A stretch of DNA of 62,707 nucleotides from the NCBI GenBank assembly GCA_048213135.1, contig PS015103.1, positions 57,856-120,562 of the forward strand, in the 5' to 3' direction. The notes under the pieces are model-generated. The model saw only the letters and a program-made list of their open reading frames with translations, was not told the origin of the DNA and did no database searches. The DNA comes from Reclinomonas americana ATCC 50394 (taxonomy: Eukaryota). The position numbers and the translations under genes are program-made. Below, piece after piece: positions 1 through 62,707 of this stretch. Position 1 is the first letter of the stretch. Each line of letters opens with the position of its first letter.

Positions 1-123
1 AGAGAGAGAGAGAGAGAAGAAGAAGAAGAAGAAGAAGAAGAAGAAGAAGAAGAAGAAGCAGTGCATAAGGCGTGTCTTGAACGACTGACGTGCGACAATC
101 GCTGCGAGGCATCTTGTCACTCA

Positions 124-161
<38 letters not shown>

Positions 162-349
162 TTCGTACCCACACCTTTCCTTTCCTCCCCTTTGCCTCCC
201 TCCCTTCCGCATGCTCTTCTCGCTCACACTCCTCATGTCACTCACCCTTGCTTGCACCGCTGATTCACCTCCTCCTGGCATGTCTTGATCGAGACTTACG
301 GCTGTCACTGCAAGGCATCTTGTCACTCACTCACTCTCTCTCTCTCTCA

Positions 350-386
<37 letters not shown>

Positions 387-1903
387 TCGTACCTACTCCT
401 TTCCTTTCCTCCCCCTTACCTCCATTCTCGCCCACGCTCCTCATGACACTCGCCTTGGCACGACTGATTCACCTCCTCCTTCCCTTCTCTCTCTCTCTCC
501 CTCTTTCCAGGATGCATCGCCGTCGCGCTCGTCTGGAGGAAAAGCGACGTGCTGAGGCGCAGGCCGAGGCCGAGTCGCGCGCAGTGGCCGCTCGTCGCGA
601 GGTGCTCTTTGACTCGCCTCGTGCGCTGCTGGAGGCGTGGTTGGCGGAGCGTGATCGCGTGGCGTCGATGCTGGAGGGCGTGGAGGAGTTGTGGCATGTG
701 CGTGCGATCGCTGATACAGATGCTGTTATTTACCGATGTTGTCCCTCTTGCAAGTACGCCGTCCTTCGTTCTTTCCGTCTCTCCTGGAGATTGTTCTTCC
801 ACATCCTGATCTCGCTCTTGAGCCTGCGCTGTTGTCTGTACTTGACAGACTGTGCGTCACCTCTCTCCTCTTGTTCGGCATCCCACTTGCAGTTCTTCCA
901 CGTGCATTCTTGACACTTTGTTGTATGATGTGCCTCGTTCTTGCTTCCTTCTACGACAGCCATTGCTTTATCTCTTTCCTCTCTTCAGCATGATAGCAAC
1001 GACGATTGCTCCCGCATCCGGTTCTCATTCTGAGAGAGCAGAAGGAGAAGACTTGGAGTGGAGCGATTGACAATCACCAACACTCATTCTCTACCCTTTC
1101 ACACAGTCTGCGCCCCTGCCTTGCACTCCCACGAATCTCTTGTGTGTCAACCTGTGCATCACGGACGCCTCTCTCCGTGTCTCTGCGCCCTGCATCACAA
1201 TTAGGTCGTGCCTTTCTTCATTCCCCATTGTTCGCCAGCTTGTGCGGCATCTGTCTCGCGCATTCCTTTGCCACTTGTAGCCATATGCATCTTCTCTTTC
1301 CCTATCCCAACCTTCTCTCTCCCTTCTCCTGACAGACGAGCCTCGAATCCGAGGGCGGCCGCCTCGCCTCCCTCCGCAACGTGGCCATTGCATACATCAA
1401 GGAGATTGTGGACAGCGGTCGCATCGCCCAGCACCCGGAGATGGCTCTCCTGCTCAGTCTTCCCGAGCTCTCCGGCATCTTTCCCGAAGTGCGCCGTTTC
1501 TCACTGATTGGACTCGCGGCTGCCTTTGCGGCGGCGGCCGCCAGTGAGGCGACAGGCGGGACTGGTGTGTTGTTTGGCAAGAGGGGAGTTGTGCATATAG
1601 TAACTCACGTTGCTTCAAACGCAGACTCGGGTTCAGCAGCTGCCGGCGACAAACCAAGAGTTTCGTGAATCTTTTCTTCGCTCTGCTGCGATTCTCGCTC
1701 ACCATTTGCGTTCCACAGCCACGCTCTGTTGCGCTCAGTTCCGATTGACAGTTTCCAAGACTCTATACTCACTCTCAGCGTTTCTCTTGTCTCGTTTGGC
1801 AACAGAATTCGGGAAGAGCAGTTGCGTGACTACCCACACATGGAGATCATCCAGTCCAGCTCTTTCACTCATATGTCTACGAGGCGCACTCCCCTTGACT
1901 GTC

Positions 1904-1957
<54 letters not shown>

Positions 1958-4900
1958 NNNNNNNNNNNNNNNNNNNNNNNNNNNNNNNNNNNNNNNNNNN
2001 NNNNNNNNNNNNNNNNNNNNNNNNNNNNNNNNNNNNNNNNNNNNNNNNNNNNNNNNNNNNNNNNNNNNNNNNNNNNNNNNNNNNNNNNNNNNNNNNNNNN
2101 NNNNNNNNNNNNNNNNNNNNNNNNNNNNNNNNNNNNNNNNNNNNNNNNNNNNNNNNNNNNNNNNNNNNNNNNNNNNNNNNNNNNNNNNNNNNNNNNNNNN
2201 NNNNNNNNNNNNNNNNNNNNNNNNNNNNNNNNNNNNNNNNNNNNNNNNNNNNNNNNNNNNNNNNNNNNNNNNNNNNNNNNNNNNNNNNNNNNNNNNNNNN
2301 NNNNNNNNNNNNNNNNNNNNNNNNNNNNNNNNNNNNNNNNNNNNNNNNNNNNNNNNNNNNNNNNNNNNNNNNNNNNNNNNNNNNNNNNNNNNNNNNNNNN
2401 NNNNNNNNNNNNNNNNNNNNNNNNNNNNNNNNNNNNNNNNNNNNNNNNNNNNNNNNNNNNNNNNNNNNNNNNNNNNNNNNNNNNNNNNNNNNNNNNNNNN
2501 NNNNNNNNNNNNNNNNNNNNNNNNNNNNNNNNNNNNNNNNNNNNNNNNNNNNNNNNNNNNNNNNNNNNNNNNNNNNNNNNNNNNNNNNNNNNNNNNNNNN
2601 NNNNNNNNNNNNNNNNNNNNNNNNNNNNNNNNNNNNNNNNNNNNNNNNNNNNNNNNNNNNNNNNNNNNNNNNNNNNNNNNNNNNNNNNNGAAGACTGTAC
2701 GTGTGCGCGCATGGCATGTGAGGGAGAGAGTAAGTGATTGGCACCGTGAGTGTGCTAGTTTGTATGATCGTGATGGTGAACGTGAGGAAGACCGTGCGTG
2801 TGCGCGTGGCATGTGAGGTAGAGAGTAAGTGATTGGCACCGTGAGTGTGTGCGCACATGCTTGTTTGTGTGCCTGTATGCGTGTCTGTGTGCGCCTTATT
2901 ATCGAAACTCCTTTCCCCAAACTTGTCTTGCCTCTCTGTGTAGCCCTCATTTCCCTTCCTTTCTGTCTCCTTTTTTTTGCAGTCCCGCCGCCGCGACCTG
3001 GACGCACCGGCCTCCTGGGAAGACCTCGACCGCGAACGCGCCCTGGTCGCCACCGCCGACTCCACCCTACTGCTGACCATTGCCACCGCCGACGCCGTGT
3101 GGGAATCGTGGCACATTGCCAAGGAGATGGAGGAGCTCTGCTTGCCACCGCTGCAGGATCCAGCCGAATTGGAGACGGAGCTGACAGAAGCACTGCAACG
3201 CATCGTGTCTCGAGTTGCGCTCTCTTCCGTCCGCTCTCCTTCTGTCTCTTTCTTTCAGCTTGAGACTAGTCTGACGCTTCTCTCCTCCCCCCCCCCCGCT
3301 ATATCATCCCCTTCCGTCCTCTCCTTCGCCTTGTCGTTTCCCCTCCGTTATCCCTGTCCATCTTCCATCCATCTTTATCAAATTTATCTTCCGCTCGTCC
3401 CTTCCCTTACCCTTTGCCTGTATCCGTCGTTCCTCTCTTTCTTTTCTCTCTTTCTTTCCCGTCTTTGCCATGTGTATTCCCGCACCGTTTTCGCTGTTCT
3501 TCTGTCATACCTCCTCCTTCCATGCAGTCTTCCCTCTCCTTCCATCTCTCCGTTTGATTGCCCTCCCCCCATCCCCTTCCGTCTTCCACCCTTTCCTCTT
3601 CTCAGTCCCTCTTCCCTCACCCCCCTTTCCCTTCTCCTTTTCTCCTCCCCCCTTCCCTTTCCCTTCCCCGCATCCCTTCCCTTTTCCTCTTTCCCCTTTT
3701 CCTCACCCTTCCCCCTCACGTGCAGGCCACCGCCCGCCTCCTGGAGGTCCGCGGCGACCCCGTAGCCCTCACCGCCGTGCTCCGCACCCTAGCCTTTGTC
3801 AGCACCGTGCTGGTGGACACGGGCACCTCGCACGCCGAGGTCTTTGGCGCCTCCTCCAGCAGCTGGTTCAAGCACTGGCTGTATCAGCGATTGGCCGACA
3901 TTCGCGACGATCCGCACATCTCGGTGCACGCGCGCACCACGGCCGCGTACACGCTGCAGGCGCTGCTGAGCACGTACGCCGTCAACTCGGACCTGCGTTT
4001 CGATCTCGGCCGCGTGCACCGCTCCATGACCAACCTCACCGCGCCCACCACCTCCTTCCGCAAGCGCTTCCCGATGCAATTCGTCGGCAACTCGTCGGCG
4101 CCGGCCGATCACCCGCTGAGTGCGTGGTACGTCGACACGCGACGTGTGTGGTGCCAGTGCGAGATTGTGCGTTTCCTCGACCGCACTCTGTCGCACAACG
4201 AGGCGGTGGCGGCGTGTGACGAGCTGCAGAACATGATTCGCACTTCGTATCACCTGAACCAGACGCCGTGGGTGAGTGTTTTCTTTGCGGTGAGGGAGCG
4301 AATGGTAACTCTCGGTGGCTCGCTCACTTCGCTGCCCGCCAGTTTCTCTGTTGTGCCATTGACGGCCTGGTGTGGCTCTCTGTCGGCTGCTCCATGACGG
4401 CACTGCGCAACTCGGCCGTGCGTACCATTGGCGCCATTCTCGACGACGAGGCCACGTACGGCAATGATCCGGCTGTGCGGTGCAAGGTGAGTGAGGTTGC
4501 ATACACACACGCGCGAACACAGATCACCACCTACGCGTCCACGAACAGAGGCACACGCCCTCTCTCACACACACTCACGCACACACATGTGCATGCATGC
4601 TCATCCGCACGAACACATTCATGCGCACATTCAGACACACATAAACACAGGAATGGCACACACGCACAGAGCCTCGCAAGGTACACGCTCTAATGCTCAC
4701 TCATGAACACGCATCCTCACATACCCTCTCGCATACACACACACTGTCTCTGTTGCACATCATTTTGTCAATCTCCTCATTTTCTCTTCTATGGTCTTGT
4801 CACGCGTATGCTGTGCTGTGTACACGCATACGCATGTCAACACATGAACAGGCTCTCCTGCACACACACACACACACACACGCGCGAACACACACACACA

Positions 4901-7900
4901 CATAAACACAGGAACGGCACACGCAAGATACTCGCACAAATTCACGCTCATGAACACACATCCTCACAAGCAGACGCGCGCCGTCTCGCACACAGACCCG
5001 TACGCATACGCACAAATCAGTCTCACTCTTCTCTCTCGGTTACACGTCTCCGTGTCAATCTCCTCGTTTCTCTTCACACGTATGCTGTGCTGTGTACATG
5101 CATACACAATGCAAACATGAACAAGCCCTCATGCACACACACACATGCACGCACATACACGCATACTGTCTCTCTCTCCGTGCATCACATCTCCATCCCC
5201 TCATTTTCTTCTATTGTCTCTTCCTCATCCTCTTTCCCACCCTCTCACCTTCTCGATACGCAGGCCATCTCCGCCCTTCGCATGCTGGACAACCCCGGCT
5301 CCCCCTGCGCGGTGGCCGTGTTCGAGATCATTGAGCGACTGAAGGAGGCGGCGGAGACGAAACCACGCAAGACGTTCCTCTCGCGTCTGCGCAACCTCGC
5401 CGGTCACCACTCGGCCGCCGACCATGAGCGACAGTTGCTGCACGAGCTGGTCGAGGACCTCGGCGACAATGTGTACCAGTCGGGATTTGTGCCGATGAGT
5501 GAGGATGTTGCGTTGGCACGCTTGCAATCCATTCTTGCTGCCTTTTCTCCTGATCTCACCCCTTTTCTCTCCGTGTCCCTCTCTCGTTCTCTCTTGTGAC
5601 CGCTGTCCATTCCCCTTCCTTACCTCGATCAGGTCGGCGACCAACTGCGCCTAATGTCCGACGTGCGAAGTGTGGAGCAACTCGAGCTGGAGCTGATGCA
5701 CAAGGCGGCGGAGAATGCCATTCCCACCGAGGCCGTCAGCCCCACCTCCAGCGCCATGCCGATGCAGCCGAAATGGGACTCCTCCAAGGAGCGCACCTAT
5801 GTGCAGCTACCGGCGTTTGAGATTGACCGTGCCGAAGACGCGGCCACCAACGACGTGGTGTTGTCGTGCATGGAGTTTGTGCATCGCTTCTTCCGCGGTC
5901 AGTATCCAGCCTCGCACCCGATGGCGGTGATTTTGGGACCGCCCGGCTCGGGCAAGACGGCGGTGAGCTTGGAAATCGAGCGGCAATTGTGGGTCGAGCA
6001 CGACCAGCACGGCAACGTGGTGCCGTTGTGGATCGACGTGTCGGCGTGCCAGCGACTGAACGGCGACGTGTCGGGTGCCGTGCGACGCGCCCTTGAGTTG
6101 TACATGACCGAGACCGACGACGAGCATCCGGATGCGCGCTCCGTCGACGCCAATCACTTGACGCATGTGGCGATTCTCGATGGGTGGGGCGATCTGATGG
6201 ACGCCGAGGAGAAGTTGCTCGACGACGCGGTGGAGTGGGACAGCTGGATTCCGTGGCGTTTTTGTGTGATTGTCACGTGCCGCTCCGACGCCTACCAGCG
6301 CATTCTCACGCGCCATCCGCTGCGTGGCGGCTTTGACCGCGCCTACCTCAAGTACTCTCTTGGCGAGTTTGAGGAGCCAGAAATTGGCGCGTGGGTGACA
6401 CAGGAGCTGCCGTCGCCGCAGGTGGGTGGAAGATGGGGATGGAGGAAGGATGAGAGGGAGAGGGAGGGATGAGAGACGGAAACGAGGGTTGAAGGCACAG
6501 CTGCCACAGCAGAGATTGTTTGTGTCGAGGGCTGTTTGACGATGGGAAAGGGCACGAACACTGAACGTCTGCCATTCCTCTCGCCGTGTTTTGAGAAGAG
6601 GACTTACGCCACAACAGCAGCAGTTTTGATAGTTTTTTGGCATGGTCTTAAGGGCATTTTCGTCTGTCACTCCTCCATCTGAGAGAGAGAGAGAGAGAAA
6701 GAAGATGAAGTGGGGGTCAACATTGCTTGACAAAGCTAAAGCTGCCAGTTTGCCAGTGAGGCGCAAATACTTAAACATCAGTCATTCTTTCTCACTGCTG
6801 CTTTTGTCTGTTTGTGTGAGTTGGGCAAGCGAGGAGGGAAGAAGGCGAGAGAGACAGAGAGAGTGAGAGGGAGACAACATGNNNNNNNNNNNNNNNNNNN
6901 NNNNNNNNNNNNNNNNNNNNNNNNNNNNNNNNNNNNNNNNNNNNNNNNNNNNNNNNNNNNNNNNNNNNNNNNNNNNNNNNNNNNNNNNNNNNNNNNNNNN
7001 NNNNNNNNNNNNNNNNNNNNNNNNNNNNNNNNNNNNNNNNNNNNNNNNNNNNNNNNNNNNNNNNNNNNNNNNNNNNNNNNNNNNNNNNNNNNNNNNNNNN
7101 NNNNNNNNNNNNNNNNNNNNNNNNNNNNNNNNNNNNNNNNNNNNNNNNNNNNNNNNNNNNNNNNNNNNNNNNNNNNNNNNNNNNNNNNNNNNNNNNNNNN
7201 NNNNNNNNNNNNNNNNNNNNNNNNNNNNNNNNNNNNNNNNNNNNNNNNNNNNNNNNNNNNNNNNNNNNNNNNNNNNNNNNNNNNNNNNNNNNNNNNNNNN
7301 NNNNNNNNNNNNNNNNNNNNNNNNNNNNNNNNNNNNNNNNNNNNNNNNNNNNNNNNNNNNNNNNNNNNNNNNNNNNNNNNNNNNNNNNNNNNNNNNNNNN
7401 NNNNNNNNNNNNNNNNNNNNNNNNNNNNNNNNNNNNNNNNNNNNNNNNNNNNNNNNNNNNNNNNNNNNNNNNNNNNNNNNNAACGTCACAGCAGAAGTTT
7501 TTCGGGATGCGACTGCGTCTGCCATTCTTTGACCAGTCTGCACGTGTATGTGTGTCTTAGCCAAAGGAGAAGGGAAGAAGTCGGGGAATGCAGAAAGAGA
7601 GAGAGAGCATGAATTGCTAAAGATGCCTTGTTGGCATGGTTCGTGTTGACTTCTGGGATTGTTTCGTGAGAGCGGGACGAATGGGATTATCTGTCACTCT
7701 TCTCTCTGTTCGTGTTCGTGTTTCTGTCAATAACGAAGCATGCACTGTCAGAGATGCCACGCTTCTCTCTGTGCTGTCGTGAAAAGAGCGATATCTTCCT
7801 CCTCACTTCCCTCTCTCTCTCCCTTCTCATTTTCCCTCCCTCCCACCCTTCGCAGTCCGACGAAGTCCTCCACCGCCTTCCCCTGATTCCCGGCCTGCTA

Positions 7901-10900
7901 ACGACGGTGACGCGCCCGCTGTACCTCTCGCTCGCCATCTCCGCGCTGCCACTCCTCGAGCACTTCCACCAACAGCATGCGCGCCACGTGGTCGGTGCCA
8001 CCGACGTCATGAACGCGTACATGACGCAGTGGTTTGCCGACGAGTACCCTACGTATTGTGGCTTGATTGGCTCGCCATCGGCCGCCATTCGCGCCGGAAG
8101 CGATGTAATCTACCAGTCCATGGGCTCGGGCGACGAACCGGACCAGCTGGTCAACTTTGCGGAGCGACTGGCCTTTGCCATGACGCTGCGCGGCCTCACG
8201 TCGATCAGCCCCGAAGATGATCCGCAGGTGTGGAACACGTGGTTTGAGTTTTTCATGAACCCCGAGGTGGAGATTGTGCCACCGCGCTCCTCGGCGTCGC
8301 CGCCGTCGGTGGAGAAGATATTGGTGAGTCGACAACCGACCCTCTTCTGTCTCTTTCACCCTGTTCAGGTTTCGATTGCTCTATTGTCGATTTTCGTTGC
8401 TTTCTCTTTCGTGCTCGCATTCCTGTCGAGGCAGCACCTTGTTCTTGTTTGCCATCGACGTTATTCTGTCGTGTTTTATCTCTCGTTACCACGACCGTAT
8501 GCGGACAACACATGACTCCTCCCTTGTCGTGTTCAGTAGCCAGCCTCACTATGTCTTCCTGTCATCCTTATTTCTCTCCCGTCGTCTCCTTTCCATACAC
8601 CCGTGTTTCTTCTCCCTTATCCCATCATGCTCACCCTCCTGTGCCAAACGTTATCAATGTTCCCGCCTTTCCCCCTTCCGTCCTCCTATCTTGAACCCTT
8701 CCCTCTATCCCTCTTTCCCCTCTCTCTCTTCCTTCTTTCCCCCTTTCCCCTCTTTCTGCTCTCTTCCCCTTTCCCTCATTCCCCTCTCTCCCTTTCACCT
8801 CTCTCCCTTTCCCCCTTTCCCCCTCTCTCCCTTTCCCCCTTTCCCCTTTCCCCCTTTCCCCCTTTCCCTCACTCCCTTCCCCCTTTTAGCTGTACTGCCG
8901 CGCCTCCCCCGTCGGCTCCGCACACCGCCACAGCGACGACGACAAGGGCCTGTACCACTTGCTGTACGCCGCCATCCCCCTGCTGCGCTGCGACGACGGC
9001 AGCCACATCCGATTCGTGCACAAGAGCGTGCAGGAATACCTGGCCGCCTGCTCGGTGGCGCGCGAGCTGGCACGCCACTTCCACATCATGTACCCGTCGG
9101 CATCGTCGCCGACCTCACTTCGCGAGCACGGCCATTTGTCGGTCGTGCCGTCGGGCGAGGTTCCGAAGTCGCCCACTCATCGCATGGCGGCGAACGATCC
9201 GTTCTTTGCCATGTGCACGCGCGGTCGCTTCAGCAAGCGGTCGTTTGCCACCGAGCCGGCTGTGTTGCACTTCCTCTCGGATATTTTGACGCGCATCCAA
9301 CTGGTCACGGGCCTGTTTGGCGGCGACTGGAGGCAGTTTGGTGAGTGGGCACGGCGCGCAACTAGCGCAAAGATGGAGACTGATCTCAGTGTGTATGTGC
9401 AGTGCTTACGCTGCTGCGCACGGCCACCGATCGCAGTGAATTGCCAGTGGGTGCTATCGGTGCCAACTGCCTGGCGCTGCTGTGCATTGCCGATTTTGAT
9501 TTCCGTGGATGCGATTTGCACGGCATTCAAGGTTTGCGCACATTCTCTACTCTCTGTCTTTGTGCGCGCGCATGTGACTTACTCACGTCGCCGTACAGCT
9601 CCGCGAGTGGACCTCAGTCGCGCTCGCATGTCATCAGTCAACCTATCCGGTGCCGATCTCACTCGCGCATGCCTGGCGGGCGCCGATCTCACCGACGCCA
9701 ACTTTCGTGGCGCCTGTTTGCGCGACGCCATTTTCATGCAGGATCCTGAGTTGACCACGCATCAGGCACTTGGTGAGTGTGAGCTTGAAGTGAGAAAGAC
9801 TAGCAGATTGCGTCGCGTGCTGCCGGTCTGCGTTTCCCTGCCATTGTCTTCTTTATGTTCACCGTGCATCCCTGTTCTCGCTGTTCTTCTATTCTTCAAC
9901 ATCCTCTTCCTGTTCTTGATTCTTCTCAACTTCTTCGTATCTCTTCCTCTTACGCTAGATCCGCTTTTCTCCTTTCTCTGTTCCTCTTCCTCTTTCTCTT
10001 TCTCTTTCTCTTTCTCTTTCTCTTCCTCTTCCTCTTCCTCTTTCCTCTTCCTCTTCCTCTTCCTCTTCCTCTTCCTCTTCCNNNNNNNNNNNNNNNNNNN
10101 NNNNNNNNNNNNNNNNNNNNNNNNNNNNNNNNNNNNNNNNNNNNNNNNNNNNNNNNNNNNNNNNNNNNNNNNNNNNNNNNNNNNNNNNNNNNNNNNNNNN
10201 NNNNNNNNNNNNNNNNNNNNNNNNNNNNNNNNNNNNNNNNNNNNNNNNNNNNNNNNNNNNNNNNNNNNNNNNNNNNNNNNNNNNNNNNNNNNNNNNNNNN
10301 NNNNNNNNNNNNNNNNNNNNNNNNNNNNNNNNNNNNNNNNNNNNNNNNNNNNNNNNNNNNNNNNNNNNNNNNNNNNNNNNNNNNNNNNNNNNNNNNNNNN
10401 NNNNNNNNNNNNNNNNNNNNNNNNNNNNNNNNNNNNNNNNNNNNNNNNNNNNNNNNNNNNNNNNNNNNNNNNNNNNNNNNNNNNNNNNNNNNNNNNNNNN
10501 NNNNNNNNNNNNNNNNNNNNNNNNNNNNNNNNNNNNNNNNNNNNNNNNNNNNNNNNNNNNNNNNNNNNNNNNNNNNNNNNNNNNNNNNNNNNNNNNNNNN
10601 NNNNNNNNNNNNNNNNNNNNNNNNNNNNNNNNNNNNNNNNNNNNNNNNNNNNNNNNNNNNNNNNNNNNNNNNNNNNNNNNNNNNNNNNNNNNNNNNNNNN
10701 NNNNNNNNNNNCTCCTCTCCTCTCCTCTCCTCTCCTCTCCTCTCCTCTCCTCTCCTCTCCTCTCCTCTCCTCTCCCCTCCTCCCTCTCCCCTCCCTCTTT
10801 TCCTCCCCCTTCCCCTTTCACACCCCTCCCCCTAAATCTTCCCCTTATGATGCAGTGTCGTGCGTGGCCTTCTCCCCCGACGGACGGTGGCTGCTGACGG

Positions 10901-12383
10901 GCTCATACGACGCCACATGCGCCCTGTTCAGCGTCATCACCGCCGAAAGAGCGCTGACCGCTCTCGGACACACTGGCGCCGTGCAGTGCCTGGCGTGGAG
11001 CACTGATGCCACCCTGTGCGTGACTCGCCTGCCTCGCTCTTCACCTTGATAGGCACTCATTTCGACATGTGTGCAGATGCGCCTCGGGCGGATTCGATCG
11101 CCACTTGGTGATCTACCGGTTCCACTTGGTGGACGACGGTATGACGCCGGTGCTGACTGTGACGCATGACGAGGCCAGTGCGCACCAGGCACCGCTGCAC
11201 GCATTAGCCTTTACGCCCGACGGATCACACTTGGCGACCACGGGAGCCGACCAGGTGTGTGTGTGTGCGTGGGAGCGCTTACTCGCCGCACAATCGTCAA
11301 AACTGACTTGGTTGTCGTGTGCAGAATGTCAAGATATGGCGAGTGCAAGCGAGCGGCACCATCACGCCGTGGAAGACACTGGTTTGTCTCTGAGATGACT
11401 GCGTGCAGAGCCGTCGTGCCTCTCACTCGCTTCCATCGCAGTCGGGCCACACCGACGTGGTCACGTCGGTGTGCTTCACGCACTCCGAGGACACTCTGAT
11501 GTGTGTGACTGGTGCGCTTTGTTGGCTGCGCAGCTGGTCATGTGAAAAATGCTCATGTTGCATGCACAGGCTCGTGGGATGGCTCATTAATCGGATGGGA
11601 CCCGATTCATGGCACGCGGCTGCGCTTCGTGCCCGCCAAGGGCAAGGTGAATTCGCTGTCGTTGAGAAAATCACACGGCAAGCTGGTGATTGTGGCAGCA
11701 TGTGAAGAGGTGAGCCTTTGCCTTTGCCTTGCTTTGCCTCCCTACCCGATGCCCTGATCTCATGAGCGGCCAGGCTGTCCAATCATTCCGAGTCAACGGA
11801 AGCAACATTCTCACCGACCACATCATGATTGGCCACCGAGTGGGCTCCTCGAGGTGCGGTCCATTTCTCTTCTGTTTCCTTGCAGTGTGTCTCACGCGTT
11901 TCGGTGCAGCGTCGCCACCGCGGCGCACGGCGAGTACGCTGTCACGGGCTCCAACTCATCCGAGCTGCTGGTGTGGCGCATGCGCGACGGATTGCTCTCT
12001 TCTGCAATGCAGGGGACCCCGGGAGGTGTCGAGGTGAGTGAATGTGGTGGGATTGAGTGCGATCGAAGTGCCAATCTGCTCACTTGCGTGCACAGTGTCT
12101 GTCCATGACTCCCGACGGTGAGTTTTCTCGACCGCTGTCCTAACTCACGTAATCTCTCTCACCCGTGCTGTTGTTCCTCTGTGCAGGCTCAATGGTGGCC
12201 GTGGCTGGCTGGGGCAACAGCGTGGTGCTCTTCACGGTGGTCGACGGTCGACTCACTGGATCACGGCAAATGTCGTCGGACACGGTGGTGTGCCAGCGTG
12301 CGAACTTTGCCGGGGCAGCGGTGTCGCCCAAGAACACGATTTTGTTGCAACAATTGGGCGCCGTGTTCAAGGACAAGAGGTAG
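1..12383 (+). CDS. Multi-exon STAND/NLR-like protein: helical N-terminus, NACHT-type NTPase, pentapeptide repeats, WD40 repeats and a C-terminal pentapeptide tail (5' partial; exons may be hidden in gaps)
   Basis: GT-AG exons that keep frame, including <1-89, 511-697, 1336-1488, 2983-3213, 3726-4271, 4344-4486, 5263-5506, 5633-6421, 7856-8323, then 8890-9772 (3 exons) and the WD40 exons 10856-12383. Walker A GPPGSGKT near 5936-5959; Walker B-like VAILDGWGD; IRFVHKSVQEYL; pentapeptide LSGADLTRACLAGADLTDANF; WD units such as VAFSPDGRWLLTGSYDAT; stop TAG at 12381-12383. Confidence 0.85.
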
Positions 12384-12540
12384 ATAGCGCAAAAAAAAAA
12401 AAACAAGAGAAAAAACAAACACTGTTCGTTTATTTGTCAACCCAACACGTAATGTTTGCCTGCTTCTTCATGATTCGTTGTGCACTTTCGGGGGGGGAAA
12501 AAGGGAGAGTGCGAGAGAAAGAAAAGAGAATTATCCGGCC

Positions 12541-15500
12541 TCAAAAGTCCTCCTCCTCGTCCTCAAAGTTGTACTCGATGGCGTCGCCATTGACGGTGCT
12601 CTGGAAGGGTGCCAGGGAGGCCACGGCCGTCGCTGTCGTCGTACCACCAGTAGGGGTCTCGCCGCGCGGCACTGGTCGCTTGCCGACACGAGCAGCAATG
12701 CTACTGCTGCTGCTGCCGTTGCCACCAGCACCGCTGGCACCACCGGCCAGCGCGCCTGCCGGCAAGGTCTCCTGCGATCGTCGGTGAGCGGCACTCGTCT
12801 CCAACTCGCTCCATCGCGGACCCCGAGCCGATGTCGGCTCCTCGTCTCCTGGCGAGCCGACAGTCTCCAGCGCCGCCGTGGTCGAGCGCGACCGCGGTCG
12901 CTCAGTGACCTCTTGACCGTCGCCGTGCACCGGTGAGAACACCGGCAGCCGACTGCGTGGAGCCGACGGAGTGGCCGTGTTGCGACGCGATTGCGGGCGT
13001 GAGCGTGTTACCCGGCCCGATCCGCTGCCATTGGCCGAATCCTGTGGACCATGATCAGCAATCAGGGAGAAACCCCTCCTCTTGCTTCTGCAATAAACAA
13101 AATTGACAAACCGGCTGCGGGATGTGTGATACACCACCCGGCGGCGGCGTGGCCGTCAGGCGATCCATCATCGTATCGCGCTCGGCCAGGTTGCGATCCA
13201 GGTAGTGCACAGTGAGGTCGAGGCGGCGCACCTCCTCGCGCAGATTGTGCACCTCCGAGTTGGCCTGCTGCTTCTCGGCCTCCTGCTTGGCCAGCTCCTC
13301 CTGCAGTCGGTGCAACTCGCTCTGGATCTCATTGATGCGACGACGCTTCTCTTCCACCGTGCTCTCCTGCGCAGCACGCGAGAGTTGAGAAGAGCGATCA
13401 AAGATGAGGAGAGAGAAAGAGGAGGAGGACCTTGAGTTTCGAGGAAATGTACAAGTGTCGCACGCGCTCCTTGGTCTCCTGCGTGGACGACAGCTTGCCG
13501 CGCAGATCGCGATTGTCGGCCTCCGTTCTCCTCAGCGCGTCGTTCATCGCCTTTTCGGTCTTGCGCATGCTGGCCACCTCCTCTTCCATCTTGATAATGT
13601 ACTTGAGGTCCTAGTGCGCACAAGAAACACATATGATTTGAGTGACGACAACAGAAATCAAAGGAGCACCGACGCATCGCACCTTGACGGTGGCCAGTCG
13701 GCGTCGCAGTGCATTCAGCTTCTTCTCCAACTCCTCACGCTGCTTCTCGGCCTCGGCGTTGAAGCCGGCCAGCTCTGTTTCCAGCGTCTGTACCTGGGCA
13801 CGCAGTCGCTCCGCCTCGGCTACCGCCTTGCGTTCCGTCTGCGCTGCTGCCGCTGCCTTTTCCTCGGCCTGCGGTGATACAAGGAGGGAGGGAGAGATTA
13901 AGAGACGACTTCGAATCATTGACATGCTCTCTCTCTCTCTCTCGAGTCACACCTCCTGCTTTTCTTCCATTGCATCGTGCACTTGCATCTCGAGAGTCTT
14001 GGCGCGATCCTGCTCGCGGCGAAGTCTCTCTTCGAACGACGCCGTCAGCATGCGCTTGTCGGCCTCCTGTGCATCGAGAAGAGCGTGAGTACATCGGGAT
14101 GATTGGGAAGGAGAATCGCCATGCCCGCACGCAACCCAATCATCCATCGACGTGGGTTTTGACTGAGCGGCGAGCTGCGCTCCACGCTTCTCGGCCTCGG
14201 CGACGGCAGCCGCCATGGCGCGTGAATGCTCCGCCTTGAGTTCGGCACGCAACCTGTCAATCTCAGTGCGCTTCTCGGCCTCCACCTGCCGCAAGCGCTC
14301 CTCCGCTTCGCGTGTTCGTGTGAGATTCTGCGAGCTAACTCGCTCGGCCTCGGCCACCGCCACCTCCAGTGCCTCCTTCTCGCCACGCAGGCGGGTCACT
14401 GTCGGTGCCCACATGGGCGACGCCTCGCGGTGGGGCTCGGCAAACAGCTGACGCGGCAGCTGGCCGTACTCGGCGAGCATCTGCTGCTCGCGGCCATTCG
14501 TCGGCACCGGGGCGTTGGTGCCGTAGAACGCTGCGAGAAGGGGAAGGGATGGGGGTGAGAAGGAGGAGGAACGGGGGAAAGGTGGGAAAGGTGGGAAGGG
14601 GAAGGGAATGAGAGAGAGGGGGTGGGGAGAGAGAGGAGGGGGGGGTGGGGAGAGAGAGAGAGAGAGAGAGAGTTGGGTCTCACTCTGCGTGTCGTGGTCG
14701 TGCAGANNNNNNNNNNNNNNNNNNNNNNNNNNNNNNNNNNNNNNNNNNNNNNNNNNNNNNNNNNNNNNNNNNNNNNNNNNNNNNNNNNNNNNNNNNNNNN
14801 NNNNNNNNNNNNNNNNNNNNNNNNNNNNNNNNNNNNNNNNNNNNNNNNNNNNNNNNNNNNNNNNNNNNNNNNNNNNNNNNNNNNNNNNNNNNNNNNNNNN
14901 NNNNNNNNNNNNNNNNNNNNNNNNNNNNNNNNNNNNNNNNNNNNNNNNNNNNNNNNNNNNNNNNNNNNNNNNNNNNNNNNNNNNNNNNNNNNNNNNNNNN
15001 NNNNNNNNNNNNNNNNNNNNNNNNNNNNNNNNNNNNNNNNNNNNNNNNNNNNNNNNNNNNNNNNNNNNNNNNNNNNNNNNNNNNNNNNNNNNNNNNNNNN
15101 NNNNNNNNNNNNNNNNNNNNNNNNNNNNNNNNNNNNNNNNNNNNNNNNNNNNNNNNNNNNNNNNNNNNNNNNNNNNNNNNNNNNNNNNNNNNNNNNNNNN
15201 NNNNNNNNNNNNNNNNNNNNNNNNNNNNNNNNNNNNNNNNNNNNNNNNNNNNNNNNNNNNNNNNNNNNNNNNNNNNNNNNNNNNNNNNNNNNNNNNNNNN
15301 NNNNNNNNNNNNNNNNNNNNNNNNNNNNNNNNNNNNNNNNNNNNNNNNNNNNNNNNNNNNNNNNNNNNNNNNNNNNNNNNNNNNNNNNNNNNNNNNNNNN
15401 NNNNNNNNNNNNNNNNNNNNNNNNNNNAAATTGAGATCAGCACACCAAAGAAGGAGTGAATCGGATAGTACAAGACGACGCAACTGCCAGCCCACGGCGG

Positions 15501-16278
15501 CAGCTCCACGTGGTTGACGCGCGTGGAGTTCTGTGTGACACCAAAATCGAGTCCGCTAGAGTTGAGCAGGAAACCACCGTTGCCCTCGTAGAACTCGGGA
15601 ATGAGCTGTGGCGCGCGCAACACATCACGGCGTTAGCGTCTTGAGTGCCCGCCACCACGCAGAGCCATCAAGAAGTCACCTCTGCGTAGTAGTCGTTTGT
15701 GCCAAACGCATTGCGCCAGAGCGATGGAATCGACTTGAACAGGCGATCGGCGTTGTCGAACTTGCCCTCCGAGTATTTCAGCGCCAAGTCGGGGCCTGTG
15801 TGAGATGCAAATATCAGCAGCTTGCGCCACGGATTATTGCCATCAAAGCGCACTCACGATCGCGCAAAAGGAAACCGACGAGAATCGACGTGTTCGAGTA
15901 CAGCGTGCGGAAGAGGAATCGAGAGTGTGCTTCGTCGCGCATCTCGGCACTTGCTCTCTGCGCACACCTGGTGAGCAACTTCCACACACAACAACACTGC
16001 AGAGACTTTTTTTCACGCTTACGCACCCTCAAGTAAGCGAGGCGCTGCTCATTCAGCGCGCCGATTGGCTTGGAGAGGTCGCGGAAGGTGCGCGGATCGT
16101 CAAAATCGAGCTGCGGGCTCTGGTAATCGGCAATCACCCACGGCATCACGGGGTACACGGCAAAGTCGTTGAAGGAGCGCGAGGCCAGCTGATTGACGGC
16201 CACCAGGTAGTCGTAGTTGCTGAGGATGCCGCGGACCCACGCTTCGCACACCCACTGGCTGTAGCGCTGGCTGTCCAT
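12541..16278 (-). CDS. BEACH-domain protein (FAN/NSMAF-like BEACH) followed by a long coiled coil and a low-complexity tail
   Basis: Spliced translation gives [79 protein letters not shown] and [18 protein letters not shown]-rich heptad exons follow (14531-13112); TGA at 12543-12541. ATG at 16278 is tentative because upstream exons may lie in the gap. Confidence 0.85.
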
Positions 16279-16416
16279 TGCCGTGCAGTCTGGTGGGGTA
16301 AAGGGAAAGGGGGAAGGGGAAAAGTGAGGAGGGGGAGGCAAATGAAGGGGATGGGAGGGAAGGAGAAGAGAGGGGAAGAGGAAATGAGAAGGGAAGGGAA
16401 GAGAGAGAGAGAGGAG

Positions 16417-16449
<33 letters not shown>

Positions 16450-16450
16450 A

Positions 16451-16500
<50 letters not shown>

Positions 16501-18031
16501 NNNNNNNNNNNNNNNNNNNNNNNNNNNNNNNNNNNNNNNNNNNNNNNNNNNNNNNNNNNNNNNNNNNNNNNNNNNNNNNNNNNNNNNNNNNNNNNNNNNN
16601 NNNNNNNNNNNNNNNNNNNNNNNNNNNNNNNNNNNNNNNNNNNNNNNNNNNNNNNNNNNNNNNNNNNNNNNNNNNNNNNNNNNNNNNNNNNNNNNNNNNN
16701 NNNNNNNNNNNNNNNNNNNNNNNNNNNNNNNNNNNNNNNNNNNNNNNNNNNNNNNNNNNNNNNNNNNNNNNNNNNNNNNNNNNNNNNNNNNNNNNNNNNN
16801 NNNNNNNNNNNNNNNNNNNNNNNNNNNNNNNNNNNNNNNNNNNNNNNNNNNNNNNNNNNNNNNNNNNNNNNNNNNNNNNNNNNNNNNNNNNNNNNNNNNN
16901 NNNNNNNNNNNNNNNNNNNNNNNNNNNNNNNNNNNNNNNNNNNNNNNNNNNNNNNNNNNNNNNNNNNNNNNNNNNNNNNNNNNNNNNNNNNNNNNNNNNN
17001 NNNNNNNNNNNNNNNNNNNNNNNNNNNNNNNNNNNNNNNNNNNNNNNNNNNNNNNNNNNNNNNNNNNNNNNNNNNNNNNNNNNNNNNNNNNNNNNNNNNN
17101 NNNNNNNNNNNNNNNNNNNNNNNNNNNNNNNNNNNNNNNNNNNNNNNNNNNNNNNNNNNNNNNNNNNNNNNNNNNNNNNNNNNNNNNNNNNNNNNNNNNN
17201 NNNNNNNNNNNNNNNNNNNNNNNNNNNNNNNNNNNNNNNNNNNNNNNNNNNNNNNNNNNNNNNNNNNNNNNNNNNNNNNNNNNNNNNNNNNNNNNNNNNN
17301 NNNNNNNNNNNNNNNNNNNNNNNNNNNNNNNNNNNNNNNNNNNNNNNNNNNNNNNNNNNNNNNNNNNNNNNNNNNNNNNNNNNNNNNNNNNNNNNNNNNN
17401 NNNNNNNNNNNNNNNNNNNNNNNNNNNNNNNNNNNNNNNNNNNNNNAGTAAGTTGTTGTTGCGATACTCGTGCTGAGTGCAGTTCTTGAAACTTCGAGAA
17501 CGATCGCGAAAAAGCGCAATGAAAATCGCTATCTGTATGTCGAGACTGGCCTTGTTTCTCGGATGCTATGGCCGTGGCCATCAAGAACACGCTTCAATCA
17601 CCCGCTTGTTCGTGTACCTTGCTGCATCGAACGCTGCGCTGAGAAAACAGAGGGAGTGTCGCAGTGATCGTGAAAGCATTTTTCCATTTGCTCATTCTCT
17701 CTTCCTCTCTCCCCCGAGCTCACTGTGCACGCATGTTGATTGAGGAGAGAGCGACATGGTTCTTGCGTGCTTCGCGCTGTGCTGTCTCTCCCTTCCATCA
17801 TTAGCCGAAAATGCATATCACTCACTCGCTAAAATGTCACTTCAATCTGCTTCTGGTTCGCACTGGAGGCGGCGCTTATCGCCACCACCACGGACTTCCT
17901 CTCAACAAGAAAGTAGAATTCCATAGAAACTCAATGGGAAAAAAAGAAAAAGAGGGAGAAAAAACCCTCCGTCACATTGTACACGAAGGGCGCGCGCGCC
18001 CTCGAAAGAAAAATCCACTCCTCGTCACTCA

Positions 18032-20056
18032 TCACGCCGCCTTGACGGTGCTCTTGCCCACCAGCACAAACGATGACGGGTCGGCATCCGGCCGCACCTT
18101 GCCGTGCTCGTCGTACAACGGATTCGGCGTGTACGTGTCAAACAGATGATCCCACACATTCAGCACAAATCCGAAATTGGTCCCCGGCTGTGCAGACGCA
18201 GACGCACACGTCAGCAAAACACCTCGGCGAGTGGGCACACACATGCGCACGGGTGGTGGCGGTGCATGCGGCATCACGCCCGACGACCGCCGCACGGTAA
18301 GTCGGCGGTGCGACATCGAAAAAATCCTGCTGTGAGAACGCAACTCGCGCATGATGCACGTCGTGCGACACGGCGCCACCTCCAAGCGCAAACGGCAGCA
18401 GCCTGTCCAGCGAGAACCATACATTGTGGCCAGCGTGTTCCTCGACCAGGAAGACGACCCATACCGCCACAAACACCCAGAACGACAGCGGGTGCACGCC
18501 AACGGTCACCGGCGTGACGACCTGGGTCAAAATCACCACAGCATCCTCGGCTGGGTGCACCCAACCTGCAAGCGCGCGCACACACACACGCAAAGCACGA
18601 GCAGAGAGAGCTGATCAGTGCGACTTGCCTCACATAATGCGCGCGTGGCATCCGTTGTCACAGAGTGAGGCGTAGAGAGAGTGGGAGTGAAAAAGTGAAA
18701 TCGAGAGGAAGCGAGGTCACAGTCGATTCGAGTGGTCGCTCTGTGTGTGGCGCTTGGAAGAAGAGTGGGTGAGTGCGCGAAGGAGCGATGCAGTGAGTGT
18801 GTGAGTGTGCGCTGGGAAGAGAGGAGCACAAGCGCAACAAGCCAGCTGCAGGGAACAGATCGATTCGATCGTGCAACACCACGTCGTGCGCGGCGAGCTG
18901 CACACTGACTCACACCGTGGCGTCGGCAAACGGGCAAAGTGAGAGCGCATGAGCAAGTGTGTGCGCGCGTGTGTGTGAGAGAGAAGAAGAAGAGGGAACA
19001 CAAACCACGACAAGCGAGAAAGAGAAGCAAACCACGCGCTCTCCTTTCTNNNNNNNNNNNNNNNNNNNNNNNNNNNNNNNNNNNNNNNNNNNNNNNNNNN
19101 NNNNNNNNNNNNNNNNNNNNNNNNNNNNNNNNNNNNNNNNNNNNNNNNNNNNNNNNNNNNNNNNNNNNNNNNNNNNNNNNNNNNNNNNNNNNNNNNNNNN
19201 NNNNNNNNNNNNNNNNNNNNNNNNNNNNNNNNNNNNNNNNNNNNNNNNNNNNNNNNNNNNNNNNNNNNNNNNNNNNNNNNNNNNNNNNNNNNNNNNNNNN
19301 NNNNNNNNCCCTCCCTCCCCTCACCTCCACCCCAGCAGAACGGGCGGGTGTACTTGTGATGCGTCGAATGAATATTATCGCGCAGCCACGGCACCGCATG
19401 CATAATGCGATGCTCCCAGTAGATCAAAAAGTCACCGGCGACCAGGCACAAGAAGAACTCCATCACAAATTGCGGCAGCGTCGGCGCCAGCTCCGGCAGC
19501 TCAATCGTCGTCGGCGACACCAAATACGTCACTCCGTTGGCGCCAATGTAGATGAGCGTCTGTGGCCAGGCCGCCGCCCAAATNNNNNNNNNNNNNNNNN
19601 NNNNNNNNNNNNNNNNNNNNNNNNNNNNNNNNNNNNNNNNNNNNNNNNNNNNNNNNNNNNNNNNNNNNNNNNNNNNNNNNNNNNATCATGCACCGTCGGG
19701 AAGGTGTACGGCGGCGTTTTGGTATCCATGTTTTGCGTCAGGTCGAGATACGTGAAATACGTGCAAATGGCGAAAAAGACCACGAGACCGACAACCGACG
19801 GAAAGAGCCACCAGGCGACCAGTGGCGATCCATGCGTGACAATGAATGACCATACGGGCTGAAGGAGGCGCTTCTCGCTGGCTTGCGCGGCCACGAATCC
19901 AAAATATGCGCACGCGCACAACAGCATCGCACCCACGGTCAAGCCCATGGCACGATCGGTGCGGTGCGAGTGTTGGACATTGGAGGGCGTGCCATCCTGC
20001 TCCTGGTTGCTGTTGTTGTGGCTGTTGTGGTGAGGTGATGACGTCGACTGCATCAT
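18032..20056 (-). CDS. Sterol desaturase / fatty acid hydroxylase family membrane di-iron enzyme (C4-methylsterol oxidase / CH25H-like)
   Basis: His boxes YWEHRIMH, NIHSTHH, EEHAGH and HDVHH, then PGTNFGFVLNVWDHLFDTY. Exons about 20056-19325 (with an internal gap), 18565-18345 and 18187-18032. Confidence 0.9.
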
Positions 20057-20701
20057 GTGCCACCGAAATCCGGAGTTATCAAGAAGCGGACAGGACGATG
20101 CTTTGTATCGATATATCGCAGTGTTGTTCGTGAGCACACGCGAGAGAAAAAAGAGGGCAAGGGAAAGAGAATTAGAGAGGAGGTCGGGAAACGCGAAATC
20201 GTGATTGCTGGTGTTTTCCGAAGTCGCAGTTTCGGATTTTCTACGGAAGCGACGCTCGATCATGCAAGCTGCAAAGTCGCGTTTGCTGAGTGCGCGATGC
20301 ATGAGTGAGTCTGGAGGTGGCGCGTGCGTGCAACGGCGGTGTGCTGGAGGCTTCCAAAAATGGAACTTGTCGGAACGTCGCGTTGAATCTCCGTGCGCAA
20401 AAAAATGCATGCATGCACTGTGCGATGCACGCCTCTGTGCGCCTCTGGAGGGGTAGTTAGTGGAGGTCATCTGCCTCCTCGGTCACCTCCAGCCGACAAA
20501 CGCGCAGCAGCGCATGCAGCAGTGAGTGATCTCCTCACATTGAGAAGAGCTCGTGCTGCAGTTTCCCCACCACTCCCCTTTCCTCTCATTGTCTCCTCTC
20601 CACTCCACAATGCACACCCTTCGCCCTCCTTTCCACGCGAACGTCGCATGTATTGTTGTCGGATTGTCAATTTCAGGACACATAACACTTTCTCGCCAAC
20701 C

Positions 20702-21826
20702 ATGAGCGCCGAGTCTCCCATCGCCTCACAAAGAGCAGGTACCCTCCTCCTCTCCCTCCCTCACTCCCTCCCTCCTTCTCCACCTCACTGACACACACAC
20801 GTCGTTGCCTCTCTCAAGAATCAGACATTCGCAACTCTCCCGAGATGTTTGCGTGGCGCGTCCACCTGGAGCTGCAAGAGAAACTGCATCGCGAGCAAGC
20901 AGAGCGCGAGCGCCAAGCATACCTCCTCCAACACGAGCGCATGTTGGCCGTTTCGTCTATCTTCTCACACTCACAGCACGCGCAATCGTCCAATCAACTT
21001 TTCCGCCTTGCGCAGGAGATCATGGCCTCGGGTCCCTCTCCACTCACCGCCTCCCCCGCGCCTACACAAGCCTTATCCGTCGGTTACGCCAGCGATGAGC
21101 TGCGATTGGACGCGCAGATCCGTCGACTCGGCCACGTGCTGCACGCGGCCAACTTGGGCACTCTGACGGGCGGTGGATCGGCATCGGTGGACGCTGTGGG
21201 CGCGGCATTGGCTCGCATACGCAGTGGCAAGTCGCCGCCTTCTGCTCCGGCCTCGCCTGTTGTGCGAGCAATGACGCCACCACCGCCACCACCGGTTGAA
21301 ACACGGCCGGACATTCGTCATTTGGTGGCCGATCCCAAGGTTCCATCGCTGCTGCTGCTGCTTCGTTGCGTTATCGGTGCTTACCATCTAGGTGTACTCT
21401 CAGAGTGCGTCAATGGTGCCGGAGTTGCGCGCGCTGCTGGCCCAGCGGCAACGCATTGCGCAGGAGGTGACGATGACGACGTCGAATTCTTCGTCGCCGG
21501 CGGGTTCGGCGCCGCAGACGCCAGTGCTGGCGCCGGTGGCGAGCAAGGAGGACACGCCACCGCAGACGCCGGCGTCGTTTGCGGAGATGTTTGCGCGGTT
21601 GCAGGCGACGACGACCACGCCACCGCAGGTGCCGTCGCCGCTGTTGAAGCCGTTGCCGGCGGCGGAGGTGGCGGCGATCTCCAGTGGTGTTGTGGGGGGT
21701 GTGCCGTTGGAGCCGGTGGGTAAGCTGCCGGATCCGGCGGGTGCGCGGCCACCGCCACCTACCGGGCATGGTGGGTTGTCGTTGTTGTTGCGACAGGCGA
21801 CGGGTGGCGGCAAGGCCGTGGCGTGA
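20702..21826 (+). CDS. Uncharacterised protein with a short coiled coil and a Pro/Ser/Thr-rich region (3' end uncertain)
   Basis: ATG at 20702 and GT-AG exons that keep frame (MSAESPIASQRA|DIRNSPEMFAWRVHLELQEKLHREQAE..|EIMASG..DPK|VYSQSASMVPELRALL..). No recognisable domain. Confidence 0.55.
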
Positions 21827-22973
21827 GTGGGGGAGTGTGTGTGGGGGGAGGAAGAAGGCAGACTGCAAAGTGTAAGTATCATTGTGCGATTGTGCAGATA
21901 GTGAGAGTGAGGGAAAGAGGAGGAGGGGNNNNNNNNNNNNNNNNNNNNNNNNNNNNNNNNNNNNNNNNNNNNNNNNNNNNNNNNNNNNNNNNNNNNNNNN
22001 NNNNNNNNNNNNNNTGGCCGTGACTGCCACTCACAAAAGATCGAGTCTCTCCCTCCTCTCCCTCTCCCCCTCCCCCCTCCCCCTCCCCCTCTCTCCCTCA
22101 CTCTCACCTGCATAATCGCACAATGATACTTACAACTGGCAGACTGCAGCAACACCCACAACCCCACTCACGCCACAGCTTTGCCGCCACCCTCCCCCTC
22201 TCNNNNNNNNNNNNNNNNNNNNTTGGTCGGTGGATGGTCGACCCGACGATAACATGACAACAGGTTGCGCAACGAAACAGTGTCGTGTCGCATTGATGGC
22301 CGTTGCTTGTGCGTTTTCACATTGCCGTGTTACCGTTTCCTCCGACAGCATTCTCGCTGGCCAGCAAATCCTCTGAGGCAGTCCGTTCTCCGGAATGCGA
22401 CGGGTTGATGCTTCAGCACGGACCGAGTCGTGGTCGATTTGCTTCATGCCTCCGACAGCGTTTCGCACTGGCCTTCAAAGCCGTGACATGTACAACCAGT
22501 GGATGCAGGTTCATTATCTGTTCTCTACTGTGATTTCCTCCGCAGCAGAGGCCCTGCACGTGTGGAAGTTCATAATCGACACGAGGTGACAACTTTTGTC
22601 GGGTCCTTCCAAGCAAACCTCTTTTTCAAACTTGCTGTTGCGTACTCCGACCAACAACGCAGAGGCCACCTCCCATCCTACCTCCACGCAACCTCAGCGT
22701 GCCAGCTGCCTCGTGGCGACCCGCAGACAACATTTGTCGGATTAATATTTTCAGTCGTAAGCGTATGCCGTCTTGTTCCAATTCGACGTGAAGTCGACCC
22801 TGACCTTGTCGTCTCTTCGACTTTGACGGAGAGTGCGCCATTTGCTATATTGATTATATCGTTCGGGAGAGCGGTTACCACCACACATGCTTCTCGTCGA
22901 CTCACCGACGTCAACCGTCCCGTCACGCCAACAGTCACGCAATTCTTCGACTCTCTCTTCGAGCACACCTCGC

Positions 22974-24099
22974 ATGTCAACACCTGCAAGTGCGGACTCC
23001 GCTGGTAAGTGTGACCTCTGATGACAAATACTCATGATGGGATGGGGGACGCGCGCGTGAGCAAACACAAAATGTGACACGTGTCCAAGTGCACTTTTAT
23101 GGACCTCTTTGTCTCAGACTCTTTCTCTCTTTCTTCTTCTTTCCCTTTCACCGCGCTGTGCTGTGCTCTGCGTGTGTATACTTCACCTTTCAATCCCATT
23201 CATGTCCACGCGGACAGCAACCACAAATACATGTGCATGCATGTGGGAGGTTCTCACATGCACTTTCGTCGACTCACACATGCAACATGAATCTTGCAAC
23301 GCGAAATAGGTGGCGGTCGTCTTCACATTGTGGTCGACGGCTCGTACGTGTACAAGATCGCGCAAAAGTACGGCAAGCGTGTCGACTATGAAGCTCTGTG
23401 TGCCACATTGGAACGTGCCGCGGGAGTGCCGTGCGGTGCCAAGGTCTATGTGGACCACATTCCCAACGCCGACAAGCCCTTCTTCAGAGTTTCGTCTCTC
23501 TCTGTGTGTTTGTCGCCAACTCGTCTTCGACCACCATGTGTCATGTTTGTCATGTTCATGCGAAAAAAACAGCAATTACGTCACATGCGCTTCGAGACGG
23601 TCTCGTGTGAGATGAAGACGGAGACCAAGTACGACCCGGTGAAGAAGCAAGAGGTGCTGCTTGCGTACTTTGCTGCTTCCTCCCAGTCCGCATACTCACC
23701 ACCTTTGTCGTGCAGTTCACATGCCGACTGCAAAAGGGAGGCGACGTGTACATTGCGTACTACATCATGCTGTGGGCCTTCGATCCCAAGTGCTCGCACA
23801 TTGCGGTGGTGGCGGGTGACGGCGACTTTTATCCCGTCTTCCGCTTTGTGCATCAGCACCCGAGCAAGCAGCTGCTGGTGGTGCACTTTGAGGAGGGTCT
23901 CTCCGACAGTCTCATGCCGTACGGGCATCAGTTGGTGCTCGATCGAATGCCCGATGTGCTGAAGTCGGTGGGTGGCGGGGGGATGAAAAGGGAAAGGGGG
24001 AAAGGGAAGAAAGAGAGAGAGAGAGCGAGAGAGACAGGAAGTGAGAGATAGACAGAGAGAGATAAACAACACGCACACACAGAGACACACACGCAGAGA

Positions 24100-24147
<48 letters not shown>

Positions 24148-24327
24148 CGCGCCGCGACGTCGTTGTTAGTACTTCTCGTAGGTAGGTAAGTCGTAGTTGG
24201 TCGTGTACGTTCGACGACGACGCCGACCTAGTCGGACGTAGTGGTACGGACGTACGTTANNNNNNNNNNNNNNNNNNNNACGAACGACGTACGAGACGAC
24301 GACGACGACGACGAGAGACGAGACGAG

Positions 24328-24389
<62 letters not shown>

Positions 24390-27307
24390 CGTGCCGCACG
24401 CTGTTGATTCTCTGTGGAAAGTCATTGGCTGACTTTGCACGAGCGCCATGCGATGTGGACGCAAGTTCTTTGGTTGTTGCTCTTGTATGAAGAGAATGAG
24501 AGCGCGATGAATGCAGAAGTTCCTCTCGTCAGATCGTACTGTCTCTCGTTGTTCACGCAAGAGTCGATGCCTTTGAAGAGGCGACATGGCTGCAGCCACT
24601 CTCAATGTTGCTCTCGATCTGCAGAGCTTCCTGTGTTTGCGGTTTCTACTCCACTCATTTCGTCTCCTTCTCTTCCGGGCCATTGCTCTCCTCTGCTCGT
24701 TGTTCTCGCTCTGCTCGTTGTTCTCGCTCTGCTCGTTGTTCTCGCTCTGCTCGTTGTTCTCGCTCTGCTCGTTGTTCTCGCTCTGCTCGTTGTTCTCGCT
24801 CTGCTCGTTGTTCTCGCTCTGCTCGTTGTTCTCGCTCTGCTCGTTGTTCTCGCCGTGCTCGTTGTTCTCGCCGTGCTCGTTGCTGTCGCTCTGCTCGTTG
24901 TTCTCGCCGTGCTCGTTGTTCTCACCGTGCTCGGTGTTCTCACCGTGCTCGTTGTTCGCCCTGTGCTTCGTTGCTCTTGCTGTGCTTCGTTGCTCTCGCT
25001 CTGCTCGTTGTTCTCGCTCTGCTCGTTGCTGTCGCTCTGCTCGTTGCTGTCGCTGTGCTCGTTGTTCTCGCCGTGCTCGTTGTTCTCGCCGTTCTCCTTC
25101 CTCTCGCTGTGCTCCTTGCACTCGCTGTGCTCCTTGCACTCGCTGTGCTCCTTGCACTCGCTGTGCTCCTTGCACTCGCTGTGCTCCTTGCACTCGCTGT
25201 GCTCCTTGCACTCGCTGTGCTCCTTGCACTCGCTGTGCTCCTTGCACTCGCTGTGCTCCTTGCACTCGCTGTGCTCCTTGCACTCGCTGTGCTCCTTGCA
25301 CTCGCTGTGCTCCTTTGCTCTCGCTGTGCTCCTTCCTCTCGCTGCGATCCTTGCTCTTGCTTTGCTCCTTTGTCGCTTACTCCCTGCTCGCCTTCTCCCT
25401 TCGCCTTTGCCTTCACTTTCCCTTTCCCTTTCCATCCTTCCCCTTTCCCTTTGCCTTTCCATCCNNNNNNNNNNNNNNNNNNNNNNNNNNNNNNNNNNNN
25501 NNNNNNNNNNNNNNNNNNNNNNNNNNNNNNNNNNNNNNNNNNNNNNNNNNNNNNNNNNNNNNNNNNNNNNNNNNNNNNNNNNNNNNNNNNNNNNNNNNNN
25601 NNNNNNNNNNNNNNTCCTTCCTCCTCCTTCCTTTCCCGCCTCCCCTTTCACCTTCCCTCACTCCTTCTCATCCTGCAGTCCTCCACCGTCTACGGCGACG
25701 CCTCGGTCGCCTACGTCCCACCGGCAACGGCCGCGGCCTCCACGGTCCTGCCCGTGCCCACCACCCACCTGCGCTCACTCTTTGTCGGCAACATGCCGCT
25801 GGAGGCCGCCACCGAGGAGAACATGCTGGAGCTGTTTTCGTCGTTTGGCGACATTACGAACATCAAATTGCGCCCGGTGGTCGGCAAGCCCTACAAGTAC
25901 GCCAAGGTCACCTTCCGCCTGCACAGAAGCGCGGAGGAGGCTCTGAATGCCACCAACGGTTTCATGTTTCACGGGCGCGCTCTGAAGGTGGAGTGGGACA
26001 ATCCGCGTGCCAAGTTGGCGGCCGCCACCACGGGCACCGGCGGTTCAACGGCAGTCGGTCCGGCCAACCCCATGGGCGCTCGTTCGATGGGCCCGCCGCC
26101 TGGATGGAGCAGCGACTCGACGTCGCTTCTGCCACCACCGTCGCCGTACTGGCCGCAGCAGTACGCGGGAGAATCACCGCCGCAATATGCCCCTGCACCA
26201 CAGGAAGTGGTGGTGGGCTCACGGCGTGCTCCTACCGCCACTCCGTATGTGGTGAGTGTGTCATTGTGTGCGCAGGGAAGTTGATCAGAGATGCTGACTG
26301 TTCCTCGCAGCCTGTCGGTGTCAATCCGTACTCGCGACCATCTTCTGAGTCGCTGGCCACCACCACCACTCCCACGCCGTCGCCGAATCAGTCTCCTCTA
26401 CCGACTTTTGTTGGCGGTGGCAGCGCCGCCGCCGTCGCACCCGCCCCAAATCCCGCGATGCCTCCGCCCAACAGCACCGAGTTGTATGTGGGTAATCTGC
26501 GTGCCGACTCGATCACTGCCGAGGCGCTGCGCGATCGCTTCGGCCGCTTTGGCGAAATTCGCGAGATCAACGTGCGTGTGTGTGTGTTGCGAGACGCTCT
26601 GCTGGCTTTGCCGCTTATCTTACGTGTCGCCGGCACAGATCTTCAACCCGAAGCGGTCGTCGAAAATCACCGGCGCCAAGATCACGTTCTTCCTGCGACA
26701 GGCCGCTGAGCAGGCCATGTCTGCCATGCGCAACTCCACTGCCTTTGGCGGAGAACCCATGTTGCGTGCGCTTTTAGTCACCGATAACTTTGTGTGGGTT
26801 GTGTGTGCTGATTGTGCATTTATCCCCACCACAGCAAGGTTGAATGGTACGGCTTCACCTCTGGCAGCAGCGCTCCGCAGCCGTCGATGGAGGACGTGGT
26901 GATGGGAGGGAGAGAACAGCCGCCGCCACCTATTGATGGGTGAGCAATAGATGAGAGAACAGCAGTGCGCTCGTCGGATGATCAACCTAACTCTCTGTGT
27001 GTGTCATGTGCTCTTTTCAATCACAGCTCCAACATTGAAGAGGTGCGTGAAGCCCGTCCTCGTCTCCTCATGTGTATCTGGCTACTCACTCGTTTCGGTG
27101 CAGACTGTCCGCGCTCTGATGGACATGGAGTTGTGCGATGATCCGCAACGCGTTCGTGATGTTCTCATGACAGTCGGAAACTTTGATGTGAGTCATCGCC
27201 ACCACCGTCTGTCCCCCTCATAGTCTTCGCCTCACGTTTATATGTATGCTTGCTCGCAGCGTGCCGTGGACTACTTCATGCACGAGCTCACTGGCGGTGG
27301 CCGGTGA
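22974..27307 (+). CDS. NYN (LabA/DUF88 PIN-like) nuclease domain, two RRMs and a C-terminal UBA-like domain
   Basis: Exons 22974-23005, 23310-23488, 23573-23653 and 23716-23967 give IVVDGSYV..QKGGDVYIA..IAVVAGDGDFYPV (NYN acidic motifs). A phase-0 join to 25679 gives RRM1 (LFVGNMP..YKYAKVTF) and RRM2 (LYVGNL..GAKITF). The tail TVRALMDMELCDDPQRVRDVLMTVGNFDRAVDYF is UBA-like. TGA at 27305-27307. Confidence 0.75.
24690..25320 (+). repeat. Intronic 18-bp minisatellites (ctcgctctgctcgttgtt)n followed by (ctcgctgtgctccttgca)n
   Basis: Tandem 18-mers are directly visible; they generate the spurious repetitive ORFs in all frames here. Confidence 0.95.
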
Positions 27308-27576
27308 TTTGTTAACCAGCAGTCGCTATAGCGCACTGCCGTACTGTATGTTTTTTTAACCGCCCAGCGACGCCCGAGCAGAGCCGACGGCGAGGTGCAT
27401 GCCGCCTCCCCGTTTTCCCCCTTTCTGTTCGCCGTTGCTGCGGCTTCTTCTCCAGTTGCTCCACTGGCTATCTGTACCGTACTTAGTTATGAGCAACCTT
27501 TCCACGCAAGACGTATGAATGGAAAAAACCCCTAGAAAAACACGATTCACGATGCCTCGCACGTCATTTTTTAATT

Positions 27577-30500
27577 CTAGTCGACCTTGCCGGACGAGTC
27601 AGTGGGAAGCACTCCGCTATTGATGGACACCTGCTTGTGCTGTTGCTTTTGTCGCTCCGATTCGTGCATGAGTCGCAGATACCGCCCGGGTTTCCACATG
27701 GGCGGCTGGAAGCACAGGGCAAAGAATACGGTCGAGGCAGCCGTGCCAACGGCAATCACCCATCTTGGTGGTGGAGAGAGAGCGAGACGGGCGTGAGAGC
27801 GGGAGGGAGAGAGAAAGAGAGAGGATGAGAACGACTCACAAACACGCAATCATTCTCCCCTCGTCCGTGTCGGAGAACAAATCGCCTGCCGACAAACTCG
27901 CGTGAGATGAAACGTGTGCGAGATCTGTGGTGCGTGCGCACACTCTCCTCACCAACATAGCTGTAGGCAATGGAGACGAACTGCGCCACAAAGAACAGCG
28001 CCTGCGACGACAGCACGTCGGGGATGGGGAACACGATTTCGACCGTGCACTGAGAAAGAAAAGAGGAGTCAGCAGCTGCATGAGGAGCACCTCTCTTGCG
28101 TTCATCGCGCGCACCTCCAGCAACACCGGCTGCAGTGCGGCCAGAAAGAACCCGCAAAAGCCGCCAAAGACCAGGATCAGCACGTAGTTCTTCGCTGCAA
28201 TGGCGTACACAAAGAGGAACATGCTGACGGTGGTGGCCACCATGCACACGTTGATGAGCATTTTGTAGGAGCGCGTCTTGTCGCAGATGCGCGCGATGCC
28301 GAGCATGCCCGGGATGCCGGCCTGCGGCAAGAGGTGGTGAGTAAGGGAGAGAGAGAGAGGAGGAGGAGAGGAGGAGAGGGTGATTACCATGAGGAACACA
28401 ACGCCAGCCATGGTGGTGGCAATCGGGGAGAATTCCTTGTCCAGGATGGGAACGATGAAACTGCAAGGAGTGGGAGTTCTTGAGACGCTGCGAATGAATA
28501 GAAAGGTGTGTGTGTGTGTTGTAAGAGAGGTGGGGACGAACGTTGCCAGTACCCAGAAGCCCCCTGTTGGTGGAGGGGTGAGCAAAGAAAAAATGTGAGA
28601 CACGTGGGGGGTGGAGGAATGGTCAAACCGGCCGTCATCGCAAACACAATGAGGAGGACCCAGAAACTCCACAGGCTGACCATGCGGCGCAGAGGTCGCC
28701 AGATCTCGAGCTGGGTGAGGAGGAGAAGGAGGAGGGTGAGGGGAAGGGGGGAGAAGGAAGGGGGAGAAGGGGGAAAGGGGGAAAGGGAAGGGGAAGGGGA
28801 AGGGGAAGGGGAAGGGGGGTGACAAGGGGGGAAGGGGGAGGGGTGAGGGATGAGGGAGAAGGGGGAGGGGTGAGGGATGAGGGATGAGGGAGTAGGGGAA
28901 GGGGAAGGGGAAGGTAGGAGGGAGAAGGGAGAAGGGAAAGGGGAAGGGCAACGTGAGAAAGAGTAGTGGGTCGAGAGGGAGGAGGACAAAGGGAAGGGGG
29001 AAGGGGGAAGAAGGAAGGGGGAAGGGGGAAAGAGAATGGGAAGGAGGAAATGGCAGGAGAAGTGGACAGAAGGAGGGGAGGAGAAGGAGAGAGGCAGAAG
29101 GTGAGGAGAAAGAGGAAGAAGAAGGCGAAAGGGAAAGGGAGAAAGAGAGTGGGAAGAGAGGGTAAGGGGAACGGGAAGGGGGAGGAGGAAGAAACGCAAG
29201 ATATATCTGACACACAATCATGACGAACGGAAGCCACAGACACGCTGTCGCTGATTGCTCCAGATATCCGAAAGCGACATATGACACGAATATACGACAC
29301 GGAAAGGGCGAGGAGAGAAATGACACGACAAGTGTCATTGTTAACGAGGTTGCTCTCACTTCCAGCAGCTTCCATAGAATACGAATACGCGAGGTCACAT
29401 GCAGACAGACACCACTGTCGACAAATGTCAACAGACGATTTCCCAGCCACATGAACAGGAAAGCACTCGCATTGTTGTTGCCTCTCCTCTTTCCTCCACA
29501 TGCAGTCCCACTCGACGACCACCTCACCTCCACATCTGCGGCGGCTGTCGATGGTGGAGTTGGCGGCTGCGTGCGGAACAGTACCAACGACAGCACGCTA
29601 ACGGCCGACGTGGCCACGCCCACGCCCAGCAGGAGACGGAATACATCGTCGTCGGTCTGCGAAATACAAGTGAGCCACAGTGCGTCGGTTTTGACAGGCT
29701 GGACGCAACGTGGATCACTGCGGCGGCGAGTACAAATCCCAGAGTGATTCCTGCATGATGCACAGCGTTGGATCATCATACAAAGATATCGTGACAGCGA
29801 TATGGCGTGCATACCGACTTGATTGAAGACGACTCCGAAACTTGTGGCACTGCAGAGCGCAAGCGAATGAGTGCACGGACGGGGGAAACGAGCCGCGAGT
29901 GCCACACGCACATGTTCCACTCGCTTTCCGGGAACCAGTTTGCCGTGACTTTTGTCGGCGAGGCCAACAACAGTGGCTGCACGAGTGCGACGATGCTGTT
30001 GCCGAGCAGCAGGAACATGTAGCTGTGTGAGAGAGAAGGGGTCAGCGCACACGATGATATGAAGTGAGCGGCTCACGGAAATGGCCGCGCACCCCGACGG
30101 GCCGGGATGGATGACTCGCAGCATGGCTCCGACGGCATTGCCAACGGCGGCGACCGAGACCTGTTGCACATGTAAGTGTCGACTGGAAGAAAAGGAAGGA
30201 ATAGGAGCGACGAAACAGCCGCTCGCAATCTGCGTTTCACGAAGAATGAGGATGCAAAGAGCAGCAAACATGTAGACAGCAAAGAAGACGCACCCGGCGA
30301 CTTTCAAGATCCACACGGCAAAGATCATGCCGGGCAGGTACAGAATGTAGAAGGTGGCAGGGAGTAGATTGAGCGCCTCGTCTGCGGCAATGTGAGTGAC
30401 AAGACGTGAGGTGTGACGCAGAGCGTAGCAAGAGACGGACCACTGATCTTGTACAGGCTTTGTACGCTCTGTGATCAAGGTCAGAGAGAGATTCTTCGGC

Positions 30501-30828
30501 GACAGCAGACAAGGGACATGCGCAACTGTGGCGGCTGCCGATAATGAGATCCACACCAGGGCGCTACTGCTGGCTGTGGGGGGTGGGGGTGAGAACAGGG
30601 AGAGGACGGGGGGAAGAGCAGGAAAGGAACGCAACTCAGTCCGCAAAACAAGCACAGCACCACCCATCGATACGCGTACTTTCTCCACGTGGTTGGTGAT
30701 GCCGCGACAGGCGCAGCAGCCGTGGAATGGCCATGTTCGTTCTGATAGTGGTGGTCGCGCAGTGCCACCGTCACGTGCGCCTCATCGTCGTCGTCGGTGT
30801 TATCGCGATGAACAGTCACCGCGGCGGT
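27577..30828 (-). CDS. Major facilitator superfamily transporter, SLC49/FLVCR/MFSD7-like (start not resolved)
   Basis: About 14 frame-preserving exons: KYAYRWVVLCLFCGL, GLRAA, LLGNSIVALVQPLLLASPTKVTANWFPESE, ATSFGVVFNQVGITLGF, ARICDKTRSYK, LLECTVEIVFP; multiple TM segments; stop at 27579-27577. Confidence 0.85.
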
Positions 30829-31429
30829 CTGCGGGATGGGAAAGGGAGGGGGGAGGGAGAGGGAGAAGAGGGAGAGACGGAGAGGAGAGAGAGAGAGGGA
30901 GAGAGAGAGAAAGGCGTCAGCATAACTGCAAGGGGACAACTGCGGCAATGGTGAGCAGATTGCCAAGTGAGAAAGAGAGAGGAAGAGATCACCAACAGAG
31001 AGGGGCCAAGGAACACTCAGAGCGGAGCAGAGAGCGTGAAGCAAAATGAGTTGGTGAGGGGAAGGAAGTGCAACATGAGTGAGAAGAGAAGCGATCGAGC
31101 AAACGCACAATCAGCATGCTCACAGGCCCTCGACAATGAAGTGAGGGAGGGATGTGAGGAAGATAGAGCGAGCAGAGAGTTGCAATCGATGTGCATTGGC
31201 TTGAGGAGAGTGGAGAGTGAGAGCAGAGTACAACAGATCGCCAACTGAGGAAGGAAGCGAGTGAAGAGTGGGGAGAAGAAGAGCGACCACTGGAACAAGT
31301 CGATAAAGCAATCGATGCTTCGTGAGAGCAGAGTGTGAGAGGGGCGCGTGAGTAGAGTGCACAGAAACACGCACAGCAACACTGAGGACGAAAAGAGAGA
31401 GGAGAGAAGAAGAGGAGAGCGATGTTGCA

Positions 31430-32190
31430 GATTGTGAGCGATCAAGCAAATCGCCTTTGTGAGAGCAGAGTATGAGAGCAGAGTGAGAGAGCAGAGCGAG
31501 AGGAGCGCGAGGAGTGAGAGGAGTGAGCAGAGTACAAGAGGAACACTCACTGCGGAAGAATGAGGGAGAAGAGAAGAAGAGGCAGACAGCGATCTTTGCA
31601 ACTGGAGATCGATCAAGCAAATCGCCTTTGTGAGAGCAGAGTATGAGAGCAGAGTGAGAGAGCAGAGCGAGAGGAGCGCGAGGAGTGAGAGGAGTGAGCA
31701 GAGTACAAGAGGAACACTCACTGCGGAAGAATGAGGGAGAAGAGAAGAAGAGGAAGACAGCGATCTTTGCAACTGGAGATCGATCAAACAATCAATGCCA
31801 ATCGCCTTTGTGAGAGCAGAGAGTGAGAGGAGTGAGTAGAGTACACAGAAATCACTCACTATGCAACCACACTGAGGAAGATTGAGAGAGAAGAGAAGAG
31901 AAGAAGAGCAATCTTCGCAACTCTGGAGATCGATCAAGCAATCAATGCAAATCGCCTTTGTGAGAGCAGAGTGTGCGAGCAGAGAGTGAGAGGAGTGAGT
32001 AGAGTACAAGAGGAACACTCACTACGCAACAACTGAGGAAGAAAAGAGAGAGAGAAGAGAAGAAGAAGAAGAAGAGCGATCTTTGCAACTGGAGATCGAT
32101 CAAGCAATCAATGCAAATCGCCTTTGTGAGAGCAGAGTGTGAGAGGAGTGAGCACAGAACCACTCACTATGCAACCACACTGAGGAAGAG
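31430..32190. repeat. Degenerate tandem repeat, unit about 160-180 bp (gatcaagcaaatcgcctttgtgagagcagag...)
   Basis: About 5 imperfect copies visible; intergenic. Confidence 0.9.
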
Positions 32191-32442
32191 CACACGCGCG
32201 AGAGAGAAAAGAGAGAGAGAGGGCCATTGACAACAAAGGAACAATCGCAAATGCAATCGCCTCTTGAGATCCTTTTTTGTTCTCTCTCTAAAAAGGTGCG
32301 AGAGAGTACGCAACGCTCATGACTGCAACCACTGTGCCACCAAAACAGCAGGAAAAGGGGAGGAAAATAAAAGGCGATGTCATTGTGTCCCGCGCGCATT
32401 TGTCCCAGAGCGACTTGTGCAGTGTGAGAGAGGGCGCGAATG

Positions 32443-32473
<31 letters not shown>

Positions 32474-32586
32474 TGTGTGTGTGTGTGAGAGAGAGAGAGT
32501 TAGAGAGTGAGTGACAGAAGGAATGCATGAGTTGCAATATTTTCAATGTTTGTTTGTTTGTTTGTGTGTGTGTATGTGTATGTGTA

Positions 32587-32623
<37 letters not shown>

Positions 32624-33149
32624 CACGCACTTGTTTGTTGTTGCATGCGTTGTGTGCGGCAATATCTAATGTGACACACTTTCTCTCACTCTCTCTCACA
32701 CACACGCTCTCTTTCTCTCTCACACACACGCTCTCTCTCTCTCTCTCTCCTTGTTCTCCTTCATCACACAATGCTGCATTGCATGTCGCTTCTTTTTGAT
32801 TCTATGCATGCATTGCATCACTCGACTCGAATGCACTCTCTTTGCTGCTGCATTCGTGCATGCGTCATCATGCATGATGCCTCCACTCTGCTCCCTCTCT
32901 CATACACACTCTCTCAGCTCGCTCCTCTCACTGTGCATTTGAGTCCTTATTTCTGTTCTTTGCACGCTCATTCTTTCTTTCTTTCCCTCTCTCTCTCTCT
33001 GTCTCTCACACACACACACACTCATTATTCTCATTCAGCTCGCTCATTACACTTCATGTAAGGCATTTCACGTCATGTCTGACTTGTCTGCCTCAGTCAC
33101 TTGCCTCTCCGTGCGCTCACTTCTTCTCTGCCTCTCACACGCGCGTACG

Positions 33150-33890
33150 CACACGCACATGCTTATTCGTTCTCATCAAGCTCGGTCGTTGCGCTGCATT
33201 TGAGGCATGTACTCATTTTTCTTTCCTTCTCCCCCTCTCACTCACACACACACACACACGCACGCACTCACGCACACACTCAATATTCTCACTCAGCTCG
33301 CTCGTTGCCTTGCATTTGAGGCATGCACTCATTCTTTCCTTCTTTTCCCTCTCTCTCTCTCTCCGTGCGCTCATTTCTTCTCTCTCTTTCTCACACATGC
33401 AGACTTATTCGTTCTCACTCAGCTCGCTCGTTGCCTTGCATTTGAGACATGCACTCATTCTTTCTTTCTTCCCCCCTCCCTCTCTCTTTCTCTCTCTCTC
33501 TCTCTTTCTCACACATATGCACCCATTCGTCCTCATTAAGCTCGCTCGTTGCAGTGCATGTGAGGCATGCCCTCATTCACTCTCCTTCTCTTCATTCACT
33601 TGTCTCTCCGTGCGCTCACTTCTTCTCTCCCTCTCACACGCACGCACACACACTCATTATTCTCACTCAGCTCATTCTTTCATTCTTTTCCCCTCTCCCT
33701 CTCCCTCTCTCTCTCTTTCTCACACATGCACTTACTCCTTCGTTCTCACTCAGCTCGCTCGTTGCAGTGCACTTGAGGCATGCACTCAGTAACTCTTCTC
33801 ATTCACTTGTCTCTCTGCCCTCGCTCCTTCTCTCTCTCTTTCTCACACATGCAGACTCATTCGTTCTCACTCGTTGCGCTGCATTTGAGG
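33150..33890. repeat. Degenerate tandem repeat, unit about 110-130 bp (ctcactcagctcgctcgttgc...tgcatttgaggcatgcactc)
   Basis: Five to six imperfect copies upstream of the PUF60 gene. Confidence 0.85.
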
Positions 33891-33921
<31 letters not shown>

Positions 33922-34083
33922 TCTTCGCTTTCCCCGCCCTTCCTGTGTCCCAACCCTTTGCGCTCACCCACTCATTCTCTCACAGTCCGAGGCACAGGAT
34001 GGTGACTCCTCCGCTGCTTCCGCGGTTGCGTCTCAGCCTCCCCTTCCCCGCTCTATCGTGCGTTTTGTATCTGAGATTTTGCA

Positions 34084-37000
34084 ATGTCACAGGCTGCTGT
34101 GCGCGACGAATCACAGCCCGTCGTTTCGGTAACGGATGCCGCCGCCGCTGTTGTTGAGGGCAAGGAGGAGAAAGCGGAGAAGTTGCGTGTGTTGTCCTTG
34201 TGTGATTGCTGTCCCTCTCGTGCTTGCCTTTTTCTCGTCAATCTCCTCTCCCCGTGTTGTCTACCTGCACCTTGTATCTCGTATTCACCTGCCTTTTTCC
34301 GTCAATATCCCCGTCATCGCTCTCGCCCTCCATTTTCGCGCATTGCATGTTTAAAAGCTGCTGTGCTCTCCACCGACAATGCATGCACGGTTGCTTGCAC
34401 TGTGCTCCTCTCGTCTCTCGCGCATCTCCTCGCCTTCTTTTTGCCTCTCTTTCCGCGCGTTTACTGTTTTCGACCATGTCTCACACACCTTGTATCTCGC
34501 TTTCTCCTGCTTGTCAATTCTTCCACTACCTCCACTGTCGTACGCCAAGCTCATCTTCTCTTGTGCTCGCCTGCTTGCCTTGCCATCTTCTTCTCTCCCT
34601 CTTCCCCCCTCTCCTCTGCTCCCTCACCTCCTCTCTCCCCACCCCACCCCATCACAGGAAAGCCTCCAGTCCGCGCCACTCCAGCAAGAGGTCTCTTTCC
34701 ACCCCCTTCTCATCTCCTCTCCCCCACACCACTCACCTCTCATTATCCCCACCACAGAAGTCGCAGTCGGAGTCCCGCCAAAAGGTGCTTTCCTTCCCAT
34801 CTCTTCCCCTCTNNNNNNNNNNNNNNNNNNNNCCCCCTCTTCCCTGTGTGCTCATCCCTCCCCCACCTCGCAGTCCCGATCGACGCCGCCGGTATGCTCG
34901 CCCCCTCGTGCTGTCGTCTCGCAGTCCCGACTCACCGCGCGCTTGCCCCCCGCGCCATCCCTCCCTCTCCCTCTTTCCCTTCCCCCCTCCTCCCCCCTCT
35001 TCCCCCTCCCTCCCCCTCTTCCCCCCATCTTCCCCCTTCTCCCCCCTTCTCCCCCTCCTCCCCTCCCAAAAAGTCCCCTGCTAACCGTTGCTCCCTCCCA
35101 GATCGCACCACTCGCCTTCCACGCGCGACGACCGCTCACACCGCCACCACCGTCACCGCGAGCACCGTCGTTCCAGCGTGGAGCGTGACGACCGCCGTCG
35201 ACGCGAGGAAGACGAACGACATCGCCGACACCACTACGATCGGCACCGTCGACGCGGAGGCGAGCGGTCGCGTTCTCCGCCACCGCCACCGTCATCATCG
35301 TCGTCGTCGCGTCGTCGCTCGCGCTCTCCTCCGCCCTCCTCGCGCCATCGCCGGCGCTCGCGCAGCCCGTCGCCGCGCCACCACCGCCGTCGTAGCAGTC
35401 GGTCGCGCTCCCCGTACTACTCGTCGCCGGACTCGCGCAGCCCGCCGCGCAAGCGTTTCGCCCCCGCCGACCCGTCCAAGTCGACTACCGCCACCACCGC
35501 CACAACGGCGACTGGAGGAACCGGTGCTGCTGCGGCTGCGGCCGCCGCCGCCGCCGCGGCCGCCATGAGTGCGGCGCCACACTCGGCGGCACTGCTGCCG
35601 CCAATCCCATGGCGCTGATGGGCAACCCGCTGCTGGCGGCCAGNNNNNNNNNNNNNNNNNNNNTGGTCTGTTCAACACCGCCGGCGGAGCACCTGCATTC
35701 AGCGCCATTCAGCTCTTGCAGGCGCAGCAGCAGCTGCAAGCGCAGCAAATGCTACTGCGACAGGCGCAGCTGCTGCGCTCCATGGCGGGCGGAGCAGCTG
35801 TGGGCACCACCGGCAACCCGCTACACCGCGTCTACATTGGCAATATGCACCCGCTCATGTCGGAGCAGGAGGTGCGGCAGGTCTTCCAGCTCTTTGGACT
35901 AGTGGCCGGCATCACCATGTCGCCGACAGTTGCGTTTTGGGGGAGTGGACTGTCACTTATCAACTTTTTATGATTGATCTCACCGCTTTAGCAGGATCCC
36001 TCAACCTACCGCCACAAGGGCTGGTGCTTTGTCGAGTACGCCACGCCCGAGGCCGCCACCGCCGCCATTCAGATCATGGATGGTTACCCGATGGGCGGGC
36101 GCAACCTGCGCGTCGGGCGGCCCAATGCCGCGGCCTCGGCGCCCAAGTTGGCAGAGACAGTGGCCACCCTCTCGGCCTCCAATCCTCGTTGCGCTCCATT
36201 TTGCTCAGACTATCGTGCAAGTGTGTGTGTGTGTGTGACTCTCACGCGTGTTTAATGTGCGCAGCCACTCCACCCTTTGACTTGCTGGCCACGGTGGCGG
36301 AGCCGATTTCTCAACGCCTCGCACTCAGTTGCGCGCCGATTGCTATCTTCTTGAATGATCGACCTGCGCTCATGTCCTTGTGTCGTCTGCACAGTTCCCG
36401 ATTCGGCGGCGCCGGACGTGTTGAACCCGCGCGCACGTCTGTATGTTGGATCGATTGTGTGGACCATTGGCGAGCCGGAGCTGCGCACGCTGTTCTCGCA
36501 GTTTGGCAACATTCGAGCCATTCAGCTGTCGGTGAGTTGTGTTGCGCATGTGCGGTGGATGACTGTGCGTTGACCAACGTGCATGTGAACACAGCACAAT
36601 CCAGAGACCAAGACGCACAAGGGATACGCGTGAGTGCTCAACAATCACCCCACACCACATGTTCGTGTCTGCTAACCTCTCTCCCCTTGCCGCAGCTTTG
36701 TCGAGTACGAGTCGGAGGAGGCCGCACAAATGGCCATTGCCACTCTGAATGGCATGTCGCTCGGCGGTCGCCAGTTGAAGGTGAAGTGCTTCGGTTAGGA
36801 TTGCGTACTGACTGATCGCTCGTCTGACCGATTCCACTGCAGGTCGGTCTGCCCAAGCAAACTGCGCCGACGCCCAACAACCCGTCGGAGGAGCCCACTG
36901 GCGGTGTCAATGTTTCGTTGATGGAGCGAGAGGATGTACTCTTTCCAATGCTGACAATGGTTCGCAGGTGATTCGGCGTCTGCTGATTCTGCGCAACATG

Positions 37001-37523
37001 CTGTCGTGGGACGACGACGACAGTGATTTGGAGTCGGAGGTGCTGAGCGAGGCTGTCAAGTTTGGCGCGGTGGTTCGTTGACAGCGAAATGTTTCTTCTT
37101 ACACTGAGAGAAGTTTCTCGCTTACTTTTTCCATCGCTGTGCCAGCTTTCGCTGCAGGTGGTGCGCATCCCGAACGGCGTCGGCGGCGGTCGAGTGGAAG
37201 TGTGGGTGTTGTACCAGTCGCCCACCAGTGCGTACACGTGGATTCTCGTTGGTGTTTTGCCTGCGGCTCACTTGCTTGTCTTTCTTTGCCCCTACAGGTG
37301 CCGGTTCTGCGCAGCAAGTCATGCACGGACGCGTGTTTGGTGGTCACAAAGTCGTGGCCACACTGGTGCCGGAGGCGTCGACGGCCACGCAAGGTGAGGG
37401 AGGGGGGAGGTTTGGGGAAGGGAGATAGGGAGAGGGGCAGAGAAGGGGAAAAGGAGATATATTATAGGAAACTCCGTTCTCTCTTCTCATACAAACACGT
37501 AAGCACGTGTTAATAGAGAAGGT

Positions 37524-37602
<79 letters not shown>

Positions 37603-38351
37603 GACGTACGACGACGTACGTACGTACGTACGTACGTCCGTCGTCCGTTCGTTCGTACGTACGTACCGTACCGTACCGTACCGTACCGTNNNNNNNNNNN
37701 NNNNNNNNNNNNNNNNNNNNNNNNNNNNNNNNNNNNNNNNNNNNNNNNNNNNNNNNNNNNNNNNNNNNNNNNNNNNNNNNNNNNNNNNNNNNNNNNNNNN
37801 NNNNNNNNNNNNNNNNNNNNNNNNNNNNNNNNNNNNNNNNNNNNNNNNNNNNNNNNNNNNNNNNNNNNNNNNNNNNNNNNNNNNNNNNNNNNNNNNNNNN
37901 NNNNNNNNNNNNNNNNNNNNNNNNNNNNNNNNNNNNNNNNNNNNNNNNNNNNNNNNNNNNNNNNNNNNNNNNNNNNNNNNNNNNNNNNNNNNNNNNGACA
38001 GAGAGAGAGAGAGGGGAGAGCGATGGAAGAGATGCGACTGAACGCACATATTTGCCTGCGCCCTTTCTGCATTCACGCAGCTCCTCCAGAGAGAGAGAGA
38101 GAGAGAGCGATGGAGTGAAGAGACGCGGTGATGAAGCAGAGAACTCCGTTCGCTTTTGTCTTCTTGTTCCCCGTCGCTGTGCAAGACAGCGAGGTGATTG
38201 TATGCTGTTCTTATATTTCTCGCTTGATGTGTGTTTGTGCGTGTGTGTGCGTGTGTGTGTGTATGTGTGTGCGCGCGCGAAGAGGAGATGCGACAGAACG
38301 CACATATTTGCCTGCGCCCTTTCTGAATTCACGCAGCTCCTGCAGAGAGAA

Positions 38352-38382
<31 letters not shown>

Positions 38383-39072
38383 AAGAAGTCGCGGGGTTAG
38401 AGGGAGTCGGCAATGCTCTTCTGCCTCTGTTCATCTCTTCCCTCATCGCTGTGTGCCTGTGGTGTCGACGAATGACACTCTTCCTTCGCTGTTTCTCTCC
38501 CTTGCCAAAGCGATAGCTGCGTGCCTCAGTGACGATTTTCTTTCTGTCGTTGCCTTTGAGGAGTCCGTGAGAGCACAGAGCTGTTTCCACACGTTTAGCC
38601 GGAGCGAGGGAGAGAGATGAAATGCACAGTAATACTAAGTTCAGTCACTCCATCTCTTTTATCCTGTGACATGGGGAGTGGTAAGTGTGCCTCGTTGGCA
38701 CTCTTCTCTCTCCGTCTTGTCTTTGCCTCTGAGAATGTGGAAGATTAGACTGTGAAAGCAAGCATGTGTTGTTGCATTCTTTCACGACGGACACAGAGAA
38801 AGAGAGCGAGGGAGTTTTCGTTTCTTTTTGCAAAAATGTGCTGCTAACAACTTTGCGACATCAGTGCCCGGTGTCGTCACGTCGTCCACAACCGTGGCTG
38901 GTGCTGGCGCCTCGTCGTCTTCAACTCCGGCAGCAGCGACGACAGCCGCAGCTCCTGTCACTCTCCGTTGCGTACCAACTCCTCCTTCAATCCCTCCTCG
39001 CTTCCACAGACCACTCACAGTTTGCCAACAGCGCCCGACTACGAGCCGGTGGGCAGCTTGGACGACGAGTAG
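34084..39072 (+). CDS. PUF60: Poly(U)-binding splicing factor PUF60-like: RS-rich N-terminus, RRM1, RRM2 and a UHM-type RRM3
   Basis: RVYIGNM..DPSTYRHKGWCFVEY..MGGRNLRVGRP; RLYVGSI..NPETKTHKGYAFVEY..LGGRQLKVG; LILRNML..DLESEVLSEAVKFG..HGRVFGGHKV. Last exons are 38865-38966 and 39031-39072 (TAG). One apparent frameshift near 35575, beside a gap. Confidence 0.85.
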
Positions 39073-39233
39073 TAAACATGCCGAGTAGATGATTTACACA
39101 ACAACATCGTTGTTCATTGTCACAGCATTCTACACGCCCTCCCTTGATGGCAATGCCACTCTCCACTCTCTCCGTGCGACCCAGCCCGTCCACTCTCCGT
39201 GGGAAGGGTACGGCGTGGACGGGCTGTGATGGG

Positions 39234-39310
39234 TCGCCATTGTGTCAGGCACCAGCCAGTGCACACCAAAACAGGGGGGTGGCCTTTGCGGCTGAGCCTT
39301 CATACGCGAG
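39234..39310 (-). promoter_or_regulatory. Eukaryotic SECIS element in the 3' UTR of the selenoprotein gene
   Basis: Minus strand reads tcgcgt-ATGAA-ggctcagccgc-AAA-ggccacccccctgttttggtgtgcact-ggctggtgcc-TGAC-acaatggcga. It shows the AUGA/GA quartet, helix II (ggc.cagcc pairing ggctg.gcc), unpaired AAA 11 nt above the quartet, a possible apical mini-helix (cacc/ggtg) and a lower helix tcgc/gcga. Confidence 0.8.
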
Positions 39311-39388
39311 AGAGACAGAGAGCGAAATGTACACCAGGGCGGGCGGAGGAATGCCAGTGAGTGTGTGTGGCGATGACTGCGGAGATCG

Positions 39389-41037
39389 TTAGATCAGCAT
39401 CACCACTGTGGCAAACGCCACAGCAATGGCCGAGGACACCGCAAAGACGTAGTTGGTCTCGCGGCGCTTCTGGTCACGGAATTCGCGCATGTGGCGCGGC
39501 ATCGGTTTCTTCCCAGTACCCTGTGTTTTTTTAGGGGGGAGGTGAGGTGCGGTGTATGTTGCTTTCCATGTATTGTAGAGACGCAACGTCGGGGTTCCAT
39601 TGCTGGAAAGAGGAGAGGGGGTGATTGTGAGCGACAGTATCAACAAAATGAGATCGTCAAGTAAAACACACGCTCACCCCGCGGTAAATCATGCCTCATT
39701 GGCCCTTCTGACCCATCCAGAACACGGTGAATCCAGAGCCAAACGTCTGCAAGGAGGATGAGTGCCAACAACTCACTTCAACTCTTGCAGCGACACATAA
39801 CGCAACGAAAAAGAGCGCAGCGCCGCGCCACCACAGCTCGCGCTGTCCGTGCCACAGGTACGACATGTAGAGCGAGGTCAGCACCAGCGCGATGCCGGCG
39901 TAGAAACGGATCTTGCGGTCGGTGGAGCAGGTGATGTAGCCGCGCTGCGGGGGAGGAGGAGAAAGGGTGAGGACGAAGGGCGAGGAGAAGGAAGGAGTGA
40001 GGGAGAAGGGAGGATGAAGGAGTTGGGGGAGTGAGGGAGAAGGTGTAGGAGTGAGGAAGCAGTCGGAAGGGCAAGGAAGGAGGATGAAGGAGTTGGGGGA
40101 GTGAGGGAGAACGGAAGAGCGAAGGAGAAGGGACGGGTGAGGGAGACGGGAGAAGTGAAGGAGAAGCGCAGTGGGAGGACAATGGGAACGGGCGAGACAA
40201 GAGTACAGTGGATGAGAGGAAGGGCAGAAAATGCGACAAGTGCAAGCATGCGAGTGCACAGCCAGTCACAATCAACAGCCAATAGACAGAGTTCAGCATG
40301 GCAAGAGGAGATATTGTCGCAGAACGCAAGGTGATAACAGAAAAGACTGCACGTCGATGACGGTCACGAACGAGGAGACAGTACAGGATCAAGGGAGGAC
40401 GATGCAACAGGGTGCAAAGGCACAAGAGAAGAGCACCGCATGCCATTTGTCAATCACATGCAGAGAAGGTGACACGAGAAGAAGAAGAAGAAGAAGAGGA
40501 GACACTGCACGGAGAAATTACAAGCAAACAATGCAAGCAATCAATCAATCACGCAAAGAGAGAGAGAGAGAGAGAGAGTAAGGCACATGCACGCAAGGAG
40601 AACAGTGTCTCTCTTGTTTATGACTCTCTCTTGTGTGTGCAAGTGTGTATGTGTGAAAGAGAGAGAGTGAGTGAGAAAGTGAGTGAGAGAGCGAGTGAGA
40701 GAGAAGAACAGTGTCTCTCTCGCCGTCTTTATGACTCTCTCTCTCTTGTGTGAGTGAGTGTGTGTGTGAGTGTGAGAGAGAGGCAAACACGCAAGACTCT
40801 CTCACCCTCTTTATGACTCTCTCTCTCTCTCTAGTGTGTGAGAGTTTGAGAGAGGCAGACACATTGGAAGAACAGTGTCTCTCTCGCCCTCTTTGTGACT
40901 CTCTCTCTCTCTCTCTCTCGCGTGTGTGAGAGAGAGAGACAGAGAGCTGCACACAAATCACTCTCATTCATTCACTGCACCTTGAGGTTATACTCGGGAG
41001 TATCCGGCACATCTGCCGCATCCACAGCACCACTCAT
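39389..41037 (-). CDS. Small multi-pass membrane selenoprotein (MSP-like), 136 aa, with Sec82 encoded by in-frame TGA
   Basis: Exons 41037-40981, 39944-39807, 39746-39678, 39602-39588 and 39520-39389, all GT-AG and phase 0, give MSGAVDAADVPDTPEYNLK RGYITCSTDRKIRFYAGIALVLTSLYMSYLWHGQRELWWRGAALFF TFGSGFTVFWMGQKGQ-U-GMIYRG QWNPD GTGKKPMPRHMREFRDQKRRETNYVFAVSSAIAVAFATVVMLI*. TGA at 39698-39696; SECIS downstream. Confidence 0.8.
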
Positions 41038-41124
41038 CGTGTAACGCGCGCTCTCCCAGCACACACAACGACGGAAACAAACAGGAAGAGGACGAGAGGA
41101 CACACAACAATCAACCATTTATTC

Positions 41125-42937
41125 ATGTTTTCTCGCGGCGCTCTTCATTGCCGTCGGCTTTTGTCGACGTTTTCGGCAAAGGGGATCCGAGTGCCCACTG
41201 CTGGTTTCATTGCCATTGGCAATGAGGTGCTCACTGGCAAAGTGCACGATGTGAATACGTTTAATCTCGCAAAGTGTGCGTGTTCTCTCTCTGTGTGTGT
41301 ATGAGAGAGAGAGAGAGAGAGAGAGATGGGAAGGGCAAGGAGCTGTCTTTGGTTGTCGCTGTTGCATTCTTCCGCCTATCATTCATCAATCTTTGCTTGT
41401 TCGTGTTTCTATTCGTCTCCTCCTCTTTCTGCACTGTCTTCTTGATCTTCCAGTCTGCTTTATTCTCCTCCTCTTCCTCCTCCTCCTCCTCCTCCTTCTC
41501 CTCCTCCTCCCATCTTTATTGTTCCTCTCTTTCTTTTATATCATCGTTGTCTTCTTCTTCTCCTCCACCTCCTGCTCCTCCTTCTTCTCTTTCCCCTCCT
41601 CTTCCTCCTCCTCCTCTTCTTCTTCTTGATCTTCTTCCTGATCTTCTTCTTCATCTTCATCTTCTTCTCCTCCTCCTCCTCCAATCTTCATTGTTCCTCT
41701 CTTTCTTCTATATCATCGTTGTCTTCTTCTTCTCCTCCTCCTCCTCCTGCTCCTCTTTCTTCTCTTTCCCCTCCTCTTCATCCTCCTCCTCTTCTTCTTG
41801 ATCTTCTTCCTGATCTTCTTCCTGATCTTCATCTTCTTCTGCTCCTCCTCCAATCCTCATTGTTCTCCTTGTACTCCACCATCGTTGTTGTTCCTCTTCT
41901 TGTTCCTGTTCGTGTTCTTGTTTGTGTTCTTGTTCTTCTGCTGCTCCTCCTCCACCACCACCACCACCTCCTCCGCCCCCTGCTTCCTCCTCCTCCTATT
42001 CTTCTTCTTCTTCTTCTCTTCACTCATCTCCCTTCGCCCTTCCATCCCTTCCCTCCCTTCCTTCTCTTCTCCCTTCCCTTCCCCCTCCCTCTCAGTCCTC
42101 TTCAAGCAAGGCGTCGACCTCCGCCGCGTCTCCGTCATCCCCGACGACCGCGCCGACATTGTGGACACGGCGAGGCGATTCAGCGAGCGCTTCGACTTTG
42201 TGTTCACCTCCGGAGGCATTGGACCCACTCATGATGGTCTGTTCTTCTCTCTCTCTCCCTCTCTGCCAAGTGTGTGTCGCCCGGCTCTCATATGCGCAAA
42301 AAGACATTACGTACGAGTCGCTGGCGGCGGCATTCGACGTGCGGCTCGCCTACGACGATCGCGTTCTGCGGAAAATGGAGCACTACTACAAGCCGCGGAA
42401 GATCGACGTGTACAGCAACCTGAACGTGAAGCGCATGGCGTTGCTGCCGATTGGCTGCGAGATTCTGTGGACGGAGGACTTGTGGGTGCCACTGTGTGTG
42501 GTCAACCGGAACGTGCACATTCTGCCCGGCATCCCCTCGCTGTTCATGCGCATGATTGAGGCGCAGGCGGAGCGCTTCGTCGGGCCACCCAAGACGCGCC
42601 AGCTGCTGTACACGTTGAGTCGGGAGTCGGCGATTGCCGATGCGTTGCGCGAGGCCGAGGCCAAGTTTGATGTGGCGGTCGGTGAGTGGGGACAGAAGGG
42701 GGGAGAAGGGGGCGTTGCAGGGCGAGGTGGTGAATGACTCGGCGGGGTGCAGGCTCCTATCCAAAGTACGGCGACCCGGCGCAGTTTGGCTACGCGGTGA
42801 TGGTGTCGGTGGAGAGCATTCACGAAAAGGCTGTGCGCGATGCCGTCTCGTACATTCGCAAGAAGAACCCGGATCTGACGCCGGAGATGCCGTTGCCAGT
42901 GCCCACGGCGGCGGCGGCGGCAGGAGCGGCAGCATGA
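41125..42937 (+). CDS. Molybdopterin-binding (MoCF_biosynth/CinA-like) domain protein, FAD diphosphatase / FAD-synthase MPTb-like, with a probable mitochondrial presequence
   Basis: Exons 41125-41275, 42096-42236, 42304-42681 and 42753-42937 give MFSRGALHCRRLLSTFSAK..GFIAIGNEVLTGKVHDVN..VFTSGGIGPTHDDITYESLAAAF..ILPGIPSLF..ESAIADAL..VGSYP. Confidence 0.88.
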
Positions 42938-43667
42938 GTGCGCACGTGATGATCAGCAGGTCAGCGGGAAATATAGTGCCGCAGGTGATTCTGTTTATGT
43001 GTACACTGCAACAGCACATGACGAGTCGGCACAACAGTGTGGCAGCGATCTTTCACAGCAAGGCAGTCTTCAACACTTGCTGGCAGGTCGCCTTCAACCC
43101 GCAGTCTTCTTGGTCGGGGCTGCCGCAGTGTTGACAACAGTGCCAGCAACAACTACAACAGCAACTGCGCCTACCACCTGCTCCCGCCACCATCGATATG
43201 AGCCTCATCAACAACATGACAAGCTCTCTGTTTCAACCTCACCACACCACCACTGCTTTGCTTTGCTTGCTTCTCGGATCCGGACCCGGCTGTGCTCTGT
43301 TTGCCTGGCTATGGCCTTTCCCCGAATTCGATGTGCCGTGTACGATCGCAGAAAACGCTGTGCGTCTTATGCAAGTGCGTCAAATCCACTGGTCAACCAC
43401 GCTTAAGATACGCGGTGAAGATCGCAGTTCTCGACTTGTTCGGAGCTCCGAGAGCGAACACACACACACACGGAACCTGCTGCTGCCTCAAGATTGGTGT
43501 ACATGTCTGTGTTGATGTTTTGGATACGCTGCGGTTGAACTTGGGCATCAAGCCAGCTGTTGCTTGTCTCAACAGGAAAGAAAGTGAAAAACAAGAGGAG
43601 TGTGTAAGACTCCGATCGTATTTTCACTTTATGAAACCATGATATTCCAACAGTGGAAATCTGGATT

Positions 43668-43915
43668 TCGATGCAATTCGAATTGCATTCCTTGTCTCGC
43701 GATCACAGAAAGCTCACATGACCAAGACCTGAATAGAGAACATACACAAGCAGCTATCGATAATGTTGTTGTTGTTGTTGTCGTTGTTGTTGTTGCATGA
43801 ATTGTTGTTGCGGTGAACGTCGATGCAATTCGAATTGCATTCCTTGTCTCGCGATCGCAGAAAGCTCACGTGACGGAGAACTGAAAAGAGAACATACAAC
43901 AGCAGCTATCGATAA
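43668..43915. repeat. Two direct copies of a ~95-bp unit, each containing the perfect 18-bp palindrome ATGCAATTCGAATTGCAT
   Basis: Palindromes at 43671-43688 and 43823-43840; flanks nearly identical (ccttgtctcgcgatc.cagaaagctcac...cagctatcgataat). Confidence 0.9.
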
Positions 43916-44012
43916 TTGCAAGACGAGCTTTACGCACACAGATGCACAATATCACATCGACGTCGCGTAACAACTGCCGTCCGTTGAGGACGACCAGTAT
44001 TTCCTTCCCCTC

Positions 44013-47000
44013 ATGAGCGACGCAGACGACTTCCCCGTGCAAATCGCACGTGCCTCCTCCCTGCGCGCGACAGCTGCAGAGGGCGATCAGCCACAAGCAG
44101 GAGGAGGAGCAGGAGGGGAAGAGGAGTTCCCTCCACTGATGTTCTATGGATGGGGATTGGACTTTTTGCAGTCGACCGAGCTGCGAGAGCAGGTCGAGGA
44201 GCAGGAGCAGGAGGAGGAAGAGAGGAAGTTGGGTGGATATTGTCATCATAATGGGAGAAGATGAAGGGATGAATGCCAGTCAGTCAGTCTCTCTCTGTCT
44301 CTCAGATTCGTTGTCTCTCTGCCTCTCAGTCTCTCTCTGCCTCTCAGTCTCCCTGTCTCTCTGTGTCTCTCAGTCTCTCTCAGTCTCTCAGTCTCTCAGT
44401 CTCCCTGTCTCTCTGTGTCTCAGTCTCAGTCTCTCTGCCTCACTGCCTCTCTGCCTCTCGTCTCTCTGTCTCTCAGATTCGTTGTCTCTCTGCCTCTCAG
44501 TTTCTCTCAGCCTCTCAGTCTCTCAGTCACTCAGTCTCGCAGCCCCTGAGTCTCTAAGTCTTCCTCTCCCTGTCTCTCTGTGTCTCTCAGTCTCTCTGTT
44601 GCTCCATCTCTCAGCCTCTCAGCCTCCCTGTCTCTCCTGTCTCTTGTCTCCCTCCCTATCCCTTTCCTTCCCTCTCCTCCCTCCTTTTCTCCATTCCCAC
44701 CTCCTCCCATCTCCTTCATTTCCTTCTCCCTTTTCCTTTCCTTCCCCCTTCTCCCTTCTCCCCTCCCTTTCCCTCACCCTTGCCCTTCTCCCTGCTCAGC
44801 ACCCTGGACATCCTCAACGACTTCCTCGGCGACTACACCGGAGTCGTGCAGGTCGCCTGCGGCGACACCCACCTCCTCTTCCTCACCGGCACGGGCGAGG
44901 TGTTCGCCGTCGGCTCAGGCGCGCATGGCAAGTGCGGTCAGGGCGACGCCAGCGATCAGTACTCTCCCGTGCAAGTGGAAGGCCTGCCGGAGGAGACGCC
45001 GGTGCTGTTTGTGGCCGCCGGCAAGGACTCCTCACTCTGCATCACTGCCGAGTTGCGTGTGGACGAGGGCGCGCGGCAGCGAGGCGACGACGCTCCCACA
45101 CTCTCACTCACTCCTTCGCTTTCTTGCAGTTTCCGCGTGTGGGGTTGGGGACGTGGTGTGTCTGGTGAACTCGGGCACGGCAGATCGGGATCCGAGCTGA
45201 CGCCGGTGCCAATGGCATTTGCACACGGTGGGCGCGTGTATGAGTGTGCGCTGGGAGAGTGCCACGGTGCCATGCAGATTGGTGCGTGCTCTAATATTCT
45301 CAATTCGTACGAGCGCTGGCGGAGGACTAATGTGCATTGAGTGCAGAGACGGGAGAAATGTACACGTTTGGCGACAACACGCGCAGTGCACTGGGCATTG
45401 GCGAGGCCGAGTGCCATCTGGCGCCGCGCTTCGTGCCCGACTTGCTCGGCCTGTGCATGTCGGGCATGGCCTGCGGACCGCACGTCACGGCAGCCATTTC
45501 TGATCAGGGCGCACTCTACGTGTGGGGCGACAACACCTACGGCCAGCTCGGACTCGGGCACACCAAGCGAGTACCGCGTGCCACTCACCTCGACGTGGGC
45601 GACGCAGTGACCATGGTGGCATTTGGCGTAGGGCACATGGTGGTGCTGACGAGTTGCGTGGAGAGCAGCGGCGTCCCTCATTTGTTCAAGTCCATGCTCC
45701 AGCACATTCTCGTCCAGCATCTCCAGTCTCATTCTCTTCTCTCTCGAGTTTATTCCTCAATACCGCCATGTGCACCACTCTCTCTCCCTCTTCGTCTGCA
45801 TGTCTCGTCATCTTGTTTCAACTCATCCTTCCTCCACGCCCACTTCTCTCTCCTCTGCTTTCCCGCTGCTTTCATTCTCATTCTCACCCCTCTGCCGCTC
45901 TGCCATGTCCATACTCCTCCTTTCTTCTCCTCTCCCTTCCCTTCTTCGTCTTCATGTCGTGCCATGTTTTCGGCCGAGCCTCCTTACTGTCCACTCTTCT
46001 CGCCGCTGCGATCCCCGTTGTGTTCCATCATTCTTTCCATTGTCATGTTGTTTTCAATACCGCCGCTCAGCCATGTCCATGCTCCTCCTTTTCTTCTTCT
46101 CTCCCTCCTCGTCTTCGTCTGCGTGTTGTGCCACCACGTCCACTTATCTCTCCTCGGCTTTCATTCTCGTTGTCCTCTCGCTCGAGTTTATTCTTCAATA
46201 CCGCCATCCATACTCCCTTTCTTCTCCTCTCCCTTCCCTTCTTCGTCTTCATGTCGTGCCATGTTTTTCGGCCCAGCCTCCTAACAATGTCCACTCTTCT
46301 CACCGCTGCAATCCCTGTTGTGTTCTATCATTCTTTCCCTTGTCAAGTTGTTTTCAATACCGCCGCTCAGCCATGTCCATGCTCCTCCTTTCTTCTCCTC
46401 TCCTTCCCTCCCCTTCTTCGTCTTCATGTCGTGCCATGTTTTTCGGCCCAGCCCACCACCACGTCCATTTATCTCTCCTCTGCTTTCATTCTCGATGTCC
46501 TCTCACTCGAGTTTATTCTTCAATACCGCCATCCATACTCTTTTGCTTCCCCCGCTCTCTCCCCTTCTTCGTCTGCATATCCTCGCCTTGTTTCGACCCA
46601 GCCTCCCACCAACTTCACTCTCCTCTCCTCTGCACACTCTTCATTCGTTTGCACTCGCAGTACTCTCACATCCAACATCACCCGGTCGCACACGACCTTC
46701 TCATTCCCTCTCGCCACCAACCACGGCCATTCCTCTCTCCTCTGCACTCCTTGTTTGATGTTTCTTATTCTCGTCAACCGTTTCCTGCTCGTGCATTTTC
46801 TTCTGCCTCTCGAGTTGTTTTCAATACCGCCGCGACCATGTCCATACTCCTCTCTTTCTCGCTCTTCTTCTCGTTTTTCGTCTGCATTTCCCGTGTAGTT
46901 TCACCCAGCCGCTCAACAACCGCCACTCTTCTCCCCCTTCATTCCTTCCCTCCCTCTGGATTTGTTCAATACCGCCGCGACCATGTCCATACTCCTCCCT

Positions 47001-48751
47001 TTCTCGCTCTTCTTCTTGTTTTCGTCTGCATTTCCCGTGTAGTTTCACCCAGCCGCCCAACAACCTCCACTCTTGTCTCTCCTTCTATCCTTCTCCCTTC
47101 ATTCCTTCTCCCCTCTGGATTTGTTTTTCAATACCGCGACCATGTCCATACTCCTCCCTTCCTTCCCCCCCTCATTATCTGCATGTCTCGTCATCTGGTG
47201 TCGACTCATCCCCCACCACGTCCACTTGCCTCTCCTCTGCTTTCTCGCTGCTTTCCATACCGCCGCGACCATGCCCCCACTACTCTATATCTTCCCCTCC
47301 TTTCGCTCTTCCCCCCTCCTTTCCCCTTCCACCTCCCCCCCTCTTTGCCTCACCCATCCCCCTCTATATAGAGAGCGGCGACGTCTACTGCTCCGGCCTC
47401 AACCTCAGCGGCCAGCTGGGACATGTCACCCCCGCCGACGCCAAACGCCGCCACCACTCGTACCGCCTGCAGCACGTCGAGTCGCTACCGGCGCCGGCTG
47501 TACGAATTGGTGCCGCCGCCTCCTACACCTGCGCTCTGCTCGACGACCAGCGCCTCTTCCTGTGGGGTCGCCATCCCTCCACGCAACAGGCAAGTAGAAG
47601 ACTTTCGCTGTATTCTCACGCCGTCTTCTCACACTCTTTGCCTTTTTCATCTGTCCCCCCTCTAAAACACAGGTCTTTGATCAACCCGTGTGCATCAGCG
47701 GTCGTCATGCAGTGCAGAACTTTGGCTGCGGCGGTTCGCACCTAATCTACGCTGTCTACGCGCAGCAGCCGGATCGCAGCGATGTGCAGGTGCGTCACCA
47801 GACACACACATGGGTCTCTCTCTCTCTGTGCATGTGTGTGTGCGTGGGAGGGAGGGCGTAGAGCTCGTCTGCACGAGGCAAAGTGTTTCCTTTGGTGGTT
47901 TTTCGTCGGTACGGTTTCTCCATTTGCAGAGCACGCGCTCCGCTTGTCGTTGTTTCCTCCGCAGTCTGCAACGCGAAGTTCTTTGTGTGTACACGCACGC
48001 ACTCTCTCTTCTGCATGTCTCTCTCTCTCTCTCTCTCTCTTGCGTGTCTCTCGCTGTGTGAGTGAGTCATGTCCAGTACTCTCTCGTCTTGGCACCTCAT
48101 TACGCTGTTTCATCATGATTACGAAACACGTATTGGTGCCCTTCTCTCCGTCGCAATATGCGCTATATGCGGATCGCATGTCTCCTCTCTTCCCTCGCGT
48201 TGCATGCGCGTGTGTGTGTGTGTTGCTGTTGTGCTTGTTTTTGGCGAAACATGCAACCATGACTCTTCTGGGAAAAATGACCGTTGAACGTGCGCGAGTG
48301 ATACGACTCGTTCGCACCTTCTCTCTCTCACACACACGCACGCTCCTTCTTCTCGCACGCTTCTCACCTCCGTGTGTGCATCTGTGCTCTCCACGTGCGC
48401 TCTCCACTGCGTGTGTCTGATGTGATTGCCGCCGCCGGTATCGTGCAATACCAAAGCGCATTTTCCTCTCACTCTTCTCACACACACACGCTCTCGCAGT
48501 CTGCGTTTGTGCGCCTGCCAGTCGCAGCATCCACGGCCAAGTCACTGGCCAGACACACGACTGCGCACGTGGAGGCCGAAGAAGAGACGCAGCAGCAGCA
48601 GCAGCAGCAGGAGGATGTTGATGATGAGTCAGTACCGGCAGCAGCTGTGCCGGCATTCCGGTCGCCGGTGCCGCCCTCCTCTGACTCACCACCGCCACTG
48701 GTGGCCAGTCGAACAGGTAGTCGTGCTGGCAGTCGGCGCAGTGGTACGTAA
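44013..48751 (+). CDS. RCC1-repeat (RCC1/UVR8/HERC-like beta-propeller) protein
   Basis: VVQVACGDTHLLFLT..VFAVGSGAHGKCG, VWGWGRGVSGELGHG, MYTFGDNTRSALG, LYVWGDNTYGQLGLG, VYCSGLNLSGQLG. Exons 44013-44227, 44800-45051, 45130-45281, 45347-45652, 47372-47589, 47673-47789 and 48500-48751. Confidence 0.88.
45740..47290. repeat. Intronic degenerate tandem repeats (core tcaataccgcc...ccatgtccatactcctc) inside the RCC1-repeat gene
   Basis: The motif recurs about 9-10 times within the 1.7-kb intron 45653-47371. Confidence 0.85.
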
Positions 48752-51700
48752 CGAGATGCAGGAGAAGAGAGAGCGAGAGACGAGCGAGAGAGACAGACGA
48801 GAAGGCGTTCACCAATACAGCGCAACAGTGTGTGTGTGTGTGTCATCTCAACAATCGAGCCCACTTCGACGACGTGCTGCTGCCCACTGTTGCTGGCGCG
48901 TCTCTCTGTGTGGTTGATGTGCGCGTTGTCACGTTCTGGCGTGCTTGTTGTCCTTTTTTTCGGCGGCAGTTTACTGTCTGTCTGTCTCTCTCTGATGTGT
49001 GTGCGCGCGTTGCTCTGCTTGCACGACTGCGTGGGGTGCGCATGTGTGTGGCTTATACGCGAGGGGGTTCTTGATCACTGCGCGGCCTTTTTGGAATTGT
49101 TTCCTTCGCTTCAGGGAACGAAGCCTTCATGTCCACCACACGTCCTCACCTCGGCCCCACTCACTGGCGCCTCTGCGTGTGCACTTGTCACTCGTTTCTT
49201 GTGTTGCATGCGTGCGTTGTGTATCGTGTCGTGGTCGGCGATGAAAGAGATATCTGTTTTCGGTGAGGTGTATGAGGTGGTCGCAGAGTGTCATGTCGCC
49301 ACACCGGCGGGCACTGCGCCGGCGCCGGTGTTTTGCATGCCGGCGTGCATGGTGAGTGCTCTGCAGCATGTATTTTCGCTGTGCTGAGGTCGGCGATGGG
49401 GGGTGGCGGTGGCTTGGCTGCACAAGAGTTGCGCGGCATGCCAGTGGCTGACTTCCTCCTGTATTCGTTGGTTCTGCATTCCGCTCTCCCCCTGTCACTC
49501 TGCGGACCAGCTGCTCTTGCAGTCCACCGGGCGTCGGCACTCGAGCCTCCGTTGCTGTTCTCTGCACGGTTGTTGGTGTTTGTGGCACATGTCTCCGAAG
49601 CTCTTTTTGGTACTCGTCAGCCTCTGTCATTCCCCTGTGTGTTTGTGTTTTCTCTTTACCGCTCTCCCCTCTTGTGTGGTCCGACTGCTGGGAACGGTGG
49701 AGGTGACGATGTTCCTCGGCCATATTTTATTGCTTGTTGCTGTTGTGGGGATTCTGTATTTCACACGCCGCGATGCACTGTCGCTGGTGTATCTCGCCCT
49801 GCTGCTGTGCTGCCTGCCACAAGGGCGGAGAGTGGCTGTGCTTCTCCCGTTTTCCTGGCTCCTTCTGGTGAGTGGCATCAATGTCGACGACATGCAGATT
49901 TGATCTCTTTTCCTCCCATCTCTCCCGTTTTCTTCTCGAATGCCTTTGGAGCTGCCTCTCATTGTGGTGCCACGCTGCTTGTTATGATGAAGATGTACAC
50001 TTTTCTTCTTCTGTTCCTCTTCCTTTTCTTTTTCTTTGCCATAATCGCCTGCTTTCACTCCGTTTGAGTTTCCGACTTTGCGCTCCCTTTTTCTTTTCTC
50101 GGTGCAGTCTCCGTGACAGCGCCGCTCTTTGACTTTGTTCTCTCATTCTCCCTCCCTCCCACTCACTGTGATGTCGTCGCGTTGCTTCTCTTGCTTCCGA
50201 CACTCTGTTTCTGTGATTCGCTGTTTTCTGTCACCTCTGTATTGGCATCTCGCACCACCGCCACGCTGCCTCACTCTAGCAGAGGATTGGTGAGTCTCAC
50301 AAGCAGTGAGTGCTGATCGCCTGTGGCCGCTGCTGCTGCTTTGCGCGTTGTCGTTCGGAGGACGATCGATATCGAGAGATGTGTGTCCACACTGAGCCTC
50401 ACTTTCCTGCACCGCGAGAATCACCGTGTTGCCATCATTTGCAGTACAATGCCAGTTGTCTGTGCAGGGGATTGCTTGCACCTCGCCTGCTGTCGCACAC
50501 AGAACGATTGTGAAGATATTGGTCGGTAAAATCGCAGAATCCTGCATGCACTGCATTGCATGCACACTCTCTCCCTTCCCATCCCGTGCCCATATTGTGA
50601 TGGCGCGCCCCTCTTACCATTCTTGATGTCAGCGGAGAAGATGGTGTTGCGGGAAGGTGCTGCCACACAAAGGTTCTGCCGACGGAACGAAAAAAACATG
50701 CACTCAAAAACTCCGCGCCGACCACAGGCCCCCCCATGCACATACAGAGCTACCCGGGTGGGAGGGGAAGCTGCACAGACGTCCCCGGGGAAGGGAATCA
50801 GACCAAGGCGGGCGCATAAAAAAAGTCCTACGGCGGCCACTGCTTTCCATTTATGACCAGCGAAGCATAATCACAGCTCATCGTTTCCCCCGAGAGAGAA
50901 GAGAAGGTACCTGCGTACAACACACGCACACACACACACACACATATTCTCTCTGGCTGTCTCTCGTGCACTGCATCTGTCGCGCTTATATATCCCTTTC
51001 TTGCTCGTCAAGGCACACCACCAGCTTCTTCGCGGGATTCAACGCTGCACACTCACTCACACACACTCTCACACACAGTCTCTCCTTCTCTCTCTCTTGT
51101 CTTGCAGTGTGACAGAGTTCCGTTGTTGCACGTGCGCGCGCGTGTCCTTGTGGGGAGTGGGGGTACGGAGAGAGAGTTTGTGCACGCACGTGTGAGAGAG
51201 AGACGCGTCGGTTGATGCAGCAGTGACTTTTCGCGGCTGTTTGTCGGAGTGTTGTCAGGCAGCTGTCGCTTGTTGTCTCTTCCATCGCGTCTGCCTGTTT
51301 TCTGCATAGTGTGTATGTGTTGGTGTGTGCGTTATAAGGACGGCGGCGGCATCTCACACTGCGCGATGACTCCGATATGCATGCTTTTTTTCGTCGGACA
51401 CACTCTACTTGGATTTCATTTGCACTTTTGTCGCTCTCTCCACTCGTGGTGCACAGTGACTACGCGTAGTGCACTCACTGTGGTGTTGCATTATCGTGAG
51501 TGAATGTTCAGCGCGCATCGCGACGACCTGTCCGTGTGCGCGAGGGGCAATAACTCACTGTTGCCACATATGAGATGTGTTCGCATTTCTGTTACAAGTG
51601 GCCTCGTGCTGTGTTCTGCAGTCCACCTACTCCTCCTCCCCCTTCTCCCCCACCTCTTCCTGCTCCTCCTCTGCAGTCAGCGGTGTGAATGAGACATATG

Positions 51701-54700
51701 ATGCACCTTTCCGCTCTCTTGCGCTGCAGCTCACCTTTATGTGACTGTATGCTCCTGCTGCATGTGCCGCAGCTCTCTCTCTCTCTCTCCCTCTCGTGCA
51801 CTGTGCCATGGCCTCTCGCAGCGCGGTTTCACCTTTTTTGTCTGCACACGCGTTTCATCATTATTCCGTGCTTGCTTCTTTCTTTCTTTCTCATCCCGGT
51901 CTCATTAACTCTGGACAAGCTGGTTCCATGGAAGTTTCTCCTCTTTGCATGGTTGGCATCGTCGTGTTGCACGTGTGGGCGTGTGTGGGTGGTTGTGGGC
52001 AAAAAAACGCCAACGCATGCATCGGTTCAACTTGGTTGTGTTCTGACTTCACTTTCGTTATTTCGGCCTTGACTTGACTGCCTCTTTTTTGTGTATCAGT
52101 CTCTGTCTCTGCGGGTGTGTGTACTTGTTGTCACGGGGTGTGAGAGAGAGAGGTATGTGTGCACTCATGTATGAGGTGCCCGCCATTCACTCGGGTGTAT
52201 TTGCCTTTCTTGATGCACGTTCCCCCACCAATTGTGTGGGGAGTATTTCGCGAGTGTGTCAGTGCATGTGCGTGCGTGTGTGCATGCGTGTGTACATTCT
52301 GTACGTGAGTGTGTCGTGTCGACGTCGTGTCTTGTTTCAGTGAGTGCCGGAGCCGGGCGCCGCTGTATTGGTTTCCGTCGATTGTGTTGTTGTGTTTCTG
52401 TGAAGACCTGTCTCTTGGTTGTTCACTGCATTCCTCCGTGCCTCTCTCCTCCGATCGTATTTCACCCTCCTCGAGCATGTGCGTTGCCTCACCGATCATT
52501 CCCCTCTCGTCTGTCTCCCACCTCATCGATAGCACCGTCCTGCGTTTTCTCTTTCGTCTCGTCCGTTGTGCCCCGTGGCCATGGCCGCTCACACTCACTC
52601 GCCTGTCCCCGCTGCTGCCGCCGCTGCTGCTCTGCATATGCGGCCACGTCTCACTGCCTCCTCCACCCCGTCAATTCATCTGTCGCCTCCTGCAAGCGGT
52701 GGCAGAGATGGGTGTGGCGAACATGGTCGCGTGCGGCCGCTCTTTGCTCGTACCGCCTCTCTCTTTCTTTCTCTTTCTCTTCCTCTCTCCTCCTCTCTCG
52801 CCCCGTGTACACTGCACGAGTGCCCAGTGTACACTGCACGAGTGCCCAGTGTTTGCATGCAGTGCAGATTCAATAAGCACATGCATGCAGATGCCGGCGC
52901 CGGTGTCTGTCGCCGCTCTGCATTGCCTAGCGGAGACATCCAACTTTGTGTGGGAAAAGCCATTGCTCATGCCTGCGTTGTTGTTTCTCTGCGTGTCTCT
53001 CACTGCTGCTACACTGCTGCTGCTGCTTCTATGTGTGTGCTCTCTGCTGTTCTACTCCAACATCGCTCTTCTTCTTCTCTCACATGCCGTTTCCCACACT
53101 GCACTCGTCGGCTCCCGCTTGTTCTTCTCACGGTTCAGTCTCTCTGCTCTGCTTCTTCCCTGTTCTGTCTCTCTACACCTCTCNNNNNNNNNNNNNNNNN
53201 NNNNNNNNNNNNNNNNNNNNNNNNNNNNNNNNNNNNNNNNNNNNNNNNNNNNNNNNNNNNNNNNNNNNNNNNNNNNNNNNNNNNNNNNNNNNNNNNNNNN
53301 NNNNNNNNNNNNNNNNNNNNNNNNNNNNNNNNNNNNNNNNNNNNNNNNNNNNNNNNNNNNNNNNNNNNNNNNNNNNNNNNNNNNNNNNNNNNNNNNNNNN
53401 NNNNNNNNNNNNNNNNNNNNNNNNNNNNNNNNNNNNNNNNNNNNNNNNNNNNNNNNNNNNNNNNNNNNNNNNNNNNNNNNNNNNNNNNNNNNNNNNNNNN
53501 NNNNNNNNNNNNNNNNNNNNNNNNNNNNNNNNNNNNNNNNNNNNNNNNNNNNNNNNNNNNNTCTCTTTCTCTCCTGCATGCACGTCTTGCCGCCTGCCTG
53601 CGCCTTCTGCACATGTCTGGCCCCACCAGGCCTCGTTCGACAGAAAAGCACTCTGCTAGTCCTTCACTCTCTCCTGTTCACACATGCTCGTCCGTTCTAT
53701 CGCTCTCCGTGCTCCACTCTCTCCCTCTGCCTCTGCCTTTCGTCGTGTGTTGATCGAGTAACCAGCTGGTGGAACAAGTGTCTTGTATTTCCAATCGTTT
53801 CTCTTTTCGATTGGGTTGACTGCCCCGCCCGCCCGCTTGTCTCTGACGCTTGTTTGTGCCCTCTCTCCTCCCTCTCTCGCTCTTCTCGCAGCAGTGGGCC
53901 TGAGCGGAGACAAGTCGGTCGCCACAAAAGAAACCAAGGTTTGCCTTTTTCAACGTAACCACCATCACCACATCGCACGCATCTGCAATACAGAGATAGA
54001 CTCGTAGCAGAGTATCACTTGTCGTCCTTTCGTATGCTGAGAGATATGCAGACAACTGTCATGACAACTGGCGCGGTCTTCTCTCTCTCTGCTCTCGTTG
54101 CTGTTCTTGGTGTATGCATGTCTATCTCTCTCGCACTCACTCACTCTCTCATGCACTCTCGCTCTCTCACGCACTCACTCTCCATCGCTCTCTTGTTTTG
54201 CGTCGCCCTCACCCCTCCGTGGGACGAGATGACGGCGCCGGTCGTTGTGCGGACATGTCCTCTTCCTGGTACTCTTGCACGCGCGCGCACACACATACGC
54301 GCAGTGTGTGTGAGAGTGTCCTCGCTCTCCTCTCTCTCCCCCTCTCGACTGTCGCTCTCGATTGCGTGTGCCTCTTGTCCATGTGACCGTTGTTCTGTTT
54401 GCCATGCGCGAATCTTTTTGCATCTCAGCGGGTGATGCTGTTTCTGTGTGTCCTCTTGGCGCTACGTGTGGAGAGGGTCGGTCTGCACAGTCTGTGTGTG
54501 TGTTTGTGCTTGGCGTGAGAGACGTGGGTGAAAATATGCTTGGTTGGTATCGCCTTTCGCGGGAGGTGATTCGAACATTTGGACACGCGACTCGCAGTTT
54601 TGTGTCGTCAGAGGCATGTGCGCAGGATCTCTTGCTGCAGGCGCTCTCTTGTGACTCTCTCTTCTCTCTCTCTCTCTCTCTCTGCATCCGTTTCGTCTCT

Positions 54701-55682
54701 GCAGATCTGCACGTCACTGACCTTTTGTCGGTTTCTGGTCTGCCCTGCACTAATGTTGTCCATTTTGCCTCCTGCTCTTCCTGGTGTGCAGTGAGGTGTG
54801 AGATCCTGCTGGTGCACCTGCTGCAGCAAGAGAGGACGTCACAGAGAGTGTATGTGTGTGCTTAAAAAGTGCAGTGCCCACTATTCGCGAGTGGACATGC
54901 ACCACCCACTCACACTCCCTCACTCTCTCTCTCTTCCACGCACCACGTGGCGCTGAGTTCCTCCCCTCCTACCTTCCCCCCACCTCTTCTTCCCTCTCTG
55001 ACATCTCTCTGTGCTTGCAAGCCTCTCTGGCACGAACAAGAGTGCTGTGTGTGTGTGTGGCCACGCGACGCCCGTTTTCTTCTCCCTGCATCGCCTGGTT
55101 TTTGTCATTCCTGGCAAGCGCCTCTAGCCGCCACCCTGTCCGCTTCCTCCGCCTGTCTATCTCTCTCTCCTTTACTTTGCATTTTTGCACTTACGCGCAC
55201 GTATGTCACGCGAACAGCCGTCACGATATATATATGTGCGGAGCTCAATCGCTTTTCTTTTTGCCGTTTTCTGATTGGTGTGTCTCCCCGTGTAGTGGCG
55301 AATGCAGTCAAGAGAGACACAGTATGCAGCATCCACTGGCGACACTCTGCGCCTCACACTCACTCGCGCACCCATGCGATACCCATATTTGGCAGTGGGA
55401 ACTCTTTCACATATCGTGTTGTCTCCTCTCTCGCTCTTCCTTTCTCTTTTCTTTCGTGTGTGCGCGATACCGTCCGCCTTCCGTGTTCGTCGCGTAGGTC
55501 GCGCAAAAACAGCACGCCGCACACACACACATCGGTTGTTTGTTACTGACTGCGTGGTCGTCTTGTGTTGTCCAGAATCACAACTTCTCTCTCCCTCCGC
55601 GTGCGTGTCGTGGCGGTTACGACATACACGCACACACTCGCCACAGCAGCAGAGGTGCTGCGCGTCTGTGCATGACGGCTAG

Positions 55683-57884
55683 ATGAATCGCGCACATGGA
55701 GCCCACGATGACGAAGACGACGACGACATGCCCGCCACCTCCACCTCAACAACAACAACAACGACAGCACCACCACCACCGCCACCACCACCACCGCCTG
55801 CTCCTCGATCCGTGCCGGCACATGCAAGACGAATGATGGAGGACGAGGCCTCAGCGTCGTCGTCGTACTCCTCTTCCTCCTCCTCCTCTTCGTCTTCCTC
55901 CTCGTCATTATCGCGACCGCGCGCCCGTATCGCCGATGTCAATGCGACCGCCACCGCCCTGCTCATGGTTCCGCAAGGTCAACGTGCTACGGGGACAACC
56001 ACCGGGCGTCGTGGTGTGGTGGGCCTGGCACGACTGGAAATGCTGCCGCCGGAGGAGTGTTCGCCGGAGCTGTGTGCACTGCTGGTGCATGCCGCGCGGC
56101 ACGTGCGAGTGCGCTTCCGTCCTAGCACCGAGCGTAACAAGCCCGCCAGTGGCTCGTCGTCCACCTCCACCTCCACCACAACGACCACCACCACCACAAC
56201 GACCACCACCACGGCAGCGAACCTTGTATCGCCTATCACCACTGCTGCTGCGCCTCCTCCAGATGACAACGGCGGCGGCGACGAGTACAACGGCGCGTCT
56301 AGGTCAGATGCAGGCGTCACGTGCAGCGAGGTCATTGTGCTGCATCCGGCCTTCACTGCGGAAGCCGCTCCGAAACGAGGTGCCGTCCGCACGGCCAAGC
56401 GCCTAGTCGTCGGCGCTCTCCGCACCATGGTCAACGACTTTATCCGAGCACACACCACCGAGTTGCGTTGGCCATTGGGGAGGAGGAGGAGGAGACTGCA
56501 TCGATACTGCGCATGCTGCTAACAAACTCCGTTTGTTTTTCTTGTGTCTGTTTCTGTGTGCAGGATTCCAGAGTTGCAAAAAGTTGCGTAAGCGTCGGTG
56601 GCGGCGACGGCGGAAGTGTTACATGTGAAGTATCATCGTTGTGTGCGCGCGTGCTTGCGTGCGCGGTCTGTGGTTTCTTCTTGTGCGTTCAGTCGGTGTG
56701 AGATACAGTGTCCCTTGCCGGTATTCCTGCCGAAACTGTGACGCAACACTCACTCTTGGTGTGTGTCCCCTACAGACCTCGCTCGTGTGGAAGACGTTTC
56801 TGCAACACGCCAGTATCCTCGACACGAAGCGTTTCTACGATGCACTCGACTGGGAGGGTGAGCTCAGTTGGCAGTGCGCGTGCGGTTTCATTCCCTCTCC
56901 TCACTGACTCGTCTTCCCTCGACAGGAGACGGAGTCACTGTGGTGTTCTCCACATCGCCACTCGGCCAGCAGCTGATGGAGCTCTCGCGACAGCTCGACT
57001 CGATCGACATGTGCATCACCACTCCGCACACGGTGACCATCACCACAGCCACTGGCGGACGAGCGCAGACTCCCACCACCACCGTCACCATCACCACCAC
57101 CACAACAACAACAACGGCGGCGGCGGCAACGATGGACGAGCACATGTCGGGCGCCTCGTCCGCCTCTGGTAGTCGCCGCAGCTCGCCACGGGCGCGGCAG
57201 AGCAAGCGCGGAGTGCGCGGACGACGCATGCAACCGTCGCCCAACACCTATCTGGACCTGGAGGCGTACGATGTGCATCAGCAGGCCGGCGACGAGGACT
57301 CGGAGGCCTCGTCGGTCTCTCGCGCCTCGTCGTCCTCTCGCTCCATGCTGCTCACCGACGACGTCGACGAGGACCACGACATGATGCCGCCCTCTGTCGA
57401 GTCCCTCTCACGTCGTTCTTCGCTCTCCTCGCCACCTCCCGCGCACCACGCCGCTCCATTGCCATCACCACTGCCAGCGGCCATTGACTCGCCGCCATCG
57501 GCCATGGATCGCGACGAGGAGGCCGCGCACATACAACGCACGCTCACCCTCGCCGCCATGGCTGCCAGCGCGTGGAATGCCTCCTCGCGTCGCCTCTCGC
57601 CTCGAGCTGCCACCTCACCGCTGCGAGCGGGGGCAGCACGAACGACTGCCATACCTCCTCAACCGCCACCACCACCACCACCGCTACCACTTCCAGTGGT
57701 GACGCCAGCAGTTCCGCGCACTCCCACGCCCGTGGAGGCCTCGTTTGAGTACATGCTGAGCGAGACGCAGCGGTTGTGGGCGCGACAGCAGTTGCTGGCG
57801 CAGCAACAGCAGCAAGGAGGAGGAGGGGGAAGTGCGAGCCCGAGTGCGAGGAGTGACACCACGCCTCCTCCTCCTCCCAAGTAG
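55683..57884 (+). CDS. Uncharacterised low-complexity protein with a central globular segment
   Basis: ATG at 55683. Exons 55683-56461, 56564-56582, 56776-56858 and 56926-57884 keep frame (..MVNDFIRAHTTE IPELQK TSLVWKTFLQHASILDTKRFYDALDWE GDGVTVVFSTSPLGQQLMELSRQLDSID..). Stop TAG at 57882-57884. Confidence 0.65.
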
Positions 57885-60567
57885 ACCGTGTGTTGTAGAG
57901 CAGTTTTTTTTATTCATCTCCTCTTGCATCATAATCCTTCTCTCTCTCTGTGTGCGCTTTGCCTCTCTCTCTCTTTAATGCCCTCTCTCTTTCCTTACAA
58001 TGGTAGTTTGAATAATGGTGTTTGCGTTTCCCTGTGGTCAAGACGAGAGAGCGAGAGAGAGAGAGTGCGTTTGCTCACTCGTGAGAAACGAGAGACCGAG
58101 TGTCACACAGCGCGGAGTGTGAGAGTGCGTAATAAATGAGCTTGAGGAGCTGACAGTCAGAGTGTGTGGAGGGGGCAGGTGTGCGTGTGTGAAGGGAGAG
58201 TGGGTGGGAGGAAGAACGGTGAGAGTGGAGGAAGTAACGAACTTGAAGAATCTGCGGCGATCACTGCGGGACATGTACAGGTGGATGTCCTTTGCCGAGC
58301 GACACACTGCATGCAGTGCAACAGTGAGGTGAAGCGCAGCACGTGCACGCGGTTGGGTGGTGGCGATGATGATTTGAAATTGCTGGATTCGGAGGTGCAA
58401 TATTGCAGTTTACGTTTGGTGATGTGATGCGTGTTGGATCGCAGTGGAGAGAGGGAGAGAGAGAGAGAGAGAGGAGGGAGGTGTGGGTGAGCAGCATGTT
58501 GAGATTCTTCTGCGACATGAGGCGCTAGTATACGATGAATGCGGAATTCGAAAATGTAATCATGAAACTGGCTTCGATTTTTGAATACCAGAACGGCGTG
58601 TGTGATCGTCTCTTCGTCTACGACTTCAGAGAGACCCACTGATCGCCACAGGAAAGGACCGATCAGGTGGCTTGCTCGCCGAAGAAAGGAAGCCAACAGA
58701 AGCGAACCGATAAGGAGAGGACGGGTGTCCTCGACTTGGTGTTCGCTTCTCTCCTCTCTCCCAGCGTTCATGGTTGTCGATGAGGGAGAAGCAGTGCAGA
58801 ATCAGAATCAACATGCTGCTGCCGAGGCCACAGACAACCCAGGCAGCCGCGTGTTCGGGAGAGAATTCGAACAATCCGTGTCGTTTTCCATGTTGGTGAA
58901 TGCATCGAGAGGTGAACGAACGCAGAGAACCCATCTGCTGCTCTTCTTCCGTTGTCGGTGAATTGTGCACAAGGAGCTTGTCTCACAAGCAGTCGTCGTG
59001 CCTTGTCGAAATCAACATGCATGCAATTGCAATCCGACACTTGCAATTGCATTCCTAAACTGCCTTCTCCTGAGCATGCGTTCCCCCACTCGCCCCTCCA
59101 TCTCTGCCGCATTTTACCTTACGCGCATCTGCACTACCCTAATCATTCACCGGCTCCACACTTCCCGCGGGCGGGCCCGGCAAAAAGTCGAAATTTCATT
59201 TGTGTCCGGTCGTCGTTCGAATCGCCTCGGGCCCGCTTCCTCAAACAAATTTTTCTTCACACACTGCACGAGAGAGAAGAGAAAGCCACCACACACACTC
59301 GCGCTCTTTCACACGCGCACGCTCTCTANNNNNNNNNNNNNNNNNNNNNNNNNNNNNNNNNNNNNNNNNNNNNNNNNNNNNNNNNNNNNNNNNNNNNNNN
59401 NNNNNNNNNNNNNNNNNNNNNNNNNNNNNNNNNNNNNNNNNNNNNNNNNNNNNNNNNNNNNNNNNNNNNNNNNNNNNNNNNNNNNNNNNNNNNNNNNNNN
59501 NNNNNNNNNNNNNNNNNNNNNNNNNNNNNNNNNNNNNNNNNNNNNNNNNNNNNNNNNNNNCGATGATGTCTTACGGACCTTGTGCGGGTTGTTCCACACT
59601 CCCAGACATATCTGACAGACAAGTCGTGATGGGACCTGTGAAAAATTGATCCGAGGCGATGATTGTGAGTGACAAGTGCCGTTGTGCGCGTGTTTCGTGT
59701 CATTCTCTCACCGACTCGACGAATCGCTCAATGGCGTACCCAGCTCCGTCCTCACTCATGGTCGATGTCGACGAGAGCGTGTGTGCGAGAGAGGAGAGCA
59801 GACAGAGGAGAGAGAGAGAGAGCGGACTGCTGTTTGCTCGTACAACACTCGAAAATCAAGAGCACGCGCGCGCACGACAGTTCACGCTGCTGAGCCACAG
59901 TGACAGCNNNNNNNNNNNNNNNNNNNNNNNNNNNNNNNNNNNNNNNNNNNNNNNNNNNNNNNNNNNNNNNNNNNNNNNNNNNNNNNNNNNNNNNNNNNNN
60001 NNNNNNNNNNNNNNNNNNNNNNNNNNNNNNNNNNNNNNNNNNNNNNNNNNNNNNNNNNNNNNNNNNNNNNNNNNNNNNNNNNNNNNNNNNNNNNNNNNNN
60101 NNNNNNNNNNNNNNNNNNNNNNNNNNNNNNNNNNNNNNNNNNNNNNNNNNNNNNNNNNNNNNNNNNNNNNNNNNNNNNNNNNNNNNNNNNNNNNNNNNNN
60201 NNNNNNNNNNNNNNNNNNNNNNNNNNNNNNNNNNNNNNNNNNNNNNNNNNNNNNNNNNNNNNNNNNNNNNNNNNNNNNNNNNNNNNNNNNNNNNNNNNNN
60301 NNNNNNNNNNNNNNNNNNNNNNNNNNNNNNNNNNNNNNNNNNNNNNNNNNNNNNNNNNNNNNNNNNNNNNNNNNNNNNNNNNNNNNNNNNNNNNNNNNNN
60401 NNNNNNNNNNNNNNNNNNNNNNNNNNNNNNNNNNNNNNNNNNNNNNNNNNNNNNNNNNNNNNNNNNNNNNNNNNNNNNNNNNNNNNNNNNNNNNNNNNNN
60501 NNNNNNNNTACGCGACTACATAACAGCTGGCGATCGCGTGTACTCATGATCACCACGCGCCACGCAG

Positions 60568-61927
60568 CTGACATGCGAGCATGTGTTTTGCGGGGATTGC
60601 ATCCTGAAGTGGCTGGCGCAGGCGTCGACGTGCCCCGTGTGTCGCCATCGTGCGCACATGGGCAACGTGGCGCCTGTCGATCGCGTCATTGGGCAGCTCA
60701 TTGGCGATCTGCGCCTGCATTGTGGCAACTGGGAGCCGACGCGACCCGACGACGCGGCCGTGTCGTGTCCGTGGGTGGGCGAGTTGTCGGCGGTCGATGC
60801 ACACATGAATGAGTGCGGCTACGTGCGGGTGCGCTGTGATCATTGTCGGCGGGAGCACAGGCGACGGGAGGCGCGGGAGCATGCGGAGGTGTGTCATCGG
60901 CGACCGGTGCCGTGCACGTACTGTGGGGAGATGGTGCCGCGGGAGCGCATGGCGTTGCATTGCGATGCCGAGTGCACCTATCTCCACGTACAATGTCCGA
61001 ATGGGTGCGGTCGTCGCGTGAAACGCGAGGATGTCGGCGCGCACCTCGAGCAGGTGAGAAACGGGGAAGCGGATTTCATGGCGCTTTCGTGTCACGCTGA
61101 CTCTTTTTCTTGTTCTCCCAGGCCTGTCCGCTGCAAGAGGCACCGTGCGCCTACGTTGAATTCGGTTGCTCACATCGCGGTCTCCGCGTGGATCTGCCGA
61201 ACCACGAGAAGGCGGCCGCCGCGCATCACCTGCAACTCGTCACCATCAACATGAGCGAGGCGCTGCAGAACCAGGACGAAGTCATTTCGGTGCTGCGTGC
61301 TGAATTGGCGTCCAGAGACACCCAGTTGCGTGCATCCATTCTCACACTCTTCTTCTGTCATGCTTTGGGATCTCATCTCTCGCACACCGCAGGATCGATC
61401 AGCTGCGTCGCGATGTGGCCGCCATTAGCGAGCTGCTCCCGGCACTGGAGCTGGTGACGGGCCGTCGGCGCATGGTGCAGGCGTCGCCGAATAACTCGGC
61501 TGTGCTACTGGCCTCCTCCGAGTACTCTGGCAACACCGCTCCATCGGCGTCCTCGCCATCGCCTGTTCCTGCGCACACCGCCGTCCGCACCGACCGACCA
61601 CCCTCTGGCCGCTCGCTCTTTCACCCGTACAACGCGGGCCAGTCGCTAGCCGCCGCCATGTCGCTGCCGCCGCCTCCACCACCACCGCCGCCACCGCCGC
61701 CACCACTGGTTGCCGCTCCCTCGGCGGCAGCCGGGCACGCGCATTTGCATCTGCAGAACAACCACCACCACCACCACCACCATCGCTCCGATGAGCAAGA
61801 CTCTGGGTCGTCGTCGTCCGCCGTGGTGCCGCCAGCGCGGTCACCGTCGTGCCAGGCCGCCCTCCGTGAGCTGCAACAGGAGACTCGCGAGTTCACTCGA
61901 CAGATTCGCACGCACCAACAGCAGCAA

Positions 61928-61959
<32 letters not shown>

Positions 61960-62707
61960 GTCACAGCAGCAACAAGCGCCTCCTCCTTCGTCGCCGCAGT
62001 CACCGCGCCAGCGCCGACACACAGTCGCTCATGTCGATTCGGCGGCGTCGTCCTCGTCGTCGCCAAACGCACACAATGCTATTGGCGCTAGCGGCTCCTC
62101 GTCGCCACCCCCCTTCGAGGTAACGGAGAGCGTGAAACTGTGTTGGAGTGTCGACCACGGTTGCAACTTGCACTACCGCGACAATCTGCGCACGCTCTCG
62201 AACACCAACTGGCCCGGTGGCACCTCCGTGTGCACCGACCTGATCATGACGGTCGGCAATCCGGACCTGTCGCCTCTCGCCGCCGCCAGCACTGTGTTCA
62301 CCACCTTTACTGACATGCTCGACAATGCTGCTGCCGTCGGCGGCAGCAACGGTGGTGGTGGTGTCGCGTCGTCATCCTCGTCGCCGTCACCCCGTCACAC
62401 CCGTCCGTACGGGGCGCCACAGCGTGGCACCTTCTCCATGGAGGTGGGCGTGACGTCGACCGGCTTCATCTGGGGCGCCGCGATTGGTGTGGTGACATTC
62501 CATCAGTTCAGCGCGGAGGGCATGTGGTGCGGCAAGGTGCCGACCAGCTACGGCTACTGGAGCAATGGCAGCGTGTTCGCGTGCACTGGCCGCGACACGG
62601 ACGAAGACCCCACATCGTTGCCGCTGCCGGCCCTGCGCGCGTCGATCGAGGTCTCGGACGACTCGGACAGCGTCAGCGGCGTGAGTGACGACCTCGCCTC
62701 GGGCAGC
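60568..62707 (+). CDS. RING finger, TRAF-type zinc fingers, coiled coil, low-complexity linker and a probable SPRY/B30.2-like domain (partial at both ends)
   Basis: [88 protein letters not shown]..HHLQL. The C-terminal FSMEVGVTSTGFIWGAAIGVV..GKVPTSYGYWSNG is SPRY-like. Confidence 0.8.

Follow-up and report, generated by a model that had tools for sequence, protein, structure and literature searches.

Many splice donors of Reclinomonas americana are probably read in an unusual way

U12-type introns are recognised by a donor of the form [AG]TATCCTT and a branch site, TCCTTAAC, that lies near the 3′ splice site.

Shifted and bulged registers of U1 have been proven in human cells (PMC4856993); Table 2 of that paper prints a validated shifted site at -6.5 kcal/mol, and its Table 3 contains 68 5′ splice sites of the +2/+3 bulge type. 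U1 species that depart from the standard are also described, as expressed human variant U1s (PMC3561869) and, in the diplonemid S. specki, as an alternative U1 whose 5′ end is changed (PMC12621601). Non-canonical U1 registers were known before as rare human exceptions, whereas here a motif of that kind would lead the donors of a genome. If true, the universal U1 5′ end should have very little affinity for the leading motif, and the organism would be a natural system for studying how cleavage is positioned by out-of-register recognition, to what extent a 5′ splice-site code can drift, and whether the major spliceosome can employ more than a single reader of the 5′ splice site. Roughly one intron in four in the genome would then be mis-annotated by gene finders whose training donors resemble GTRAGT.

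GTTGCG among the splice donors

We analysed a single 62.7-kb stretch of R. americana DNA (the window; 5823 bases masked) with gene models of our own. All 19 GTTGCG sites of the original prediction were present at their coordinates and on their strands, as were the sister motifs GTTTCGT (4/4) and GTTGGGT (1/1), and its tally of the -1 base over the 19 sites was exact (A 12, C 4, T 2, G 1); T occupied +7 in 17 of them. Counted on both strands, GTTGCG occurred 60 times, compared with 40.3±6.6 in 100 dinucleotide shuffles, none of which reached 60. In a donor-blind gene finder, a dynamic programming procedure whose sole donor requirement was GT, GTTGCG was the commonest donor hexamer, both overall (10 of 94 introns) and in the high-confidence subset (7 of 38). 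Independent position frequencies would give 0.87 (P=2e-8) and 0.59 (P=2e-6), respectively, so the notion that the motif is no commoner at donors than its separate positions imply does not hold. When sites were forced to act as donors, with a cost of at most 2 nats counted as a fit, fits were obtained for 17/60 GTTGCG, 5/26 GTTTCG, 10/94 GTGAGT, 7/73 GTGCGT and 12/350 random GT sites (GTTGCG versus random GT, Fisher P=1e-8). The share of introns with GTTGCG alone ranged from 18% in the blind high-confidence set (7/38) to 27% in the set obtained with a learned donor model (9/33), in line with the proposed share of about a quarter. On these gene models, A/GTT[G/T]CG[T/C] is a genuine, abundant 5′ splice-site class of ordinary GT-AG introns, used by roughly one intron in four to five in the window.

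Site by site, the listing of 24 donors stood up in part: ten lay in the optimum of the donor-blind model, seven cost 0.3-3.7 nats, and seven cost more and were not upheld by that model, though three of these costliest sites were rescued, 18344 and 15484 by homology and 29709 by a manual transmembrane-exon model. Three GTTGCGC donors missing from the listing (22264, 36188 and 36328) were also in the blind optimum. GTTGCG introns and putative donors are given below, with splice junctions marked by a slash.

5507..5632 (+), 126-nt intron, gat/GTTGCGTTG...GATCAG/gtc; donor-blind optimum and high-confidence set
14067..14135 (-), 69-nt intron, tgg/GTTGCGTGC...GCACAG/gag; donor-blind optimum and high-confidence set; the sole listed site with G at -1
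30574..30635 (-), 62-nt intron in a membrane-protein gene, tga/GTTGCGTTC...CCACAG/cca; donor-blind optimum and high-confidence set
39747..39806 (-), 60-nt intron, ttc/GTTGCGTTA...TTGCAG/acg; donor-blind optimum
36188..36264 (+), newly found 77-nt intron in a PUF60-like gene, ctc/GTTGCGCTC...GCGCAG/cca; donor-blind optimum and high-confidence set
36328..36394 (+), newly found 67-nt intron in the PUF60-like gene, tca/GTTGCGCGC...GCACAG/ttc; donor-blind optimum and high-confidence set
22264..22348 (+), newly found 85-nt intron, cag/GTTGCGCAA...GACAG/cat; donor-blind optimum
61325..61392 (+), 68-nt intron in a RING/TRAF zinc-finger gene, cca/GTTGCGTGC...CCGCAG/gat; blind cost 1.8 nats, picked by the learned-donor-model run
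3214..3220 (+), donor cga/GTTGCGC; cost 1.0 nat, acceptor uncertain (3527 in our model)
56462..56468 (+), donor cga/GTTGCGT; cost 0.3 nat, CTAAC branch motif downstream, acceptor uncertain
30458..30526 (-), 69-nt intron, aca/GTTGCGCAT...ACAAAG/cct; cost 1.9 nats, weak AAG acceptor
39521..39587 (-), 67-nt intron, gac/GTTGCGTCT...ACACAG/ggt; cost 2.6 nats
29657..29709 (-), 53-nt intron after a 41-nt exon, cac/GTTGCGTCC...TCGCAG/acc; cost 15.6 nats
45653..45659 (+), putative donor cga/GTTGCGTGG just past an RCC1-like domain, where the WD40_RLD profile is complete (363/363) at 45646
34182..34188 (+), putative donor gaa/GTTGCGTGT; cost 11-19 nats, no homology
38967..38973 (+), putative donor tcc/GTTGCGTAC; cost 5.4 nats, implied intron of 43 nt, the shortest here
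56583..56589 (+), putative donor aaa/GTTGCGTAA; cost 8.9 nats

As originally modelled, removal of the 29709 intron would yield what appears to be a sensible transmembrane stretch (...FNQVG ITLGFVLAAAVIH TDDDVFRLLLGV). At 45653 a CT-rich repeat comes next and no acceptor could be fixed. The sister motifs were as follows.

20950..21015 (+), 66-nt GTTTCGT intron, gcc/GTTTCGTCT...GCGCAG/gag; donor-blind optimum and high-confidence set
23489..23572 (+), 84-nt intron, aga/GTTTCGTCT...AACAG/caa; donor-blind optimum
36912..36967 (+), 56-nt intron in the PUF60-like gene, aat/GTTTCGTTG...TCGCAG/gtg; donor-blind optimum and high-confidence set
30210..30216 (-), doubtful donor gct/GTTTCGTC; cost 3.7 nats
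44228..44234 (+), putative donor gaa/GTTGGGTG; cost 2.3 nats, 387-nt intron in our model

Of these, the proposed donor at 30216 looks wrong: it would place an Arg-rich frame inside a membrane protein, the two nearby acceptors giving either that or an otherwise unlikely frame.

Protein homology at the junctions

Five GTTGCG donors fell within or beside recognisable protein domains.

35929..35994 (+), 66-nt intron splitting RRM1 of the PUF60-like gene, aca/GTTGCGTTT...TAGCAG/gat; donor-blind optimum
26761..26834 (+), 74-nt intron at the end of RRM2 in a second RRM gene, cat/GTTGCGTGC...CACAG/caa; donor-blind optimum
45052..45129 (+), 78-nt intron between two RCC1 blades, cga/GTTGCGTGT...TTGCAG/ttt; donor-blind optimum
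18188..18344 (-), 157-nt intron in a fatty-acid hydroxylase gene, cga/GTTGCGTTC...GCACAG/ccg; the Pfam FA_hydroxylase match stops at the donor
15478..15484 (-), donor of a FAN-like BEACH gene, gca/GTTGCGTCG; the intron enters an N-masked stretch

The four junctions testable by homology (35929, 26761, 45052 and 18344) all needed cleavage exactly at GT. At each of them a GC donor 3 nt downstream was excluded, as it would add one residue, and removal of a GT-AG intron restored the domain spacing, as would be expected of U2-type GT-AG introns. At 35929, a Pfam RRM_1 match to positions 1-32 stopped at the end of the upstream exon and a second, to 34-70, began at residue 3 of the next. The FG-to-HKG loop of this RRM1 came to 16 residues; among 96 pattern matches the loop was 15 residues long in 74, and 16 was also seen in one PUF60-like match (P0165, SMSPIDPATGR), whereas the 17 residues that the GC donor would give occurred in none of the 96. 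Splicing at 26761 produced FGGEP-I-KVEW, the spacing of which, compared by eye, equals that of FHGRALKVEW in the protein's own RRM1. At 45052 the RCC1 profile was complete (50/50) with two residues of the exon left, the following repeat began at the second residue of the exon downstream, and the product, ITADFRVWGWG, had its W at T+8 like two sister blades. Splicing at 18344 gave HDVHHAR/PGTNFGFVLNVWDHLF, that is HH, five residues and then NFG..WD, a spacing that we take to be typical of the fatty-acid hydroxylase family, and the alternative donor chosen by the gene finder, 18242, would add 34 residues to the enzyme. For the BEACH gene, tblastn matches of homologues stopped at 15480-15489, and the Pfam Beach match (147-185) stopped at residue 41 of 15429-15605(-), the position of donor 15484.

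Displaced flanks, ordinary introns and pairing with U1

The flanks of the class were displaced by one nucleotide (A at -1, G at +6), as a shifted register predicts and as had been claimed: the -1 base was A in 12/19 GTTGCG sites and G in 14/21 curated canonical donors (Fisher, P=7e-4 for A and P=6e-5 for G), G was absent from +5, and T at +3 went with G at +6 instead. In the displaced frame, A(-1)G(+1) stands where canonical donors have A(-2)G(-1), and +3 to +6 of the genome's own GUGCGU donors correspond to G(+4)C(+5)G(+6)U(+7). The further idea that these sites are common donors with one extra T does not generalise, as GTGAG is at least as frequent as GTGCG among canonical donors, yet there is no credible GTTGAG donor (GTTGAGT occurs once in the window and GTTAAGT not at all). 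The C at +5 was invariant in the class though it would lie opposite pseudouridine 5 of U1.

Beyond the donor, the introns were ordinary. A CTNAY branch motif was present in 17/20 introns of each class, at a distance to the 3′ splice site of 19 nt (GTTGCG) versus 20 nt (canonical); median lengths were 69 and 70 nt, and 19/20 introns of each class ended in a CAG acceptor. GTTGCG introns thus have the CTRAY-like branch site and YAG acceptor at the usual distance that are expected of U2-type introns, and since branch site, acceptor and length all match those of canonical introns, the same U2-type machinery presumably removes both. A U12-type assignment was rejected: GTTGCG is not [AG]TATCCTT, and the branch motif in both classes was an ordinary CTNAY at an ordinary distance.

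Pairing with U1 was computed with ViennaRNA duplexfold for a generic standard U1 5′ end, not that of the host, with all registers allowed. The mean best duplex was -1.45 kcal/mol for GTTGCG sites (n=19), -2.47 for random GT (n=350) and -6.84 for canonical donors (n=21), on nearest-neighbour energies that take no account of pseudouridine, U1-C or Luc7 proteins. For GTTGCG the +1 register scored 0.0, the canonical register +0.9 and the U-bulge +2.2 kcal/mol, so that with the generic end pairing was neither stable nor clearly better in the +1 than in the canonical register. The suggested likeness to human A/GUUAAGU sites read by ordinary U1 is accordingly weak, the class pairing no better than random GT and scoring 0.0 kcal/mol in the +1 register. 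The bulge (+2/+3) register was rejected, as it would need G at -1, found in 1/19 listed sites and in 14/21 canonical donors. Within this energy model we infer that specificity cannot come from pairing with the ordinary U1 5′ end, because pairing is no better than for random GT, C(+5) is mismatched and the preferred A(+5) forms are absent.

Candidate readers and known systems

We consider it very probable that the donor class is real and is read in a displaced frame. As the most likely reader of the eight-nucleotide motif we favour an RNA adaptation specific to the lineage. In its simplest form this would be an additional species of U1, or a U1 whose 5′ end has changed, pairing with A/GUUGCGU in the shifted frame with G opposite C(+5); the GUGAGU/GUGCGU donors in those genes would still be left to a standard U1. 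The whole statement, a real displaced-frame class plus a lineage-specific snRNA adaptation as its reader, we put at a probability of roughly 0.4, and the fallback offered in the original prediction, a lineage-specific code or variant U1/U6, is, we think, the better half of its inference. Canonical and GTTGCG donors adjoin in the same genes, such as the PUF60-like gene (three GTTGCG, one GTTTCG and six other donors), and therefore the idea needs two U1 species. A major spliceosome with two readers is a bolder and rather doubtful extension: a dedicated U1-like snRNA would pair with A/GUUGCGU one nucleotide displaced at a fifth to a quarter of introns, standard U1 would read the rest, and both would pass their introns on to one common U2/U6 machinery. 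When 1789 hypothetical U1 ends carrying at most three substitutions were scored, the best single change was G at position 5, present in 9 of the 15 best, and a two-substitution end reached -9.9 kcal/mol for the GTTGCG class; no single end favoured both donor classes over random by more than about 2.8 kcal/mol. Counting against an adapted U1 is the strong conservation of its 5′ end, which few other RNA sequences of eukaryotes equal. An Rfam search of the window gave no matches at gathering thresholds, and the 11 weak matches at E up to 1 were all non-spliceosomal; no snRNA gene, U1 and U6 included, was found there.

The donors might instead be read by ordinary snRNAs only, with standard U1 binding A/GUUGCGU in the +1 register or with U(+3) bulged, aided by U1-C and other proteins, and U6 and U5 then setting cleavage at GU as at rare human atypical sites. 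We regard this as possible, if unlikely. The preference for A and depletion of G at -1 fit the +1 register and are the opposite of what a bulge predicts, the motif is one substitution from the consensus AG/GUGCGU, the 3′ signals are ordinary, and such registers do operate in human cells (PMC4856993). However, the shifted helix would consist of three 2-bp blocks split by mismatches (0.0 kcal/mol; best-register mean -1.45), the invariant C(+5) would face pseudouridine 5, and the better binders GTTGAGT and GTTAAGT (-5.2 versus -1.8) are essentially absent from the window; in humans these sites form a small minority (for example, the 68 +2/+3-bulge sites in Table 3 of PMC4856993), whereas GTTGCG ranks first among the donors of the window. 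The weak predicted U1 pairing, with strict conservation at positions that U1 would not pair, would also suit a sequence-specific protein or a U1-independent route, for example a UUGCGU-binding 5′ splice-site factor with U6 and U5 selecting the GU. We find this improbable, as no candidate protein was identified and an eight-nucleotide motif fixed relative to cleavage looks more like RNA pairing, of which U11 and U12-type donors are an example.

Mis-modelling, whether through the GC donor 3 nt downstream (GTT/GCGT), another nearby GT, or a T base-calling error in AG/GTGCGT, has in its favour the 7/24 listed sites that fit the donor-blind model poorly, and reading frame alone cannot distinguish the GC donor, which keeps the frame. 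Yet at 4/4 homology-testable junctions the GT donor gave the family spacing and the GC donor one residue extra, a G at the position in question would make the exon 1 nt longer and break the frame, GGTGCG is intact at other donors (27043 and 13682, for example), and GTTGCG was already the top donor before any donor model was applied; we therefore hold this explanation very unlikely. Least credible of all is an origin of these introns by recent seeding from a mobile "introner" element whose end supplied the shared donor. Many introns do share an identical 7-nt start, but their lengths and internal sequences differ, and all-against-all blastn of 20 class and 20 canonical introns found only 11-15-nt low-complexity matches (E >= 0.01) and no similarity along whole introns.

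Among known systems, U12-type introns resemble the displaced-frame class in having a second sharply conserved donor motif within genes that also carry degenerate major-class donors; U12-type donors have their own snRNA reader. The human +1-shifted sites (reference 10 and Figure 1B in PMC4856993) are alike in GU-then-U cleavage and a non-G base at -1, and in a consensus-like block 1 nt deeper in the intron with G missing at +5 and present at +6. They differ in forming a contiguous helix from +4 (AAGUAU, -6.5 kcal/mol, PMC4856993), where here there is GCGU with a mismatch at 0.0, and in being rare, where GTTGCG is the commonest donor hexamer. For the bulged and asymmetric-loop registers in Tables 2 and 3 of PMC4856993, the likeness is an extra nucleotide after GU that could loop out; a bulge predicts G at -1 and scores +2.2 kcal/mol with A there, whereas in this class G at -1 is depleted (1/19). 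Although the two U1s of S. specki are reported to match a single 5′ splice-site logo about equally well (PMC12621601) and not to serve two discrete donor classes, they and the human variant U1s (PMC3561869) offer a precedent for U1 copies whose altered 5′ ends could recognise non-standard donors.

Window genes and homology at the junctions

The window held 62,707 bases of eukaryotic DNA, including 5,823 N across 17 masked runs, with a GC content per 5-kb bin of 0.37 to 0.56 (about 0.5 in most bins). Pfam annotation of 150 stop-to-stop frames and 94 predicted exons returned ordinary eukaryotic genes.

Table. Proteins encoded by window genes, identified with Pfam
RCC1-like protein
FAN-like BEACH protein
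Two RRM proteins, one PUF60-like
RING/TRAF zinc-finger protein
Fatty-acid hydroxylase
Molybdopterin-binding (FAD-synthase-like) protein
NYN protein
WD40 protein
Pentapeptide-repeat protein

Two stretches of this coding sequence lie on the plus strand as follows:
5633-6424 (+): P-loop NTPase exon (GPPGSGKT), with weak NACHT/AAA matches under Pfam cut-offs
8890-10080 (+): pentapeptide-repeat exons, a few kb downstream of the P-loop exon

The window contained no snRNA according to Rfam and no tRNA according to ARAGORN; with a permissive E-value, Rfam gave only microsatellite-driven chance matches to miRNA and snoRNA. RCC1 and BEACH exons used as queries found no close relative among their homologues, and matches to the PUF60 exons reached at most 53% identity, with names from early-diverging fungi, a rhizarian, a mollusc, a flatworm and Palpitomonas. 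Metagenome locus L001 was discarded as a chance match of only 10 residues, located in AT-rich DNA (37% GC) of bacterial appearance.

Four donors with the GTTGCG motif lay within or beside conserved domains from which the position of cleavage could be judged (position -1 is the last exon base, +1 the G of GT). The intron at 35929 (+) interrupts RRM1 of the PUF60-like gene, where the Pfam RRM_1 match covers positions 1-32 up to the exon end and 34-70 from residue 3 of the next exon. Splicing at GT gives a loop of 16 residues between FG and HKG (TMSPTDPSTYR). Among 96 pattern matches to PUF60-like proteins this loop had 15 residues in 74, 16 in one (P0165, SMSPIDPATGR) and 18 in 10; in the matches of 18 that were listed, the extra length stems from another FG that precedes the first by three residues within one protein. 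A loop of 17, as expected from a GC donor three bases further on, occurred in none. At 26761 (+), splicing yields FGGEP-I-KVEW, with spacing equal to that of FHGRALKVEW in the first RRM of that protein. At 45052 (+) it yields ITADFRVWGWG, whose W falls at T+8, its position in two sister RCC1 blades as well, and the Pfam RCC1 match stops two residues short of the exon end and resumes at residue 2 of the downstream exon. The fatty-acid hydroxylase match stops at donor 18344 (-), and splicing to 18188 gives HDVHHAR|PGTNFGFVLNVWDHLF; the alternative chosen by our gene finder would lengthen the distance from the histidine box to NFG, typically short in this family, by 34 residues. At all four testable junctions homology requires cleavage at A|GT, and each speaks against a GC donor at +4, which would keep the frame. 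The same junctions rule out that the motif is a miscalled AG|GTGCGT, because the exon would gain one base and the frame would be broken; GGTGCG was found intact at other donors. At 15484 (-), BEACH homology likewise stops at the donor, and the intron continues into a masked run.

Abundance of the GTTGCG donor

The original prediction listed 19 GTTGCG, four GTTTCGT and one GTTGGGT donors, all of which were found at the positions and on the strands listed; its tally of the -1 base at the 19 GTTGCG sites (A 12, C 4, T 2, G 1) was exact. GTTGCG occurred 60 times on both strands, compared with 40.3±6.6 in 100 dinucleotide-preserving shuffles, none of which reached 60, and GTTGCGT occurred 27 times. 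All donor calls below concern predicted introns in our own gene models of this one window. Genes were modelled with our own dynamic-programming tool, which combined a 3-periodic second-order coding model with introns of 35-400 nt from any GT to any AG; the acceptor matrix and length distribution were learned by iteration, and GT was the only donor information (hereafter donor-blind).

The final donor-blind run predicted 94 introns in 29 genes. GTTGCGT was the commonest donor heptamer (7), followed by GTTGCGC, GTTTCGT, GTGCGTG, GTGAGTG, GTGGAAG and GTCGGTG with 3 each. Independent position frequencies predicted only 0.87 GTTGCG donors among the 94 (P=2e-8). A stricter subset (length 45-135 nt, YAG acceptor, each flanking exon of 45 nt or more and with positive coding score) held 7 GTTGCG among 38 donors, against 0.59 expected (P=2e-6). 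We also forced each occurrence of 17 hexamers as a donor and recorded the score lost, counting a cost of at most 2 nats as a fit.

Table. Forced-donor fits (sites that fit/sites forced)
GTTGCG: 17/60
GTTTCG: 5/26
GTGAGT: 10/94
GTGCGT: 7/73
GTGAGA: 9/123
Random GT: 12/350

GTTGCG differed strongly from random GT (Fisher P=1e-8), and its excess over the random rate was the highest of the 17 hexamers (14.9 sites, with 6.8 for GTGAGT and 4.5 for GTGCGT), a score that undercounts because some true sites, such as 18344 at -12.3, are penalised. When a first-order donor model was learned by iteration, GTTGCG[TC] started 20 of 142 introns, or 9 of 33 after filtering; only the filtered set was used because this run over-predicted in repeats, where it produced many false micro-exons (31-34 kb; 45.7-47.4 kb). 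The run further replaced the real WD40 gene at 10856-12143 (+) with a spurious minus-strand chain, a warning on the gene models used here. The repeats concerned were as follows:
31400-34000: intergenic tandem repeats (unit lengths ~150-166 nt and 118 nt) together with GA/CT/GT microsatellites; the gene finder is misled by the GTTGCG copies they contain and by their CT-rich, acceptor-like tracts
45700-47370 (+): CT-rich stretch of recurring CCATGTCCATGCTCC units, which represents a long intron or else a boundary between genes; on one side an RCC1-like domain ends (profile 363/363), and on the other lies a second RCC1-like segment (47377-47622, profile 50-119)

An early codon-usage version of the gene finder was noisy, yet GTTGCGT was already its top donor; with an added acceptor matrix it over-split genes (332 introns) and was dropped. 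Donor-blind modelling placed 10 of the 24 listed sites in the optimum, 7 at a cost of 0.3-3.7 nats and 7 at a higher cost. A homologue search with the read-through frame of the membrane-protein gene gave no match, so its four listed sites were judged by hand only. Three GTTGCGC donors at 22264, 36188 and 36328 (all +) belonged to the donor-blind optimum and were absent from the list. The abundance first claimed for GTTGCG was, if anything, understated, as this hexamer ranks first among donors in the window.

Intron type and displacement of the donor

Twenty introns with GTTGCG or sister-motif GTTTCG donors (the class) were compared with twenty canonical introns.

Table. Class introns and canonical introns
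CTNAY branch motif: class 17/20; canonical 17/20
Median branch motif distance to 3' splice site: class 19 nt; canonical 20 nt
Median intron length: class 69 nt; canonical 70 nt
CAG acceptor: class 19/20; canonical 19/20

Both kinds lie adjacent within single genes; in the PUF60-like gene, the donors of the ten introns are GTTGCG (3), GTTTCG, GTTCGT, GTGAGT (2), GTGAAG, GTGCGT and GTGAGG. Class introns are of the ordinary U2 type but carry an unusual donor. Two other features belong to this locus:
35103-35618 (+): exon with an Arg/Ser/His-rich low-complexity (RS-like) tail, directly upstream of the PUF60-like gene
36595-36629 (+): 35-nt micro-exon within RRM2, which provides the missing 12 RRM_1 positions, since the preceding exon holds 1-30 and the following exon 43-70

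Canonical donors of the window read GTG[A/C]G[T/A/C], with G at -1 in 14 of 21 curated sites. A at -1 marked 12 of the 19 GTTGCG donors, compared with 9 among the remaining 41 GTTGCG sites (P=0.003) and 2 among the 21 canonical donors (P=7e-4), and only one of the 19 had G (P=6e-5 vs canonical). Among high-confidence donor-blind donors, those with T(+3) had C(+5) in 10/15 and G(+6) in 11/15, whereas those with G(+3) had G(+5) in 13/18. These preferences at -1 and +5/+6 support the proposed one-nucleotide displacement, and the motif therefore reads as AG/GTGCGT with cleavage one base leftward. The displacement was not general: GTGAG donors were at least as numerous as GTGCG donors, yet there were no credible GTTGAG donors, and C(+5) was invariant in GTTGCG and GTTTCG alike. 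Three GTTGAG sites fitted the donor-blind model and were discounted because two face a supported gene on the minus strand and that at 11661 has a weak acceptor (GAG). GTTGAGT had one copy in the window and GTTAAGT none.

A at +3 was almost absent (1 of 38 high-confidence donor-blind donors), and none of 14 GTAAGT occurrences was donor-compatible. This scarcity is unusual given a genome GC of ~50%, and may bear on the base that faces +3 in the RNA reading the donor. The donor-blind model also used aag|GTTTGCGCA at 9532 (+) and cat|GTTTGCTGC at 30269 (-); the former could represent GCG displaced by two nucleotides and might thereby point to a broader family of out-of-register donors.

U1 pairing and the reader of the motif

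We paired donors with the standard U1 5' end (PMC4856993, Table 2), which may not be that of this organism, using ViennaRNA duplexfold with any register, bulge or loop allowed.

Table. Mean best duplex with generic U1 (energies ignore pseudouridine and proteins)
GTTGCG donors: -1.45 kcal/mol (n=19)
Random GT sites: -2.47 kcal/mol (n=350)
Canonical donors: -6.84 kcal/mol (n=21)

Canonical donors were clearly separated from random GT (P=2e-8), and GTTGCG donors deviated in the wrong direction, towards weaker pairing (P=0.06). We scanned 1,789 hypothetical U1 ends carrying at most three substitutions, an exercise that yields a hypothesis rather than evidence. The best single change was G at position 5, which featured in 9 of the top 15 solutions. 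No single end exceeded random by more than about 2.8 kcal/mol for both donor classes, and a dedicated two-substitution end reached -9.9 for the GTTGCG class.

We tentatively attribute recognition of the motif to a lineage-specific snRNA adaptation, with a probability of about 0.4. Ordinary U1 would account for the -1 A preference; it would leave the specificity, the invariant C(+5) and the missing A(+5) forms, which U1 would be expected to prefer, unaccounted for, and ordinary U1 with protein help we regard as somewhat less likely. A protein or U1-independent route to GTTGCG seems improbable. What probability remains falls to modelling error, against which all four homology-testable junctions demand A|GT cleavage, or to a mobile-element origin; all-against-all blastn among introns found similarity limited to short low-complexity words, so the class introns are not copies of a mobile element.

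Full-text literature, including work on U1 co-evolution and variant U1 (subscription journals and supplements lay outside its scope), yielded no published report of a GTTGCG donor motif; the motif matches were primers and unrelated sequences. The original prediction had likened the class to human A/GUUAAGU sites read by U1 in a shifted or bulged register. This equation is not supported: with generic U1 the +1 register gave 0.0 kcal/mol (U-bulge +2.2, canonical +0.9) and the mean best duplex was weaker than at random GT. The human shifted site reaches -6.5 because it forms a contiguous helix from +4 onward (PMC4856993), which the GCGU of the class is unable to form. Altered U1 5' ends themselves have reported precedents in a U1 copy of S. 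specki (PMC12621601) and in human vU1 (PMC3561869).

Follow-up and report, generated by a model that had tools for sequence, protein, structure and literature searches.

A candidate membrane selenoprotein gene with an in-frame UGA and a SECIS-like hairpin in Reclinomonas americana

The minus strand of a 62,707-nucleotide stretch of Reclinomonas americana DNA (the window) probably carries a real selenoprotein gene, in which an in-frame TGA lies within a chain of exons and a SECIS-like hairpin follows the terminal stop codon. On its sequence, we consider it rather likely that an intron-rich eukaryote has here a nuclear gene, so far unannotated, for a membrane protein of 136 residues. Five GT-AG exons can be joined by coordinate, all junctions being in phase 0, to give these 136 residues, with TAA as the terminal codon and a sole internal TGA at codon 82 (Table 1). 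A sequence-only reading of the same DNA had proposed such a gene, and its layout was reproduced: the open reading frame at 39696..40265 (minus strand) stops at the TGA, this codon lies inside a 69-nt exon bounded by GT-AG introns, and two further phase-0 exons follow it, one encoding QWNPD and the other GTGKK...VVMLI before the TAA, so that Sec would be residue 82 of 136. The final hydrophobic helix attributed to the last exon was also recovered, with a Kyte-Doolittle peak of 2.53 at residues 118-136. Both the length and the codon number hold only with the end of exon 2 at 39807, next to a GTTGCGT donor; intron 2 is then 60 nt long, in frame and without a stop, which is why the ORF track runs straight through it.

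Table 1. Proposed gene and hairpin, in window coordinates.
Feature	Position	Strand	Description
Exon 1 (putative)	41037-40981	-	ATG at 41037, 19 codons, donor GTGCAGTG
Intron 1	40980-39945	-	1036 nt, CT-rich, 82-nt tandem repeat, 3' end ...CCCCCGCAG
Exon 2	39944-39807	-	46 codons; D-R-x-x-R-x-x-x-G motif, first hydrophobic helix, start of second helix
Intron 2	39806-39747	-	60 nt, GTTGCGTT...CCTTGCAG
Exon 3	39746-39678	-	69 nt, TFGSGFTVFWMGQKGQ-U-GMIYRG; preceded by ...CCTTGCAG, followed by GTGAGCGT
Proposed selenocysteine codon TGA	39698-39696	-	In frame, codon 82 of 136
Intron 3	39677-39603	-	75 nt, GTGAGCGT...CTCTTTCCAG; in-frame TGA at its 7th codon
Micro-exon (candidate)	39602-39588	-	15 nt, QWNPD; CAG and strong pyrimidine tract before, GTTGCGTC donor after
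Intron 4	39587-39521	-	67 nt, GTTGCGTC...AAACACAG
Exon 5	39520-39389	-	Basic linker and C-terminal hydrophobic helix, TAA at 39391-39389
SECIS-like hairpin	39310-39233	-	3' UTR, type II form, Rfam SECIS_1 match

In this gene model, a frame-specific coding signal stands on both sides of the TGA. GC3 is 961/1273 in the known coding pieces of the window, and it reaches 42/46 in exon 2, 16/22 in exon 3, 4/5 in the micro-exon and 33/43 in exon 5. It is 11/24 in intron 3, and directly past the donor at 39806 it falls to 2/10 in the first ten codons, a value with a probability of 7.8e-5 (two or fewer of ten) if coding sequence has a GC3 of 0.8. By codon log-odds, and in frame 0 only, exons 1, 2, 3 and 5 rank among the highest 3-8% of random windows free of stops, and the introns lie at the median of such windows. 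Exon 3 (top 5%) scores +6.6/+11.6 in frame 0 and has negative values in frames 1 and 2, and exon 5 scores +13.5/+21.5, again with negative values in the other frames (top 3-4%).

Could such a chain arise without a functional gene, as a coincidence in a draft assembly of low complexity and many gaps, or as a decaying pseudogene? Simple sequence, whose composition keeps reading frames open, is abundant in the window, which also has 17 gaps; exon 1 is weak, the 3' UTR too has mildly positive codon log-odds in one frame, and the homologue searches described below found no relative. However, GC3 and codon log-odds alternate sharply and exactly at the proposed junctions, four of four junctions are in phase, donor type and intron size match those of the genome's own introns, and the N-terminal motif matches, weakly, a real protein family. 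We therefore regard the absence of a functional gene as very unlikely.

The local intron statistics come from five cases in neighbouring genes, checked by hand and measuring 60-78 nt. Domain continuity places one intron of 65 nt in an RCC1 gene (donor GTGCGT) and three introns of 61, 70 and 60 nt in a WD40 gene (donors GTGCGT, GTGTGT and GTTTGT); a probable fifth, of 78 nt with a GTTGCGT donor in the RCC1 gene, is in frame and hence less certain. Introns 2-4 agree with these five in size and donor type, their donors being GTTGCGTT, GTGAGCGT and GTTGCGTC, and their acceptors are pyrimidine-rich and end in CAG. A shorter intron 2 of 30 nt (39776-39747), which would give a product of 146 aa, was rejected: GC3 is only 2/10 in 39806-39777, and the intron would be half the size of any supported one.

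No part of the gene model is less certain than exon 1, which is treated as putative. Its GC3 is only 10/19, its codon log-odds are among the highest 4-8% of random windows free of stops, and intron 1 is atypical in length beside the introns of 60-78 nt elsewhere, which leaves room for a first exon at another place. There is an in-frame ATG at 41118, upstream of exon 1, and the third positions after it are T-rich. The micro-exon is too short for a coding test, and skipping it would also keep the frame, giving 131 residues.

How should the TGA itself be read? If it were a true stop, the product would be an 81-residue protein ending ...FWMGQKGQ and the remaining exons would form a spliced 3' UTR. 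The ORF track reads the codon this way by default, no homologue shows translation going on past the codon, and the usual exon-junction rule would not apply to the stop, since only 33 nt (18 + 15) separate it from the last junction downstream, a distance that the sequence-only reading had given correctly. Against termination, the frame in which exon 5 shows its strong coding signal is precisely the one set by its splicing to exon 3, and exon 5 ends in a clean hydrophobic helix and a TAA, followed by the SECIS-like hairpin; termination at codon 82 is quite unlikely. A genetic code in which UGA stands for an ordinary amino acid (Trp or Cys) would likewise keep the frame open with no Sec involved. 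It is highly improbable, as in-frame stops of any kind are absent from the recognisable coding pieces used for codon-usage training, intron 3 has an in-frame TGA 7 codons in, where the frame breaks unless the intron is spliced out, and a SECIS-like element would be unnecessary.

Selenocysteine insertion in eukaryotes depends on a SECIS element in the 3' UTR, which recruits SBP2 and eEFSec with Sec-tRNA. A canonical-looking SECIS had been noted about 85 nt after the TAA, and its position and form were borne out: the AUGA begins 85 nt 3' of the TAA, the distance from UGA to SECIS would be 250 nt in the spliced mRNA, and the hairpin comprises the AUGA, a helix of about 11 bp, an unpaired AAA, an apical mini-stem and a GA on the 3' side. 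It aligns to the Rfam SECIS_1 model end to end (model positions 1-64 of 64) with AUGA, AAA and GA all kept, and its minimum-free-energy fold is the structure of that alignment. Its canonical standing did not hold in full, since the score is 19.8 bits against a Rfam gathering cut-off of 35, and its stability is about that of shuffled sequences (z 0.08, with 100 of 200 shuffles folding at least as well). Both strands of 39,000 of the 62,707 bases were scanned with a cut-off low enough to list SECIS_1 matches from about 19.7 bits upward, and the hairpin was the sole one listed. The printed E-value of 9.4, which refers to 13 kb and 4227 families, corresponds by our own arithmetic to about 0.002 for SECIS_1 alone. 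None of three other sites that pass a crude AUGA..AA..GA pattern matched SECIS_1, and at the gathering level Rfam returned no family within the window, tRNA-Sec included. The hairpin lies between convergent stops (39389 on the minus strand and about 39072 on the plus strand), and in its orientation it can therefore serve only this gene. In the mechanism proposed, which is the textbook one and leaves the known mechanism unchanged, this type II element in the 3' UTR would recruit SBP2 and eEFSec carrying Sec-tRNA, and a ribosome at the UGA of codon 82 would put in selenocysteine with no termination. Splicing of the transcript and recoding of the UGA, like the presence of Sec machinery in the organism, are what we infer from the DNA.

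The predicted protein consists of a two-helix hydrophobic hairpin, the site GQKGQ-U-GM, a strongly basic linker and a C-terminal helix. Kyte-Doolittle peaks fall at residues 31-49 and 118-136, with a Gly- and aromatic-rich stretch in between, and in the 136-aa model the 19-residue mean of the second hydrophobic stretch stays below 1.2. Homologues were sought in protein collections that contain few properly spliced eukaryotic proteins: 0 of 3 candidates at near lengths and 0 of 254 at longer lengths scored as relatives, and an exhaustive HMMER search of 1.84 billion representatives gave no match at E <= 0.001. Among metagenome contigs, none of 504 pattern matches was a relative. A homologue with Cys or Sec at residue 82, for which the sequence-only reading had called, was thus found neither in the representative proteins nor in the metagenome contigs. 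NCBIfam returned no family, and a search of the PDB only chance matches (designed TIM barrels at E 0.0085, and antibody chains).

Among known membrane selenoproteins, SELENOK and SELENOS are small proteins of the ER membrane with one N-terminal helix and a Sec placed two or three positions before the C-terminus. They share with the protein predicted here its small size, its membrane anchoring and a Gly-rich Sec site that would lie at the cytosolic face; unlike in SELENOK and SELENOS, the proposed Sec is internal (residue 82 of 136), between the helical hairpin and the C-terminal helix, and Pfam revealed no similarity of this protein to either. The other candidate for comparison is the 'membrane selenoprotein' MSP of green algae and Dictyostelium, which has no established function, is restricted to unicellular eukaryotes and occurs almost only in the Sec form (PMC2375036, PMC7539508). 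The sequence-only reading had likened the GQKGQ-U site to a putative MSP-type motif. By description, MSP and the protein here are both predicted membrane selenoproteins with an ordinary eukaryotic SECIS, and the lack of Cys homologues here would fit the near-exclusive Sec form of MSP. The long apical mini-stem of our hairpin also recalls the one described for SECIS elements of Ostreococcus and Chlamydomonas (PMC2375036). The protein here would have one Sec, whereas two are reported for the Dictyostelium MSP (PMC2375036, PMC7539508). Our host is an intron-bearing eukaryote, and presumably unicellular. Look-ups in a protein atlas returned Eukaryota, with Haptophyta as the commonest group, for an RCC1 exon of the window, and bacterial pentapeptide clusters for another of its ORFs.

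The evidence for a tie to the YgaP-like/DUF2892 membrane domain of bacteria is no more than suggestive. The sequence-only reading had pointed to a family of bacterial membrane proteins in which a Cys is conserved, and this resemblance came back in part, with a PF11127 E-value of 0.019 and an hhalign P of about 0.001, but under the Pfam cut-off. The comparison set comprised residues 106-174 of E. coli YgaP and stand-alone bacterial DUF2892 proteins of 65-90 aa. Pfam PF11127 (YgaP-like_TM) aligns residues 7-48 of the read-through ORF to profile positions 7-47 of 66 at 15.5 bits, below the cut-off of 25.3; E. coli YgaP itself scores 34.6 bits. Against 37 bacterial DUF2892 sequences, hhalign gives P 0.002 over 34 columns and 0.0008 over 16 columns, with a probability of 13-25%, and it aligns the D-R-x-x-R-x-x-x-G motif and three conserved glycines. 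Both alignments, from Pfam and from hhalign, end at the last residue of exon 2, the proposed donor. Our own DUF2892 HMMs gave 5-8 bits only, and BLASTP of the protein against YgaP gave no match; hhalign against YgaP-type sequences (probability 0.65%) and a YgaP-only HMM (negative bit scores) were built on a sequence set and a model too narrow to be informative.

The likeness lies in the order of features: D-R-x-x-R-x-x-x-G, helix 1, a turn Gly, a Gly-rich helix 2 and then G-x-x-G-x-[C/U]. The E. coli YgaP site GISGFCGM (G-x-x-G-x-C-G-M) has its counterpart in GQKGQ-U-GM (G-x-x-G-x-U-G-M) of exon 3, and the topology expected for both puts the hairpin ends and the Cys or Sec on the predicted cytoplasmic side. 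A W-N pair follows 8 residues after U here and 11 after the Cys in E. coli YgaP, and the U is 10 residues farther from the last conserved Gly than the DUF2892 Cys. Unlike YgaP/DUF2892, the protein here has an added basic linker and a third helix, and it is encoded by a eukaryotic gene split by introns. The DUF2892 Cys after the second helix is invariant in 37/37 and 29/29 aligned sequences, and the alignments to our protein stop short of it. When position-specific matrices were anchored on this Cys, the U site was equalled or surpassed by 53 of the 4994 Cys/TGA sites in the window under the YgaP-type matrix and by 546 of them under the core matrix. The DUF2892 domain gave 260 matches in 144 of 201 genomes sampled from one bacterial phylum, with no internal stop and no Sec form among the 150 matches listed of the 260, and the literature searched held no paper that ties DUF2892/YgaP to selenoproteins.

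The position of the Cys also bears on a further explanation of the locus, in which the gene is real and lacks Sec: exon 2 would be joined directly to exon 5, the 69-nt and 15-nt stretches would be intronic, and the hairpin would be a chance look-alike. The product would have 108 aa with the end of exon 2 at 39807, or 118 aa if exon 2 extends to a GTGAGT at 39776 and so includes a Cys in VALCVAA, and the frame is kept in both forms (phase 0). In the 118-aa form this Cys is 9 residues past the last conserved Gly, as compared with 12 in the DUF2892 family, the Kyte-Doolittle peak of the second helix is higher (1.57), and the core DUF2892 matrix scores the VALCVAA site at -19.5, better than the U site at -26.8; the SECIS score under threshold would also fit. 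With the YgaP-type matrix, the VALCVAA site (-32.6) is far below the U site (-18.6), and the ten codons that carry the VALCVAA Cys are those with the improbably low GC3 described above. The intron would have to be 256-286 nt, whereas five others are 60-78 nt, and in the 108-aa form only about 10 residues of the second helix would be left. For the 69 nt that would be skipped, the frame-specific log-odds lie in the top 5% and there are good splice signals of the local type at both sides, and the sole SECIS_1 match in the 39 kb scanned would go unexplained. We consider a Sec-free gene of this kind unlikely.

For the preferred five-exon gene with Sec82, it is possible, but doubtful, that the protein is a eukaryotic, intron-split descendant of the very widespread bacterial YgaP-like/DUF2892 two-helix domain in which Sec has replaced the invariant Cys. 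By the positive-inside rule, the basic linker, and with it Sec82, would be at the membrane surface and face the cytosol. The conserved Cys after helix 2 of DUF2892 suggests, by analogy, that Sec82 could have a role in redox chemistry or in sulfur/selenium transfer at this surface, and the function of the residue is the weakest step of the proposal. Were the descent from DUF2892 true, the swap from Cys to Sec would mark the family Cys as a catalytic residue for redox or sulfur transfer at the membrane surface, and would suggest that the eukaryotic 'membrane selenoprotein' class derives from DUF2892, with the 136-residue protein as its single-unit form. If it holds, the tie to DUF2892/YgaP offers a testable idea for the function of the conserved cysteine.

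With no detectable relative in 1.84 billion representative proteins, the protein would be an MSP that has diverged very far or else a selenoprotein confined to its lineage, and new selenoprotein families have been found through such relative-less cases. If the gene is real, it is a selenoprotein that was overlooked by routine ORF and gene calling in Reclinomonas americana, and the organism would use selenocysteine and belong with the Sec-using eukaryotic lineages.

The best-supported explanation for the minus-strand exon chain of the table is that it forms a predicted selenoprotein gene, a reading that we regard as somewhat probable, in which an in-frame TGA would specify selenocysteine. When the exons are joined by coordinate, the predicted product has 136 residues and a single internal TGA; the five-exon chain of the sequence-only reading, with the TGA as codon 82, was thus reproduced exactly, and that sequence-level observation is confirmed. 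The ORF track (ORF 39696..40265) crosses intron 2, because its 60 nt are in frame and lack a stop, and ends at the TGA. Skipping of the micro-exon preserves the frame and gives 131 aa. A GTGAGT donor at 39776, giving a 30-nt intron 2 and 146 aa, was rejected; the 136 aa require the GTTGCGT donor at 39806.

Features of the candidate selenoprotein gene and its putative SECIS element
Feature	Coordinates	Strand	Remark
Exon 1	41037-40981	minus	least secure part of model
Exon 2	39944-39807	minus	
Exon 3	39746-39678	minus	69 nt, carries TGA
Micro-exon	39602-39588	minus	15 nt
Exon 5	39520-39389	minus	TAA stop at 39391-39389
Internal TGA	39698-39696	minus	codon 82
SECIS-like hairpin	39310-39233	minus	Rfam SECIS_1 aligned over model positions 1-64 (whole length)

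Could the exon chain be a coincidence, or a pseudogene? We think this less likely, and the predicted chain is credible because of its local-type splice signals, its GC3 switches and its frame-0 codon log-odds. Introns 2, 3 and 4 (60, 75 and 67 nt) start with GTTGCGTT, GTGAGCGT and GTTGCGTC, all end in a pyrimidine-rich ...CAG, and lie within the narrow size range of introns in neighbouring genes (60-78 nt); intron 1, at 1036 nt and with an 82-nt tandem repeat inside it, is outside that range. The reference for local splice signals was an RCC1-repeat gene (44800-45652, plus strand; PF00415, E 1e-20), where two Pfam-supported ORFs come into one frame only if a 65-nt intron (45282-45346, GTGCGT...GTGCAG) is removed, and a probable 78-nt intron (45052-45129) starts with GTTGCGT; GTTGCGT donors are found at 45052 and 45653, and tandem repeats of 325 and 145 nt follow the gene at 45908-47093. 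An assembly gap (10082-10711) breaks a large plus-strand gene at 8890-11500, which combines a NACHT-like NTPase tail (…IRFVHKSVQEYLAA…) with repeats of the pentapeptide (PF00805, E 1e-12) and WD40 (E 3.6e-13) types; three introns (61 nt, 11016-11076; 70 nt, 11254-11323; 60 nt, 11382-11441) also split it and are needed to connect the repeat pieces.

GC3, which is 961/1273 in the recognisable coding pieces of the window, changes at the predicted junctions: exon 2 (42/46), exon 3 (16/22), the micro-exon (4/5) and exon 5 (33/43) have higher values than intron 3 (11/24) and the ten codons that follow the GTTGCGT donor (2/10, which coding sequence at 0.8 would give with probability 7.8e-5). By a codon log-odds score, trained on 1273 codons from Pfam-supported or otherwise convincing ORF pieces, exons 1, 2, 3 and 5 rank, in frame 0 only, among the best 3-8% of equal-length, stop-free random windows, a comparison that is conservative because the null set includes real genes; introns 3 and 4 fall at the median, and the micro-exon is below testable length. 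The main rival explanation is an isoform without selenocysteine, in which exon 2 is joined directly to exon 5. If exon 2 is extended to 39776, this isoform would have a cysteine near the position of the cysteine in DUF2892 (the YgaP-like_TM family, PF11127) and a more hydrophobic second helix, but the ten added codons are those with the low GC3. With either end of exon 2, the intron would be 256-286 nt long against 60-78 nt in the genome, the skipped 69 nt appear coding in one frame only, and the SECIS-like hairpin is left unexplained.

The hairpin keeps the AUGA, the unpaired AAA and the 3' GA, a 19-nt apical insertion gives it the type II form, and its minimum-free-energy fold is the SECIS_1 structure. 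In the predicted spliced mRNA its AUGA begins 85 nt past the TAA and 250 nt past the UGA. Described at first as canonical-looking, it scores 19.8 bits against a curated threshold of 35, and its stability does not exceed that of shuffles (z 0.08; 100 of 200 fold at least equally well); at the Rfam gathering level the whole window contains no family. Of the window's 62,707 bases, 39,000 (positions 1-13000 and 26000-51999, on each strand) were scanned with a threshold low enough to show a match of 19.8 bits, and the hairpin is the sole SECIS_1 match in them. Printed Rfam E-values include a factor of 4227 for the number of families; by our own arithmetic the expectation for SECIS_1 alone is about 0.002 per 13 kb. 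A crude AUGA..AA..GA-plus-helix pattern occurs at four sites in the window (mean 0.53 in 30 shuffles), and the other three, 31046-31139 (plus), 33332-33242 (minus) and 444-347 (minus), are unmatched by SECIS_1; two of these three are in or near tandem repeats. The hairpin lies between two convergent stop codons (a plus-strand gene ends near 39072), and its orientation leaves the candidate as the one gene that it can serve. That the organism decodes UGA as a standard amino acid is a less likely account of the in-frame codon.

The convergent ORF (38848-39072, plus) ends in …DYEPVGSLDDE and TAG, about 160 nt from the hairpin, so that the two 3' UTRs must almost abut or overlap. Head-to-head with the candidate, across about 800 nt of CT-rich repeats that could be a shared promoter, lies a plus-strand ORF (41826-42734) whose match to MoCF_biosynth stays below threshold (PF00994, E 4.8e-5, 23.5 vs 26.6 bits). 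The window, from a draft eukaryotic assembly, has 17 gaps (5823 N), a GC content of 0.566 (gaps excluded) and abundant CT/GA-rich simple sequence. GA/CT-rich inverted and tandem repeats at 40560-40960 and 32478-32739 attract many matches to Rfam microRNA and snoRNA families, all below threshold (MIR533 29.5 bits, SCARNA7 27.7 bits) and rejected as composition artefacts. Elsewhere on the plus strand are an ORF piece that matches the NYN ribonuclease domain (23611-24048; PF01936, E 1.5e-6, 29.3 bits with a cut-off of 24.2), an 18-nt tandem repeat (24683-25367, about 38 copies, 91% identity, several frames open) with an RRM-like segment (…ELYVGNLRADSITAEALRDRFGRFGEIREINVR…) downstream at about 26480-26580, and, at 60550-61251, an ORF in which a RING finger (E 4.8e-9) occurs together with TRAF-type zinc fingers (E 5e-8), followed by one with many homopolymer runs (poly-Q, poly-P, poly-H, poly-S; 61304-62707).

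To which family might the product belong? As to the hint of a bacterial membrane family, Pfam gives one weak match, DUF2892, at 15.5 bits (cut-off 25.3) and E 0.019, and an E of 0.02 means little for such a protein, since a PDB search gave chance matches of similar E. The sequences used for comparison were E. coli YgaP, 120 YgaP-type proteins and 37 bacterial DUF2892 members; the last came from searches of whole genomes, where 144 of 201 genomes of one bacterial phylum had a match. With the 37 sequences, hhalign aligned D-R-x-x-R-x-x-x-G and three conserved glycines in the read-through ORF (P 0.002); with exon 2 alone P was 0.0008, and the probability was 13-25% across both alignments. The alignment stops at the final residue of exon 2, in agreement with a donor at 39806. 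Exon 3 reads GQKGQ-U-GM, and W-N follows 8 residues past the U; this resembles GISGFCGM of E. coli YgaP with W-N 11 residues past the Cys. The distance from the last conserved Gly is 10 residues greater for the U than for the DUF2892 Cys. BLASTP against YgaP found no match, hhalign against YgaP-type sequences gave a probability of 0.65%, and our own HMMs gave 5-8 bits, the 136-residue model scoring marginally best. Among the 4994 Cys/TGA sites of the window, 53 equal or beat the U site with a Cys-anchored YgaP-type matrix and 546 with the core matrix. None of 150 bacterial DUF2892 matches listed (110 further matches lie outside these) has an internal stop, so no bacterial Sec form is seen among them. 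The apparent resemblance to YgaP/DUF2892 is therefore a lead that is not statistically solid.

The sequence-only reading proposed, from an MSP-type motif, that the candidate may belong to the membrane selenoproteins (MSP). MSP is a published class, predicted in Ostreococcus and also found in Chlamydomonas, Volvox and Dictyostelium; the Dictyostelium form is reported to have two Sec and to give a 75Se band (PMC2375036). Algal MSP is described as almost solely a Sec form (PMC7539508). Homologue searches yielded no relative: none of 3 word-sharing candidates of near length and none of 254 of longer length scored, no match reached E <= 0.001 among 1.84 billion representative proteins, and a pattern search of metagenome contigs gave 504 matches, none of them a relative. 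The searched collections are poor in correctly spliced eukaryotic proteins, and this blank is thus weak evidence either way.

The predicted product has an acidic N-terminus, then a hairpin of two hydrophobic stretches, the first with its Kyte-Doolittle peak at residues 31-49 and the second Gly- and aromatic-rich and under the usual threshold. Immediately past it come the Sec site and a linker (residues 78-115, 10 Lys/Arg vs 4 Asp/Glu), and a strong C-terminal helix (residues 118-136, peak 2.53) ends the protein; that the TGA is instead a true stop we consider less likely. Recoding of UGA to selenocysteine by a 3' UTR SECIS is the standard eukaryotic pathway, by which codon 82 would be decoded through the SECIS-like hairpin. 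The positive-inside rule would put Sec82 and the linker at the membrane surface, facing the cytosol, where by analogy with the DUF2892 cysteine we propose that Sec82 may act in redox or sulfur/selenium transfer. If real, the candidate would be a further eukaryotic SECIS-dependent selenoprotein, of a kind already known.
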